IMG/VR virus record: IMGVR_UViG_3300045988_147738
Coordinates: 1-38,431 of that record
Origin: a virus
Strand: one strand, 5' to 3'
DNA length: 38,431 nucleotides
Program-made: the position numbers and the translations under genes
Notes under the pieces: model-generated
Seen by the model: the letters and a program-made list of their open reading frames with translations, nothing else
Databases searched by the model: none
What the model was told of the DNA's origin: nothing
In this document: positions 1 to 38,431 of the stretch, piece by piece
Layout of the letters: each line of letters starts with the position of its first letter
Position numbering within the stretch: position 1 is the stretch's first letter

Positions 1-74
1 AAATGATTATGGTAGAATGATGATATTGATAAAAGAAAATGATTATGGTAGAATGATGATATTGATAAAAGAAA
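1..74. repeat. 36-bp tandem direct repeat (two full copies and a partial third) containing TTGATA and TGGTAGAAT promoter-like hexamers
   Basis: aatgattatggtagaatgatgatattgataaaagaa is repeated back to back at positions 3-38 and 39-74. Confidence 0.8.
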
Positions 75-242
75 ATGATAGAAGTTTGGTGCCCCCGCTC
101 GGTACCAACTCATCACTCAATTTCATCATTATCGTCATCCTCTGAATTTTTCAAGATACCCTTTCCAAAAAACGTCGAGCCCAGGTATTCTAATCGCCAA
201 TTTCCCAAATAAAAAATACCTGGGCCGACACGTTAATCGAAA

Positions 243-617
243 TTAAATGCGAGAAATCCAGTCGTTGAGGATTTCATCTACGGTTTTGCCCTTCTTAATC
301 GCACCCTTAGAGTTCGTCTCAAAACGGAAACCGGGGAGCTCAATCTTGAAGTTGCCTGGGTCCTTGTAGAATTTAAGGAAACTGTCCATTACCTTAATGA
401 CATCCTCGCCCTTCAACTCTGCGCCCTTATAGCCGACATAGGCCGCATAGTCGTTGATAGCATCGGCAACCGCTTCCGCTCGGGCCATCTTTTCCTTGTC
501 CTTCTTCTGGTCAGCATATGCCTTAGTGGCGTCATTCAGCATTGCAGTCATTTCCTTAGCAATATCCTCAGCGCTCTCGCCATTCATTAAACGCGTCAGA
601 ATATCGTTCTTATCCAT
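243..617 (-). CDS. hypothetical protein (124 aa)
   Basis: Intact ORF with ATG start, TAA stop and an AAGAGG ribosome-binding site. Two tandem TTGACA/TTGACT-N17/18-TATAAT promoters lie at 640-715 on the minus strand. Confidence 0.6.
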   Translation of the reverse strand: MDKNDILTRLMNGESAEDIAKEMTAMLNDATKAYADQKKDKEKMARAEAVADAINDYAAYVGYKGAELKGEDVIKVMDSFLKFYKDPGNFKIELPGFRFETNSKGAIKKGKTVDEILNDWISRI

Positions 618-847
618 TAAAATAACCTCTTTTCATTTTGTATACATATATTATACAAAAAATTTTTTTAAAAGTCAAGCGAGAAAAAAAATGGTTTTTT
701 TTATCATTATAACATAAATTTTTTTTTATGTCAAACCGGGCGGCATATGGGTACCGAGCGGGGCTCGGGTTTTGGGAAAATATGGGTGCATATGAGGGTC
801 GCTAGAATCACGGAAAATTTTCCATATGGGGTGGGAGAATGGAAATT

Positions 848-919
848 CGGACCGCAGCGCCCGCGCTCGGCCCGTTGTACCTCCCCTTTTATTATACCAC
901 ACCGGGCCCGCGTTGTCAA
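848..919. promoter_or_regulatory. promoter-hairpin module copy 1 (minus-strand TTGACA-N17-TGGTATAAT followed by an imperfect GC hairpin)
   Basis: Reverse complement of 891-919 reads TTGACAacgcgggcccggtgtggTATAAT. Hairpin at 848-875. A bidirectional terminator sits immediately to the right at 941-961. Confidence 0.6.
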
Positions 920-940
920 TAGGCAAAATGAACAAAAATT

Positions 941-961
941 AAGGGTGGATTTCTCCACCCT
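941..961. terminator. intrinsic terminator hairpin GGGTGGA-ttt-TCCACCC, with a T-run on the minus strand
   Basis: Perfect inverted repeat followed on the minus strand by TTAATTTTTGTT. Confidence 0.6.
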
Positions 962-1170
962 TAACAGAAGTTGTCAAAAATGTCATCAGACACTTGGCAC
1001 TCATACCAGCCGAAATATTCCCGGCGTGAGCGGAGTTCGCCCTCGATTTCATCCTCGTCTATGTCGGGATTTTGTATGTGGAGATACTGGATGACCCAGT
1101 GCTCGCTCGCGCATACATTCTCGTCAGCGTTGAAGTAAAATTTAGGGGTCACGATTATTCCTCCTCCCAC
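961..1170 (-). CDS. small acidic hypothetical protein; the likely GTG start at 1152 gives about 63 aa
   Basis: ORF ends in TAA. GGGAGGAGG ribosome-binding site 7 nt upstream of the GTG at 1150-1152, overlapping the stop of the upstream HD gene, which suggests translational coupling. Confidence 0.5.
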   Translation of the reverse strand: MGGGIIVTPKFYFNADENVCASEHWVIQYLHIQNPDIDEDEIEGELRSRREYFGWYECQVSDDIFDNFC

Positions 1171-1766
1171 GGCAGTTCGGGCGAAATTTCGTCCAGTTCC
1201 GCCTTGTCGTTATAGTCGGCGTTGATTGCTGGAATGTCGATAAACGCTCGGCTTGCCACATAGTCAGCCATGTGTACCAGTCTGTCGATAGGAGTGAAAG
1301 GTCTGTCCGCCTTGTCGGTAGTCCACTGACCCATGTGAGACTTGATGGCTTGCGTCAACTCATAGGGGCAGTCGCTCTCGAAAAACACCATCCATGTGCG
1401 GCAAACTTGGTCAGCGGCAATCGCGCCGTGCTTGGGGTACAACTCCTTGTCGAACTCGTGTAAGCCATACTTGGCTGTATCGTGGAGCAGACAGGCAACT
1501 CTTGCGTAGTCCTTGCGCTCGTCAGTGAGATACGCCCACTGGCTCATGCGGAGCAATTCCTCACAAAACCACGCGACCGCCTTAGTGTGGCGCACCAAAC
1601 CGCCCTCGCCTTGGCTCATAGCCGGATGGAACTTGCCGGAAGAACTCGCGCCGATAGTCCAGAAATAGTCGGGAACAATACAGTCGAAGTAGTAGCGCAC
1701 GAATGAGCGCAAATCCTCAGACTGAATGAACTCGATTTCGTGGTCAAAAAACTGGCTCTTATTCAT
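1155..1766 (-). CDS. HD-domain metal-dependent phosphohydrolase
   Basis: Motifs HTKAVAWF, LLHDTAKY and HMADYVASR match the HD superfamily H..HD..D pattern. Start chosen at MNKSQFF because of a GGAGG ribosome-binding site; the track's longer ORF runs into the promoter module. Confidence 0.65.
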   Translation of the reverse strand: MNKSQFFDHEIEFIQSEDLRSFVRYYFDCIVPDYFWTIGASSSGKFHPAMSQGEGGLVRHTKAVAWFCEELLRMSQWAYLTDERKDYARVACLLHDTAKYGLHEFDKELYPKHGAIAADQVCRTWMVFFESDCPYELTQAIKSHMGQWTTDKADRPFTPIDRLVHMADYVASRAFIDIPAINADYNDKAELDEISPELPWEEE

Positions 1767-1889
1767 AGATGCCTCCGTGCTGTTGGTGGGTTCCAGCTCC
1801 CTCAGATTGTTTATAGTATAGCGCATTTCGGGACAAAATGCAATAGTCAATTTATACAAATTTTCACCGGAAAAATTGTTGAAAATGTG

Positions 1890-1962
1890 TATTGACAAAA
1901 ATGCCGGGCGCCACAATCGTGAACGCCCGACCCATTATACCACAGTCAGAGGGCGTTGTCAA
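1890..1962. promoter_or_regulatory. promoter-hairpin module copy 2
   Basis: Minus strand reads TTGACAacgccctctgactgtggTATAAT, then hairpin GGGCG-ttcacgattgtg-GCGCCCG. Near-identical to copy 7 at 11226. Confidence 0.65.
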
Positions 1963-1983
1963 TAGTCAAATTGAATAAAAAAA

Positions 1984-2537
1984 TTATACTAAATTTTTTA
2001 TCATTTGTAAGGTTTTATCATACCCATATTTTTCAAGTAAACGAGTGATTTCTTTATCAAAAGGTTTTCTATTTTCAAAATTTAATTTTATATTTTCTTC
2101 ATTTATTACCCATCTTAAATTTTCAAGTCTATTATCTGTTTTTATTCCATTGATGTGGTCAACAACTAAATTGTTCGCATTTATATTTGTTTGAAAAGTA
2201 TTTAATACAAGTCTATGAATTCTATATTTTTTCTTATTTGGTAAATTTAAATATAAATATCCATTATTTAATACCCCTTTATAAAATACACCATCTTTTT
2301 TAATACGCCCCATTGTAGATATTAAATAGTCTGGTAAATCATAACACTGTTTCCATTCTTCATCAGGTAAATCCTAGGTTTCATCTTTTATAATATTATA
2401 ATAATTAGTGTGATTACGTTTTTCTATAAATACTAATTCAATTCCACGTCTTTTACAAAAAGCGATAAAAATATTTTTATCTACTCGTGAAGTTGTTAAA
2501 TTATATTTTTCTATAATTTCTTTTGTTGATAACATTA
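1984..2537 (-). CDS. HNH homing endonuclease (HNH_3-type) with one in-frame TAG at 2376-2378; AT-rich insert
   Basis: C-terminal region YRIHRLVLNTF...NLVVDHINGIKTDNRLENLRWV is a canonical HNH motif. Reading through TAG joins it in frame to an upstream 56-aa HTH-like region and an EEWK...GRIKKDG motif, with an AAGGAGG ribosome-binding site before the ATG at 2537. About 25% GC inside a 50% GC region. Confidence 0.7.
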
Positions 2538-2570
2538 TAGAACCTCCTTTAATATTCTATTATATTTAAA

Positions 2571-2628
2571 AAAACACACAAAATCATTACCCTGTTTTGT
2601 CCTGGGTAATGATTTTGTGTGTTTTATT
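2571..2628. terminator. long perfect hairpin (19-bp stem) flanked by an A-run and a T-run; bidirectional terminator
   Basis: ACACACAAAATCATTACCC-tgttttgtcc-tGGGTAATGATTTTGTGTGT. Confidence 0.7.
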
Positions 2629-3022
2629 ATAGGGCGATTTGGTAAGTTCGACGAATGGTAATTTCAACAGATTTCGGCTTCACAGGACAGGCAAATCTGT
2701 CATTTCTCACAAACACGCCGTATCCCTTTTTCTGCCAGTTCTCACGATTTTTGTCCTCGTATCGCAAAGTGTTATACTTGGAGAGCGGTAGCGAAAAATC
2801 GTAAATAAATTCAGAATTGTGCGGTAAACGGTGAACGGCGGTCTTGCGGTAGTTTCTTGTGTGTTCCTGCTGTCTACGCTTTAAGTCGTTAGTCGTGCCT
2901 ATTTTCAGAATGTAGACACCATTTTCATCATAATAGTGTCCAACATACAAAAATTCCTTGTTTTTCACACTTTTTTCCTCATTTTCTGGGGAAAATGGGG
3001 GATTTCTCCCCCATTTTCTCAA
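2627..3022 (-). CDS. GIY-YIG (T5orf172-like) domain protein
   Basis: FLYVGHYYDENGVYILKIGTTNDLKRRQQEH fits the GIY...YIG...R...E nuclease motif. The start is uncertain: TTG at 3022 or a downstream GTG with a GAGGA ribosome-binding site. Confidence 0.5.
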   Translation of the reverse strand: MRKWGRNPPFSPENEEKSVKNKEFLYVGHYYDENGVYILKIGTTNDLKRRQQEHTRNYRKTAVHRLPHNSEFIYDFSLPLSKYNTLRYEDKNRENWQKKGYGVFVRNDRFACPVKPKSVEITIRRTYQIAL

Positions 3023-3417
3023 CTTTTCGGCTTGCGCTTCTGCACAAGGGTCAGTTCATAGGAATTTTCACCAACCGAAAATGCAATCTGTCTCTCTTTA
3101 TTAGTTATTTCCACATTTTCGCAGGCATTTTCGCTGTTTTCGGTCAAAAATGTTGCGAGTTCAGCGATAATGGACGCTTTCGTGGGATTTGCCTTGCGTT
3201 CCCTTGTGGTGAATTTGTATGCGGTGGGGGTCTTGCGTGTGCCAGTCTTAGCGAATTTCTGTGCGACTTTGAGCTGTTCTTTCGACAGGTCAAAATCCTG
3301 TGCCTTACCCTTGTCGATTTCTCGGTCAGAGTTCCACACGGCTTCCGCTTCATCGGCAGTCCAGCCCATTTTCGCCATAGCGTTTTTCAGCCATTCGGTT
3401 TTGGAGATTTCAGCCAT
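3019..3417 (-). CDS. hypothetical protein (132 aa), paralog of 5565-5921
   Basis: Shares KTPTAYKFTTRERKANPTKASII with RQPTAYKFAPRERKANLTKQGII in the paralog. TGA stop. Confidence 0.6.
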   Translation of the reverse strand: MAEISKTEWLKNAMAKMGWTADEAEAVWNSDREIDKGKAQDFDLSKEQLKVAQKFAKTGTRKTPTAYKFTTRERKANPTKASIIAELATFLTENSENACENVEITNKERQIAFSVGENSYELTLVQKRKPKS

Positions 3418-3478
3418 AAAACACCGCCTTTTCAGATTTTAGAGGAGAGAGGGGGAGAGGTTATCTCCCCCTCTTGTC

Positions 3479-3976
3479 TCACTTGGCGGTGAAATACGCC
3501 TTGCGCTTATCCTCGATACGGTCTGCCTGACCGTCCAGCACCATCTGACGCACCAGAGAAGAAACCTTCTGATTGGACGCATCGGCGATAGCGGGGACAG
3601 ACTTCATCAGAGCGGACACGGTGTACTTCTCGCCCTTGTGGGCGTCCAGAAACGCCTTGATGTCAGCCTTGATACCCTCGTTTGCCACCTGCATGGCGGT
3701 CGGCTTCTTGTCCACGGTGTTCTTGCGGTCGAGCAGTTCCAGCTCGTGGTTCAGGAAGCCCGCCACATCAGCACCGGAAACCTTGACAGTGGCATCACCC
3801 TTGGAAATGTCATAGGTGGCGTCCATATCCACCTTGGACAGAATGGCGGTGAAATAGTCGCGCTTGGTCAGACGAACAGAGGAAGTGGTGTTAGTCATAG
3901 TATCAACCCTTTCTGCGTTTTTAGGTGTCGCCCACCATATTGTTGTTTCCCTCTTGGAACATCTATATTCTAACAC
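3479..3976 (-). CDS. hypothetical protein (165 aa), paralog of 5973-6374
   Basis: Shares LLDRKNTVDKKPT and SNQKVSSLVRQMVLDGQADRIEDKRKAYF with the paralog. A GC hairpin at 3440-3472 separates it from the downstream gene, as in the other copy. Confidence 0.6.
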   Translation of the reverse strand: MLEYRCSKRETTIWWATPKNAERVDTMTNTTSSVRLTKRDYFTAILSKVDMDATYDISKGDATVKVSGADVAGFLNHELELLDRKNTVDKKPTAMQVANEGIKADIKAFLDAHKGEKYTVSALMKSVPAIADASNQKVSSLVRQMVLDGQADRIEDKRKAYFTAK

Positions 3977-4163
3977 ATATCCGAAGCCTTGTCAAGACTT
4001 TTTTTCGGATTTGTGGAATTTTTTTAAGGTACACGCCCCGCCGGGAGGTCTTACCCTCTCCCTTGGAACAATTATATATTACCACACCCTTGGGCAAATT
4101 ACAATAGTCAATACTCACAAAAAAATGGGATTTTCAACATCTAAAATTTGTGCAAAAAAACAC

Positions 4164-4259
4164 TTGACAAAATTTGTGCCACGTGGTATAATGGAAATTT
4201 CGGGCGCCACATCCGTGAGCGCCCGACTCATTTTAACACATTTGAGCGCATTTGTCAAT
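4164..4259. promoter_or_regulatory. promoter-hairpin module copy 3: convergent plus and minus consensus promoters flanking a GC hairpin
   Basis: Plus strand reads TTGACA(4164)-N17-TATAAT(4187). Hairpin GGGCGCC-acatccgtga-GCGCCCG at 4202-4225. Minus strand reads TTGACA(rc 4254-4259)-N17-TAAAAT. Confidence 0.7.
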
Positions 4260-4299
4260 AGGCAATTTGCACAAAAATAAACCAGCGTAGTTGGCTACT

Positions 4300-4625
4300 A
4301 CGCTGGTTCCCCTGTTGATACTCGCCAGCCGTCCGGACAGCCAGCCCACTTCTACACAGCAGACCTAATCAGACGGGCGCAATGCCCACATAGATGGTCT
4401 TTCTCGGCACGCGGTGAATGTGGTTAGAACTTCGTACCCAGTCCCAATTTCTAACGAGGGGTTCAAGATAGCGTTTGAGAAGAAACTGTCGAGGGGACAA
4501 ACACTCTGTTAAAATCCATCTTGGCCGGGGAATTAAATATAATCAATCATTAAACTATCTAATCAAACAATGATTGACTACTAAGGTGGTCGATACAATC
4601 GCCATTTCATTTTTCTCACCTCACA
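4300..4625 (-). ncRNA. candidate noncoding RNA or long leader: an ORF-free interval between a consensus minus-strand promoter and a terminator
   Basis: No ORF longer than 10 codons has a ribosome-binding site. A minus-strand promoter at 4631-4660 (reverse complement TTGACAaatcgccccgcctgtgcTATACT) and the minus terminator hairpin at 4283-4310 bracket it. The plus-strand promoter of module 3 also reads into this interval. Confidence 0.35.
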
Positions 4626-4668
4626 ATATTAGTATAGCACAGGCGGGGCGATTTGTCAAGAGTTTTTT

Positions 4669-5352
4669 TCAAAACTCTAACTCGTCCCGAACGCCATAGC
4701 CGGAGAAATCGAGGATAACAGGAGAAATGCCAATGTACCCAATGTTTGAGCCGTGGAGGTCGTTTATGTGATACTTCTTGACGAACTCACAGAGGGCGAT
4801 AACCTTGCGCTTACCGTGGAGGGAAACGGCGACTTTTGCCCACAATCCATCAAGGTTGCGCCCATAGCCATTTTGGTCTGCCTTGCGGAACTGCCGTTCA
4901 ATCTGATTAACTCGGCAATCAGGAACAGTCTTTGCGATACGGATAAGACGATTTTTCAGCCCATCCTCTTGCCAGCAGATTTTATGAGCACAGTTGGTGA
5001 TAATCTGTTGAGCGGTGAACGCAATCGCTTCGCCATCACGAGGAGAAACAATGTAGCCAGCCAACATAGTGGCGGGGAAAAAATCAGCGAGGTTTGCGTC
5101 TACGGCTTTCTGATACACAGCCACTTCGCGCTCTGCGTCCCGCGTCTCCATAGACCATTTGAGAACATAGCCCAGCTCAGGAAACACCAGACATTCCTTG
5201 GTCGCGCCGTTGCTGGTGACTATCTTGACATTAGGGTATTCGTTGTGGATAACGCGGCACAGACTGTCTGCCTGTCTGACCAGTCTCGGCTTTTCAGATA
5301 CCGCCTGCTGAATGGTCAGGATAAAATCCTGAACTCTCGGAAACTCCATCAT
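4669..5352 (-). CDS. putative protein-kinase-like (APH/ePK-fold) protein
   Basis: HINDLHGSNIGY...ILDFSG resembles a kinase catalytic loop (HxDLHxxN) followed by a DFG-like motif. GAAAGGAG ribosome-binding site. Weak assignment. Confidence 0.35.
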   Translation of the reverse strand: MMEFPRVQDFILTIQQAVSEKPRLVRQADSLCRVIHNEYPNVKIVTSNGATKECLVFPELGYVLKWSMETRDAEREVAVYQKAVDANLADFFPATMLAGYIVSPRDGEAIAFTAQQIITNCAHKICWQEDGLKNRLIRIAKTVPDCRVNQIERQFRKADQNGYGRNLDGLWAKVAVSLHGKRKVIALCEFVKKYHINDLHGSNIGYIGISPVILDFSGYGVRDELEF

Positions 5353-5429
5353 TCATCGCTCCTTTCAGTATCATCATTATAGCACATTACAGGAGAATTA
5401 CAATAGGCAAAATGCACAAAATTTTGCGG

Positions 5430-5523
5430 AAAAAATTTCTGAAATTGTATAATGTGCCGAAAACCGGGCGCCAGGACCGTAAGCGCCCGGCCAAATTATA
5501 CCACACGCGCTCGGATTTGTCAA
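5430..5523. promoter_or_regulatory. promoter-hairpin module copy 4
   Basis: Minus strand reads TTGACAaatccgagcgcgtgtggTATAAT, then hairpin GGGCGCC-aggaccgtaa-GCGCCCG. A plus-strand TATAAT lies at 5448. Confidence 0.65.
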
Positions 5524-5564
5524 TAGGCAAAATACACAAAAAAAATGAGGGAGATTTCTCTCCC

Positions 5565-5921
5565 TCACTTGCGCGGGCAACTAAGCACAACCTTATATTT
5601 TGTTCCATCAAGCGTGAATAAAAATTCGCGCTCCGCGTTGCTCACGTTCAGGTCAGTCGCGCCGTATGTGGTCAGTGTCTCGGTCAGCAAGGTGATAATG
5701 CCTTGCTTCGTAAGATTAGCCTTTCTTTCTCTTGGCGCGAACTTGTATGCGGTCGGCTGGCGTCCTACTCCACGCGCTTTCTTGCTTGCCTTTTCCTGTT
5801 CCTCGGTCAGCGGAAACGGATTGCCGCCCTTGTCGATGATAGCATCTTGAACAATAATGTCCTTTGCTTCGGCTTCGGTACAATCCAGCTTTCGCATGAG
5901 GTCGGCAACTCGGTCAGTCAT
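5565..5921 (-). CDS. hypothetical protein (118 aa), paralog of 3019-3417
   Basis: See the paralog. TGA stop. Confidence 0.6.
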   Translation of the reverse strand: MTDRVADLMRKLDCTEAEAKDIIVQDAIIDKGGNPFPLTEEQEKASKKARGVGRQPTAYKFAPRERKANLTKQGIITLLTETLTTYGATDLNVSNAEREFLFTLDGTKYKVVLSCPRK

Positions 5922-5972
5922 GCGGTACTCCTTTCAGGGTTAGGGTGGGGAGCAATCCCCACCCTTTGAGGT

Positions 5973-6374
5973 TTACGCGCTCACCTTGCGGAAGAACGCC
6001 TTGCGCTTGTCCTCCACGCGCTCCACCTGCTTATCCAGCACCATCTGCCGGACGAGGGAGGACAGCTTCTGATTGCTCATGTCCTTACAGACGGGGAACT
6101 CTTTGAGCATCTCGCTGATGGAATACAGCCGGTTGCTCTCCATAGCGGACAGGACAGAGGTCTTGATAACCTCATTCTCCTGCTGGGTCTTGGTGGGCTT
6201 CTTGTCCACGGTGTTCTTGCGGTCGAGCAGGTCGATTTCGTGGGTGATGAACTCCACCAGCTTGGGGTCAGCCTTGACCTCGGACAGCTTGAGCAGGGCG
6301 GTGAAATTGTCGCGCTTGGTGGGCTTACGGGTGGCGGTGTTAGTGTTAGCCATAGTATCAATTCCTTTCTCCAT
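5973..6374 (-). CDS. hypothetical protein (133 aa), paralog of 3479-3976
   Basis: See the paralog. Proximal promoter at 6399-6450 (reverse complement TTGACAatcccagcgcaagctgtTATAAT). A GC hairpin at 5936-5962 lies between the two genes of the cassette. Confidence 0.6.
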   Translation of the reverse strand: MEKGIDTMANTNTATRKPTKRDNFTALLKLSEVKADPKLVEFITHEIDLLDRKNTVDKKPTKTQQENEVIKTSVLSAMESNRLYSISEMLKEFPVCKDMSNQKLSSLVRQMVLDKQVERVEDKRKAFFRKVSA

Positions 6375-6454
6375 TTGGTTTTGAGGGCTTTACCCTCCTG
6401 ACATTATCTATTATAACAGCTTGCGCTGGGATTGTCAAGACTTTTTTTCAAAAT

Positions 6455-6900
6455 TCTTGATTTTTTTTAATAGTGTCAACAGGGGAACGTCCCACAAGTA
6501 TTCACAACGACTTACAACCTCGCCTGACGAATAAGGTGTTGCTTGTTGGTTCAACGTTTCCATGCGCATGGACGAACTGACCAATCCACTCACTTTTCGT
6601 TCATCGTTTGGGATTACTGCGCTGGTATAGGGCTTACTTCCTTTACTCTCTCACGGTTCGCGACCCGTGGATTTCTTGGGTGGGGCTGTTCCCCTCTTGA
6701 CATTATCAATTATAGCACAGGTGCTGGGGATTGTCAAGAGGGAATTTGCGGGTCAGTTACCGAGTTATCACACCCGCCAGCGTGGCTCTTGCGAGGCGAC
6801 TTGCTGTTCCCTCTTGACATTATGTAGTATAGCACAGGTGGGTATGGATTACAATAGGCAAACTATACAAGTTTCGGGAAAAATAAATAAAAAAATTTAT
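6455..6900 (-). ncRNA. ORF-free interval driven by two tandem minus-strand promoters; candidate noncoding RNA(s)
   Basis: Promoters at 6715-6745 (reverse complement TTGACAatccccagcacctgtgcTATAAT, embedded in the palindrome CCTCTTGACA-N28-TGTCAAGAGG) and 6810-6845. No ORF in 6470-6700 has a ribosome-binding site. The 16-mer GTTCCCCTGTTGAYAC is shared with the interval at 4307. Confidence 0.3.
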
Positions 6901-6912
6901 GTAAAAAAACTC

Positions 6913-7007
6913 TTGACAAAATTGCTGGCGGGGTGTATAATGGTGAATTCCGGCCGAGACGCGCGAAATCGGCCGGCCATTATACCACACCCAGGCACAT
7001 TTGTCAA
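6913..7007. promoter_or_regulatory. promoter-hairpin module copy 5
   Basis: Plus strand reads TTGACAaaattgctggcggggtgTATAAT. Hairpin GGCCG-agacgcgcgaaat-CGGCC. Minus strand reads TTGACAaatgtgcctgggtgtggTATAAT. Confidence 0.7.
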
Positions 7008-7022
7008 TAGGTAAAAATGCAC

Positions 7023-7056
7023 AAAAAATGAGGGGAAAATCCCCTCATTTTTTTAG
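7023..7056. terminator. bidirectional intrinsic terminator
   Basis: aaaaaATGAGGGGAaaaTCCCCTCATttttttt. Confidence 0.7.
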
Positions 7057-7586
7057 TCCATCTGACAAGCGAGAAATGTGTCCCGCTTTTCGTTCAGTTT
7101 GACGATTTCGCCCGCCAGCGCATCAGCCCTCATAGCCAACAGACGCCCATAGCCCTTGCGCCAGTTCAGCATACCATCGGGATTGACCGTGTAAATGAGC
7201 TTCTCCTTTTCCACGGTCTTGGTGTCCTTGCACTCCGTGCGGAAATCCTGTCCATTCATAGCCAGCAGAGCGTTCTGCGCCACTCCCGGCAAACGCATCC
7301 AGTCATACTCGGTCATCAGAGCGTTGCCATCCTTGTCAATCATCCAGATTTCCGCTTCCCACGGGTCAATCTTGATTTCCTTGGTGCTTTTCTCGGTGCG
7401 TACCACCTTGATGATACCCTCGTCCCGCAGGAACGACAGGGAATTGTAGGTGTACCGCCGGTAGTCGTGCTTTGCCTTGGAGAAGTCCTCGGAAGTGAAC
7501 TCCTTGTTTCCGAATAGGTCTACCAGCCACTTGTAGGTCTTGACCGTGCGGTTGAAATTGTGAACATTGGCATAGCGAGCTTTCAT
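7053..7586 (-). CDS. hypothetical protein (about 177 aa)
   Basis: Start taken at MKARYANVHNF with an AAAAGGAG ribosome-binding site. Upstream promoter reads TTGACAacgcccccattccatgcTATAAT, with its -35 inside the terminator loop at 7660-7690. Confidence 0.55.
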   Translation of the reverse strand: MKARYANVHNFNRTVKTYKWLVDLFGNKEFTSEDFSKAKHDYRRYTYNSLSFLRDEGIIKVVRTEKSTKEIKIDPWEAEIWMIDKDGNALMTEYDWMRLPGVAQNALLAMNGQDFRTECKDTKTVEKEKLIYTVNPDGMLNWRKGYGRLLAMRADALAGEIVKLNEKRDTFLACQMD

Positions 7587-7699
7587 AGTTTTTTCTCCTT
7601 TTCTGTTGGTGGGGCTTACCATCGTTTCCCCTACCTTGAATTTGTAATGTTATTATAGCATGGAATGGGGGCGTTGTCAACCCCCATTCCAAACTTTTT

Positions 7700-7912
7700 T
7701 TACGGGGTGTCGTGCTTGCGGTATTCAGTCAGGTCAGGGTCGCCAATCCATTCCGAAAAGTCAACCCAGTAGTCGAATTCATGGAGAATGGTAGTTTCCT
7801 CGCCCTCGAATACTCCACCACAGCAGGCACAAATGACATTTCCGTCATCAGTCTGAATACCCGCCTGAACGCCATCTGAATGGTCGCTCTTAAACAGAAC
7901 TTGCTTCGGCAT
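7700..7912 (-). CDS. small Cys-containing hypothetical protein (70 aa)
   Basis: AAGGAGG ribosome-binding site. Promoter at 7935-7975 (reverse complement TTGACAgtccctttctcatgtggTATAAT). Confidence 0.55.
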   Translation of the reverse strand: MPKQVLFKSDHSDGVQAGIQTDDGNVICACCGGVFEGEETTILHEFDYWVDFSEWIGDPDLTEYRKHDTP

Positions 7913-7979
7913 TTCGCTTACCTCCTTATTTCAGTATAGTCATTATACCACATGAGAAAGGGACTGTCAAGCCCCAATC

Positions 7980-8636
7980 TCAAAACTTGGGAAAACATTT
8001 TACCTCAAAGGGTGCGTCCCATGCGTGGACGTTCTTGGTGTATCGCTTGTGCATCTTCTGACAGGCAAGGAAAATTTCCATTTCCTGCATAGCGTCAGAC
8101 AGGGCGGTGTGTTCTTCCTCAAAGTCAGGATTGCCGTGGAGATAGCCATACACCGCTTCGACAGAGGTTGCACAGGTCTTGCCATTCTTGGAACGCTTGC
8201 CATGCTCTCGGCAATATTCCGCATAGGACTTCTTGTGGGTGATAGTTTCCAGTGCCATAAGATACAGGTCGATGAACTCGAAAGTGTCCAGCAGGTCGCG
8301 GAAACAGGTCTTGCAGAAGTCAAAACCGGAATTGTATGCCATCACATAGCGAACGCCGTAATGGTCGCACAGGTTTTTGATTACCTCATAGGCTTCGCGC
8401 TCCGTGGCGATAGCGGAGATTTCACCAGCTTTGAGCCGTTCGGCATACTTGGGAAAATTCTTCTTGGCATAGCCATCGGTGGCGATTTCGTCATAATGCT
8501 CCATCACCAGCAGGGAAGTGGTGGCAAGGATTTCGCCCTTGCGGTCGTGGATAATCGCGCCCACATTATACATTCCCGTGGGGTGAGCCGCACCGCCTAC
8601 CGTTTCAGTGTCCAGCGTGCAGTAGATATTTTTCAT
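7980..8636 (-). CDS. DEDDh-family (DnaQ-like) 3'-5' exonuclease
   Basis: Exo I motif CTLDTETVGG, Exo II motif YNSGFDF and Exo III motif HTALSDAMQEMEIF. AAAAGGAG ribosome-binding site. Confidence 0.65.
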   Translation of the reverse strand: MKNIYCTLDTETVGGAAHPTGMYNVGAIIHDRKGEILATTSLLVMEHYDEIATDGYAKKNFPKYAERLKAGEISAIATEREAYEVIKNLCDHYGVRYVMAYNSGFDFCKTCFRDLLDTFEFIDLYLMALETITHKKSYAEYCREHGKRSKNGKTCATSVEAVYGYLHGNPDFEEEHTALSDAMQEMEIFLACQKMHKRYTKNVHAWDAPFEVKCFPKF

Positions 8637-8748
8637 TGTTCATTCTCCTTTTCTCTTGGTTGGGCTTACCATCGTGTCCCATACCTTAATTACATTACAT
8701 ATTATAGCAAATAGGGGCGAGATTGTCAACCCCTATTTGCTATTTTTT

Positions 8749-9194
8749 TTACAGGTTGCGCAGAATTTCCATAAGCAGGTCGGCATTGTATGCCATATTA
8801 TGGGTGTTTGCCGTCCACTCGTTGAGGTTGCGCTGTTCATCATCGAATAGAATAGACGCGGGGCAGGTGGCGCAGGTGGACTTGGGGACGCCATAGGGGA
8901 CAATATGGATTTCGTCCCACTGAACGCTGGGGAGATGCTTTGCCAGCCATTCTCGCTTGACCTCGGCTACTTCGGCATTGAACTTATCCGTTCCGCTCTT
9001 GGACAGCCAACTGATGATGCCGATATTGTAGCCACGCGCCTGTAAGCGGTTCAGATAGCGGGCGAGGGTGGAGAAGTGGACAAGCGGGCGGGCGTCCGCA
9101 TATACGCTCGTGTCCGCGGCTTCCAGCTTTGCCAGCCAGTTAGGGTCGCCATACAGGTCGGTGATAGTCCCGTCCATGTCCAGATAGATAGTCA
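8749..9194 (-). CDS. HAD-superfamily hydrolase-like protein (possibly a nucleotidase)
   Basis: N-terminal IYLDMDGTITDL matches HAD motif I (DxDGT). Start taken at MTIYLDMDGT with an AAAGGAAG ribosome-binding site. Proximal promoter at 9225-9262 (reverse complement TTGACAaatcgcgttttatcctgTATAAT). Confidence 0.5.
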
Positions 9195-9344
9195 TAGTAT
9201 CAACTTCCTTTCTTGATTGTAATGCTATTATACAGGATAAAACGCGATTTGTCAACAGTTTTTTCAATTCTGCTCTTGGTCATTTCGCACAAATTTTCGG
9301 GATGCGCGCTTGGGCAAATTTGTTCAATTTACCTATTGACAAAA

Positions 9345-9430
9345 TTGCTGGCAGGGTGTATAATGGAAATTTCGAGCGCCAGGGCCGTGGGCGCTCGGCC
9401 GAGTATACCACAAATAGGGGCGTTTGTCAA
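9345..9430. promoter_or_regulatory. promoter-hairpin module copy 6
   Basis: Plus strand reads TTGACAaaattgctggcagggtgTATAAT. Hairpin GCGCC-agggccgtgg-GCGC. Minus strand reads TTGACA-N17-TATACT. Confidence 0.7.
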
Positions 9431-9442
9431 TAGGTAAAATGA

Positions 9443-9475
9443 ACAAAAAAAATCTCCCAAATTTGGGAGATTTTT
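9443..9475. terminator. bidirectional terminator
   Basis: aaaaaaaaTCTCCCAaatttGGGAGAttttt. Confidence 0.7.
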
Positions 9476-9481
9476 CATTTA

Positions 9482-9696
9482 TTAACTCTTGACAGTGACG
9501 CGGAAGATGGAGCGCAGGATTGCGACAATGAGCCAAACCACCAGCACCAGTTTCCACGAGAACGCGATAACGAAAGAGCCGATGGACACGATGCCAATGG
9601 CGGGGAGAAGCCAGCAGAGAAGCCAGACCAGTCCAGCAGAGAACAGGAAGTCGATGCCAAGGCATACCAGTACCAAAAACAGAGCAGTAAACATTT
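9482..9696 (-). CDS. small membrane protein (about 71 aa, 2 predicted transmembrane helices)
   Basis: Hydrophobic MFTALFLVLVCLGIDFLFSAGLVWLLCWLL... AAGGAGGA ribosome-binding site before the internal ATG. Confidence 0.5.
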
Positions 9697-9707
9697 GTTG
9701 TTCCTCC

Positions 9708-9857
9708 TTAATAAATTTGTTCGCCGTTGTGGTAGCGTTCGTATCTCGCTTCAAGGAAGTCGAAAATGAACTCGAAGTCGTCCGCGTCCGCGGGGTCTAC
9801 GAACGTCTTTTCAAGGATTTCGCCAGTGTGGTCATTGAAAACTTTAATCATTTCCAT
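9708..9857 (-). CDS. small acidic hypothetical protein (about 49 aa)
   Basis: AGGGAGGA ribosome-binding site before MEMIKVFNDHTGEIL. Confidence 0.45.
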   Translation of the reverse strand: MEMIKVFNDHTGEILEKTFVDPADADDFEFIFDFLEARYERYHNGEQIY

Positions 9858-9923
9858 TTTGTTGTCCTCCCTTATTTGATGATACCATTCTAACACAGAG
9901 GGGCTGATTTGTCAACCCCTATT

Positions 9924-10394
9924 TTACAAATTTTTGCTTTCTGCCACGAAATATTTTGCGCCATATTGCGCCACAATGTCTTTGACCTTTTTGCTCTCGG
10001 CTTGCGTGGCACAATAGAAATTGAATAGCGTGTGTTTATTGCTAATCTCAATGTATGAATGGGGAATGTCTCGCAGGTCAAAATCCACAGCGGCACGATA
10101 CTTTGTGGGGACAGTCATTTCAATCTTCCACAATTTTTCCTTGCGCGCCAGCTCTTCCACCCACTTAACCGCCAGTACACCGATGAAATTACAGGCGGCG
10201 GTGATGCTCATTTTTGCCAGTGTAGAAACGCCGTCAATGTTGGTTAGGATAATGACATAGGAATAGAAGCCATAGGTCAGCGCATTGATACCGGCGGCTA
10301 CCCACTTATTGCCTTTGACAGTCAGAATGGATTTGATGGTGGACAGCACCACATTGATAGCGGTACAGACAATGAATAGGATAATTGCGTTCAT
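9924..10394 (-). CDS. membrane protein: N-terminal 3 transmembrane helices plus a C-terminal soluble domain (about 157 aa)
   Basis: Start at MNAIILFIV with an AAAGGAG ribosome-binding site. Promoter TTGACA-N17-TATTAT at 10415-10455 on the minus strand. Confidence 0.5.
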   Translation of the reverse strand: MNAIILFIVCTAINVVLSTIKSILTVKGNKWVAAGINALTYGFYSYVIILTNIDGVSTLAKMSITAACNFIGVLAVKWVEELARKEKLWKIEMTVPTKYRAAVDFDLRDIPHSYIEISNKHTLFNFYCATQAESKKVKDIVAQYGAKYFVAESKNL

Positions 10395-10536
10395 AATCAT
10401 CACTCCTTTTTCAGTATAATAATAATAACACATTTAATTGAAAATGTCAAGAAAAATTTTTGTCGTAGTTAAATTCTCACAAGATTAGATTTTTGTTCCG
10501 TGTAGTTAGTCAGGACTAAACCCAACAAGAGGGGCG

Positions 10537-10908
10537 TTAATGCCCCTCCGTCAGTTTATTATACATACTCCACAGCGTATCACAGGAATTGTTTGTGTTT
10601 TCAGCCATCCATACAATTTGTTCATCAGTCGGCAGGTATTTATCATTTTGAAAACCAAACCATCTATCACAGGACTGATACGCCTTATACTCGTCCTCTG
10701 TCAGCTTGCCACGCAACCACCAGTCCCAGCGGATAGAACTTATCAGAGTATACGCGCACGCGCCCGCGATAGTCAGGGTCAGGATGGCGACAGCCCCGTA
10801 CAGCACCAGCGTGGACTTTATCATACCATACACCAGCAGACCGAAACCGCACACAATGAGGAAATTGCACACCCATTTTTTGAGCGTCAGTTTCTGAAAA
10901 TCAGACAT
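10537..10908 (-). CDS. membrane protein (123 aa, 2 predicted transmembrane helices)
   Basis: AAGGAG ribosome-binding site. The stop codon lies inside the hairpin GAGGGGCgttaaTGCCCCTC. Confidence 0.5.
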   Translation of the reverse strand: MSDFQKLTLKKWVCNFLIVCGFGLLVYGMIKSTLVLYGAVAILTLTIAGACAYTLISSIRWDWWLRGKLTEDEYKAYQSCDRWFGFQNDKYLPTDEQIVWMAENTNNSCDTLWSMYNKLTEGH

Positions 10909-11119
10909 TTTCTCTACTCCTTAACATATTGTCGCAAAATTCATTGGAGAACTTCTCAGCGAAATCATCATCATAGGCGCGATTGGCAATGACTTCCATA
11001 ACCGTACTGATGCCGGACATAAAGTAGGGATTGCCATTGATGGTGTCATACCGCCCTTGGAACATAGGGCATTCACGCAGGTCTGCGAAAACCATCTGAT
11101 ACGCTTTCTTCAACTCCAT
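10901..11119 (-). CDS. hypothetical protein (72 aa)
   Basis: AAGGAGG ribosome-binding site. Overlaps the downstream gene start by 8 nt. Promoter at 11140-11200 (reverse complement TTGACTtctatcccgtaatacggTATAAT). Confidence 0.5.
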   Translation of the reverse strand: MELKKAYQMVFADLRECPMFQGRYDTINGNPYFMSGISTVMEVIANRAYDDDFAEKFSNEFCDNMLRSRENV

Positions 11120-11225
11120 TGTTCTTACCTCCTTGTTTCAGTATAGCCATTATACCGTATTACGGGATAGAAGTCAATCGTCAAAATGCACAAAATTGCG
11201 GTGAAAAATTTGTGAAGTATACCTA

Positions 11226-11275
11226 TTGACAAAAATGCCGGGCGCCACAATCGTGAGCGCGCGGCCGAAAATGTC
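11226..11275. promoter_or_regulatory. promoter-hairpin module copy 7 (degenerate, no clear -10)
   Basis: TTGACAaaaatgccGGGCGCCacaatcgtgaGCGCgcggcc is nearly identical to copy 2. Confidence 0.5.
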
Positions 11276-11331
11276 AAGTGGAAAATTATACAAAAATTGG
11301 GCTGGATTTTTGTTCATCCAGCCCAAATGAT

Positions 11332-11538
11332 TTACTTTCCTGATTTCGGCACGAAACCTCGGCAGAATTGACGACACCAGGTGCGCTCGTTCTTTCGCTT
11401 CATACATTTACTCTCACCCATACTGTTCATTACCTTGCCGTGGTTATAACCCCAGTATTCACAGTTGGAGCATCTTACCTTATCAGGCTCTACACAATAG
11501 CGGTCAGCCAGTTCAGTTCTGATTGCAAAAGTAGTCAT
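11332..11538 (-). CDS. Cys-rich small protein (68 aa), possible zinc-binding protein
   Basis: CxxC...C...C spacing. AAGGAGGA ribosome-binding site. Promoter reverse complement TTAACAaaccttttagggtgtgtTATAAT at 11560-11600. Confidence 0.5.
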   Translation of the reverse strand: MTTFAIRTELADRYCVEPDKVRCSNCEYWGYNHGKVMNSMGESKCMKRKNERTWCRQFCRGFVPKSGK

Positions 11539-11601
11539 TCGGGGCGTCCTCCTTCATTTGATGTATTTATTATAACACACCCTAAAAGGTTTGTTAATAA
11601 T

Positions 11602-11636
11602 TAAAATGAAAAATGTGGGATTTCTCCCACATTTTT
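11602..11636. terminator. bidirectional terminator
   Basis: aaaaATGTGGGAtttcTCCCACATttttttt. Confidence 0.7.
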
Positions 11637-11867
11637 TTATTTATTTTCTAACCGCATTTTGTCAGACCCGATAAGCGCAGCCAGCAGGTTTGAGGTATCA
11701 CGGACTTGGCTCATAGAATACTCTTCGCCAATGTTGGAAATAGCGTATTCTTGTTCGTAGTCATACATCAAATCAAAAAGGTGAGAAATAACTTCGCGGG
11801 CGTCTTGGAGTTTGTCCTTTTCCTCTTGGGTGAGTTGAACCTGAACGTTTGAGGTAATGATGTTCAT
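11637..11867 (-). CDS. small acidic protein, member 1 of a tandem paralog triplet (76 aa)
   Basis: AAAAGGAGA ribosome-binding site. Pattern I..V.V.LT.EE...L.DA..V/I..L.DLMYD.E.EY is shared with the next two genes. Confidence 0.5.
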   Translation of the reverse strand: MNIITSNVQVQLTQEEKDKLQDAREVISHLFDLMYDYEQEYAISNIGEEYSMSQVRDTSNLLAALIGSDKMRLENK

Positions 11868-11882
11868 TTGTTTTATCTCCTT

Positions 11883-12113
11883 TTATTTACTACGGATTTC
11901 CACTTTTTCAGTGGGGGCAAGCATTTGAAGCACATTAGCCGTAAGCGCGACATCAACTCTGTCATAGCCATTCCCGCAAGTATCGCTTACATACTCGCAG
12001 TCATTATCGGCGATGATGTCATACAATTCATTGAGAATGTCATAGGCGTCGCGCAGGGTTTTCCGCTCCTTCTCTGTTATTTTGACATAGATGGGGGCTT
12101 TAATAACTTCCAT
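11883..12113 (-). CDS. small acidic protein, paralog 2 (about 76 aa)
   Basis: MEVIKAPIYVKITEKERKTLRDAYDILNELYDIIADNDCEYV aligns with MEFIEAPIYVKLSDEERNSLNEVYTILNDLVNAAEENDCEYV in paralog 3. GAGGGAGG ribosome-binding site. Confidence 0.55.
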   Translation of the reverse strand: MEVIKAPIYVKITEKERKTLRDAYDILNELYDIIADNDCEYVSDTCGNGYDRVDVALTANVLQMLAPTEKVEIRSK

Positions 12114-12127
12114 TTTGTTTCCCTCCC

Positions 12128-12358
12128 TCAATTACTAATTTCTAGTTTTTCAGCAGGTGCGAACACTCGGCAGATTTCAGCAGCTTGGCTGAGGTCAAAC
12201 CGCCCGTAGCCATCGCCAGTCAACGGATTGCCCACATACTCGCAGTCATTCTCTTCGGCGGCGTTTACAAGGTCATTCAGAATGGTATAAACTTCATTGA
12301 GTGAATTGCGCTCTTCATCACTCAACTTGACATAGATAGGGGCTTCAATAAATTCCAT
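12128..12358 (-). CDS. small acidic protein, paralog 3 (about 76 aa)
   Basis: See paralog 2. AAAGGAGA ribosome-binding site. Promoter -35 inside the hairpin at 12395-12425. Confidence 0.55.
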   Translation of the reverse strand: MEFIEAPIYVKLSDEERNSLNEVYTILNDLVNAAEENDCEYVGNPLTGDGYGRFDLSQAAEICRVFAPAEKLEISN

Positions 12359-12429
12359 TTTGGCATTCTCCTTTCTCTTGGTATTATCTATTATAGCAGA
12401 AATGGGGCTTGTTGTCAAGCCCCAATTTT

Positions 12430-12753
12430 CTACTTCACCACATAAAATTCAGGGTGGCGTTCCTCATTCTTGCGGATACGCTTGACCAACTGCTGGGGCA
12501 GGCGGTTTTTGCCAGCACTCTTGTATATAGCGACAGCCCGTTCAAAAGTTGCGGGATATGCGGTGATGATGAAATTCTCATATAAGTCCAGCACCAAGAT
12601 GATGCCAGTCGAGAGCAAACGCAGTCGAGCGGTTTGGCGTTGGTCGATGACCTCAATCATCACGCGGTCGGAATATCCGAGGTATTCCTGTAAGAGGGCG
12701 AGCCGGTTAGCCCGCTCCTCTGTCAGATGGTTCGACATAGTGTAGTTTTCCAT
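12430..12753 (-). CDS. hypothetical protein (about 107 aa) terminated by TAG; a TGA follows 5 codons downstream at 12415
   Basis: The reverse complement reads gtg aag TAG aaa att ggg gct TGA. This is the only TAG stop among the early genes. Confidence 0.45.
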   Translation of the reverse strand: MENYTMSNHLTEERANRLALLQEYLGYSDRVMIEVIDQRQTARLRLLSTGIILVLDLYENFIITAYPATFERAVAIYKSAGKNRLPQQLVKRIRKNEERHPEFYVVK

Positions 12754-12754
12754 A

Positions 12755-12931
12755 TTACCACCCCATATTGAACACGAAGCGCACCAGACCGATACAGGCA
12801 ACGCCATATAGGATAGAGCCAACGAGGAAGTGCCAGTCGTGCGTCTGACGATAGACCATATACCCGCCGACACACTGAACGCCAGCGAAGCCAGCGAGGG
12901 CGAGGATTGCGAGGATTGCGATAGTAGCCAT
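12755..12931 (-). CDS. small membrane peptide (58 aa), not in the supplied ORF track
   Basis: MATIAILAILALAGFAGVQCVGG... with an AAAGGAGG ribosome-binding site. Promoter reverse complement TTGACAacgcccagtaggtgtgcTATACT at 12950-12990. Confidence 0.5.
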   Translation of the reverse strand: MATIAILAILALAGFAGVQCVGGYMVYRQTHDWHFLVGSILYGVACIGLVRFVFNMGW

Positions 12932-13049
12932 TGTGAATGACCTCCTTTAATTGATGGTATAAGTATAGCACACCTACTGGGCGTTGTCAACCGTCAAATT
13001 GCACAAATTTTGGGATAAAAAATTGTTGAAAATACCGAACACAAAACGC

Positions 13050-13145
13050 TTGACAAATTGGCTGGGCTGTGGTATAATGGTAAATTTCGCGCGCCAGGAC
13101 CGTGGGCGCGCGACCGAGTATAACACAAATGGGGCAGAATGTCAA
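13050..13145. promoter_or_regulatory. promoter-hairpin module copy 8
   Basis: Plus strand reads TTGACAaattggctgggctgtggTATAAT. Hairpin GCGCGCC-aggaccgtgg-GCGCGC. Minus strand reads TTGACA-N17-TATACT. Confidence 0.7.
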
Positions 13146-13223
13146 TAGGCAAAATCACCAAAATTTTCAACCGAATTATGGGCATAATGCCATATAAAAA
13201 AAACAAGGGCTTTCGCCCTTGTC

Positions 13224-13415
13224 TTAGTAGCCCCGCTTTTCCAGTCTTTCCAGCCTATCGGCGAGACACCGCGCCAGCAGTACCTTTTTCCATTTCATCA
13301 GCTCGGCTTTGTTGCCCTCGGTGTTCGCCCAGATGCCCCAAGTGATGCCCTCGTTGATGATTTCCGCTTTCTTCATACCCATCAGGTTTTCGAGATACTG
13401 TTCAAAGTTTGTCAT
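13224..13415 (-). CDS. hypothetical protein (about 63 aa)
   Basis: Start at MTNFEQYLENL with an AAGGAGG ribosome-binding site. The leader CATCAAATGAAGGAGG matches that of gene 11332-11538. Promoter reverse complement TTGACAaatcccgaaataggtgcTATAAT. Confidence 0.5.
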   Translation of the reverse strand: MTNFEQYLENLMGMKKAEIINEGITWGIWANTEGNKAELMKWKKVLLARCLADRLERLEKRGY

Positions 13416-13526
13416 AGTCTTGCGACCTCCTTCATTTGATGGTTTAATTATAGCACCTATTTCGGGATTTGTCAATACCTTTTTCAAAATTTTTTCAAAA
13501 AAAAATAGGGCTTTCACCCTATTATT

Positions 13527-13835
13527 TTAGCAATAGGCAAGCGTCATAGTCGCCCATTTCAGCACGGAAATTTGATTACACGCTCTGTCGATTTCCATTG
13601 CTTCACGCTTCGTTGCCACGCGCTTGCTTCGGTCAACGAAATAGGTTCCCTCGCTCAGCCACACCCCACAGTTGCCGCCGAACTCCCGAACGGCGTCAAT
13701 GGCTTCCTGTGCGGTCTTGCATTCCACGCCCTCCGTGGCAACCTGCCAGCCGGATTTATAGTTTACCTTTTTGCCCATTTTGAGGGTCAGCCCATCATTA
13801 TTGCCCAGCTTGCGGATAGAACGAATGTTAATCAT
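13527..13835 (-). CDS. hypothetical protein (102 aa)
   Basis: AAAGGAGA ribosome-binding site. Promoter TAGACA-N17-TATAAT at 13860-13910. Confidence 0.55.
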   Translation of the reverse strand: MINIRSIRKLGNNDGLTLKMGKKVNYKSGWQVATEGVECKTAQEAIDAVREFGGNCGVWLSEGTYFVDRSKRVATKREAMEIDRACNQISVLKWATMTLAYC

Positions 13836-13954
13836 GTGTGTATCTCCTTTGTTGTTTTGTTGTATTCATTATAACACGCTTATTTCATTTTGTCTATTGG
13901 CAAACTATACAAATCGGGATTGCGAATTTTGTGCGAAATTTTCGCATTTTTCTC

Positions 13955-14020
13955 TTGACAACTGGTGGGCTGCTGTGGTATAATATTTCGGGGCGCCACG
14001 TGCTTGATGAGCGCGACGAT
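13955..14020. promoter_or_regulatory. promoter-hairpin module copy 9, followed by an iteron-like TTTTAACAATCC at 14027
   Basis: Plus strand reads TTGACAactggtgggctgctgtggTATAAT, then hairpin GGCGCC-acgtgcttgatga-GCGC. Confidence 0.55.
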
Positions 14021-14064
14021 GCTCGTTAAAATTTTAACAATCCAATAGCAAAAAAATAGGACGC

Positions 14065-14253
14065 TTATTCAGCGTCCCAAGTCAGGATTTCCTCAGCGGT
14101 CAAGTCGTAAGGAGCGATTGCCCTTGCCAGTCTCTGTTCAGCGTCAGCGGAGAAATTCGACTGATAGTAGTAGTCCATCAGATTACAAATGCCAGCCCAA
14201 TCATCAGCGGGGATTTCGTCAATGATGTTCTCGATTTCATAGATGTTCTTCAT
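14065..14253 (-). CDS. small acidic hypothetical protein (62 aa)
   Basis: GAGGT ribosome-binding site. The stop lies inside the terminator hairpin GGACGCTtattcAGCGTCC. The promoter at 14275-14325 is a near-duplicate of the promoter at 13860-13910. Confidence 0.5.
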   Translation of the reverse strand: MKNIYEIENIIDEIPADDWAGICNLMDYYYQSNFSADAEQRLARAIAPYDLTAEEILTWDAE

Positions 14254-14367
14254 TTTGTGTACCTCATTTCTTAATTTCTGTATTCATTATAACACGCTTA
14301 TTTGTGTTTGTCAATAGTTTTTTTCGCATTTTATAAAAAAGATAACAGGACTTGCGCCCTGTTTATT

Positions 14368-14562
14368 TTATTTAATTTTCAGAATTTCCTTGCCCAGCTT
14401 GCCGGACTTGAATACACGGCGAACGCTCACGATGTTGGCTTTCCGCAAAAAACCTATTGCGATATTGTGGGCTTCGTTGCCCGTGCGGGCGATGATGGAG
14501 AGCGTCTGCCCCTCGGCATTGATACAGATGTAGGTATTAGCGATAGTGCGTGTCATAGTCAT
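14368..14562 (-). CDS. hypothetical protein (about 64 aa)
   Basis: AAGGAGGA ribosome-binding site before MTMTRTIANTYICINAEGQ. Confidence 0.45.
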   Translation of the reverse strand: MTMTRTIANTYICINAEGQTLSIIARTGNEAHNIAIGFLRKANIVSVRRVFKSGKLGKEILKIK

Positions 14563-14569
14563 TTCCTCC

Positions 14570-14808
14570 TTAATACATTTCCTCGGACTTATCAAGATAG
14601 AAATGGTCAATCTTGGTCATGTCCAGCAGTTCGTACTTTTCCACACCCTCGGCAAGCATAGCGTTCAGCTTGTCCACCAGCTCTGTGCCATTGTCCTTGC
14701 GTGCCTGAACAAACAGAAAGTCAGAACAGGTTTTCTCCCATTGTGTACCCTTGTTGTAGACAACAGGCTCTTTCGTGGTGTAGCAGACTCCATAGATGTT
14801 AGACATTG
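14570..14808 (-). CDS. hypothetical protein (about 79 aa)
   Basis: AAAGGAGG ribosome-binding site before MSNIYGVCYTTKEP. Promoter reverse complement TTGACAaattgccccaagtgtgcTACAAT at 14840-14880. Confidence 0.5.
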
Positions 14809-14879
14809 TATCGTCCTCCTTTGTTTTACTGTAATCATTGTAGCACACTTGGGGCAATTTGTCAAGAGGTTTTTTCAAA

Positions 14880-15735
14880 AATAACCTATTTATTTTCGGG
14901 ACAGAGATTGTGATTATTTTAACAATCGGATTTGCGATTTTTTTCTTTAACACTTTAACGTGGTGAAGTTAGGAGCGCGGCGTCCGTGTTCGGCATCCAA
15001 CAGCGAATGTGAAATTTTTAACAATTAAACAGCACATTCACCACATCCACACATTGTGAAATTTTTAACAATCTTGCTCGGTCAGCGAATGTATCAACTG
15101 TGCCGTGTGTATCCTCCTTGCTACCTGTGCAAGCGCACTCTTTACTCTCTTGCTCTTGGCTCTCACATTGTTAAACTTTTAACAATCTTGCTCGCTCCTC
15201 TGTGAGAGCTGTGTGTTGCGGGATGCGCGCTGTTCAGCGCTTGCGCCCTTGTGTTATTTGGCAATTGTGCGAGGGCTTATCCTTGGGCGATTAGGGCCGT
15301 TAACGATGATGAACCCAAAAGAGAAATAGAATACCTGCATTAGATTTGTTGGTGCGCGGTTCCCGGTGTACCCGACCGGTGGGAAGCGCGTCCGCTCTCT
15401 TATTGTTGGTCTACTCTCTCTCCCTACCTACTACCATAGCCCACCCCACCCCATACCCTACCATACCATACCATACTACTATACTACATTGTTAATACAT
15501 TAACAATGTATCTATCATTGTGTTGTGTTGTGTGTGTTGTTCTCTTTGTCTGTTGGTCGCTCGCTCGTTGGCTCGCTCTGCCTTGTCCACTGTGCCGTGC
15601 GTGTCCTTGTCCTCTCTTGGTTGAGTGATTGTTAAATTTTTAACAATCTCGCTACATCGTTAAATTTTTAACAATCTTGCTACATCGTTAAATTTTTAAC
15701 AATCTTAGGGCAACAAAAAACCTCCCTCAATGAGG
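14880..15735. promoter_or_regulatory. ORF-free iteron and palindrome region: candidate origin of replication, packaging site or partition site
   Basis: At least 7 copies of the TTTTAACAATC(T/C)TGCT iteron at 14913, 15016, 15063, 15172, 15641, 15667 and 15693; the last three are tandem with a 26-bp period. Perfect 24-bp palindrome ACATTGTTAATACATTAACAATGT at 15481-15504. A G-free C/A/T tract at 15417-15478 and a G/T tract at 15516-15557. GC-rich hairpins at 15200-15400. Confidence 0.5.
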
Positions 15736-15831
15736 GAGGCAGATGAGGCACATCAGGATGCCAGTACCCGCGACAACAGCGACCGCGGTAATGAAGCGCA
15801 CGACTTTGTAGATGATAGACATAGACTATTC
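15735..15831 (-). CDS. 31-aa hydrophobic peptide
   Basis: MSIIYKVVRFITAVAVVAGTGILMCLICLPH with a GGAGGA ribosome-binding site. Terminator hairpin CCTCCCTCAaTGAGGGAGG plus a T-run immediately downstream. Promoter TAGACA-N17-TATAAT at 15836-15880. Confidence 0.4.
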
Positions 15832-16250
15832 CTCCTTTGATAGTGCTATTATACCACGTTTCAGGATGCGTGTCTATTGGCAGAATACACAAATTTGTGA
15901 GAGATTTTTTGTGGAGTTTGTATTTATTGCGAATGAGGACCGCGACGCCCATTCGCGGTCCTGCGAGTTGAGGGGCTGTATTGGGGATGGTCTAGCCTTT
16001 CCACGTGCGCCAAGCCCAAGAAAGTCTCGATAGTGTTCAGATTTTTTCTCAGATAAAAACCGACCGGGGGGGGTGGGTTTCGGGAAAAAATTTTTTTTGA
16101 TTTTTATTTTTTTGTTTGGCTGGTACAAACTCTCACCAAAACTTTTTTCAATTCAAATAACGGTAAAAAATTACTTTTTAATTTTATTTCTACCAAAAAA
16201 CCAGATAGGAAAAAATAAAATTAATCCTATTAATGCTAATGCTTCAAGAA

Positions 16251-16394
16251 TCATTTTTTATTCTCCTTCTTAGGACGACCACGTTTAGGATTTTCGCCCC
16301 ATACAATTTGATGAACTGCTTTAGTAGCATAATAATTAGCTTTTTTCTGCATTTTAGCAGCGAGGGCATTTCCAAAGCTTTTATATTTAGGCAT
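16251..16394 (-). CDS. 47-aa basic peptide (not in the ORF track)
   Basis: MPKYKSFGNALAAKMQKKANYYATKAVHQIVWGENPKRGRPKKENKK. Its start overlaps the stop of the upstream AbrB-like gene (taATGtaatATG). Confidence 0.4.
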   Translation of the reverse strand: MPKYKSFGNALAAKMQKKANYYATKAVHQIVWGENPKRGRPKKENKK

Positions 16395-16395
16395 A

Positions 16396-16713
16396 TTACA
16401 TTACTCCATTAATAGCATCGGTTAATTTTTGAGGAATTTCAATTCCTAAATCATCTAATACTTCTTTAGCACGTAAATACTCTATTCTACTACCATATCG
16501 TTTACTCACTCGCACTCCAACATAAACTTCACCATTATATTCAATAGTATAAAATTCCATACGGTCGCCAGGAGTAATACCATATTTTTGTCTTAAATTT
16601 TTAGGAAAAACAAGACGGCCTAAACTATCAACCTAATGAATAGAACCTTCATTATGAACTATTGCTTGGCCTTCTCGCATTACAATATCAAAATAATTTT
16701 TTCCATCTTCCAT
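16396..16713 (-). CDS. AbrB/MazE-type (SpoVT-AbrB domain) DNA-binding protein with an in-frame TAG at 16633-16635
   Basis: VDSLGRLVFPKNLRQKYGITPGDRMEFY matches the AbrB swapped-hairpin motif (VDELGRVVIPIELRRTLGI...GD.LEIY). GGAGGAG ribosome-binding site. The domain is in frame only if TAG at codon 27 is read through. Confidence 0.55.
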
Positions 16714-16717
16714 AAAA

Positions 16718-17011
16718 TCACTTCTCCTCCATTATATGACATTTTTCTCCAGAAGATTTAATGATATGCCAAATATACTCACCATCATTAATAACTCCTA
16801 AATACTTGTCATTATTATTTACATATTTATCCAGTTCCCAACCTGTGCCAACAGCATTAATTTGAAAATATTTTTTGGGTGCTTTTTCATCATAAACTGC
16901 CCATACGCATGGATTATTATTTACATCTAATCCAGTAGATACAATATCAGTCAGATGATCCATAATATGAGTTGACCCTGGAGTTTCAATTAAATATTTA
17001 TAAATCTTCAT
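16718..17011 (-). CDS. hypothetical protein (97 aa)
   Basis: Intact ORF in the AT-rich region. Confidence 0.45.
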   Translation of the reverse strand: MKIYKYLIETPGSTHIMDHLTDIVSTGLDVNNNPCVWAVYDEKAPKKYFQINAVGTGWELDKYVNNNDKYLGVINDGEYIWHIIKSSGEKCHIMEEK

Positions 17012-17012
17012 A

Positions 17013-17339
17013 TTACTCCTCTTTTAACACTTCTGCCCAAACGCGCACATCTCTATCTTCTGCATTCATTACTCGATTTTTATTATATACAAAAATAGGG
17101 CAATGTAGTGGATAACAATTTAATCGCATAATTTTAATATCAATATTATCTACATAAATAATCATATTATCTTGAACATATGGCCAATAATCTTGACCTT
17201 TACCCAATAGAATACAAGTATATCCTGCTTCAGTTAATTGTTCAAGATTAATATATTGATTAAATGACACACCCATAAATAGAATAGTAGTGCCTCGTTT
17301 AAAATTTTTCAAAATATATTTAATCTATTTTTCAGTCAT
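17013..17339 (-). CDS. hypothetical protein (about 108 aa) with an in-frame TAG at codon 5 (17325-17327)
   Basis: The ATG at 17337-17339 is in frame with the track ORF through the TAG: MTEK-TAG-IKYILKNFKRGTT... Confidence 0.4.
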
Positions 17340-17522
17340 CACCATTCCACCCTTCCGGTAAAAATATATCTAAAATTCTTTGTAATAAATCACTCGCAGC
17401 AAATATTGGGCCACCAATAAAAAATATTAAACAAACAATTAATTTATTTTCACCGGCGCTTTAAATTGCATCAATATATTCAAACATTACTAATGCTGAA
17501 ATGATTATCCAAAAGATAACAA
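17340..17522 (-). other. possible short membrane-protein gene interrupted by an in-frame TAA (pseudogene, two tiny ORFs or sequencing error)
   Basis: The minus-strand frame gives VIFWIIISALVMFEYIDAI-TAA-SAGENKLIVCLIFFIGGPIFAASDLLQRILDIFLPEGWNGDD-TGA, hydrophobic throughout. Confidence 0.2.
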
Positions 17523-17921
17523 TTACATAGGCTCCCAAAAATATTCACCATCCTTATATTTATTTACTCGAACATTGTGGACTAATATTCTTATAGAGCC
17601 ATCTTCTTCCAGTTGATTGGCGTATCCAGGCGGTGGCGGGCCCTTGGACAAAACTGAATAAGCGATTATATTAGAATTTTCATAATTAGAGAAGTCTGTA
17701 ATTTTTGCGGATTCTTTCGCATTAAATTGGAGATGTAATAGCAAACAACAAGGGAAACTTTCTTCAATGTTATTTGCATCTCCATAATAATCTGCTATTA
17801 AATTATATTTTTGTTCAATGTTTTCAGGGTCAAGAAGTTTAGCGACTCCTTTTGTAAACAATATATTATATATAATAGATAATATTAATAATATACTTAA
17901 TATAATAATAGCAATTACCAT
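17523..17921 (-). CDS. membrane-anchored hypothetical protein (132 aa)
   Basis: N-terminal transmembrane segment MVIAIIILSILLILSIIYNILF. AAAAGGAGA ribosome-binding site. Promoter reverse complement TTGACAataaaaaaaattttttgTATTAT at 17945-17990. Confidence 0.5.
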   Translation of the reverse strand: MVIAIIILSILLILSIIYNILFTKGVAKLLDPENIEQKYNLIADYYGDANNIEESFPCCLLLHLQFNAKESAKITDFSNYENSNIIAYSVLSKGPPPPGYANQLEEDGSIRILVHNVRVNKYKDGEYFWEPM

Positions 17922-18036
17922 AAACTTCTCCTTTTATTTTTTATTATAATAATAATACAAAAAATTTTTTTTATTGTCAAATTTTTTCCAATTAATAGTA
18001 TCGTTTAAAAATTTTTTAAATGCATTTATTAAAATT

Positions 18037-18066
18037 TGACACCTGGAAAAATTTTTTGTATAATGA
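18037..18066 (+). promoter_or_regulatory. consensus sigma70-type promoter for the late/structural operon
   Basis: TTGACAcctggaaaaattttttgTATAAT, followed by a GGAGG ribosome-binding site and the ATG at 18090. Confidence 0.6.
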
Positions 18067-18089
18067 AAACGTAAAAAAATCTGGAGGTA

Positions 18090-19152
18090 ATGATGATAAA
18101 ATTAGATTATTCCTTACAAACTCCAGAAGAAAGAAATGAATTAGTCAAGAAAATATTAGAGGAAACCCCAGACCCCTCTCCTCGATATTTAGAAATATTA
18201 GGGGACTATATCATTCTTTGTATGGAGAAACAAGAGAAAAAGGAGCGTAAATTATTAACTGATAATCGTATGGCAACAGTTAATAAACGTGAAACATCTT
18301 TTGAAGGTCTTGTTTCCCAATTTGAGAATGGCGAAGATGGAATTTATAATTTAATTACTGAAAATAAAAATACAATATTTTAGCCTAAAATTACAATTAC
18401 TAAAAAAGATATAGAAGAAATACCTCATTTAAAATAGTTAAGAGACGCCATTACTACTTGGGAAGCCAAATTACGAGTTAGCGAAGGACGCAAGGCATTT
18501 ATAATTAAACGTGCTATTATTGAAATGCGTAAAGATTAGTATGTTATTAAAAATGCAGTTCGTCGTCCAATTGTTATGACTAAAATTACTCGTTCAAGAA
18601 ATTTTATTCCATTAGAGGACACGACTTGCATTTTTGATGATGATGGTTATCCAATCCCGGATGGCGTTTCACTCTTAGACCCTAGAGTATGTTCTGCAAT
18701 TTTATGTAATTATTCTCGTTTAAAACAAGATAGTTGGGGAGATTTTGAAAGAGATTTATGGTATATTATGGAAGATTTCGATAATTTATGTACCATTGCT
18801 CTTAAAGATTACCCTTTATATGATAGAATAGTTGAATATAAAATTGATGGATTATAGAATATAGACATTCAAAAGAAAATTCAAGAGGAATTTAATATTA
18901 CTCATAGTTTAGAATATATTTCTAGTTTATGGCGTAATAAAATTCCAAAATTAATCGCCTCTGCGGCTGAAGACCAATACCTATATGATTATTATTTACA
19001 TAAAGCAAAAGGTAAATATAAAAAATGTAGTCGCTGTGGGCAAATTAAATTAGCACATAATAAATATTTTAGCAAAAATAAAACTAGTAAAGATGGTTAT
19101 TATAGTATTTGTAAAAAATGCCGTAATGCTAAGAACAAGGGCAAACAGTTAT
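18090..19152 (+). CDS. hypothetical protein (about 353 aa) with a C-terminal CxxC...CxxC zinc ribbon; 4 in-frame TAG
   Basis: Track ORFs 18090-18383 and 18576-18857 are in the same frame and are joined by reading through TAG. No TAA or TGA occurs until 19150. Confidence 0.55.
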
Positions 19153-19196
19153 AATTTTGAGATGCCTGTTATTGGATAGATATAAGGAGGAAAATT

Positions 19197-20393
19197 ATGA
19201 CTGTAGATAATGATAAAAAAGTATATTATTGCGAACGATGTAATAGAACTATGGGCGCTGACCAGTTTTATACATCTAATAATTTAGAAAAATATCCAAA
19301 TGATGGAAAACTCTCTCAATGTAAAAAATGTATTACAATGCTTGTAGATAATTGGAATCCAGAAACTTATATGTGGATTCTACAAGAAATTGATGTACCT
19401 TATGTTCCAGATGAGTGGAGTAAATTAATGGTAAAATATGGACAAGATAAATCTAAATTAACTGGTATGAGTATTTTAGGTAGATATTTGTCCAAAATGA
19501 AACTTAAACAATATAGAGATTATCGATGGAAAGATTCTGAGTTTTTATAGGAAGTGGCTAATAATAAATTAGAACAAACTATGAAACGCCAAGGCTATGA
19601 TGCTCAGCAAATAGCAACAGCTATTGCTAAATCTACTGTCGCTATTCCAGAAGAAGAATTAAAACCTTACACTCCTGAATTACCAGAACGTTTTAGAGAT
19701 GGTGATGATTATTTTGATCAATAGAATGGTATTGAACATGACCCAGCAGATGACCTCGATTTAACAGAAGAAGATATTTTATATCTTCGTATGAAGTGGG
19801 GTAAAGCATATAAACCTGAAGAATGGGTTAAACTAGAGCAACTCTATGAAGAAATGATGAGTTCTTACGATATCCGCGGCGCTGGTCATATTGATACATT
19901 AAAATTAATTTGTAAGACATCCTTAAAAGCAAACTAGTTGATCGATATTGGTGATATCGAAGGTTTCCAAAAGATGAGCAAGGTTTATGATAGTCTAATG
20001 AAATCAGGTAATTTCACCGCCGCTCAAAACAAAGCAGATACAGGAGAAGCATTTGATTCTATTGGAGAATTAGTGGCCATGTGTGAAACTGAAGGATTTA
20101 TTCCTCGGTATTATACAGAAGGTCCAAAAGATAAAGTTGATGAAACTTTACAAGATTTAAAGAATTATACACACACATTAGTCACTGAAGAGATGAATCT
20201 AGGTAATCTCATTGAAGGGGCTATTAAGAAAATGCAAGAAGAAGAAAATAAAGAAGAAGACCAAGATATTGAAGAAGATTTAACGATGGAAGAAATCGAT
20301 CATCTTAAAGATGAAGATTTAATTGAATATAATGATTTCCTTGAAGAAGAGTCTGAAATAGACGCTCAGACTTTAAGGAATTTAGAAGGATAA
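19197..20393 (+). CDS. hypothetical protein (about 398 aa, N-terminal CxxC pair, acidic C-terminus), possible small terminase or DNA-binding partner; 3 in-frame TAG
   Basis: Track ORFs 19197-19550 and 19938-20393 share a frame. The in-between sequence has no TAA or TGA. Confidence 0.45.
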
Positions 20394-20394
20394 T

Positions 20395-22128
20395 ATGGCT
20401 TTATAGGATTTACTTGATTTATCTTAGAAGCGTAAAAAGATTGGAATTTCAGAGGACCGTCTTCGTGCGATTATACCAGAAGCAAGATAGTACATAGCCT
20501 TTTGGAGAGAATACCCAGATATGTTTATCGACTTCATGGCAGGACCTGATGGCGGCCCTCAACATTTTAAACTCTATTTTTATTAGAGAATCTTTTTGCG
20601 CGCTGCGATGCGTCATAAATATATTTATGCTGTATTCCCTCGTGCTTATTCAAAATCTTTTTTATCAATGATAGTCTTAATGTGTCGTGCGATTCTATAT
20701 CCTAGATGTAAATTATTTATTACTTCTGGTGGTAAAGAACAAGCGGCTGGAATTGTAAAAGAAAAAGTTCAAGAAATTTGTACTCTTATTCCTGCATTTT
20801 AGAAAGAAATAGATTGGCGTCGTGGTTAGACACTTGAAGGTAAGGATTATGTTAAATATGTATTTAAAAATGGTTCATATTTTGATAATATTGCTGCAAG
20901 AGAATCTTCTCGTGGTAAACGTCGCCATGGTGGTTTAATTGAAGAGTGTGTTGGCGTTGATGGGGATATTTTATCACAAGTTATTATTCCTACAATGAAT
21001 ATTTCTCGTATGTGTATGGATGGTACTACTCAACCTGATGAAACTCTTAATAAATCTCAAATTTATATTACTACTGCTGGATATAAAAATACTTTCCCCT
21101 ATGATAAATTAATCCAATTATTAGTTTGGGAGATTGTTAAACCTTAGCAATCTATTATTATGGGTGGTACTTATCGTATTCCTGTTTTAATGAAATTGTT
21201 AGATGCGAATTTTATTAAAGACTTAAAAATGGACGGAACGTTCAATGAAAGTTCATTTGACCGAGAGTATGAAAGTAAATGGTCTGGCACAGTAGAAGAT
21301 GCATTTTTTAATGCTGAAATATTTGATAGAAATAGAATATTAAATTAGCCTGAATATGAAGCATCCGGGCGTAATTCAAAATTAGCATCTTATGTACTTG
21401 CTGTCGACGTTGGCCGTAAAGGATGCGATTCAGTTATTTGTGTATTTAAAGTAACTCCACAATCACAAGGTGGTTCAATTAAAAGTTTAGTAAATATATA
21501 TACATTATCTGATGAACATTTTGAAGACCAAACTATTAAATTAAAAAAATTATATTATAAATATAATGCTGATAGAATTGTAATTGATGGCAATGGTTTA
21601 GGAATTGGTTTAATTGATTATATGGTTAAAACATAGATTGACCCTGAAACCAATGAAATTTTCCCTGATTTTGGTGTTGTTAATGATGATGATTTATTTT
21701 ATAAAAAATATAAAACATCTAATACAGTATTAGATGCTATGTATATTATAAAAGCTAATGCGCCACTTAATACTGAAGCTCATGCGATTGCTAAATCACA
21801 ACTTGCTTCTGGAAAAGTGAAATTTTTAATTGATGAGCGTGTAGCAAAAAATAAACTTCTTGCTAAAAAGAAAGGTCAAACCATGACTCCAGAATAGAGG
21901 GCAGAAGAATTAAAACCATTTACATTAACTTCCATATTAAAAGAAGAAATGATGAATTTGCGTGAAGAAACTGAAGGAGTAAATATTATCCTGAAGCAAG
22001 CAAATAAAAGTATCCGAAAAGATAAATTTTCTGCTTTTGAATATGGATTATATTATTTAAAATTAGAAGAAGATAAAAAGAAGAAACGTAAAAAGTTTAA
22101 TGCTAAAGATTGGTGTTTCTTGAATTGA
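20395..22128 (+). CDS. terL: terminase large subunit (about 577 aa) with about 10 in-frame TAG
   Basis: ATG at 20395 with a GAAGGA ribosome-binding site. Walker A-like FPRAYSKS and a LIEEC Walker B-like acidic patch. RNaseH-like nuclease region YVLAVDVGRKGCDSVICVF...IVIDGNGLG. Track ORFs 20596-20802 and 21160-21348 fall in the same frame. TGA stop. Confidence 0.7.
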
Positions 22129-22138
22129 GGAGGTAATT

Positions 22139-22495
22139 ATGAGAGCGTCTAGAGGCGAAATTAAAATTGAAGAGATTTTGCGACAAGCTGAATTACCATT
22201 TAAGATGGAATATATTTTTCCAGATTTGAAGGCACCAAGTGGTAGACCCTTACGTTTCGATTTTGTTGTTTTTGATGATGATGGTAGAATTGATTTTATT
22301 ATTGAATATTAGGGTAAATAGCACTATGAGCCTAGCGCAAAATTTGGTGGTAAAAAAGGTTTATATCAACAACAATATAATGATAATCAAAAACGACGTT
22401 TTTGTGCTTTACATGATTTTAAATTAATAGAGATTCCTTATACAGATGAAAATCTTATTACATATGATTATATAATGCAATTAGCTGGATATTAA
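22139..22495 (+). CDS. PD-(D/E)xK (DUF559/Vsr-like) endonuclease-fold protein (118 aa); 2 in-frame TAG
   Basis: RFDFVVFDDDGRIDFIIEY-Q-GKQHY fits the hhhD...hhE.G.QH core. GAGGAGG ribosome-binding site. Confidence 0.4.
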
Positions 22496-22507
22496 GGAGG
22501 TGGAATT

Positions 22508-24169
22508 TTGGATACTAAAGAATTATCACGTTAGGAAATCATCCACTCCAAAGGATTTAATATCAGCAATGGAACAAGTGATTATCGAACTGCTGATCCA
22601 ACAGAATATCGTAAGATAAAAGTCGGGGTTCAAACATTAGATGATGCTGTATTAGATTTAGGGTCATTTGCTCGACTATATCCTAATCGTCGTGGTCCAT
22701 GCCGCATGGTCACTAAAAATGATGTATTACGAGCTATGATAAATCGTGATATTGTTGAAATGCGTAGAATTTCTAATTTATTTTATGATATTAGCGGCAT
22801 TTATGAGCGAGTATGTAATTATTTTGCTTATTTGTATAGATATGATTGGTATGTCGCTCCAGAGATTTTAGATGATACGGTAAAAGATGAAAAAGTTTTA
22901 AAAGATTTTTCAAAGTTATTAAATTATTTAGATAATACTTATATTAAAAAAATCTGCGGTGATATTGCTCAAAGTATTATGAAAAATGGTTGTTATTATG
23001 GATATATAGTACAATCTGCAAATAGTTTAATGTTACAAGAATTGCCTGCTAGTTATTGTCGTTCTAGATATTTTGTGGCTGGTATGCCAGCGATTGAGTT
23101 TGATATGCGGTTTTTTGATTAGTTTCCAGACCCTAATTATCGTATGCGCGTATTAAAATTATTTCCTGAAGAATTTTAGCGTGGATATGTTTTATATAAG
23201 AAAGGAAAATTACTTCCTGATATTAAGGGAGATTATAGTGGAAGTTGGTATTTACTATCTCCAGAATTAAGTGTGAAATTTAATTTTAATGGTAGCGATA
23301 CTCCACCATTTATTAATTCTATTCCTGCTCTTATGGATTTAGATGCTGCTCAAGATTTAGACCGCAGAAAACAAATGTAGAAGTTGTTAAAAATTATTGT
23401 TCAAAAACTTCCTATGGATAAAAATGGTGATTTAATATTTGATATTGATGAATCTCGTGATATACATAATAATGCTGTTGCTATGTTATCAAGAGCCATT
23501 GGCGTTGATGTTTTAACAACATTTACTGATGTTCAATCTATTGATTTATCAGATAAAAATACTACAACTACTACAGATGATTTAGCAAAAGTTGAACGTA
23601 CTGTTTATAATAATTTAGGTATTTCTCAAAATCTATTCAATACTGATGGTAATTTATCATTAGAGAAGTCTATTCTTAATGATGAATCAACTGTTAGAAA
23701 CTTGTTGTTGCAATTTAACATTTTTTTTGATAGAATAGTAAAGATGAAAGTTGCGAACAATAAGAAATATAGTTTTAAATTTTATATGCTTGAAACTACA
23801 CAATATAATTATAAAGAAATGTCAAAATTATATAAAGAACAAACGCAACTTGGTTATTCTAAGATGCTACCTCAAATTGCTCTTGGTCACTCTTAGAGTT
23901 TTATTTTAAATACTGCGGTGTTTGAAAATGATGTGTTGAAATTAACTGAAATTATGATCCCACCATTAATGTCTTCTACTATGAGTAGTCAAGATGTTTT
24001 GGGTAATAAAGGTTCAAACAATTAGAATAAAACACAAAATAATCCAGGAAGTAGTAATCAATAGACTACTACAAAACAGACTACTGAAACAAAATAGTCT
24101 GGGCGACCTGAAAAGGCTGATGATTAGAAAAGTGAAAAAACCATAAAAAATAAAGAGTCAATGAATTAA
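22508..24169 (+). CDS. putative portal protein (about 553 aa) with about 9 in-frame TAG
   Basis: Size and position directly after terL. Track ORFs 22706-23122 and 23384-23896 share a frame. TTG start with an AAGGAGG ribosome-binding site. Only TAG interrupts the frame. Confidence 0.5.
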
Positions 24170-24180
24170 GGAGGTAAATC

Positions 24181-25773
24181 ATGAAGCATCAAAGTATTAA
24201 ACTTGAAACGCCTTGTGAATTTATTAATGTAACTCCTATTAATCCTTTGATTTCTAAATGCCAAATTAAAGTTTGCTACGTTGGGGATGAACCAAATCGC
24301 AATCGAAGCATTATTTCTAAAGAAACTGCAAGGGAGATGGCTAATAGTCTCCCTGGCAGTCCTATTGTTGGTTTTTACAATGAATCTAATGGAGATTTTG
24401 AGGAACACAATAGAATTATTGATATTTCAAATGGAAAGTTTGAAATGAAAGATACTACTAAACCTTATGGTTTTGTAGATTTAGGTGCCAAGGTTTGGTT
24501 TTAGAAATTTTTAGATGATGGCGTTAATGAACATGAATATCTTATGACTGAAGGATATTTATGGACCGGCCAATATCCAGAATGTAAGCGCATCATTGAG
24601 CAAGGCAATAATCATTCTATGGAGCTCGATGAAGGTACTTTAGATGGAACTTGGACGAAAGATAATAATGGAAAGCCGTAGTTTTTCATTATTAATGAAG
24701 CAATTATTTCTAAACTTTGTATTTTAGGAGAAGAGTGTGAACCTTGCTTCGAAGGCTCCTCTATTACAAAGTTTTCTCTTTCATTTGATGATAGTTTTAA
24801 AAATGAACTATACTCAATGATGAATGAACTAAAAGAATTATTAAAAGAAGGAGGAGCAAAAGTGTTTAATAGATATGCCGTAGAAATCGGAGATTCTCTA
24901 TGGAGTGCTTTATGGGAATATGTAAATAAGGCTTTCCCTGATGGCTCTAACAATTATTGCTCTAAATATCGTATTGATGGCGTTTTTGAAGATAATAGTC
25001 AGAAATTTGCTATTCTTCAAGACCGCGGCGATATGAAATATTATCGTTTAAACTTTTCTTTGAATGATTCTGATGGTCTTGTTCCTGGCGAAGGTTTAAT
25101 TGAAGTAACTAAATCTTATACTCCAGCAGCAGAGCCTCAGTTTGCTTTGGACGCGGTTGAAGCATATGAAACCGAGTTTAAGAAAAAGCAAGAAGAAGAC
25201 GAAGAAAATAAAAAGACAAATGATAATAAGGGCGATAATTCTGGCGACCCTGAGAACAAAAAAGATGATGGTTCTTCTAAAAATAATGGTCAAAAGTCAG
25301 AAAATGAAGATGACGATCCTTCAGAAGATGATGAGGATAAAAAGAAAAAGAAAAAGTATTCCTTGGATGAAATTGAAGAATATGTTAGCTTAAAGGCAGA
25401 ATATGAAGAGTTGCAAAATAAATTTAGTTTATTAGAGGCTGAAAATAAAACTCTAAGCGAAACTAATACTTCTTTGACTGAGTTTAAGAATAGTATTGAG
25501 CGCAAGGACAAAGAAGCTATGATTCAATCATTCTATATGCTGTCTGATGATGATAAGAAAGATGTTATTGATAACATTGATAAATATTCTGTTGATGATA
25601 TTGAAGCAAAACTTTCTGTTATTTGTGTTCGCAACAAGGTTAATTTTAATCTTGATGATGATAATAATGATAAAGGCCCAACTACCTATAATTTAAGCAA
25701 TTTAGATGATGACAGAGATGCTGGAATGCCAGCTTGGGTCAAGGCTGTTTTAGAATCAGCCAATAAAAACTAA
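24181..25773 (+). CDS. prohead protease (U35/S78-like N-terminal domain) fused to a scaffold-like acidic coiled-coil region (about 530 aa); 2 in-frame TAG
   Basis: N-terminal CYVGDEPNRNRSII...GSPIVGFYNESNGDFEEHN resembles the HK97-family prohead protease. The C-terminal half is a D/E/K-rich low-complexity coiled coil. Track ORFs 24181-24504 and 24817-25773 share a frame. Confidence 0.5.
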
Positions 25774-25791
25774 TAAGGAGGACATACTTAA

Positions 25792-26727
25792 ATGTTTAAG
25801 GATTTTTTAAATTCTCGTTTAGGCGTTGGTAAAAATCCACCTAAGTCACAGGCTAAGTATGTTGAGTTTGGTTATGGTCAGGTTGAGCCAAATCACCTGT
25901 CTGCACAAAGAACCGCTCAAATTTATGCTCAGTTGCCTGCTAACAAGGATATTAATATTCTTGAAAACGGCCAGTTTGTCAAGTATGATTATGCTGCTAA
26001 TGCCAATGGTATTGGTGAAGTGAATTTTACTGGCAAGGGCGAGTGGATGCTAGTTTATAATGAGATTAAGTTATATCGCGATCATCCTGATGGAACTAAG
26101 CAGTGGGATTGCGAATTTGCTATGCTAAAGGATGACTATCAGGCTCGTATTTATTCTCCATATGATTGGGAGCATACCGAGGTTGAATATGGTGGACGTT
26201 TCTGGAATGGTGTTGATGAAACTGGTGCTGATCACAAGGTGCTTGAGCACACTGTTGCTTTAGACCAGGGTCTAAAGACTGTTACCATCGCTGGCGAAGT
26301 TTATGACGTTAAGGACAATAAGTTTACTTATAATGGTGTAGAGTATGAGATTGATCCTAAGACCAATCAGACTAAGACTCCTGTGCCTGTAAAGTATGCT
26401 TATGATAAGGTTTTAACTGATGTCGCTGACATTTACGAAGAGCTGACTTGGACTAATGATCCATATAAGAAGCTTGGTGTTTATCATGAGAAGCGCATGA
26501 CTCCAGGCACTGCAATGGTTCCTCGTGTCTTCAAGACTAATGTTGGTGATCATTATACTACTAATATGATTAATGAAGATAGTGTTTCTGTTGGTGATAT
26601 TTTAGCTCCAGCAGCTGCTGACGGAATTCTTGTAAAAGATGAGAGTCAGGATATGAAGTGGCAGGTTGTTAAGGTATATACTATGCCTGATGGACAACGT
26701 GGCGCTAAGATTCTACGTATTGCGTAA
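25792..26727 (+). CDS. structural protein (311 aa), possibly a capsid decoration or auxiliary capsid protein; no TAG
   Basis: Intact standard ORF with a GGAGG ribosome-binding site. GC is higher than in its neighbours. Confidence 0.45.
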   Translation: MFKDFLNSRLGVGKNPPKSQAKYVEFGYGQVEPNHLSAQRTAQIYAQLPANKDINILENGQFVKYDYAANANGIGEVNFTGKGEWMLVYNEIKLYRDHPDGTKQWDCEFAMLKDDYQARIYSPYDWEHTEVEYGGRFWNGVDETGADHKVLEHTVALDQGLKTVTIAGEVYDVKDNKFTYNGVEYEIDPKTNQTKTPVPVKYAYDKVLTDVADIYEELTWTNDPYKKLGVYHEKRMTPGTAMVPRVFKTNVGDHYTTNMINEDSVSVGDILAPAAADGILVKDESQDMKWQVVKVYTMPDGQRGAKILRIA

Positions 26728-26744
26728 GAAAGGAGAGAAGAATA

Positions 26745-27851
26745 ATGTTAGATAGAAACAATTTAGTTGCTTTAATGAAGACTGTTGCTAAGGCTGATCC
26801 TTCTTCTCCTGTGGCTTACAGTTATAATGGTCAGAACCTTTCTTATGAGGCTCTGAACGATACTTTACGTAATGAGATGAATGAGCTAGCTGGTACTAAT
26901 GCTCTATATCGTGAAAATAAAAATTTAATTTTCTCAATGATTGAGGAGACTTTGGATGAAGTTCTTCCTAAGAAGGTTTCTCAATCTTATGAGCAGTTTG
27001 CTGAAGTTAAGCAGTTTGCTCAGGGTGATAAACCCATTTTCCGTCGTCCTCTAAACACACGCGCACGTGCTAAGCAGTTTGTGACTCGTGTTGGACTGGC
27101 TGGTATCTATGAAGTCTTCAAGCTGGGACCTGCTGAGAGCGAGAGCTTTGAGGTCCGTACCTCTGCTATCGGTGGAGCTGCTCAAATCGGCTTCGAAGAG
27201 TTCTTAGATGGTCGTGTTGATTTTGCTGAAGTTACCAAGATTATTATGGATGGTATGGATGAACTGATTTACAAGGAAGTTGCTTTGGCTTTGAAGTCTT
27301 CTATTAATCAGCTACCTCCTGCTAACCGTGTTGCTGCAGCAGGTTTTGATGAAGGTGCTATGGATCGTTTGATTACCATTGCTTCTGCTTATGGTACTCC
27401 TACTATTTATTGTACTTATGAATTTGCTGTTCGTATGATTCCTAATGAAGCTTGGCGTTATACTGAAGCTATGAAGACTGAGCTGTGGAATACTGGTCGT
27501 TTGGCTACCTATAAGGGAACCAAGGTTGTTATTCTAGAACAGGGCTTCGAAGATGAAAGTAATACTCGTAAGGTTATTGATCCTGGCTACGCTTGGATTA
27601 TTCCTACTGGTGTTGATGGCAAGCCTGTAAAGATTGCTTTCGAGGGTGGAACTATTGTTGATGAATTCAGCAATTACGATCGTTCTCGTGAGATTCAGGT
27701 TTATAAGAAGGTCGGCGTTGGTTGTATGTTGGCTAACAACATTTGCTCTTATGTTGACACTTCCTTAATGGGTCAAATGTATACTTGGAATTATGATGGC
27801 ATTACTGGTAAGGTTGTTACCTATGATGGCCGTAAGAGTGGTACTATTTGA
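26745..27851 (+). CDS. putative major capsid protein (368 aa); no TAG
   Basis: Size and position after the protease-scaffold gene. AGGAGAG ribosome-binding site. Followed by a strong terminator. Confidence 0.5.
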   Translation: MLDRNNLVALMKTVAKADPSSPVAYSYNGQNLSYEALNDTLRNEMNELAGTNALYRENKNLIFSMIEETLDEVLPKKVSQSYEQFAEVKQFAQGDKPIFRRPLNTRARAKQFVTRVGLAGIYEVFKLGPAESESFEVRTSAIGGAAQIGFEEFLDGRVDFAEVTKIIMDGMDELIYKEVALALKSSINQLPPANRVAAAGFDEGAMDRLITIASAYGTPTIYCTYEFAVRMIPNEAWRYTEAMKTELWNTGRLATYKGTKVVILEQGFEDESNTRKVIDPGYAWIIPTGVDGKPVKIAFEGGTIVDEFSNYDRSREIQVYKKVGVGCMLANNICSYVDTSLMGQMYTWNYDGITGKVVTYDGRKSGTI

Positions 27852-27867
27852 TTAAAACCTTAATATA

Positions 27868-27918
27868 ACTATTGTTTAAGGGGAGAAGGGATTTACTCCC
27901 TCTCCCCTTATTTTTTTT
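27868..27918 (+). terminator. intrinsic terminator after the capsid gene
   Basis: AAGGGGAGAAGGGAtttaCTCCCTCTCCCCTT followed by TTTTTTTT. Confidence 0.7.
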
Positions 27919-27939
27919 AGAGAAAAAGGAGATAATAAA

Positions 27940-28527
27940 ATGATTCATTCTGAAGATATGTTTAATGTAAAAAATAGAAGTACTAGTGTTGTTGTATATA
28001 GAATTCCTGAGAGTAATTTGAGACGTGAGTGGACGCCTGGTGAAGTAAAGCGCATTCCATTTAGTGAATTAGAAAAATTGACTTATCAACCTGGTGGTCG
28101 TGAGTTAATTGCTAATTTTTTACAAATTATGGAAAATGAAGTTACTGATGATTTAAATGTCCATCGTGAACCTGAATATAATATGTCAGAAGAACAAGTG
28201 CGTGATTTAATTCTTAGTGGTTCTATTGATGCATTTTTAGATGCTCTTGATTTTGCTCCTATTGGAGTTATTGATTTGATTAAAACCATGTCTGTTCAAC
28301 TACCCATTACTGATATGGCTAAGCGTGAAGCTCTAAAAGCTAAAACTGGTTTTGATGTAGATAAGGCTATTGAAAATGACCGCGCTAGTAAAGAAGATGA
28401 TAAAAAGGAAACTATCGCAGATAAACCAGCTGAAAGACGTGTTACAGAATCTGCTCCCGCAGGACGTCGTACTTCTGGAAATGCTTACAAAGTAGTAAAG
28501 CAAACTGAAACTAAATCTGCTGAATAA
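27940..28527 (+). CDS. hypothetical head-associated protein (195 aa); no TAG
   Basis: Intact ORF with an AAGGAGA ribosome-binding site. Confidence 0.45.
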   Translation: MIHSEDMFNVKNRSTSVVVYRIPESNLRREWTPGEVKRIPFSELEKLTYQPGGRELIANFLQIMENEVTDDLNVHREPEYNMSEEQVRDLILSGSIDAFLDALDFAPIGVIDLIKTMSVQLPITDMAKREALKAKTGFDVDKAIENDRASKEDDKKETIADKPAERRVTESAPAGRRTSGNAYKVVKQTETKSAE

Positions 28528-28548
28528 TAAATAAATAGGAGGCGTATC

Positions 28549-29136
28549 ATGGGAACTAAATTCACTGATATTTATAATCGCTTCCTTGGGAAAATTACTG
28601 ATGACCTTTATATTGAATTAACTCCAGAAGATACAATTAAAGATTTACGTGCAATACTTTTAAATATTTTACCTGAATTTGAATTTCCTAGATTTGATAT
28701 TTATGATTATACTATTGATTAGGAAATTAAATATGAAGATGAAATATTAGAAGATGATTTTGTAATTGGTCTTTTGTGGGAAGATGAAATAGATGAAGAA
28801 TCAGAAATCCGCCCTCCTCGTGTAATGGTAGAGCATTCATCTTTTGGAGCTGAATTAACACCGGAGGAAATTAATATTTTAGCTATATTGATGATGGTGA
28901 ATTGGGTACAACGCCAAGTCACTTCTATTGAACACACTCGTATGAAATATAGTGGTTCAGATTTTAAAATGACTTCATAGGCTAATCATTTACAAAAATT
29001 GATGTCTTTATTAAGTGAATGTTAGAGACAATCATTCCATATGCAACGTTTATATAAACGTCGTAAATTAGTAGAAGGGAAATATGAATCCAATTGGGGC
29101 GTATTTCATTATAAGAATTATCCTTATGATAACTAA
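28549..29136 (+). CDS. putative head-tail connector (gp6-like) protein (about 195 aa); 3 in-frame TAG
   Basis: ATG at 28549 with an AGGAGG ribosome-binding site. Track ORF 28774-28980 lies in the same frame. TAA at 29134. Confidence 0.4.
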
Positions 29137-29425
29137 ATATCATACAGATATTTCTGATGAAGTCATGGAGAAAAATATAGTAAGATTAACTAATCAACTG
29201 TGGAAATTAATCCCTATGAGAGAAAATGAAGAAGATTGGGATAAACAATTAAATACAGTTATTATTGAAATTGCGGGCTTAAATGAAATTTTTATTTAGG
29301 ACCCGCGATTTTTATAGTTGCTTAGTAAATTAGAAGGGCTAAATGTTTTAAATGATATTGAGTTCTCAATTTATAGAAAAACTGTATTTGAATGTATTAG
29401 TTTATTATAGGAGATTAAAAAGTAA
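29084..29425 (+). CDS. hypothetical protein (about 113 aa) overlapping the previous gene; 3 in-frame TAG
   Basis: Track ORF 29084-29299 extends to the TAA at 29423 when TAG is read through. An alternative start ATG lies at 29126. Confidence 0.35.
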
Positions 29426-30579
29426 TGCCAAAACGTCCAGAAAAGATGGAAAAATTATTGCCTTATGGTTTAAATACTAATAAAAGTGTAAATCTTGTAG
29501 GGGCTCGTTTAGGTGATACAAGTATAAAAATTCCTTAGCCAGATTCAGTTGATGGTAGTTTAGATATGGCTAAAAGATTAATGAGTGCGGGTGGTTTTGC
29601 CCAACAGTAGCGAATGATCAAAGATAAACGACATTCGTTAGATCAAGCCACTAAGTATTCTTATTAGGCGGCTTGGGTGCGTAAATGTGCGGCTACAGAG
29701 GTAGAAACTAAAAAAGAAAAAAATATTTTACCTCCTGTTCGAGCATTAATGAATCCTAATAAATTAAAATAGGATTATGATGATAAAGTTATTTCAATTG
29801 GATTTGAACATAAATTTAATTGTGGAGATGTATTTGAATGGTGTAATACTGGAACTTATTGGTTAATTTATTTATAGGATTTAGATGAATTAGCTTATTT
29901 CCGTGGGGACGTTCGTAGATGTACTTATCAAATTCCATTTATGATGGATGATGAATTAAATGTAGTTTATGTGGCTAATCGAGGTCCAGTAGAAACTAAA
30001 ATTGATTATATTCAAAAACATACTACTAGTGTAGATAATCCAAATTATTCTTTAAATTTATTAATTCCTAAAAATGAAAAAACTTTGAAATTTTTTAAAC
30101 GGTATTAGAAGTTTTATATTTGGCCGGAAGACGGTTCAGTTTATGATACTTGCTGGAGAGTTGAAGCTGTAAATAATATTAGTATGACTGGCGTTATTGA
30201 AGTAAATGCTGTTGAATATTATGCTAATGAATTTACAGATGATCGAGATGCAGGATTAGCTGATGTATTTAAAATACCAGATCCAATATTAAAACGTAAA
30301 ATTATAGATGATAATAAAGATAATAATAAAATTTTAAATATAGTTGGTGAAACCTTTATTAAGCCTAAAAAAGAATATGATTTTAATTTAAATATTAAAA
30401 ATGTTCGAGGAACTTGGAAAATTGAAGGCAATGATGTCCCTATTCGAATTATTAGTGAAGGGACTAATGATAAAGGATTTTCAACAATTAGACTTAAATG
30501 GGACTCTACTTATAGTGGTTAGTTTGATTTAGTATATGGAACTAGTCGAAAAACTATAGTAGTAGAATCATTGTTCTAA
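29425..30579 (+). CDS. structural protein (about 384 aa); 7 in-frame TAG
   Basis: ATG overlaps the upstream stop (taATGcca). Frame verified codon by codon through to track ORF 30184-30522. TAA at 30577. Confidence 0.45.
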
Positions 30580-30601
30580 TGAGTAAAAGGAGATTGAAAA
30601 C

Positions 30602-31204
30602 ATGAGAATAGACGGATATCATATTCCAAAATCAAGTTTTCTATCTATGGAAAAAGATACTGGGATTATTATTAATGAAATATTAAAAAATAATCGTTTA
30701 AAAAAATTATTATATTATACTACTAGTGATGCTATGGAAAAACCTAATCTTACTGAAGATTAGTCTTTAAGTTTACTAGGAACTAATATTAAAATAGTGC
30801 CTAAATTATATGTTGATGGTTCTGTTTTAAATTATGTATTAATTAATTTCGATAATTTTACTCCCAGTGAAAATCCAGAGTTTAGAGATAATACTATTCA
30901 ATTTGATATTGTATGTCATTTTGACCAATGGAATTTAAGAGATTATGCATTACGCCCATATAAGATTGCCGGAGAAATTGATTCAATGTTTAATTTGAAA
31001 AAATTAACTGGTATTGGTTATTTAGAATTTATGGGTGCTACTTAGATTGTCTTAACTGATGAATTTGCTGGGTTATGTTTGATGTATCGCACTGTCCATG
31101 GCGGCGAAGATGAAAAATATATGCCAACTTATCCTGATAAAAATAGCGGCAAAATTAAAGAGGAACAATTTATTAAAGAATTTAAGGATTACATTAGTAA
31201 ATAA
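30602..31204 (+). CDS. putative neck or tail-completion protein (about 200 aa); 2 in-frame TAG
   Basis: AAAGGAGA ribosome-binding site. Track ORF 30797-31045 lies in frame. Confidence 0.4.
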
Positions 31205-31932
31205 TGGATTACCGCTTAAATTTAATTTGCGGAACTGATATGTTGATTCCTGAATGTAATTTAGTCGCTCATCAACCAAGGATAAAAGAAATTTCATTTA
31301 TTGGGGAATCTGATTTTTTTATTGGAGCATAGACCCTCTGTTTACATAAAACAATGTTTATAGAGGACAAAACTATTCTAGACAGTATCAATAATTTTTA
31401 GATATTTATGACGATAATGTTATAGGATGAAACAAAGGATAAAAAAGCTAACATTTTAAATGTTTTAAATTTATTATTTCCATCATATAAAATAAATGTG
31501 ACACCAAACTCATTATTATTTATAAAGGAAGGTGTTCCTCCTATTACTGTAGATGGAAATAATTTTGAAGCATTACAAGAAGTGTTGCGTTTAATCTTTT
31601 GTATGCACAATGGCCCGATGGATTAGTAGGCTTTCAATCCTGCCAACGATAAGGCTCGTGAGATTGCTCAAAAGCTAATGCGAGGGAGACAGCGAGTTGC
31701 CGCCCAAAATGGTAATTCGAATGTAAGTGTTTTTAGTTAGTATATGTCAATCTTGACTATTGGATTAGGTTCAATGTCATTATAGGATTTGACAAATCTG
31801 ACAATGTTCCAATTATATGATTTAATGGAGAGATATACGCTATATACTGCTTGGGACCTGGATGTGCGCTAGCGTTTAGCTGGCGGTAAACCTGAAGGGA
31901 CCCCGGATAATTGGATGAAAAACATTCATTAA
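31204..31932 (+). CDS. hypothetical structural protein (about 242 aa); 8 in-frame TAG including a TAG-TAG doublet
   Basis: Start overlaps the upstream stop (TAATGG). Frame verified line by line with no TAA or TGA. Invisible in the standard-code track. Confidence 0.4.
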
Positions 31933-31959
31933 TTAAAAATACAAGGAGGAAATAACACT

Positions 31960-33039
31960 ATGAAATTCGGTGTCCGCGAAATTTGTGATGTTGTATTAAA
32001 GGCTAAGTCAGCACAGAAAATTGGTAATAAGATATTCTATGCTGGTGAACCTGTTATTTATTTTGACACCCTAAAAACTTCTAGTTTAGAAGGTGCTGCT
32101 ACCACTGTATATGCACAAGGTGGTCGTGGTAACTCTCGTTTGGTAGCATGGGAAGGTGAAAGAACTCTAACCTTCACTATGGAGGATGCTTTAATTTCTC
32201 CTGAAGGATTTATGATTCTTTCCGGTGCTGGCCTAATTGCTGCTAATGCAGATAAGCCAATTTATCAGCATATGACTGAAACTGTTGATGCTAGCGATTC
32301 TTTACGTTTTAAGTTTGATGCTGCTGGATTTAAGTTCGCTGTTTATACTGAAAATAAGCCTTATCTACCTGCTAATGCTGGTGATAACTTCGCTTATGTA
32401 ATGTTTATGAAGAATGGTGAAATTACTACTGAGCCTTATATTCCTGTTCATGAGGGTGATGATACAACTATTGATAATGAGGCTATGCCTGAGACTGTAA
32501 CTGATGTAGATGGTAAAACTTATTATCGTGTAGCTGTTATGGATCATAAAATGTATGTTGGTTTGGCTTCTTACGAGGATGAGCAAAATGGGGGCCATAA
32601 GTATACTCCAGAAAGTGGAGATAATACTGCTTATGATGTAGTTACTCTACCAAATCGTCTAAAGTTCGATTCTGTGTTAGTTGATTATTACACTGAGCGT
32701 AAGTCTGGCGCTACTCAGATGGAAATTACTGCTGATAAGTTTGGTGGTAACTATTATCTTGAGGCTTCTACTCTATTCCGTGATACTAATGGTGTAGATA
32801 TGCCTGCTGAGTTTATTATTCCTAACTGCAAGATTCAGTCTAACTTCACCTTTACTATGGCTTCTTCTGGTGATCCAAGTACATTTACTTTCACCTTAGA
32901 CGCATTCCCTGATTATACTCGTTTCGATCATAGTAAGAAAGTTCTGGCTGCAATTCAAGTAATTGAATATCTGGATAATGAGGATTTACATCGTCATAGC
33001 ACAGTTCACCAGAAATCTCACGATAGTTATAATTGGTAA
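31960..33039 (+). CDS. putative major tail protein (359 aa); no TAG
   Basis: Intact ORF with an AAGGAGG ribosome-binding site, followed by a terminator. Its position before the chaperone and tape-measure genes matches a siphovirus tail module. Confidence 0.45.
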   Translation: MKFGVREICDVVLKAKSAQKIGNKIFYAGEPVIYFDTLKTSSLEGAATTVYAQGGRGNSRLVAWEGERTLTFTMEDALISPEGFMILSGAGLIAANADKPIYQHMTETVDASDSLRFKFDAAGFKFAVYTENKPYLPANAGDNFAYVMFMKNGEITTEPYIPVHEGDDTTIDNEAMPETVTDVDGKTYYRVAVMDHKMYVGLASYEDEQNGGHKYTPESGDNTAYDVVTLPNRLKFDSVLVDYYTERKSGATQMEITADKFGGNYYLEASTLFRDTNGVDMPAEFIIPNCKIQSNFTFTMASSGDPSTFTFTLDAFPDYTRFDHSKKVLAAIQVIEYLDNEDLHRHSTVHQKSHDSYNW

Positions 33040-33057
33040 TTTAATTAAAAATTTTAT

Positions 33058-33095
33058 GGGGAGAGGATTTATTCCTCTTCCCATTTTTTTATTTT
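33058..33095 (+). terminator. intrinsic terminator
   Basis: GGGGAGAGGAtttaTTCCTCTTCCC followed by ATTTTTTTATTTT. Confidence 0.65.
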
Positions 33096-33107
33096 AGGAG
33101 AAAAAGA

Positions 33108-34199
33108 ATGGTTAATCAAGAAGGTATAGTTTTTGGAGGATATTTTTTATATAAAGAAGAATTTAAAAAGATCTTTCAAGAATTTTGGAATAGTGAATTA
33201 AAAAATATTTTTATTGAAAAAATATAGACTATAATTAAAAATTATTTAACTGAGGTAAATGGTAATATATTAGCAGTAAAAAATCCAAAAGCATTATATA
33301 ATTCTTGGGAATAGATTAATACTGAAGTATTTGGAAATACTCCAGTTTCTTTATTAGGTATTTTAAAATGGGATAAAAAATATCATTATACTTTTGTTAA
33401 TAAAGAATCTGATTTAATAAATAGCTATACTTCTCAGAAAATACAAGTTAATAAGACATTAATAGAAAAATATCGAACAACTTTAAATACAATATATTAG
33501 AGTGATATTGAAATGGCTTTAGAAGCACATTTTAATGATATGAAAAAATCAATTGATAAAGTAAAATTAACTAAGGTGGAAGGGCATGACGTACATTTAA
33601 CTTTAGGTAAATATTATAAAAATACAGAATGGTATAAACGAATTCAAGATACACATATGACTAATAAGAGTTTATCTGAAATATTTTATAAGAAAAATAA
33701 AGTAGCTGCTCAAGGATAGATGTATGATGCTTTTATTAATCATATTAGTCGAAAACATGTGGAATATTTAAGAGCTTTAAATAATTTAGACAGTCCAATA
33801 GAACTTTCTCCATTTGACAAATCAGTTTATAATGAAGAAGGACGATGGAATTTTATCCAATTAGTTATGGACTCTTTGAATTCAACGGCTTGGTATCGCG
33901 GAGGTGATGCTATTGCGGCGGATAGCAGAACTCGTCAAGTATTATTTAATATTTAGGTAAAATCAGGTAAAAAAGGACGTAGTTGGGATATTGCTAGTAT
34001 TTAGTTTTTAACCTTTATTAATAATTTAAATTCCTATTTAAATAAAACGGGAGAGGAAATAGCTGTTTTTTTATATGAAAATTTAAAAATTACTATGGCG
34101 ACATCTGTTGATAGTAAAAAAATTGATAAAGATTTAGAAAAAGAAATTTTAGATAATGTAAGAAAAAATTTAAAATTATCTGGGTTGACAATAAACTAA
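33108..34199 (+). CDS. hypothetical protein (about 363 aa); 6 in-frame TAG
   Basis: Track ORFs 33513-33719 and 33720-33956 are joined in frame. Frame verified with no TAA or TGA until 34197. Confidence 0.45.
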
Positions 34200-34242
34200 A
34201 TTTTTAGTATAATATAAATAAGTGTAAAAGGAGGATTTTGAA

Positions 34243-34767
34243 ATGGCAAAAGTAACATTTTCAAAGTTAAGTTTAAGTAAAAATACAGAAGTATCAACCT
34301 TTGAATGGGGAGACTAGATTATTGAAGTCAAAGATTATCTTCCTATTGGAGATAAGTTAAATCTTATTTCAGAAATTATTAATGATTCCATTGATAAAAA
34401 CGGTTATTATAACCCTGCCCGTGTATATCTTCATACTATTTTAAAAATGATTATGGCATATACAAATATAAGTTTTACTGACAAGCAAAAAGAAGACCCA
34501 AAGAAATTATATGATTTAGTAGTAGGTTCTGGTTTTTCCGCTAAGGTATTTGGAGAAATTAATCCAGGAGAATATGCACAAATTAAAAGTTGGGTAGCAG
34601 AAACTATTCATTCAATTTATGAGTATAAAAATTCTGCGGCGGGTATTTTAGATATTATTTCAACCGATTATAAAGATACAACATTTGATATGGAACAATT
34701 AACTAATGATATTCAGAATCCTGAAACATTAGGATTACTAAAAGATGTTTTGACCAAGTTGGGATAA
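34243..34767 (+). CDS. putative tail assembly chaperone (about 174 aa); 1 in-frame TAG
   Basis: AAAGGAGG ribosome-binding site. Lies immediately upstream of the tape-measure gene. Track ORF 34447-34767 is in frame. Confidence 0.4.
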
Positions 34768-34814
34768 TTAAACTATTTAATTTTTTAAAATTAAATAGGA
34801 ATAATCAAGTGTAT

Positions 34815-34853
34815 GGGTGTGAGAAGATTATTTCTCACACCCATTTTTTTTGT
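34815..34853 (+). terminator. intrinsic terminator or attenuator before the tape-measure gene
   Basis: GGGTGTGAGAAgattatTTCTCACACCC followed by ATTTTTTTT. Confidence 0.6.
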
Positions 34854-34882
34854 TTATATTATGAGAGAAAGGAGTCCCGTTT

Positions 34883-37800
34883 ATGGCAAAACAATTAAAT
34901 GTTGCATTAGATTTTACTGCGAATACTACTCAAGCGAAATAGCAGATTTAGGAATTGCAGTAGTTATTAACTAAAGTAGCATATAGTACTGATTTAGGTA
35001 TTGATCCCAGTCAAATGAAAGCAGCTTCTGCTGCGGCTAAAGAGCTAGCTATTCATTTAAATGAAGCATATAATTAGAAAACTGGTAATTATGATTTAAG
35101 TAAATTAAATGCTAGTTTAGCTAAATCAAAAACTAATGTGACTGAATTATCTACCAGTTTACTTCAAGCGGGAACAACTGGACAACAAGCATTTATAAAA
35201 TTAGCTCAATCAATAGCGGCGGCTGATTAGCCAATGATTACATTAAATGCTCGTTTACAAGATTTTTTAACTACTGTTAAAAATACAGTTAAATGGCAAA
35301 TTTCTTCAAGTATGATTCATGGTGTAATGGGGGCTTTGCAAGGAGCTTATCATTACGCTTAGAATTTAAATAGTTCATTAAATGATATCCGAATTGTTAC
35401 TGGTCATAATATTGACTATATGGATAAATTTGCTGATAGAGCAAATAAAGCAGCAAAGGCATTAAGCACTTCTACATTAAATTATACTGATGCTTCTTTG
35501 ATTTACTATCAACAGGGTTTATCAGATAAAGAAGTAGAAGATAGAACTGCGGTCACAATTAAAATGGCTAATGCTGCTGGCGAAAGCGCAGATAAGATAT
35601 CAGATCAATTAACTGCTGTCTGGAATAACTTCTATGATGGATCATAGTCATTAGAATATTATGCTGATGTTATGACTGCATTAGGTGCAGCTACTGCATC
35701 AAGCACAGATGAAATTGCGGCTGGATTAGAAAAATTCGCGGCTGTGTCTAATACAGTAGGTTTAAGTTATGAGTACGCTACTTCTGCTTTAGCAACTGTT
35801 ACTGCAACAACTCGTCAATCTGCTGATGTAGTTGGTACTGCATTTAAAACATTATTTGCTCGTATTCAAGATTTAGAGTTAGGTAAAACTCTTGATGATG
35901 GTACTACATTAGGCAAATATTCTCAAGCTCTTGAAACTGTTGGTGTTTCTATTAAAACAGCAGACGGCGAGTTGCGAGAGATGGATGATATTCTTGATGA
36001 TTTAGGTGAAAAATGGAATTCATTTGACGCTGAAGGGAATCCATTAATTTCTAAAGATGCTAAAGTGGCATTAGCTCAAACTGTTGCTGGTGTTCGTCAA
36101 TATACACAATTAATGGCATTAATGGATAAATGGGATTTTATGAAAGAAAATCTCGAAACTGCTCGTAATGCTACTGGAACATTAACTGAACAATAGAAAA
36201 TTTATGAAGAATCTTGGGAAGCCGCTAATAAGCGTTTACAAGCTTCATTCCAAGCTTTATACACCGATTTAATTGATGATAAATTTTTTATTAAATTTAC
36301 AGATTTTTTATCTGATATGGTTGATGGTGTTGATTCTTTTATTGATAAAATTGGTGGAATTAAACCTTTATTATTAGGATTTTTATCATTAATTGGTTAG
36401 ACATTAAGCTCTAAAATTTAGCCGGCTTTAGATAATGTAATAAATAATATTCAAATTTTAGTAGGTGGAGCAGATAAAGTTTATGCTAAAATATCTAAAG
36501 AAACTTCTGATAATATCAAACTATAGTTAGAAGCAAGAACTAATTTTACTCCAGCTCAAGAGTAGGAATTAAAAAATTCTTAGGAATTATTAGGAGTAAA
36601 AAATAAATTAGCAACAGTGTCTGAAAATTTATCTGTTAGTGAAAAAAGATATTATGAAAATGAAATTCAATTTATTGAAAAACAATAGTAGGAAACAGTA
36701 AAATTAATTAAATTACGAGAACAATTAAATAAAGATACTAATCCTATTGATTTAAATGCTCCTAATCAAATTTATGATTATGGTACTAGTTATTTACAAA
36801 AATTAAAAGCTAATAAAGATAAAGCTTAGTAGTCATATCGTAATAATCCATCTGAAAGTAATTAGGCAGATTTAGTTGCTGCTAGAAATGATTTAGTTTT
36901 TTTCTAGAATGATAAATTAGATGTTCAGGAATAGGCAGCGTCTCAATTAGCACAAACAGTTGAAAAATTAACAAATGCTTATAAAACTTTTATTGAAGTT
37001 GGGCATGAAACAAATGAAACTTTATTATCAGGAAATGATTTATACTCTTTAACAATTGAAGGACTTAAAAAATTAGGGACTCAGTATACTAAATTAAATG
37101 GTGAAATTGATTTTGAAACGGTTCGAACTTCTATTGATATGCTTATTGGTCCAGTAGATGAAGTAACAAAATCTTCAAAAGATTTTCAAAATGCTTTAGA
37201 AGCTATTGAAAGTGCATTAGATGGAGGAAAGCCAAAAGAAGTAAGTTAGGCTTTTAAATAGTTGGCAGAAGTTCTAAAAAATACTACTGTTGAAGGAAAA
37301 AATGCGGCTAATGCTTTAGAACAAATGGGTCGTTCAACAAGTAAATCAATGAAATAGGCTAAAGGTGATATTTAGGCGCATGGTAAAGCATTAAAATAGT
37401 GGGGATAGGCTACTAAAGAAGCAAAAGAGGCACAAGAAGGACTCAATCAAGCAGTTATTAATTTTAAACCAGTTCATAAAATACCTTTTACTTAGAGTTT
37501 AATATCATTGGCTTCTGCTTGTGGTTCTGCCGCGATGACATTGCAATCATTTAATTCTATGATGCAAACATTATCTGATCCTGATATTTCTGAATGGGAA
37601 AAATTTACATCTGTTTTATTTAGTATTTCTATGATTGTTCCTGGGGTGTCTAGTGTTTTACGAGGATTAGGTACTGCTAATGCCTTTTTACAACAATAGT
37701 CTTAGAAACAATTTCTTACACTTTCTTTAGAAAATGTAGCGATAGAGGCTAATACAATAATATTAACTCAGAATCAAAAAAAGAAAATAGATAATATATT

Positions 37801-38431
37801 AGCTAGTAAAAAATTAAATGATGCTTTTAAAAAGAATGCTATACAAGCAGTTTTAGCTGCAGGAGGAGTGGTTACTGAAACTACAGCGTTGCAAGCTGAA
37901 GCTATTGTAGCAGGAAAGGCGACGGTAACAACCAATGCTTTTTCTACAGCTTTAAAAGGTTTATGGTTAAATATTGCTCCAGTTTTAGCCACTATTTGGC
38001 CTTTAATTATAGCTTTAGGAGCTTTGGTAGCGGCTTGGGCGATATATAATAATGCTACTGGGGCAGCAGCTGAAAACGCGGAATAGAATAATAAAAATTT
38101 AGAAGAAACTAAAACTGCTTTAGATGATGTAAATAGTAGATTAAATACATTAAATAGTACTTTATCTGGTTTAAATGATAAACGTAAAAATATTGACAAT
38201 CTTACTTATGGAACTGTAGAATGGCGAGATGCTGTTAATGAGTTAAATGATGAAGTTGATGATTTAATTGAAAAATATGGTTTAATAAAAGGATAGGATT
38301 GGGATATTGATGCTCAAGGGCGTAAGTATATTACAGATACTGGCGCGGAGACTATGCGTACTTCAATGGATGAAGAACGTTCTAATTTATTATCAGCAAA
38401 AGCTGCTCAATAGAAATTTAAAGATAAATAT
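34883..38431 (+). CDS. tail tape-measure protein, partial (at least 1183 aa, runs off the window end), with about 33 in-frame TAG
   Basis: Track ORFs 35420, 35672, 37508 and 37868 are all in one frame (position mod 3 = 2). TP901-type tape-measure-like region ALGAATASSTDEIAAGLEKFAAVSNTVGLSYEYATSALA. Hydrophobic segment LAPVLATIWPLIIALGALVAAWAIY. No TAA or TGA across 3.5 kb. GAAAGGAG ribosome-binding site. Confidence 0.7.

What the first reader, a model, noticed from the sequence alone, without database searches (positions are those of the whole stretch)
6455..6900. Second ORF-free interval driven by two tandem promoters, one embedded in a 10-bp-arm palindromic operator
The palindrome CCTCTTGACA-N28-TGTCAAGAGG at 6696-6745 brackets the -10 element of a minus-strand promoter, a typical repressor-operator layout. 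A near-duplicate left half lies at 6806. The transcripts would run through about 250 nt of non-coding sequence before the next gene's own promoter at 6399-6450.
Basis: seen in the sequence. Interest (0 to 1): 0.5.

Follow-up and report, generated by a model that had tools for sequence, protein, structure and literature searches.

The report
New self-pairing phage small RNA family
The "operator palindrome" is better explained as the paired 5' and 3' ends of small structured RNAs made from tandem early promoters of a gut phage; one of them belongs to a conserved, apparently undescribed RNA family whose hairpin loop looks built to pair with a second copy of itself.

Summary
The sequence features are real. 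Three consensus-type minus-strand promoters lie at 6854..6826, 6737..6709 and 6438..6410. An 11-bp inverted repeat (6692-6702 / 6732-6742) brackets the middle one. Comparative data do not support an operator.

Every transcript here starts with GUCA(A/G)GAGG. Tens to hundreds of nt later comes CCUCUUGAC, which pairs with that start. In most relatives the same stretch is also the -35 box of the next promoter. The palindrome around P2 is therefore the 3' arm of one RNA cassette (86 nt, 6818..6733) followed by the 5' arm of the next (227 nt, 6701..6475).

The 227-nt RNA is the window's only copy of a family found at 83 fetched loci (45 distinct sequences, 87-241 nt). These come from uncultivated gut-phage contigs. 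No match was found in Rfam or in 50,697 deposited phage genomes.

The core holds a 7-bp hairpin that is 99.6% paired, with four covarying pairs. Its 8-nt loop is G, then a 6-nt palindrome, then A. Six different palindromes are kept by compensatory changes, which points to kissing-loop homodimers.

The function is unknown. Most likely it is a stand-alone, trans-acting early RNA.

The parts
6979..7007 (-). Upstream promoter P4 (TTGACA-17-TATAAT, 12/12). It is part of a face-to-face promoter element, and its transcripts would enter the array.
   Evidence: sequence
6826..6854 (-). Promoter P3 (TTGTAA-17-TATACT, 9/12, with TG before the -10). It drives the 86-nt cassette RNA.
6733..6818 (-). Accessory cassette RNA 'alpha', 86 nt. 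A 12-bp closing stem forms between GUCAAGAGGGAA and UUCCCUCUUGAC. The 3' arm contains the -35 of P2.
   Evidence: MFE -36.2 kcal/mol, z = -4.3. Six relatives keep all 12 closing pairs, with one A-U to G-C double change and two wobble changes.
6709..6737 (-). Promoter P2 (TTGACA-17-TATAAT, 12/12, with TG). It drives the conserved 227-nt RNA.
   Evidence: the promoter is conserved in L001-L006
6692..6742 (.). The reported palindrome: CCCTCTTGACA, then 29 nt, then TGTCAAGAGGG. The left half (6692-6702) encodes the 5' arm of the 227-nt RNA. The right half (6732-6742) encodes the 3' arm of the 86-nt RNA and holds the -35 of P2.
6475..6701 (-). Conserved structured ncRNA, 227 nt. It is the only copy of the family in the window.
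   Evidence: Covariance model R1 gives 79.5 bits, E about 1e-15; the next-best window hit is 16.5 bits. MFE -72.6 kcal/mol, z = -3.1. Homologs at 83 loci.
6688..6701 (-). 5' arm of closing helix P1 (GUCAAGAGGGGAAC), starting about 7 nt after the -10.
6475..6488 (-). 3' arm of P1 (GUUCCCCUGUUGAC), giving 13 of 14 pairs. It contains TTGACA followed 17 nt later by a poor -10 (GAATTT), so I read it as a decayed promoter.
6649..6671 (-). Hairpin P2: a 7-bp stem with a 1-nt bulge (6651) and the 8-nt loop G-UCGCGA-A.
   Evidence: 99.6% of cells paired and 4 of 7 pairs with double changes in 33 distinct sequences
6658..6663 (-). Six-nt self-complementary loop sequence UCGCGA, the putative kissing-loop dimerisation site.
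   Evidence: Six palindromes occur across the family (UCGCGA, UGCGCA, UGUGCA, CGCGCG, CGGCCG, UGGCCA). 99% of cells are self-complementary and all 3 pairs show compensatory changes.
6669..6680 (-). Conserved strand CCCAAGAAAUCC. The CCAAGAAAUC core is invariant in the 23 distinct cores of the first alignment.
6633..6651 (-). Nearly invariant purine-rich strand AGAGAGUAAAGGAAGUAAG (family consensus GA.AGUA.AGGAAG.A).
6550..6561 (-). Hairpin of the variable insert module (CCAU-GCGC-AUGG). Other classes have different stems at the equivalent place.
   Evidence: GCGGA-UACG-UCCGC, UCGGA-UUUA-UCCGA, CCGG-N9-CCGG
6410..6438 (-). Promoter P1 (12/12) of the downstream gene, preceded by A-tracts at 6441-6474.
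6383..6402 (-). 5' end of the P1 mRNA: GUCAGGAGGG folded locally as GAGGG-UAAAG-CCCUC. It uses the same start motif as the cassettes but in a 5'-terminal hairpin.
   Evidence: read by eye; weak R1 hit of 16.5 bits
5973..6353 (-). Downstream 126-aa gene of unknown function. It is not linked to the RNA in other phage classes.

Best explanation
The interval is a short tandem array of promoter-plus-small-RNA cassettes on the minus strand, not an operator-controlled leader.

Host-type (sigma-70/sigma-A) promoters P3 and P2 each start a transcript with GUCAAGAGG. When RNA polymerase later transcribes CCUCUUGAC, the two ends pair. The result is a closed 86-nt RNA (6818..6733) and a closed 227-nt RNA (6701..6475). 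Because the 3' arm of one cassette is also the -35 region of the next promoter, DNA around P2 reads as a palindrome.

The 227-nt RNA is a member of a conserved, apparently undescribed phage ncRNA family. Its parts are:
- closing helix P1;
- an invariant single strand, CCAAGAAAUC;
- hairpin P2, whose loop is G, a GC-rich 6-nt palindrome, then A;
- an invariant purine strand, AGUA-N-AGGAAG;
- an optional insert module enclosed by a further long-range helix.

The palindromic loop most likely makes two copies of the RNA pair loop-to-loop, as a kissing or extended-duplex homodimer. I think the RNA acts in trans as an abundant early (host-takeover or anti-defence) RNA. P1 would shield both ends from exonucleases.

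Shown: the promoter matches, conservation, strand, helices P1 and P2, and loop self-complementarity.
Inferred: the actual transcript ends, dimer formation, and action in trans.
Unknown: the cellular target.

The confidence of 0.6 is for the whole package. That these are structured RNA cassettes and that the palindrome is a by-product of their arms: about 0.85. That the P2 loop mediates homodimers: about 0.55. That the RNA acts in trans: about 0.5.
For: Promoters: perfect consensus sites are placed so that the RNA's first G lies about 7 nt after the -10, in the window and in every class of relative.

Family: 45 distinct full-length sequences (87-241 nt) at 83 fetched loci. They come from roughly 41 IMG/VR gut-phage contigs (my tally over), human-gut metagenome contigs and one yak-colon MAG contig. 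There is a single strong hit in the window.

Conservation: the core is near-invariant, whereas the neighbouring 126-aa protein is only 40-53% identical between classes.

P2: 99.6% of cells are paired, and 4 of 7 pairs show double changes. In the palindromic loop 99% of cells pair and all 3 pairs change compensatorily. The whole structure scores 99.4% paired, against 36-47% when the partner is slid by 1-3 columns; 0 of 500 shuffles reach the observed score.

Strand: about 20 G.U cells in P2, plus G.U and U.G pairs in P1, would be A.C mismatches on the other strand.

P1: the first 9 pairs are kept in all 19 distinct arm combinations. The only exception is one G.G mismatch at pair 6 in the 8 class A/B combinations, which include the window. 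Class-specific extensions are complementary, for example GGGGAAC/GUUCCCC, GGGGAAGG/CCUUUUCC and GGAAAG/CUUUCC.

Dimer energetics: the 6-bp loop duplexes score -7.9 to -10.7 kcal/mol. The extended-duplex dimer of the hairpin is 12-16 kcal/mol better than two monomers.

Stand-alone unit: the RNA precedes three unrelated genes in different phages. It is followed either by a fresh promoter or, in L240 and L258, by a hairpin plus a terminator-like stem with a U-run that I read by eye.
Against: No expression data exist, and the host is unknown.

No intrinsic terminator follows the RNA in the window. A discrete 227-nt species therefore needs processing or a roadblock; otherwise the RNA is only the 5' part of a longer mRNA.

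The first 9 bp of P1 hardly covary; only wobble changes are seen. That part of the stem is supported by conservation, not by covariation.

The model-fitted alignment leans towards the modelled structure.

Kissing dimers are inferred from sequence alone. One degenerate member (L208) has a shorter, non-palindromic loop (GCACAA).

Many sequences are closely related, so the number of independent substitution events is far smaller than the cell counts suggest. My count is at least 5 double changes in the loop.

Thermodynamic folding is equally good for the opposite strand (z = -4.3).
Confidence: 0.6

Rival explanations
1. Cis-acting leader or processing module. The structured RNAs have no function of their own. 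The closing stems are RNase III-type processing or 5'-stabiliser signals that trim and stabilise read-through early mRNAs made from several tandem strong promoters. T7 R-sites and B. subtilis phage SP82 early-RNA processing sites are precedents (from my own knowledge).
For: No terminator lies between the RNA and the downstream gene in the window. The P1 mRNA itself begins with the same GUCAGGAGGG motif, folded into a 5'-terminal hairpin. The near-invariant sequence of the 9-bp P1 stem would fit recognition by a processing enzyme. Cassettes come and go between close relatives.
Against: Each downstream gene has its own consensus promoter after the RNA, so the gene does not need the leader. The RNA precedes unrelated genes, and in L240 and L258 it is followed by a terminator-like hairpin. 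The 67-nt core, with its invariant single strands and palindromic loop, is far more constrained than a processing stem needs to be.
Confidence: 0.2
2. One reading: the inverted repeat around P2 is a DNA operator bound by a dimeric repressor (for example the AbrB-like protein or a cassette product), which shuts off the tandem early promoters.
For: An 11-bp perfect inverted repeat overlaps the -35 and the start site of a consensus promoter. It is also present in L001-L006, L160, L177 and L215. Early promoters of lytic phages are commonly shut off by phage proteins (general knowledge).
Against: The palindrome is weak or absent at the equivalent promoter in classes without an upstream cassette: 4-8 of 11 positions in L018, L205, L210 and L051 (by eye). 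It is also absent at the promoter that follows the RNA. The half-sites coincide exactly with RNA helix arms, which pair over 80-230 nt in all 45 members. The substitutions are G.U-type and break DNA symmetry.
Confidence: 0.08
3. Polymerase-modifying RNA. The promoter-proximal structured RNA acts in cis on the transcribing RNA polymerase, like HK022 put or lambda nut/boxB. It would make the polymerase read through the terminators inside the early region.
For: The RNA begins at the start site of a strong early promoter. Terminator-like hairpins lie downstream on the same strand (5570..5543 and 4309..4279). The core is highly conserved, as expected for contact with conserved host machinery.
Against: Almost every early gene has its own consensus promoter, so read-through is not obviously needed. 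A self-complementary loop has no role in put or nut action. No similarity to any curated family was found. In L240 and L258 the RNA unit itself ends at a terminator-like hairpin.
Confidence: 0.07
4. DNA-level element. The region is a replication origin, a recombination hot spot or a cruciform-forming palindrome set, with promoters serving transcriptional activation. The 'structure' would be selected in DNA.
For: The interval has tandem promoters followed by A/T-rich tracts at 6441-6474. Whole cassettes are gained and lost at the repeated promoter/arm sequences. The opposite strand folds equally well.
Against: G.U pairs and the constant G...A loop flanks make the structure strand-specific. The element always sits at a fixed distance from a promoter's -10. 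The central 6-nt palindrome cannot pair within one strand.
Confidence: 0.03
5. A protein is encoded on the opposite (+) strand. The antisense frame is free of stops across the whole element in many members.
For: The antisense frame is open over the full length in most members. Mechanical + strand ORFs of 94 and 115 aa exist in the window.
Against: The window's own antisense frame is interrupted. One-nt indels in the A-run, 14-nt and module-size indels, and compensatory stem changes are incompatible with coding. No + strand promoter or ribosome-binding site is seen. A purine-rich sense strand explains the lack of antisense stops.
Confidence: 0.01

Closest known systems
HIV-1 dimerisation initiation site (SL1/DIS) and other palindromic kissing loops (coronavirus s2m, HCV 3'X DLS)
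   Same: An apical hairpin loop carries a GC-rich 6-nt Watson-Crick palindrome flanked by unpaired purines. Different palindromes occur in different lineages. An extended duplex is predicted to be more stable than two hairpins. Background: reviews PMC7357161 and PMC12291111 (abstracts only) and my own knowledge of DIS.
   Different: The loop here has 8 nt (G-N6-A) rather than 9 (AA/G-N6-A). The context is a 90-240-nt phage small RNA, not a viral genome. There is no packaging context. Dimerisation has not been tested.
phi29-family packaging RNA (pRNA, Rfam RF00044)
   Same: It is a phage-encoded RNA of about 120-170 nt made from a strong early host-type promoter. Its 5' and 3' ends pair in a helix, and it oligomerises through loop-loop base pairs (my own knowledge).
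   Different: No Rfam match was found. pRNA uses two different complementary loops to make rings, not one palindrome. The host phages here are TAG-recoded, on contigs of mostly 80-200 kb, and are not small phi29-like podoviruses.
ROOL, GOLLD and OLE: large ornate RNAs that self-assemble
   Same: They are bacterial or phage-associated RNAs of unknown function that form homo-oligomers (PMC12286853 abstract).
   Different: Those RNAs are larger and have curated Rfam models, none of which match here. The evidence here is for one dimerisation loop only.
Tandem early promoters with RNA processing hairpins (T7 A1-A2-A3 plus RNase III sites; SP82 early RNA sites)
   Same: Several consensus host-type promoters lie in a row at the start of an early region, with conserved hairpins between transcription units (my own knowledge).
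   Different: The intervening sequences here are themselves conserved structured RNAs with covariation. One of them is shared by phages whose neighbouring genes differ.
Palindromic repressor operators overlapping phage promoters (for example lambda OR/OL and LexA-type boxes)
   Same: An inverted repeat overlaps the -35 and the start site of a strong promoter in this window.
   Different: The symmetry is not conserved as a promoter feature. It follows RNA pairing rules, including G.U pairs.

Membership tests
Palindromic repressor operator | An inverted repeat overlaps the core promoter. | tested here: met
   The arms 6692-6702 and 6732-6742 bracket the -10 and include the -35 of P2.
Palindromic repressor operator | The palindrome is conserved as a property of the regulated promoter in homologous loci. 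| tested here: not met
   The match is 10-11 of 11 only where an upstream cassette exists. It is 4-8 of 11 in L018, L205, L210, L051 and L206. The promoter after the RNA lacks the downstream half (sequences; counted by eye).
Palindromic repressor operator | Half-sites stay symmetric at the DNA level. | tested here: not met
   In 19 distinct arm combinations, position 5 is G.U in 6 and position 2 is U.G in 4. The same holds in the 86-nt cassette. These changes keep an RNA helix but break DNA symmetry.
Palindromic repressor operator | A cognate DNA-binding protein binds the site. | not testable with these tools
   This needs EMSA or footprinting. Neighbouring proteins have no informative Pfam or PHROG hits.
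Any curated RNA family (Rfam 15, 4227 models) | A match at or near the family's gathering score. | tested here: not met
   There were no hits at gathering thresholds in the whole window. No hit with E up to 10 overlaps 6455-6900. No hit with E up to 1 overlaps the RNA in six other family loci. No tRNA or tmRNA was found.
Kissing-loop dimerisation hairpin (DIS-like) | The apical loop contains a 6-nt Watson-Crick self-complementary sequence. | tested here: met
   The window has UCGCGA at 6663..6658. In 33 distinct sequences, 99% of cells are self-complementary.
Kissing-loop dimerisation hairpin (DIS-like) | Self-complementarity is maintained by compensatory substitutions. | tested here: met
   Six loop variants occur: UCGCGA, UGCGCA, UGUGCA (with a G.U), CGCGCG, CGGCCG and UGGCCA. 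All 3 symmetric position pairs show double changes.
Kissing-loop dimerisation hairpin (DIS-like) | Unpaired purines flank the palindrome. | tested here: met
   A 5' G and a 3' A flank the palindrome in nearly all sequences. Exceptions: L023 has A at the 5' side, L240 lacks the 3' A, and L208 is degenerate.
Kissing-loop dimerisation hairpin (DIS-like) | The RNA forms dimers. | not testable with these tools
   Only energy estimates are available: loop duplex -7.9 kcal/mol, and the extended duplex is 12.5 kcal/mol better than two hairpins.
phi29 pRNA | A sequence and structure match to RF00044, in a phi29-like genome context. | tested here: not met
   No Rfam hit was found. The contigs are mostly 80-200 kb and TAG-recoded.
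Riboswitch or cis-regulatory leader | It lies between a promoter and the regulated ORF, with an expression platform. | tested here: not met
   A 12/12 promoter (6438..6410) lies between the RNA and the gene. No terminator/antiterminator or SD-sequestering hairpin was seen.
Stand-alone sRNA gene (promoter to intrinsic terminator) | Its own promoter. | tested here: met
   P2 at 6737..6709 scores 12/12.
Stand-alone sRNA gene (promoter to intrinsic terminator) | Its own intrinsic terminator. | tested here: inconclusive
   None was found in the window between 6475 and P1. L240 and L258 have a 9-bp stem followed by a U-run about 95 nt after the RNA. I read this by eye; the scanner did not list it, I assume because the loop exceeds its 8-nt limit.
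RNase III processing hairpin in phage early RNA | A long, roughly 20-bp, possibly interrupted double-stranded stem between transcription units. | tested here: inconclusive
   P1 is 9-15 bp. In the window it may stack on a further 6-bp helix in the MFE fold. Cleavage cannot be tested here.

The most novel reading that the evidence does not exclude
The 227-nt RNA is the invariant member of a shuffling array of promoter-driven small-RNA cassettes. On this reading the array is an RNA-based host-takeover or anti-defence island in TAG-recoded gut phages. The RNA would work as a homodimer formed through its palindromic loop, binding or decoying a conserved host factor through its two invariant single strands. 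That would make it a new functional class of self-assembling phage RNA.
Probability: 0.3. Interest if true: 0.8.

Novelty: new variant of a known kind. Interest (0 to 1): 0.62.

Why it matters
Natural RNAs that work as homodimers are rare, and few phage non-coding RNAs have a known function. This case offers a compact RNA (core about 67 nt) with a clean covariation signal for a self-complementary loop, and it is widespread in uncultivated human-gut phages that reassign the TAG stop codon.

The RNA is short enough for immediate in-vitro tests, such as native gels, probing and structure determination. Its invariant single strands predict a conserved partner.

It also shows how a DNA palindrome at a promoter can be a by-product of RNA architecture. 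That is a useful caution when annotating 'operators' in phage genomes. The variable cassette arrays suggest a modular way for phages to carry small RNAs.

Tried and rejected
- **Known RNA families.** Rfam at gathering thresholds on the whole window, and at E up to 10 on 3800-7200, gave nothing in the interval. Six other family loci gave no hit on the RNA. ARAGORN found no tRNA or tmRNA.
- **Deposited phage genomes.** blastn of the RNA plus P2 found no match in 50,697 records. A wider query hit phAss-1 only through the neighbouring face-to-face promoter element.
- **Neighbouring proteins.** Pfam and PHROGs gave nothing informative, so no candidate partner or repressor emerged.
- **Over-loose pattern.** GARAGTARAGGAAGTA returned mostly chance coding hits. 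Model R1 recovered only L051 and L059 from the loci of that batch that were searched.
- **A second copy in the window.** R1 gave only one strong hit. The first ORF-free interval (4280-4630) is not a member.
- **Trans-targets in the phage.** Complements of the two invariant strands are not enriched in the window: 11 matches against 14 expected, and 7 against 4.3.
- **Second palindromic loop.** GCGC (window), GGCC (L051, L216) and AGCU (L205, L206) occur in the insert-module hairpin. Classes D and E have U-rich or UACG loops there, so I make no general claim.
- **Full consensus structure of the insert module.** RNAalifold on 7, 11 and 23 sequences gave only partly consistent long-range helices. 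I report only P1, P2, one possible long-range helix and the module hairpin.
- **Pairing of AAAUCC with GGAUU.** This was considered. GGAUU is absent from classes B, D and E, so I dropped it.
- **Strand choice by folding energy.** Both strands fold well. The strand was assigned from the promoters and the G.U pattern instead.
- **Coding potential.** The antisense frame is stop-free in many members. I rejected coding because of the indels and the stem covariation.
Full report
**1. Checking the observation**

The sequence shows CCCTCTTGACA at 6692-6702 and TGTCAAGAGGG at 6732-6742, with 29 nt between them.

The consensus scan puts a perfect minus-strand TTGACA-17-TATAAT promoter (P2) at 6737..6709. 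Its -10 lies inside the palindrome and its -35 lies inside the right arm. A weaker promoter (P3, TTGTAA-17-TATACT) is at 6854..6826. The downstream gene's own perfect promoter (P1) is at 6438..6410, and a further perfect one (P4) is at 7007..6979.

Promoter-like sites are about 3.6-fold enriched in 3500-10500 (33 against 9.1 +/- 3.0). The three promoters P1-P3 share the sequence that follows the -10, ATAATGTCA(A/G)GAGGG (family D8). GTCAAGAGG-like words are about 6-fold enriched in the window, and three of the four exact copies lie in this interval.

**2. Reading the minus strand**

The P2 transcript would begin GUCAAGAGGGGAAC (6701..6688). About 213 nt later comes GUUCCCCUGUUGAC (6488..6475), which pairs with it at 13 of 14 positions. 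The P3 transcript begins GUCAAGAGGGAA (6818..), and 74 nt later comes UUCCCUCUUGAC (..6733). That second stretch is the -35 region of P2.

The minimum-energy folds close both RNAs with these arms. The 227-nt RNA folds at -72.6 kcal/mol (z = -3.1) and the 86-nt RNA at -36.2 kcal/mol (z = -4.3). The 'palindrome' is thus the 3' arm of one unit next to the 5' arm of the following unit.

**3. Relatives**

I started from the downstream protein and then used DNA patterns from conserved stretches. This recovered the 227-nt RNA's homologs at 83 fetched loci, giving 45 distinct full-length sequences of 87-241 nt.

The sources are:
- roughly 41 IMG/VR viral contigs by my own tally, most of them 80-200 kb;
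- human-gut metagenome contigs;
- one yak-colon contig binned as Treponema.

Every member starts about 7 nt after the -10 of a consensus-type promoter with GUCA(A/G)GAGG. All members share a 67-nt core:
- the 5' arm;
- CC(C)AAGAAAUC;
- a hairpin (P2);
- GA.AGUA.AGGAAG.A.

After the core comes nothing, a short linker, or an insert module of about 100 nt, and then the 3' arm CCUCUUGAC.

The core is nearly invariant, whereas the neighbouring 126-aa protein is only 40-53% identical between classes. A covariance model of the core finds exactly one strong copy in the window: 79.5 bits, with the next hit at 16.5 bits.

No hit overlaps the RNA in Rfam 15, even at permissive thresholds. No tRNA or tmRNA was found. 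Nothing similar occurs in 50,697 deposited phage genomes.

**4. Structure evidence**

*Hairpin P2.* Hairpin P2 was scored on 33 distinct core sequences. Its 7 pairs are 99.6% paired, and 4 of them show changes on both sides. Examples of the stem are CACGG/CCGUG, CGAGG/CUUCG, CAAGG/CCUUG and AAGAG/CUCUU.

*The loop.* The 8-nt loop is always G, six nucleotides, then A. The six nucleotides are a Watson-Crick palindrome in all members but one degenerate sequence. The variants are UCGCGA (window), UGCGCA, CGCGCG, CGGCCG and UGGCCA, plus UGUGCA, which keeps symmetry through a G.U pair. Counted as symmetric pairs they are 99% 'paired', and all three pairs show compensatory changes.

*Controls.* The whole structure is 99.4% paired, against 36-47% when partners are slid by 1-3 columns. 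None of 500 shuffles reaches the observed covariation score. This alignment was fitted to the model and the sequences are related, so cell counts overstate the number of independent events. My own count is at least five double substitutions in the loop.

*What the loop implies.* A 6-nt palindrome in a loop cannot pair within one molecule. The natural reading is pairing between two copies. Predicted loop duplexes score -7.9 to -10.7 kcal/mol. An extended-duplex dimer of the hairpin is 12-16 kcal/mol better than two monomers.

*Helix P1.* The first nine pairs are kept in all 19 distinct arm combinations, and the only changes are of the wobble type. The exception is one G.G mismatch at pair 6 in the 8 class A/B combinations, including the window. 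Beyond the ninth pair, the classes carry different but complementary extensions: GGGGAAC/GUUCCCC in the window's class, GGGGAAGG/CCUUUUCC in L051, and GGAAAG/CUUUCC in L240.

*The 86-nt cassette.* It keeps all 12 closing pairs in six relatives, with one A-U to G-C double change and two wobble changes.

*Strand.* Folding energy does not tell the strands apart. The strand follows from the promoters and from about 20 G.U cells in P2, plus G.U and U.G pairs in P1. These would be A.C mismatches on the other strand.

*Insert module.* It contains a hairpin whose stem differs between classes: CCAU-GCGC-AUGG in the window, and GCGGA-UACG-UCCGC, UCGGA-UUUA-UCCGA or CCGG-N9-CCGG elsewhere. A possible long-range helix joins the two GUAAG-like motifs that flank the module. 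I did not obtain a reliable full consensus for this part.

**5. Operator or RNA helix?**

In an array of cassettes the two readings predict the same DNA. The ends of arrays separate them.

- Where the RNA's promoter is the first in line (L018, L205, L210, L051, L206), its -35 flank matches the inverted +1 sequence at only 4-8 of 11 positions.
- Where a cassette lies upstream (window, L001-L006, L160, L177, L215), the match is 10-11 of 11. I counted these from the sequences.
- The promoter that follows the RNA has CCTCTTGACA but no inverted copy downstream.
- In the window's own class the 3' arm sits on a decayed promoter (TTGACA, 17 nt, GAATTT), yet it pairs better and over a longer stretch.
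- In L240 and L258 no promoter-like site overlaps the 3' arm, and the pairing persists.
- The substitutions in the arms keep RNA pairs but break DNA symmetry.

The RNA-helix reading explains all of these cases; the operator reading does not. Protein binding is not excluded.

**6. Cassette arrays**

Upstream of the conserved RNA, close relatives carry one to three further units. Each unit is a promoter, GUCARGAGG, 74-152 nt of unrelated but internally structured sequence, and CCUCUUGAC. At least six unit types occur.

The window has unit 'alpha' followed by the main RNA. L196, whose main RNA is identical, has alpha, then beta, then the main RNA. L001 has three other units. Units are gained and lost exactly at the repeated promoter/arm sequences, as expected from unequal recombination.

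The conserved RNA also sits in front of different genes in different phages:
- the 126-aa gene here;
- an MMTEKNK... gene in class C;
- a homolog of the window's 218-aa ORF (7980-8636) in L051, L206, L208 and L210.

It is followed either by a fresh consensus promoter or, in L240 and L258, by a hairpin plus a terminator-like stem with a U-run. This argues for a self-contained RNA gene rather than a leader that controls one particular gene.

**7. Mechanism**

My best reading is as follows. Host RNA polymerase fires the tandem promoters early in infection. Each RNA closes on itself through the arms, which should protect both ends. The conserved RNA then dimerises through the P2 loop. It would use its two invariant single strands to contact a conserved partner.

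The partner is unknown. Complements of these strands are not enriched in the window. The second strand, AGA(A/G)AG-UA-(A/G)AGGAAG, resembles a Shine-Dalgarno sequence, but I treat that as a property of purine-rich RNA and not as evidence.

The rival readings are:
- a purely cis-acting processing or stabilising module;
- a put- or nut-like antitermination RNA;
- a DNA-level element;
- antisense coding.

Each is weighed, with its own refuting experiment, in the rival-explanations section.

**8. Comparison with what is known**

The P2 loop works on paper like the HIV-1 dimerisation initiation site: a 6-nt GC-rich palindrome flanked by purines, with lineage-specific variants. The RNA as a whole recalls phi29 pRNA, which is also early, promoter-driven, end-paired and joined by loop-loop contacts. 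It also recalls the self-assembling ROOL, GOLLD and OLE RNAs (PMC12286853).

It is not a member of any of these by sequence-and-structure search. The tandem-promoter layout recalls the T7 and SP82 early regions.

I file it as a new variant of a known kind: a phage-encoded structured RNA with a dimerisation loop. Both the family itself and the cassette architecture appear to be undescribed. The phAss-1 paper on related TAG-recoding gut phages contains neither 'promoter' nor 'non-coding' in its text (PMC10607447).

**9. Context seen along the way**

The plus-strand late region of the window is open only if TAG is read as a sense codon, so this is a TAG-recoded gut phage. The early minus-strand region that holds the finding uses the standard code.

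Noticed in passing
window about 14000-38431, + strand: Structural-gene ORFs are fragmented under the standard code; portal and tape-measure PHROG hits fall on short fragments. They become long and contiguous if TAG is read as sense, for example 34865-38431 (1189 codons), 20377-22128 (583) and 22496-24169 (557). The early minus-strand region is unaffected. This phage reassigns TAG, like the phAss-1 group (PMC10607447).
   Followed up: partly
window 4144-4280, 6893-7029, 9316-9452 (and a weaker copy near 5412-5545): A repeated 137-nt element has two face-to-face consensus promoters whose -10 boxes are about 33 nt apart. A GC-rich hairpin lies between them, and its stem covaries between copies (CGGGCGCC/GGCGCCCG versus CGAGCGCC/GGCGCTCG; D2, D15, I2). 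The + strand promoter 6913-6941 would give an RNA of about 105 nt ending at the bidirectional terminator 7023-7053, antisense to the minus-strand promoter. This element is the only part of 5900-7700 with blastn similarity to phage phAss-1.
   Followed up: partly
window 4280-4630, minus strand: The 'first ORF-free interval' has its own promoter (4659..4631) and terminator (4309..4279). It is 89-97% identical in related contigs with no conserved ORF and has no Rfam hit. It is probably another ncRNA, of about 345 nt. Just before its terminator, AGUAUCAACAGGGGAAC is complementary at 16 of 17 positions to the 3' arm of the 227-nt RNA (6472-6488; I17). The AUCAACAGGGGAAC part of it is invariant in the relatives. 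This could be a trans RNA-RNA contact that competes with helix P1, or a relic of a cassette arm. My rough chance estimate for such a match in 7 kb is about 0.07.
   Followed up: partly
window 7652-7700, 8701-8749, 9887-9935: Perfect 10-14-bp hairpins carry the -35 hexamer of a minus-strand promoter in their loop (for example GCAAATAGGGG-TTGACAATCTCG-CCCCTATTTGC; D4, I24). Read on the + strand, each is followed by a T-run. They look like terminators against antisense transcription that overlap a promoter.
   Followed up: no
window 6702-6714, 7929-7947, 10409-10427 and other early promoters: A second -10-like hexamer directly follows the -10 in many early promoters (TATAAT-T-GATAAT, TATAAT-GAC-TATACT). 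The same is seen in the family's promoters in other phages. It could be a sigma-dependent promoter-proximal pause element or an alternative -10.
   Followed up: no
L196, L001-L006, L175, L179, L215, L177 (400-600 nt upstream of the conserved RNA): The number and type of accessory promoter-RNA cassettes differ between otherwise near-identical phages. The window lacks the 93-nt 'beta' cassette found in L196, whose main RNA is identical.
   Followed up: yes
window 3500-3976 versus 6000-6374: The gene downstream of P1 and its 5' region are duplicated about 2.5 kb away at 76-95% identity in patches (D6, D9, D16-D18, D20). Both proteins lack informative Pfam or PHROG hits.
   Followed up: no
L205 (JAGBXW010000037.1, 12.8-kb contig of a 'Treponema sp.' MAG from yak colon): The only hit in the genome collection carries a full family member with phage-type promoters on both sides. 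The contig is probably a phage fragment binned into the MAG. If so, the family extends beyond the human gut.
   Followed up: no

What the first reader, a model, noticed from the sequence alone, without database searches (positions are those of the whole stretch)
16251..38431. TAG is a sense codon throughout the late/structural module
In the standard code every late gene except the capsid and major tail genes is fragmented. Each becomes a single continuous frame when TAG is read through: terminase 10 TAGs, portal 9, tape-measure about 33, about 90 in all. Conserved domains lie on both sides of TAG codons, and every recoded gene ends in TAA or TGA, never TAG. Across 3.5 kb of the tape-measure gene there is no TAA or TGA at all, so these are not pseudogenes. 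By analogy with known TAG-recoded phages the reassignment is probably to glutamine. No suppressor tRNA with a CUA anticodon, release-factor gene or Gln-tRNA synthetase gene was found in this window.
Basis: partly seen in the sequence, partly recalled or inferred. Interest (0 to 1): 0.9.

Follow-up and report, generated by a model that had tools for sequence, protein, structure and literature searches.

The report
Gut phage reads TAG as glutamine
The late (virion-building) genes of this very common ~198-kb human-gut phage use the stop codon TAG as a glutamine codon, a known trick of gut phages, here paired with an unusually sharp split in base composition between early and late genes.

Summary
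From 16251 to the window end, genes are intact only if TAG is read through: 92 in-frame TAGs in 14 of 18 plus-strand late genes, no in-frame TAA/TGA, and 0 of 48 gene ends use TAG. ORFs of 100 aa or more cover 40% of the arm under code 11 and 95% under code 15.

TAG means glutamine. In standard-code relatives, including cultured Enterococcus phage EF1, Gln aligns with 55% of TAG columns. That equals the 56% at CAA/CAG columns, against a 4% background. Among 18 other assemblies of the same phage, TAG swaps mainly with CAG/CAA.

This is a new member of a known kind: an SPbeta-like relative of the code-15 phage phAss-1.

Three things go beyond the finding:
- TAG use tracks composition exactly. 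Genes with GC3 of 0.46-0.88 have no TAG; genes with GC3 of 0.11-0.32 hold all 95.
- The GC-rich arm carries 20 perfect TTGACA-N17-TATAAT promoters.
- A palindrome array sits at the boundary between the arms.

No tRNA(CUA) was found in about 77 kb scanned. The phage's tRNA array was reached, but it runs off the last retrievable locus.

The parts
16251..38431 (.). AT-rich (GC about 0.30, GC3 0.11-0.32) arm in which TAG is a sense codon. It runs on past the window end.
   Evidence: 94 in-frame TAGs, no in-frame TAA/TGA; ORF coverage 40% under code 11 and 95% under code 15.
18090..19154 (+). First late gene g1. It matches PHROG 5767, annotated 'sigma factor', and has a C-terminal zinc ribbon. It has 4 TAGs, the first at codon 98. 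A perfect TTGACA-N17-TATAAT promoter lies at 18036-18064.
   Evidence: There is no Pfam, NCBIfam or PDB support for the sigma assignment.
19197..20393 (+). YonG-like protein, 3 TAGs.
   Evidence: PF27269 YonG_N.
20395..22128 (+). Terminase large subunit, 10 TAGs, the first at codon 4.
   Evidence: The PHROG matches are split into an N-terminal family (15503) and a C-terminal family (24618).
22139..22495 (+). Homing-endonuclease-like gene between terminase and portal, 2 TAGs.
   Evidence: phrog_9084, phrog_559.
22508..24169 (+). Portal protein, 9 TAGs, the first at codon 9.
   Evidence: (phrog_2739, E=2.5e-79).
24181..25773 (+). YonD-like head protein, 2 TAGs.
   Evidence: PF27290.
25792..28527 (+). 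Three TAG-free late genes, including the YonB-type major capsid gene 26745-27851. GC3 is higher in the first two (0.32, 0.32) than in most late genes, and 0.15 in the third.
28549..31932 (+). Five head-tail and virion genes (YomW- and YomV-like among them), with 3, 3, 7, 2 and 8 TAGs.
31960..33039 (+). YomU-type tail tube gene, TAG-free.
33108..34767 (+). Two genes upstream of the tape-measure gene, with 6 and 1 TAGs.
34883..38431 (+). Tape-measure gene, first 1183 codons of about 2765. It has 32 TAGs and no TAA or TGA.
   Evidence: (PF10145; 2756-2784 aa in other contigs).
16396..17339 (-). AT-rich minus-strand genes. The AbrB/MazE-like gene 16396-16713 and 17013-17339 each have 1 TAG; 16718-17011 has none.
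1..14806 (-). GC-rich early arm: 25 small genes with GC3 of 0.46-0.88, no TAG in frame or as a stop. It reads the same under code 11 and code 15.
1984..2535 (-). AT-rich (GC 0.22) HNH endonuclease gene with one in-frame TAG, an island inside the GC-rich arm.
   Evidence: (PF13392).
14022..15703 (.). Nine copies of the palindrome ATTGTTAAAnTTTTAACAAT in the gene-poor zone between the two arms. A weaker tenth copy lies outside this span at 17973-17992.
   Evidence: 19 strand-matches against 0.16 expected.

Best explanation
The window is positions 5367-43797 of a complete ~198-kb genome of an uncultured, very prevalent human-gut siphophage of the SPbeta-like lineage that includes phAss-1.

Shown: its late genes, and a few mobile endonuclease genes, are written in genetic code 15, where TAG means glutamine. 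TAG makes up 31% of Gln codons in those genes. The GC-rich early arm avoids TAG completely, in frame and as a stop, so it gives the same proteins before and after the code change. That arm also carries many perfect sigma-A-type promoters.

Inferred: during infection a tRNA with anticodon CUA, charged with Gln, competes with release factor 1 and lets ribosomes read the late mRNAs. Until then translation stops at codon 4 of terminase, codon 9 of portal, codon 20 of the tape-measure protein and codon 98 of g1, the sigma-factor-like first late gene, which has a consensus host-type promoter. The code change would therefore act as a translational gate on virion assembly.

The major capsid and tube genes carry no TAG. 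The likely reason is that suppression is too inefficient for the most abundantly made proteins. The suppressor tRNA itself was not located.
For: Frames and stop codons:
- The frames stay open across 92 TAGs, and the tape-measure frame has no TAA or TGA in 1189 codons.
- No gene ends in TAG, 0 of 48.
- Coding density rises from 40% to 95% with code 15.

Gln identity:
- Gln aligns with 198 of 362 TAG columns in seven relatives. Five of them have no in-frame stop in about 4400 aligned codons each, including Enterococcus phage EF1. That is the same rate as at CAA/CAG columns.
- In the TerL codon table, CAA/CAG occupy the conserved TAG columns.
- Strain polymorphism links TAG with CAG/CAA in 15 of 22 alternative codons at window TAG sites and 28 of 35 in the reverse direction.

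Not a chimera: the window is 100% identical to ENA ERZ28661994 scaffold_15, and the junction between the arms is present in at least 10 other assemblies.

Family placement:
- The capsid is 50% identical to phAss-1, which is filed under 'Caudoviricetes code 15 clade'. phAss-1 was described with TAG->Gln and three tRNA-Sup-CTA genes (PMC10607447).
- The collection's precomputed Pfam hits list YonG/YonD/YonB/YomW/YomV/YomU families for the late genes.
- A relative with 78% TerL identity and 5 TAGs in TerL carries a tRNA(CUA).

Early/late split:
- 20 perfect promoters lie in 1-19000, 14 of them on the minus strand, and one directly before g1.
- Literature describes TAG recoding confined to late genes, dual-coded early blocks, and a TAG-free capsid gene in one amber-recoded crAss-like phage (bioRxiv 10.1101/2021.08.26.457843, 10.1101/2022.06.29.495998 and 10.64898/2026.08.21.746148).
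Against: - No tRNA(CUA), release-factor gene or aminoacyl-tRNA synthetase gene was found in about 77 kb of this phage that could be read: the window plus about 38 kb to its left.
- Two pattern scans for the suppressor type seen in relatives, one of which ran to completion, hit none of this phage's seven IMG/VR contigs.
- The eight tRNAs seen in the phage's array have other anticodons.
- The timing labels ('early', 'late') are inferred from gene content and promoters, not from expression data.
- The sigma-factor label for g1 rests on one PHROG annotation only.
- The host and its genetic code are unknown. Relatives are binned with Clostridia and other Bacillota MAGs, and such binning is weak evidence.
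Confidence: 0.9

Rival explanations
1. The late module is a decaying prophage or a set of pseudogenes, and the TAGs are inactivating nonsense mutations.
For: Under the standard code, 14 of 18 late genes are broken.
Against: - Only one of the three stop codons accumulates. About 418 TAA/TGA would be expected in 6620 codons of non-coding sequence of this composition; none is seen.
- Protein similarity to relatives continues across every TAG.
- 74 of 92 TAGs are invariant in up to 18 other assemblies, and the changes that do occur are mostly to Gln codons.
- The phage is found on thousands of contigs, with complete-size contigs of 197-201 kb.
Confidence: 0.01
2. The TAGs, or the joining of a GC-rich arm to an AT-rich arm, are artefacts of assembly (errors or a chimera of two genomes).
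For: GC drops from about 0.48 to about 0.30 near 16 kb. Several contigs begin close to that point.
Against: - The same junction is spanned at 97-98% identity in at least 10 independent assemblies from different studies, including contigs where it lies mid-contig.
- AT-rich, TAG-containing genes also occur as islands inside the GC-rich arm.
- Further left, GC-rich and AT-rich recoded blocks alternate on the same contigs.
Confidence: 0.01
3. TAG is decoded as an amino acid other than glutamine, for example pyrrolysine, serine or leucine. Relatives carry a 90-nt tRNA(CUA) with a long extra arm, a shape typical of Ser, Leu and Tyr tRNAs.
For: - ARAGORN labels the CUA tRNAs 'Pyl' by default.
- The suppressor of relative L113 and one of the three in phAss-1 have a long variable arm. 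By textbook knowledge, seryl- and leucyl-tRNA synthetases do not read the anticodon.
Against: - Residues opposite TAG in standard-code relatives are Gln at the same rate as opposite true Gln codons. Ser, Leu, Lys and Tyr models fit far worse (log-likelihood -668 for Gln against -1167 or lower).
- Strain-level exchange is with CAG and CAA. CAA is two substitutions away from TAG, as expected for synonymous drift through CAG.
- The long-arm tRNA was not found in this phage.
Confidence: 0.04
4. The phage encodes no suppressor. It relies on a host tRNA, on weak RF1 activity, or on a host that itself reads TAG as Gln.
For: - No tRNA(CUA) was found in about 77 kb scanned, and pattern scans missed this phage.
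- Some recoded phages are reported without suppressor tRNA genes (PMC10607447).
Against: - About 120 kb of the genome could not be read, and the tRNA array was only partly seen.
- Relatives carry tRNA(CUA).
- The early arm has 0 TAG against 77 CAA/CAG codons. That fits a host in which TAG is still a stop, although strong GC3 bias alone would also lower TAG use.
Confidence: 0.2

Closest known systems
phAss-1 and the proposed Phassvirus group (Babkin et al. 2023, PMC10607447; GenBank OQ749652)
   Same: - Human-gut, SPbeta-related siphophage.
- TAG->Gln in terminase, portal, tape-measure and other late genes.
- It is the best full-genome match for the capsid, at 50% identity.
- It has many tRNA genes.
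   Different: - The genome is 136 kb against about 198 kb here.
- There is no nucleotide-level similarity.
- Gene order differs, and the early arm shares almost no genes.
- phAss-1 has three tRNA(CUA) genes, and none has been located here.
- A compositional split was not reported for phAss-1.
Stop-codon-recoded gut phage clades (crAss-like, Lak, Jade, Sapphire, Agate, Garnet, Amethyst; Ivanova 2014; Borges et al., bioRxiv 10.1101/2021.08.26.457843)
   Same: - Code 15 is confined to structural/late genes of phages infecting standard-code hosts.
- Genomes have low GC.
- Recoding is patchy among close relatives.
- The proposed role is to gate late translation.
- Genome size is in the range given for the large Jade/Sapphire/Agate clades.
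   Different: - Membership of any named clade was not tested.
- A code-change module (suppressor tRNA, synthetase, release factor) next to the lysis genes was not seen, because the lysis region could not be read.
Dual-coded early blocks or 'soft switch' (Pfennig, Lomsadze, Borodovsky; bioRxiv 10.1101/2022.06.29.495998)
   Same: The early block gives identical proteins under code 11 and code 15. Here that is 25 genes with no TAG in frame or as a stop.
   Different: Here the dual-coded and recoded blocks also differ by about 18 GC points and have non-overlapping GC3 ranges. A term search of that paper's main text finds no mention of GC content.
Standard-code relatives: Enterococcus phages EF1/EF5/H1/VRE9 and IMG/VR relatives such as 3300043105_000140
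   Same: Same late-gene order and homologous proteins: capsid 41% identical, TerL about 80% identical for the IMG/VR relatives.
   Different: They have no in-frame TAG in about 4400 aligned late codons, and only a small early-late GC gap of 0.01-0.05.

Membership tests
Genetic code 15 (TAG->Gln) recoded phage | Conserved genes are interrupted only by TAG and are intact when TAG is read through. | tested here: met
   92 TAGs in 14 late genes with no in-frame TAA/TGA; ORF coverage 40% rising to 95%.
Genetic code 15 (TAG->Gln) recoded phage | TAG columns align with glutamine in homologs that use the standard code. | tested here: met
   198 of 362 columns (55%) are Gln, against 56% at CAA/CAG columns and a 4.1% background. 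See also the TerL codon table.
Genetic code 15 (TAG->Gln) recoded phage | TAG is not used to end genes. | tested here: met
   0 of 48 stops are TAG in the window. The genes checked in L420 also end in TAA or TGA.
Genetic code 15 (TAG->Gln) recoded phage | Recoding is concentrated in late (structural or lysis) genes, with early genes free of it. | tested here: met
   25 promoter-rich early genes have 0 TAG, and structural genes hold 92.
Genetic code 15 (TAG->Gln) recoded phage | The phage encodes a suppressor tRNA with anticodon CUA. This is common in the group but not universal. | tested here: inconclusive
   None was found in about 77 kb of about 198 kb. The tRNA array is only partly seen. 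Pattern scans for the relatives' type were negative.
Genetic code 15 (TAG->Gln) recoded phage | Gln is incorporated at TAG in the proteins themselves. | not testable with these tools
   This needs metaproteomics, as was done for crAss-like phages (PMC9523058, listed).
Phassvirus genus (phAss-1, ctckW2, ct6IQ4) | Over 80% nucleotide identity and shared synteny with phAss-1, with a genome of 133-138 kb. | tested here: not met
   There is no megablast match, capsid identity is 50%, contigs are 197-201 kb, and the arrangement differs.
SPbeta-like late operon | An ordered set of YonG, terminase, portal, YonD, YonB capsid, YomW, YomV, YomU tube and tape-measure genes. | tested here: met
   The collection's precomputed Pfam families PF27269, PF27290, PF27364, PF27256, PF27211, PF27173 and PF10145 are listed for these genes in this order. 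PHROG portal and terminase hits agree.

The most novel reading that the evidence does not exclude
The code change is one part of a wider switch between two translation regimes written into the genome.

- Early genes are driven by consensus host promoters. They are GC3-rich (0.46-0.88) and TAG-free.
- Late genes and mobile endonuclease genes are AT3-rich (GC3 0.11-0.32) and use TAG for Gln.
- The two classes have non-overlapping codon usage.
- Across 17 lineages of this terminase family, the early-late GC gap rises with the density of in-frame TAG (Spearman 0.65).

This would mean that recoding evolves together with a phage-driven change of the decoding machinery, for example its own tRNA array, and is not an isolated stop-codon trick.
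Probability: 0.3. Interest if true: 0.65.

Novelty: new member of a known kind. Interest (0 to 1): 0.4.

Why it matters
Reading TAG as glutamine in late phage genes is established, so the finding itself adds only a member.

- This member is very common. It is nevertheless absent from the GenBank phage collection searched. Standard-code annotation shatters its genes, and the PHROG terminase families it matches are themselves N- and C-terminal fragments.
- It also offers a clean natural system for two questions: how a code switch is wired into the infection programme, and whether codon usage and code change co-evolve. It has a TAG-free early arm with consensus promoters, a TAG-laden late arm whose first gene has a host-type promoter, and close relatives with and without recoding.

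Tried and rejected
Other codes for the GC-rich arm: TGA-sense, TAA-sense and single-stop codes do not resolve it. It holds small standard-code genes on the minus strand.

rRNA or other RNA genes as the cause of the ORF-poor left half: Rfam found none.

Hunt for the suppressor tRNA:
- ARAGORN on the window, on 60 family loci around TerL, and on four successive steps to the left.
- Three pattern scans built from the phAss-1 and L113 suppressors.
- Synteny anchors: the phAss-1 NrdD gene, the radical-SAM gene next to the L113 suppressor, and a gene beside the tRNA array of L341. NrdD had no match in L113, and the other two returned none of this phage's contigs.
- A tape-measure search meant to jump rightwards returned only fragments.
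- Proteins with in-frame TAG could not be used for contig look-ups.
The tRNA array was reached only at the edge of L423.

Host identification through GTDB genomes gave only distant relatives in MAG bins, mostly Bacillota.

The sigma-factor identity of g1 could not be confirmed with Pfam, NCBIfam or PDB sequences.

Classing family lineages by TAG count in TerL alone misclassified some lineages: L188 and L190 (no TAG in TerL but TAGs in other late genes) and L174 (the reverse). The test was redone with all aligned late codons.

Full report
**1. Observation**

The window has two compositional halves. GC is 0.42-0.50 up to about 16 kb and 0.26-0.40 after that. Stop-to-stop maps show that the plus strand from 18090 to the window end forms 18 contiguous genes only when TAG is read through.

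- The in-frame TAG counts are 4, 3, 10 (terminase), 2, 9 (portal), 2, 0, 0 (capsid), 0, 3, 3, 7, 2, 8, 0 (tube), 6, 1 and 32 (tape-measure, truncated by the window end). The total is 92.
- Two AT-rich minus-strand genes (16396-16713 and 17013-17339) and an AT-rich HNH gene at 1984-2535 add three more.
- No gene contains an in-frame TAA or TGA. From base composition, about 418 would be expected in 6620 non-coding codons. An open frame of 1189 codons, as in the tape-measure gene, has P of about 2e-34.
- All 48 complete genes end in TAA (37) or TGA (11).
- ORFs of 100 aa or more cover 40% of 16251-38431 under code 11 and 95% under code 15.

Four late genes lack TAG, not two. The recoded zone includes minus-strand genes, which explains the start coordinate of 16251.

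**2. Not an artefact**

The window is 100% identical to ENA ERZ28661994 scaffold_15 (199,522 bp), positions 5367-43797.

- The exact capsid protein is indexed in 95 blocks of the assembly collection.
The 120 listed are 97-98% identical, which means at most six substitutions outside the 10 masked TAG positions.
- The longest contigs cluster at 197-201 kb with different start points, as expected for a complete circularly assembled genome.
- The junction between the GC-rich and AT-rich arms is spanned at 97-98% identity in at least 10 other assemblies.
- 74 of the 92 TAG sites are TAG in every one of up to 18 other assemblies.

**3. Which amino acid**

Three independent lines point to glutamine.

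- *Strain polymorphism.* At window TAG sites the alternative codons are CAG (8 sites) and CAA (7), out of 22 alternatives. Conversely, window codons that are TAG in another strain are CAA (16) and CAG (12), out of 35.
- *TerL family.* Codons were read directly from DNA in 62 IMG/VR relatives with 67-100% TerL identity. The conserved TAG columns (1, 4, 8, 9) are CAA/CAG in lineages that have no TAG at all.
- *All late proteins against relatives.* tblastn of all 18 late proteins against seven relatives aligned Gln with 198 of 362 TAG columns (55%). Five of these relatives, including cultured Enterococcus phage EF1, have no stop in about 4400 aligned codons each. The rate at the window's own CAA/CAG columns is 56% (n=880), and background Gln is 4.1%. 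The log-likelihood of the TAG-column residues is -668 under the Gln substitution profile and -1167 under the next best, Lys.

In addition, the base following in-frame TAG is distributed like that after CAA/CAG (chi-square p=0.81). True stops are mostly followed by T.

**4. What the phage is**

PHROG matches identify portal, terminase, homing endonuclease and virion proteins. The assembly collection's precomputed Pfam hits list, in order, YonG_N, YonD_N, YonB, YomW, YomV_2nd, YomU_Tube and PhageMin_Tail, which is an SPbeta-type late operon.

The best full-genome match for the capsid is phAss-1 at 50% identity. A 12-kb unannotated fragment, MT836163, scores 58%. Next come Enterococcus phages EF1, EF5, H1 and VRE9 at 41%.

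phAss-1 is filed under 'Caudoviricetes code 15 clade'. It was described with TAG->Gln in 41 ORFs and three tRNA-Sup-CTA genes, within a monophyletic SPbeta-related group in which only some members are recoded (PMC10607447).

There is no nucleotide-level match to any GenBank phage, so this phage is not a Phassvirus. Relatives in GTDB sit in MAG bins, mostly Bacillota and several of them Clostridia, which is only a weak hint at the host.

**5. How it most likely works**

*Shown.*
- The GC-rich arm (1-14806) holds 25 small minus-strand genes with no TAG in frame or as a stop.
- The first 19 kb contain 20 perfect TTGACA-N17-TATAAT sites, most with an extended -10 TG, and 14 of them are on the minus strand. 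All promoter-like sites number 94, against 41.7 +/- 6.3 in shuffles. Many terminator-like hairpins are also present.
- One perfect promoter (18036-18064) lies directly upstream of g1 (18090). g1 matches PHROG 5767, annotated 'sigma factor', and contains four TAGs.
- First TAGs fall at codon 4 of terminase, 9 of portal and 20 of the tape-measure gene.

*Inferred.*
- Early genes are transcribed by host RNA polymerase and translated with the unmodified apparatus.
- Late mRNAs can be completed only once a Gln-accepting tRNA(CUA) competes with release factor 1.
- Capsid and tube genes avoid TAG because suppression would limit the most abundant products.

This matches published proposals for recoded phages (bioRxiv 10.1101/2021.08.26.457843). 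It also matches the 'dual-coded early block' description (bioRxiv 10.1101/2022.06.29.495998) and a report of a TAG-free capsid gene in an amber-recoded crAss-like phage (bioRxiv 10.64898/2026.08.21.746148).

The sigma label for g1 has no support from Pfam, NCBIfam or PDB sequences.

**6. The suppressor tRNA**

None lies in the window. I walked about 38 kb leftwards through loci L235, L269, L420 and L423.

- The arm continues as GC-rich TAG-free genes interrupted by AT-rich TAG-containing endonuclease-like genes.
- It then enters an AT-rich (GC 0.22-0.29) recoded operon that includes radical-SAM-type genes (six genes, 3-8 TAGs each).
- Finally it reaches a tRNA array. Eight tRNAs are seen: Trp-CCA, Phe-GAA, Asn-GTT, Leu-TAG, Ala-TGC, Thr-GGT, Leu-CAA and Glu-CTC. 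The array runs off the end of the last locus I could fetch.

A relative with 78% TerL identity and 5 TAGs in TerL carries a 90-nt tRNA(CUA) with a long extra arm, like one of the phAss-1 suppressors. Scans for that type found 15, 58 and 119 IMG/VR loci, but none on this phage's seven contigs. Whether this phage encodes a suppressor remains open, because about 120 kb were not read.

**7. The compositional split**

TAG use follows composition without exception. Genes with GC3 of 0.46-0.88 (25 genes, 2802 codons, 77 CAA/CAG) have 0 TAG. Genes with GC3 of 0.11-0.32 (24 genes, 7275 codons, 211 CAA/CAG) have 95 TAG. The Spearman correlation between GC3 and TAG density is -0.73.

Two of the four TAG-free late genes, the capsid gene and its upstream neighbour 25792-26727, have the highest GC3 of the late class (0.32 each). 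The tube gene is at 0.24 and 27940-28527 at 0.15.

Across 17 dereplicated lineages of the terminase family, the early-late GC gap rises with the number of in-frame TAGs per 1000 aligned late codons. Spearman is 0.65 (p=0.005). The mean gap is 0.071 in 10 recoded lineages and 0.029 in 7 standard-code lineages (Mann-Whitney p=0.025). The lineages are not phylogenetically independent (a cruder version is).

Term searches of three papers on recoded phages turned up no report of such a within-genome split. Early/late codon-usage differences in phages are known in general (PMC5683454, seen).

Possible readings are adaptation of early genes to the host tRNA pool with late genes relying on phage tRNAs, or different histories of the two arms. 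The early arm is highly variable between strains and shares almost no genes with relatives.

**8. Verdict**

The phenomenon and the phage lineage are already described, so this is a new member of a known kind. The compositional split, the promoter-dense dual-coded arm and the boundary palindromes are the parts worth following up.

Noticed in passing
window 1-16250 versus 16251-38431: There is an abrupt compositional split: GC about 0.45-0.50 against about 0.30. Per-gene GC3 ranges do not overlap (0.46-0.88 against 0.11-0.32), and they coincide exactly with the absence or presence of in-frame TAG. Recoded relatives tend to have a larger early-late GC gap than standard-code relatives.
   Followed up: partly
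window 1-19000: There are 20 perfect TTGACA-N17-TATAAT promoters, most with an extended -10 TG. Fourteen are on the minus strand, in front of small genes that are often followed by terminator hairpins. One at 18036-18064(+) lies just before the first late gene.
   Followed up: partly
window 14022-15703 and 17973-17992: Nine copies of the 20-bp palindrome ATTGTTAAAnTTTTAACAAT (0.16 matches expected) lie in the gene-poor zone between the two arms. A weaker copy lies in the divergent promoter region. An AbrB/MazE-like gene sits next to the array at 16396-16713(-). The array may be operators for a regulator or origin iterons.
   Followed up: partly
window 1984-2535(-); L235 11435-13016; L420 5350-6243 and 11607-12500: AT-rich genes with in-frame TAGs sit as islands inside the GC-rich, TAG-free arm. 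Of the islands, only window 1984-2535 (HNH) and L420 11607-12500 look like homing endonucleases. The latter shares its C-terminal motif with g4 (window 22139-22495).
   Followed up: partly
L423 10001-20823 (about 28-38 kb left of the window start): An AT-rich (GC 0.22-0.29) operon of six genes, with radical-SAM-type motifs in at least two, has 3-8 TAGs per gene. It is followed by an array of at least eight tRNA genes that runs off the locus end. No CUA anticodon is among those seen.
   Followed up: partly
L113 7777-7866; L023 3443-3533(-); L321 9078-9167(-); L341 3369-3458(-); L376 1688-1777: Relatives and other gut or rumen phages carry a 90-nt tRNA(CUA) with a long extra arm. In L113 and phAss-1 the arm contains CUCUGAAG, on an otherwise Gln-like body. 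58 IMG/VR loci match the motif. A long extra arm is unusual for a Gln-type tRNA.
   Followed up: partly
L269 17656-19146 (about 17-18 kb left of the window start): A 496-502 aa protein of unknown function is hypervariable. A search returned 4059 matches at E<=1e-20; the 120 listed are 81-95% identical, and many sit on contigs of about 2.5 kb, as if assemblies break there.
   Followed up: no
window 20395-22128: The terminase matches two separate PHROG families, one N-terminal (15503) and one C-terminal (24618). Many TerL cluster representatives are fragments. This suggests that reference databases hold standard-code fragments of recoded terminases.
   Followed up: no
window 1-79 (L236 10539-10629): 2.5 perfect tandem copies of a 36-nt AT-rich unit lie in the intergenic stretch at the left edge of the window.
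   Followed up: no
window 11637-12358(-): Three consecutive 76-codon genes of equal length in the early arm look like tandem paralogs. Copy number varies between strains.
   Followed up: no
L269, L235, L268 (several positions, e.g. L269 10293-10353, 13174-13229, 15436-15496): A repeated intergenic element of about 50 bp in the early arm is shared at 85-93% identity with unrelated phage contigs that carry tRNA(CUA). It is probably a promoter-containing unit.
   Followed up: no

What the first reader, a model, noticed from the sequence alone, without database searches (positions are those of the whole stretch)
25792..33039. TAG-free islands with raised GC coincide with the most abundant virion proteins
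The capsid-region genes 25792-28527 (three genes) and the major tail gene 31960-33039 contain no TAG codons. They have visibly higher GC and are each followed by a strong terminator. Flanking minor structural genes carry 2-10 TAGs each. This suggests TAG decoding is slow or limiting, so the highest-expression genes avoid it, or TAG density may tune protein stoichiometry.
Basis: seen in the sequence. Interest (0 to 1): 0.55.

Follow-up and report, generated by a model that had tools for sequence, protein, structure and literature searches.

The report
Abundant virion genes avoid recoded TAG
In a gut phage that reads the stop codon TAG as glutamine in its late genes, the capsid and tail-tube genes keep TAG out, just as they keep out other poorly read codons; this is ordinary selection for efficient translation, seen here very clearly.

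Summary
The + strand from 18090 to 38431 is a phage late module that reads as full-length genes only if TAG is a sense codon. Fourteen genes carry 92 in-frame TAGs. Four genes (25792-26727, 26745-27851, 27940-28527, 31960-33039; 1233 codons) carry none. Chance P is 7e-10 from the codon rate, 2e-6 from position-specific composition, and 2e-7 among Gln-family codons.

The pattern holds in 61 recoded relatives from IMG/VR, in 15 MAG contigs, and in the distant recoded phage phAss-1.

TAG-freeness is one part of a strong general codon bias in these genes: AAG, CAG, CGT and GCT are preferred, and ATA and CGA are near zero. The same genes show this kind of bias in 19 standard-code relatives and in a cultured Enterococcus phage, so the bias predates recoding. 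Across 16 genes, a bias index built from the standard-code clade without Gln codons predicts TAG use in the recoded clade (Spearman -0.93).

Homologues are annotated as major capsid protein and major tail protein. The other two genes are unidentified. Strong terminators follow the capsid and tail genes only.

Best reading: TAG is a tolerated but costly Gln codon, removed from the most highly translated genes. This is a conventional mechanism, already noted anecdotally for one crAss-like phage.

The parts
25792..26727 (+). TAG-free gene g25792 (311 aa), directly upstream of the capsid gene. It is a head-module protein of unknown role (weak N-terminal match to phrog_35301).
   Evidence: 0 TAG, 13 Gln codons (10 CAG), GC 0.40, AAG 70% of Lys codons in recoded relatives. 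0.08 TAG per 100 codons across 61 recoded relatives. No Pfam, PDB or annotated phage homologue. AF2 model poor, pLDDT 50. The syntenic gene in Enterococcus phage VRE9_2 is also phrog_35301.
26745..27851 (+). TAG-free major capsid protein gene (368 aa, phrog_4088).
   Evidence: 0 TAG, 11 Gln codons (8 CAG), GC 0.41. An 87%-identical protein is named 'major capsid protein' in nr. tblastn hits features annotated as major capsid protein in Bacillus phages Kirov, Thrax2 and Thrax3, and gives 41% identity to Enterococcus EF1 and 50% to phAss-1. 0.05 TAG per 100 codons in 61 recoded relatives.
27878..27918 (+). Intrinsic terminator after the capsid gene (13-bp GC-rich stem plus T8).
   Evidence: Sequence read. 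The 96-nt stretch folds at -26 kcal/mol (centroid hairpin -20.3), z = -2.35. A hairpin of -10 kcal/mol or stronger plus a T-run follows the capsid gene in 80% of 79 relatives.
27940..28527 (+). TAG-free gene g27940 (195 aa, phrog_30998), function unknown, with intermediate codon bias.
   Evidence: 0 TAG but only 5 Gln codons (all CAA), GC3 0.15; window-only P(0) = 0.04-0.10. Family-wide 0.17 TAG per 100 codons, and 12 of its 15 TAG columns are singletons.
31960..33039 (+). TAG-free major tail (tail tube) protein gene (359 aa, phrog_2729 'virion structural protein').
   Evidence: 0 TAG, 8 Gln codons (5 CAG), GC 0.38. tblastn hits features annotated 'major tail protein' or 'tail tube protein' in Bacillus phages Thrax2, KoopaTroopa and Nate, and gives 39% identity to Enterococcus EF1 and VRE9. 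It lies upstream of the chaperone-like gene and the tape measure gene. 0.06 TAG per 100 codons in 51 recoded relatives. AF2 model poor.
33056..33094 (+). Intrinsic terminator after the tail gene (12-bp stem plus T-run).
   Evidence: the stretch folds at -20.9 kcal/mol, z = -2.25. Present after the tail gene in 29% of relatives. In most relatives the terminator instead follows the next conserved gene, phrog_30570 (95%).
18090..25773 (+). Upstream TAG-containing late genes: sigma-like factor, phrog_3314, TerL, HNH, portal, phrog_3313. Together they carry 30 in-frame TAGs.
28549..31932 (+). Five TAG-containing genes between the capsid block and the tail gene (likely head-tail connector or minor structural genes): phrog_3853, 29637, 31155, 6123, 4051. 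Together they carry 23 in-frame TAGs.
33108..38431 (+). Downstream TAG-containing genes: g33108 (6 TAG), phrog_30570 (1), tape measure protein (32 in the window; 63 in the full 2772-aa gene in L100).
34813..34854 (+). Third strong terminator, after phrog_30570 and before the tape measure gene.
   Evidence: Conserved in 95% of relatives.

Best explanation
The window holds the late module of a roughly 200-kb phage, probably of a Bacillota host. In this module TAG is read as glutamine, most likely by a phage-encoded tRNA with anticodon CUA.

In weakly expressed late genes, TAG behaves as a nearly neutral synonym of CAA and CAG, and it has drifted to the frequency that base composition predicts.

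The genes made in the largest amounts are the major capsid protein, the major tail protein and two head-module neighbours. These are under strong selection for efficient translation. In them TAG is purged together with other disfavoured codons (ATA, CGA, GGG, AGA, and the A-ending codons of the four-fold boxes), and Gln is written as CAG.

The likely cost of TAG is slow or incomplete decoding. A single suppressor tRNA would have to compete with release factor 1, and it may be poorly charged because its anticodon is changed. That cost grows with the number of ribosomes that cross the codon.

Shown here: the TAG pattern, TAG = Gln, the codon bias, conservation of both across relatives, and the suppressor tRNA in relatives. 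Inferred: high expression, the source of the cost, and the presence of the suppressor in this particular genome.
For: - The pattern is far beyond chance, including when composition is taken into account.
- It is conserved. In 61 recoded IMG/VR relatives the four genes have 0.05-0.17 TAG per 100 codons against 0.63-3.4 in other genes. In 15 recoded MAG contigs the figures are 0.087 against 1.48. phAss-1 (50% capsid identity, GC 44%) has 0 TAG in the capsid and tail genes and 3-7 in TerL, HNH, phrog_31155 and phrog_4051.
- The four genes have a codon bias across many amino acids: AAG 75% against 17%, CGT 75 against 39, GCT 83 against 53, ATA 1 against 20, CGA 0 against 18, CAG 62 against 7.
- The same genes are biased in 19 standard-code relatives and in cultured Enterococcus phage VRE9_2. 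There the preferred Lys, Gln and Glu codons end in A instead, as expected if each phage tracks its own host's tRNA pool.
- A bias index trained on the standard-code clade without Gln codons predicts the TAG share in the recoded clade: rho = -0.93, or -0.90 without the two training genes.
- TAGs do arise in the four genes but do not persist. Each TAG column is shared by 1.3-1.8 sequences, against 3.5-14.7 in other genes.
- Protein conservation does not explain the pattern. g25792, g27940 and the tail gene are 64-67% identical across relatives, like portal. HNH is 86% identical yet has 2.25 TAG per 100 codons.
- TAG = Gln. Of 192 columns that are at least 90% conserved in the standard-code clade and hold TAG in a recoded sequence, 95 are Q (background 4%). 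The total Gln-family frequency is the same in both clades.
- A roughly 90-nt tRNA(CUA), homologous to a phAss-1 suppressor, sits in a roughly 20-tRNA array in at least five recoded relatives.
- Conserved terminators directly follow the capsid gene and the tail unit.
- Head and tail genes are known to be biased towards host-preferred codons (PMC2266997).
Against: - Expression and virion abundance were not measured.
- The host is unknown, so it cannot be shown that the preferred codons match the host's abundant tRNAs.
- g25792 and g27940 have no identified function, and both structure models failed.
- The suppressor tRNA was not located in the window's own genome.
- Shine-Dalgarno sites are similar on nearly all late genes, so ribosome-binding-site strength does not mark these four genes.
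- The relatives are not phylogenetically independent, and no formal phylogenetic correction was made.
Confidence: 0.8

Rival explanations
1. Timing or escape from the code switch. The capsid and tail-tube genes are kept TAG-free so that they can be translated under the standard code, before the suppressor tRNA is active. TAG-containing genes (terminase, portal, connectors, lysis) would be gated by the switch.
For: Recoded stops have been proposed to gate late and lysis genes (Borges et al. preprint). The four genes are fully translatable under the standard code.
Against: This reading does not predict the bias at a dozen other amino acids, the same bias in standard-code relatives and in an Enterococcus phage, or the graded rho of -0.93. 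The sigma-like factor at the head of the module carries 4 TAGs itself (0-7 in recoded relatives). If it drives late transcription, capsid mRNA would appear only after suppression is active. That step is an inference. Making capsid protein without portal or connectors has no obvious benefit.
Confidence: 0.08
2. Adaptive throttle. The number of TAGs in a gene has been selected to set protein stoichiometry, with each TAG lowering yield by the suppression efficiency.
For: TAG share falls in step with inferred expression. Genes of intermediate bias (phrog_3313, phrog_30570) have intermediate TAG density.
Against: TAG positions are poorly conserved: on average 8-24% of sequences share a column, with many singletons. 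They are uniform along genes (KS p = 0.83). In weakly biased genes the counts match composition-based expectation (for example TerL 10 observed against 6.0, portal 9 against 7.0, p6123 2 against 2.0). This is what a balance between mutation and selection predicts without adaptive tuning. Counts differ freely between close relatives.
Confidence: 0.1
3. Horizontal import. The GC-richer, TAG-free genes were acquired recently from standard-code phages and have not yet accumulated TAGs.
For: Modules in this family are mosaic. Capsid identity tracks g25792, g27940 and phrog_3313 (rho 0.80-0.94) but not TerL, the tail gene or phrog_4051 (rho 0.12, 0.24, -0.02). Standard-code and recoded clades are interleaved.
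Against: The pattern holds in all 61 recoded relatives, in phAss-1 and in MAG contigs, which would need constant re-import. phrog_3313 co-varies with the capsid module yet carries TAGs. The tail gene is a single TAG-free gene between TAG-rich neighbours. Codon usage of the four genes resembles the rest of the late module (r = 0.73) more than the GC-rich region of the genome (r = 0.36). TAGs do appear in these genes, mostly as singletons.
Confidence: 0.03
4. Chance, or a by-product of amino-acid or base composition.
For: g27940 alone is not significant (P = 0.04-0.10). Raised GC lowers the expected TAG count a little.
Against: The composition-aware expectation is 13.2 TAGs, P(0) = 2e-6. Gln content is normal (37 Gln codons), Fisher p = 2e-7. 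Out-of-frame TAG is present. The result replicates in independent sets.
Confidence: 0.005

Closest known systems
TAG-to-Gln (code 15) recoded phages: crAss-like, Lak, the 'gemstone' clades of Borges et al., and phAss-1 (PMC10607447)
   Same: In-frame TAG appears in late structural genes. TAG aligns with Gln. Relatives carry a suppressor tRNA(CUA). The early genes and the late-module stops examined here do not involve TAG, and standard-code sister clades exist (literature). phAss-1 shares an orthologous late module, with 50% capsid identity.
   Different: The papers read here describe recoding as a property of late or structural genes as a block. They do not report that the most abundant virion genes inside the block are exempt. 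The Borges preprint never mentions capsid.
Egyptian amber-reassigned Crassvirales genus (bioRxiv 10.64898/2026.08.21.746148)
   Same: The authors note that the major capsid gene shows no alternative codon usage. They suggest that capsid genes are under pressure to match the host's translational preferences. This is the same observation and the same explanation.
   Different: That work covers one genome of an unrelated order and makes a qualitative remark. Here the pattern extends to the tail gene and two neighbours, is quantified in about 80 relatives, is compared with standard-code sisters, and is shown to be graded.
Translational selection on phage head and tail genes (Lucks et al. 2008, PMC2266997)
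   Same: [quoted passage not shown] The four genes here show this kind of bias.
   Different: Here one of the disfavoured codons is a reassigned stop codon, and the contrast is within the structural module (major against minor virion proteins). The host is unknown.
Enterococcus phages EF1 and VRE9_2 (cultured, standard code; I recall these as Schiekvirus siphophages)
   Same: VRE9_2 has the same gene order and PHROG families from TerL to the tape measure gene. The capsid, phrog_35301 and tail orthologues are the most codon-biased genes there too.
   Different: There is no recoding. The preferred Lys, Gln and Glu codons end in A rather than G. The genome is about 140 kb.
Weak amber suppression by tRNA-Gln(CUA) (E. 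coli supE), and avoidance of rare codons such as AUA, AGA and CGA in highly expressed bacterial genes (from my own knowledge)
   Same: These give a mechanistic precedent for a CUA-anticodon Gln tRNA being an inefficient decoder that competes with RF1, and for rare codons being purged from highly expressed genes.
   Different: Neither suppression efficiency nor charging was measured for this phage's tRNA.

Membership tests
Code-15 (TAG to Gln) recoded phage late module | Conserved late genes are broken by in-frame TAG under the standard code and become full length when TAG is read through | tested here: met
   18 contiguous ORFs from 18075 to 38431 with TAG as sense. TerL, portal and the tape measure protein are recovered with PHROG E-values of 1e-51 to 1e-81.
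Code-15 (TAG to Gln) recoded phage late module | TAG aligns with glutamine in standard-code homologues | tested here: met
   95 of 192 conserved columns are Q against a 4% background. 95 of 115 conserved-Q columns carry TAG in some recoded relative. Gln-family totals are equal in both clades.
Code-15 (TAG to Gln) recoded phage late module | The genome encodes a suppressor tRNA with anticodon CUA | tested here: inconclusive
   Found in at least five recoded relatives (contigs 126669, 110853, 118370, 126226, 021254_000022), and homologous to a phAss-1 suppressor. Not found in the window, or in the roughly 53 kb of its probable source contig that could be fetched. Exact-pattern scans did not hit that contig.
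Code-15 (TAG to Gln) recoded phage late module | Early genes are free of in-frame TAG, and TAG is not used as a stop in the recoded block | tested here: met
   0 TAG in 2878 codons of 25 minus-strand early genes. The late genes that end inside the window stop at TAA (15) or TGA (2).
Translational selection (major-codon preference) in highly expressed genes | A subset of genes has a distinct, restricted codon set across many amino acids that base composition alone does not explain | tested here: met
   Significant shifts for A, E, F, G, I, K, L, N, P, Q, R, S and T. Four-fold boxes prefer T-ending codons while K, E and Q prefer G-ending codons.
Translational selection (major-codon preference) in highly expressed genes | The bias sits in the same orthologues across relatives | tested here: met
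   Recoded and standard-code relatives, phAss-1, Enterococcus phage VRE9_2.
Translational selection (major-codon preference) in highly expressed genes | Preferred codons match the host's abundant tRNAs or its highly expressed genes | not testable with these tools
   The host is unknown. MAG bin labels are mixed, mostly Bacillota. Indirect support: the preferred K, E and Q codons differ between this family (G-ending) and the Enterococcus phage (A-ending).
Translational selection (major-codon preference) in highly expressed genes | The biased genes are the most highly expressed | not testable with these tools
   Inferred from homology to major capsid and major tail proteins and from conserved terminators. 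No expression data exist.
Programmed readthrough at a defined stop codon (regulated synthesis of two products) | One conserved stop codon at a fixed site in a conserved context | tested here: not met
   There are 6-69 TAG columns per gene. Each is shared on average by 2-24% of sequences, and positions are uniform along genes.
'Sapphire' clade of Borges et al. | Membership in the clade as defined by their phylogeny (about 200 kb, TAG recoded) | not tested
No reference sequence was compared.

The most novel reading that the evidence does not exclude
TAG density might be an evolved, graded throttle. Each in-frame TAG would multiply a protein's yield by the suppression efficiency, so the phage would set the relative amounts of its late proteins (0 TAG for lattice proteins, 1-3 for intermediate ones, up to 63 for the tape measure protein). 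The phage could then shift all of them together through the level of one suppressor tRNA. A wider version sees three translation regimes in one genome: a GC-rich, host-like early region, major virion genes optimised for host tRNAs, and AT-rich TAG-bearing genes that depend on the phage's own tRNA array.
Probability: 0.1. Interest if true: 0.7.

Novelty: new member of a known kind. Interest (0 to 1): 0.4.

Why it matters
The result suggests that a reassigned stop codon in a phage is not a free synonym. It still seems to carry a cost that selection can see, and that cost scales with expression.

This bears on why phages recode. In this family TAG sits at about its composition-expected frequency in weakly expressed genes, and is purged from highly expressed ones. 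That fits neutral spread after a suppressor tRNA was acquired, followed by purifying selection. It does not fit TAG placement being designed gene by gene.

There is also a practical consequence. Capsid and tail genes of recoded phages can look 'standard code'. Code prediction or marker-gene checks based on the major capsid protein alone can therefore miss recoding. In line with this, Cook et al. 2024 found the capsid protein with table 11 in 57% of code-15 genomes.

Tried and rejected
- **Structure prediction.** AF2 models of the tail protein (alignment A1) and g25792 (A2) had mean pLDDT 53 and 50, with the conserved cores below 50. I ran no fold searches, because matches to such models would be meaningless.
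- **Direct annotation of the four genes.** Pfam gave nothing. PDB sequence and profile searches gave only chance-level hits. The precomputed Pfam labels PF27364 and PF27173 are not in the local Pfam copy, so I could not name them.
- **RNA genes and close DNA relatives.** Rfam and ARAGORN found nothing in the window. Megablast against GenBank phages found no close relative.
- **Suppressor tRNA in the window's own genome.** I walked about 10 kb past the window end and about 5 kb past its start. I ran three exact-pattern scans and one neighbour-protein scan. The tRNA turned up in relatives only.
- **Ribosome-binding-site strength.** Nearly all late genes have AGGAG-type sites, so I rejected this as a discriminator.
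- **5' enrichment of TAG.** Positions are uniform along genes, so I rejected this.
- **Host identification from MAG bin labels.** The labels are too mixed to use.
- **Odd coding in the first 16 kb.** It first looked like non-coding or unusually coded sequence. It resolved into small standard-code genes on the minus strand.

Full report
**What the window is.** The window is 38,431 bp with 37% GC. It has no tRNA genes and no Rfam matches. Under the standard code the + strand from about 18 kb onward breaks into short ORFs. With TAG read as sense it becomes 18 contiguous genes.

PHROG searches identify, in order, the following genes:
- a sigma-like factor (18090-19154)
- phrog_3314
- the large terminase subunit (20395-22128)
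- an HNH endonuclease
- the portal protein (22508-24169)
- phrog_3313
- an unknown gene (25792-26727)
- phrog_4088 (26745-27851)
- phrog_30998 (27940-28527)
- five genes between the capsid block and the tail gene
- phrog_2729, a 'virion structural protein' (31960-33039)
- two small genes
- a tape measure protein that runs off the window end

The gene order and PHROG families match the late module of cultured Enterococcus phage VRE9_2 one for one. The first 16 kb is a separate matter, covered under side observations.

**Checking the observation.** Counted from the likely start codons, fourteen late genes hold 92 in-frame TAGs in 5384 codons (1.7%). Their GC is 0.35-0.41, against 0.25-0.34 for the rest.

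Three null models all reject chance:

| Null model | Expected or compared | P |
|---|---|---|
| Overall TAG rate | 21 expected | 7e-10 |
| Each gene's position-specific base composition | 13.2 expected | 2e-6 |
| Gln-family codons only | 0/37 vs 92/250 | 2e-7 (Fisher) |

Under the composition model, the other genes have observed counts close to expectation. The four genes still contain 35 out-of-frame TAG trinucleotides, so the codon is avoided and not the sequence. Taken alone, g27940 is not convincing (P = 0.04-0.10).

The terminator claim needs correcting. Strong hairpin plus T-run terminators follow the capsid gene (27878-27918) and the tail gene (33056-33094), and another lies at 34813-34854. 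None follows 26727 or 28527.

**What TAG encodes.** Eighty relatives were fetched from IMG/VR through the capsid protein. They split into 61 recoded loci and 19 loci with no in-frame TAG at all.
- At alignment columns where a recoded phage has TAG, the standard-code relatives most often have Gln (29% overall).
- Among columns at least 90% conserved in the standard-code clade, the figure is 95 of 192, against a 4% background.
- Gln-family codons have the same total frequency in both clades.

TAG is therefore read as Gln, as in other code-15 phages.

A roughly 90-nt tRNA with anticodon CUA lies in a roughly 20-tRNA array in at least five of the recoded relatives. It is homologous to one of the phAss-1 suppressors. 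I could not find it in the window's own genome, of which only about 53 kb could be fetched.

**The pattern is a family trait.** TAG per 100 codons in the 61 recoded relatives:

| Gene | TAG per 100 codons |
|---|---|
| Capsid gene | 0.05 |
| Tail gene | 0.06 |
| g25792 | 0.08 |
| g27940 | 0.17 |
| All other late genes | 0.63-3.4 |

Fifteen recoded contigs from GTDB genome bins reproduce this, with 0.087 against 1.48. So does phAss-1, a TAG-recoded gut phage with only 50% capsid identity and 44% GC. It has 0 TAG in the capsid gene, the tail gene and their neighbours, and 3-7 in TerL, HNH, phrog_31155 and phrog_4051.

TAGs do arise in the four genes but do not persist. There are 6-15 TAG columns per gene, each shared by 1.3-1.8 sequences on average. 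In other genes a TAG column is shared by 3.5-14.7 sequences.

Protein conservation is not the cause. g25792, g27940 and the tail gene are as diverged as portal (64-69% identity). The 86%-identical HNH gene has 2.25 TAG per 100 codons.

**What sets these genes apart.** They have a strong and restricted codon usage across many amino acids:

| Codon (share within its amino acid) | Four TAG-free genes | Other late genes |
|---|---|---|
| AAG (Lys) | 75% | 17% |
| CAG (Gln family, TAG included) | 62% | 7% |
| GAG (Glu) | 42% | 16% |
| CGT (Arg) | 75% | 39% |
| GCT (Ala) | 83% | 53% |
| GGT (Gly) | 62% | 41% |
| ATA (Ile) | 1% | 20% |
| CGA (Arg) | 0% | 18% |
| GGG (Gly) | 1% | 11% |

Four-fold boxes prefer T-ending codons, so this is codon selection and not a GC shift. 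The raised GC comes from the G-ending Lys, Glu and Gln codons and from amino-acid composition (GC1 0.51-0.55 against 0.33-0.48).

The same orthologues are biased in the 19 standard-code relatives, with ATA and CGA near zero and CAG, CGT and TTC raised. They are also biased in the Enterococcus phage, where the preferred Lys, Gln and Glu codons end in A. The bias is therefore older than recoding, and it appears to track each host.

I built a bias index from the standard-code clade only, leaving out Gln codons. It predicts the TAG share of Gln-family codons in the recoded clade across 16 genes, with Spearman rho = -0.93 (p = 1e-7). Without the two genes used for training, rho is -0.90. Genes of intermediate bias (phrog_3313, phrog_30570) have intermediate TAG density.

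**Identity of the four genes.**
- *26745-27851.* An 87%-identical protein is named 'major capsid protein' in nr. tblastn hits annotated major capsid genes of Bacillus phages.
- *31960-33039.* It hits features annotated 'major tail protein' or 'tail tube protein' in large Bacillus siphophages. It sits upstream of the chaperone-like gene and the tape measure gene.
- *g25792 and g27940.* These remain unidentified, and the AF2 models were too poor to use. That they are abundant is inferred only from their codon usage and their position beside the capsid gene.

Conserved terminators give independent though indirect support for high expression. They follow the capsid gene in 80% of relatives and the tail-chaperone unit in 95%.

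**Explanation and rivals.** The best-supported reading is a balance between mutation and selection. After the suppressor tRNA was acquired, TAG became a tolerated Gln codon and drifted to its composition-expected level in weakly expressed genes. In the most heavily translated genes it is purged along with other poorly decoded codons.

The physical cost is inferred, not shown. It could be slow decoding, premature termination through competition with RF1, poor charging of a CUA-anticodon tRNA, or poisoning of lattices by truncated subunits.

The rivals fare as follows:
- *Escape from the code switch (timing).* It does not predict the bias at other amino acids or in standard-code relatives. The sigma-like factor at the head of the module itself needs TAG suppression.
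- *Adaptive stoichiometry throttle.* It is not excluded. However, TAG positions are unconserved, are uniform along genes (KS p = 0.83), and occur at neutral frequency in weakly biased genes.
- *Import from standard-code phages.* The family is mosaic, but the pattern is universal, and the codon usage of the four genes resembles the rest of the late module.

**Relation to what is known.** TAG recoding of late genes is well described. So is bias of head and tail genes towards host-preferred codons. A 2026 preprint on one crAss-like phage already remarks that its capsid gene has no alternative codon usage, and it offers the same reason. Cook et al. found the capsid protein with table 11 in 57% of code-15 genomes.

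What this work adds is the extension to the tail gene and two neighbours, the quantification across a large family with standard-code sister clades, and the graded relationship. I rate this a new member of a known kind, of moderate interest.

**Side observations.**
- *GC-rich early region.* The first 16 kb consists of small minus-strand genes with Shine-Dalgarno sites, GC 0.42-0.56 and GC3 up to 0.84, against about 0.30 GC for the rest. They have no in-frame TAG. The same GC-rich region lies next to the late module in relatives, so it is not an assembly chimera. Its codon usage shares the AAG, CAG and GAG preference and the ATA avoidance with the four TAG-free genes.
- *Code switches.* Standard-code and recoded clades are interleaved by capsid identity, which suggests repeated code switches.
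- *Possible opal suppressor.* Some tRNA arrays also carry a tRNA(TCA), although TGA still acts as a stop in the late module.

Noticed in passing
window 1-16000 (minus strand): A block of about 16 kb of small standard-code genes with Shine-Dalgarno sites, GC 0.42-0.56 and GC3 0.4-0.84, sits inside a phage that is otherwise about 30% GC. These genes have no in-frame TAG, and most have no PHROG function. Their codon usage (GCC, GGC, CTG, ATC, AAG, CAG) is unlike the late genes (r = 0.10). The same GC-rich block flanks the late module in close relatives and, less strongly, in distant ones, so it is not a chimera. It could be a host-like early region or an acquired block.
   Followed up: partly
window 1984-2559 (-) and 2627-3022 (-): An AT-rich insert (GC about 0.21) lies inside the GC-rich block. 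It contains one ORF that is continuous only if TAG is sense (192 codons as a stop-to-stop ORF). Beside it is an ORF whose sequence looks GIY-YIG-nuclease-like by eye. This is probably a mobile homing-endonuclease cassette.
   Followed up: no
window 18036-18064 and 18090-19154 (+): A perfect sigma-70 consensus promoter (TTGACA, 17 nt, TATAAT) precedes a sigma-factor-like gene (phrog_5767, E = 1e-53). That gene carries 4 in-frame TAGs and a C-terminal zinc-ribbon or HNH-like motif. If it drives late transcription, it can itself only be made after TAG suppression is active.
   Followed up: no
window 33108-34199 (+), flanked by 33056-33094 and 34185-34213: A very AT-rich gene (GC 0.25, 6 TAGs) has no PHROG or Pfam match and lies between the tail gene and the chaperone-like gene. 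An orthologue was detected in only 9 of the 80 relatives. It is bracketed by a terminator upstream and a perfect sigma-70 consensus promoter downstream, and looks like an inserted accessory (moron-like) gene.
   Followed up: partly
L024-L036, L055-L058, L064-L065 against the other loci in L001-L080: Nineteen relatives have no in-frame TAG at all, yet they share 81-87% capsid identity with the window. By capsid identity they fall between recoded relatives (77-100%). The genetic code seems to have switched more than once within this family.
   Followed up: partly
L239 16911-16990, L249 16489-16568, L167 7726-7805: Some recoded relatives carry, next to the tRNA(CUA), an 80-nt tRNA with anticodon TCA (ARAGORN calls it 'SeC'). 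It could be an opal suppressor, yet TGA still ends genes in the late module of these phages.
   Followed up: no
L100 7148-15463: The tape measure gene that runs off the window end is 2772 codons long as a stop-to-stop ORF in the probable source contig and holds 63 in-frame TAGs. The two distal tail genes after it hold 30 and 13.
   Followed up: partly
L001-L080, identity to the window by gene: The modules are mosaic. Capsid identity across relatives tracks g25792, g27940 and phrog_3313 (rho 0.80-0.94) but not TerL, the tail gene or phrog_4051 (rho 0.12, 0.24, -0.02). Head, tail and packaging modules appear to be exchanged within the family.
   Followed up: partly
L289 (Enterococcus phage VRE9_2, 1-22000): The whole late module, from TerL to the tape measure gene, is collinear family by family with this cultured Enterococcus phage, including the HNH gene between TerL and portal. 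That phage could serve as an experimental stand-in for the uncultured gut family.
   Followed up: partly
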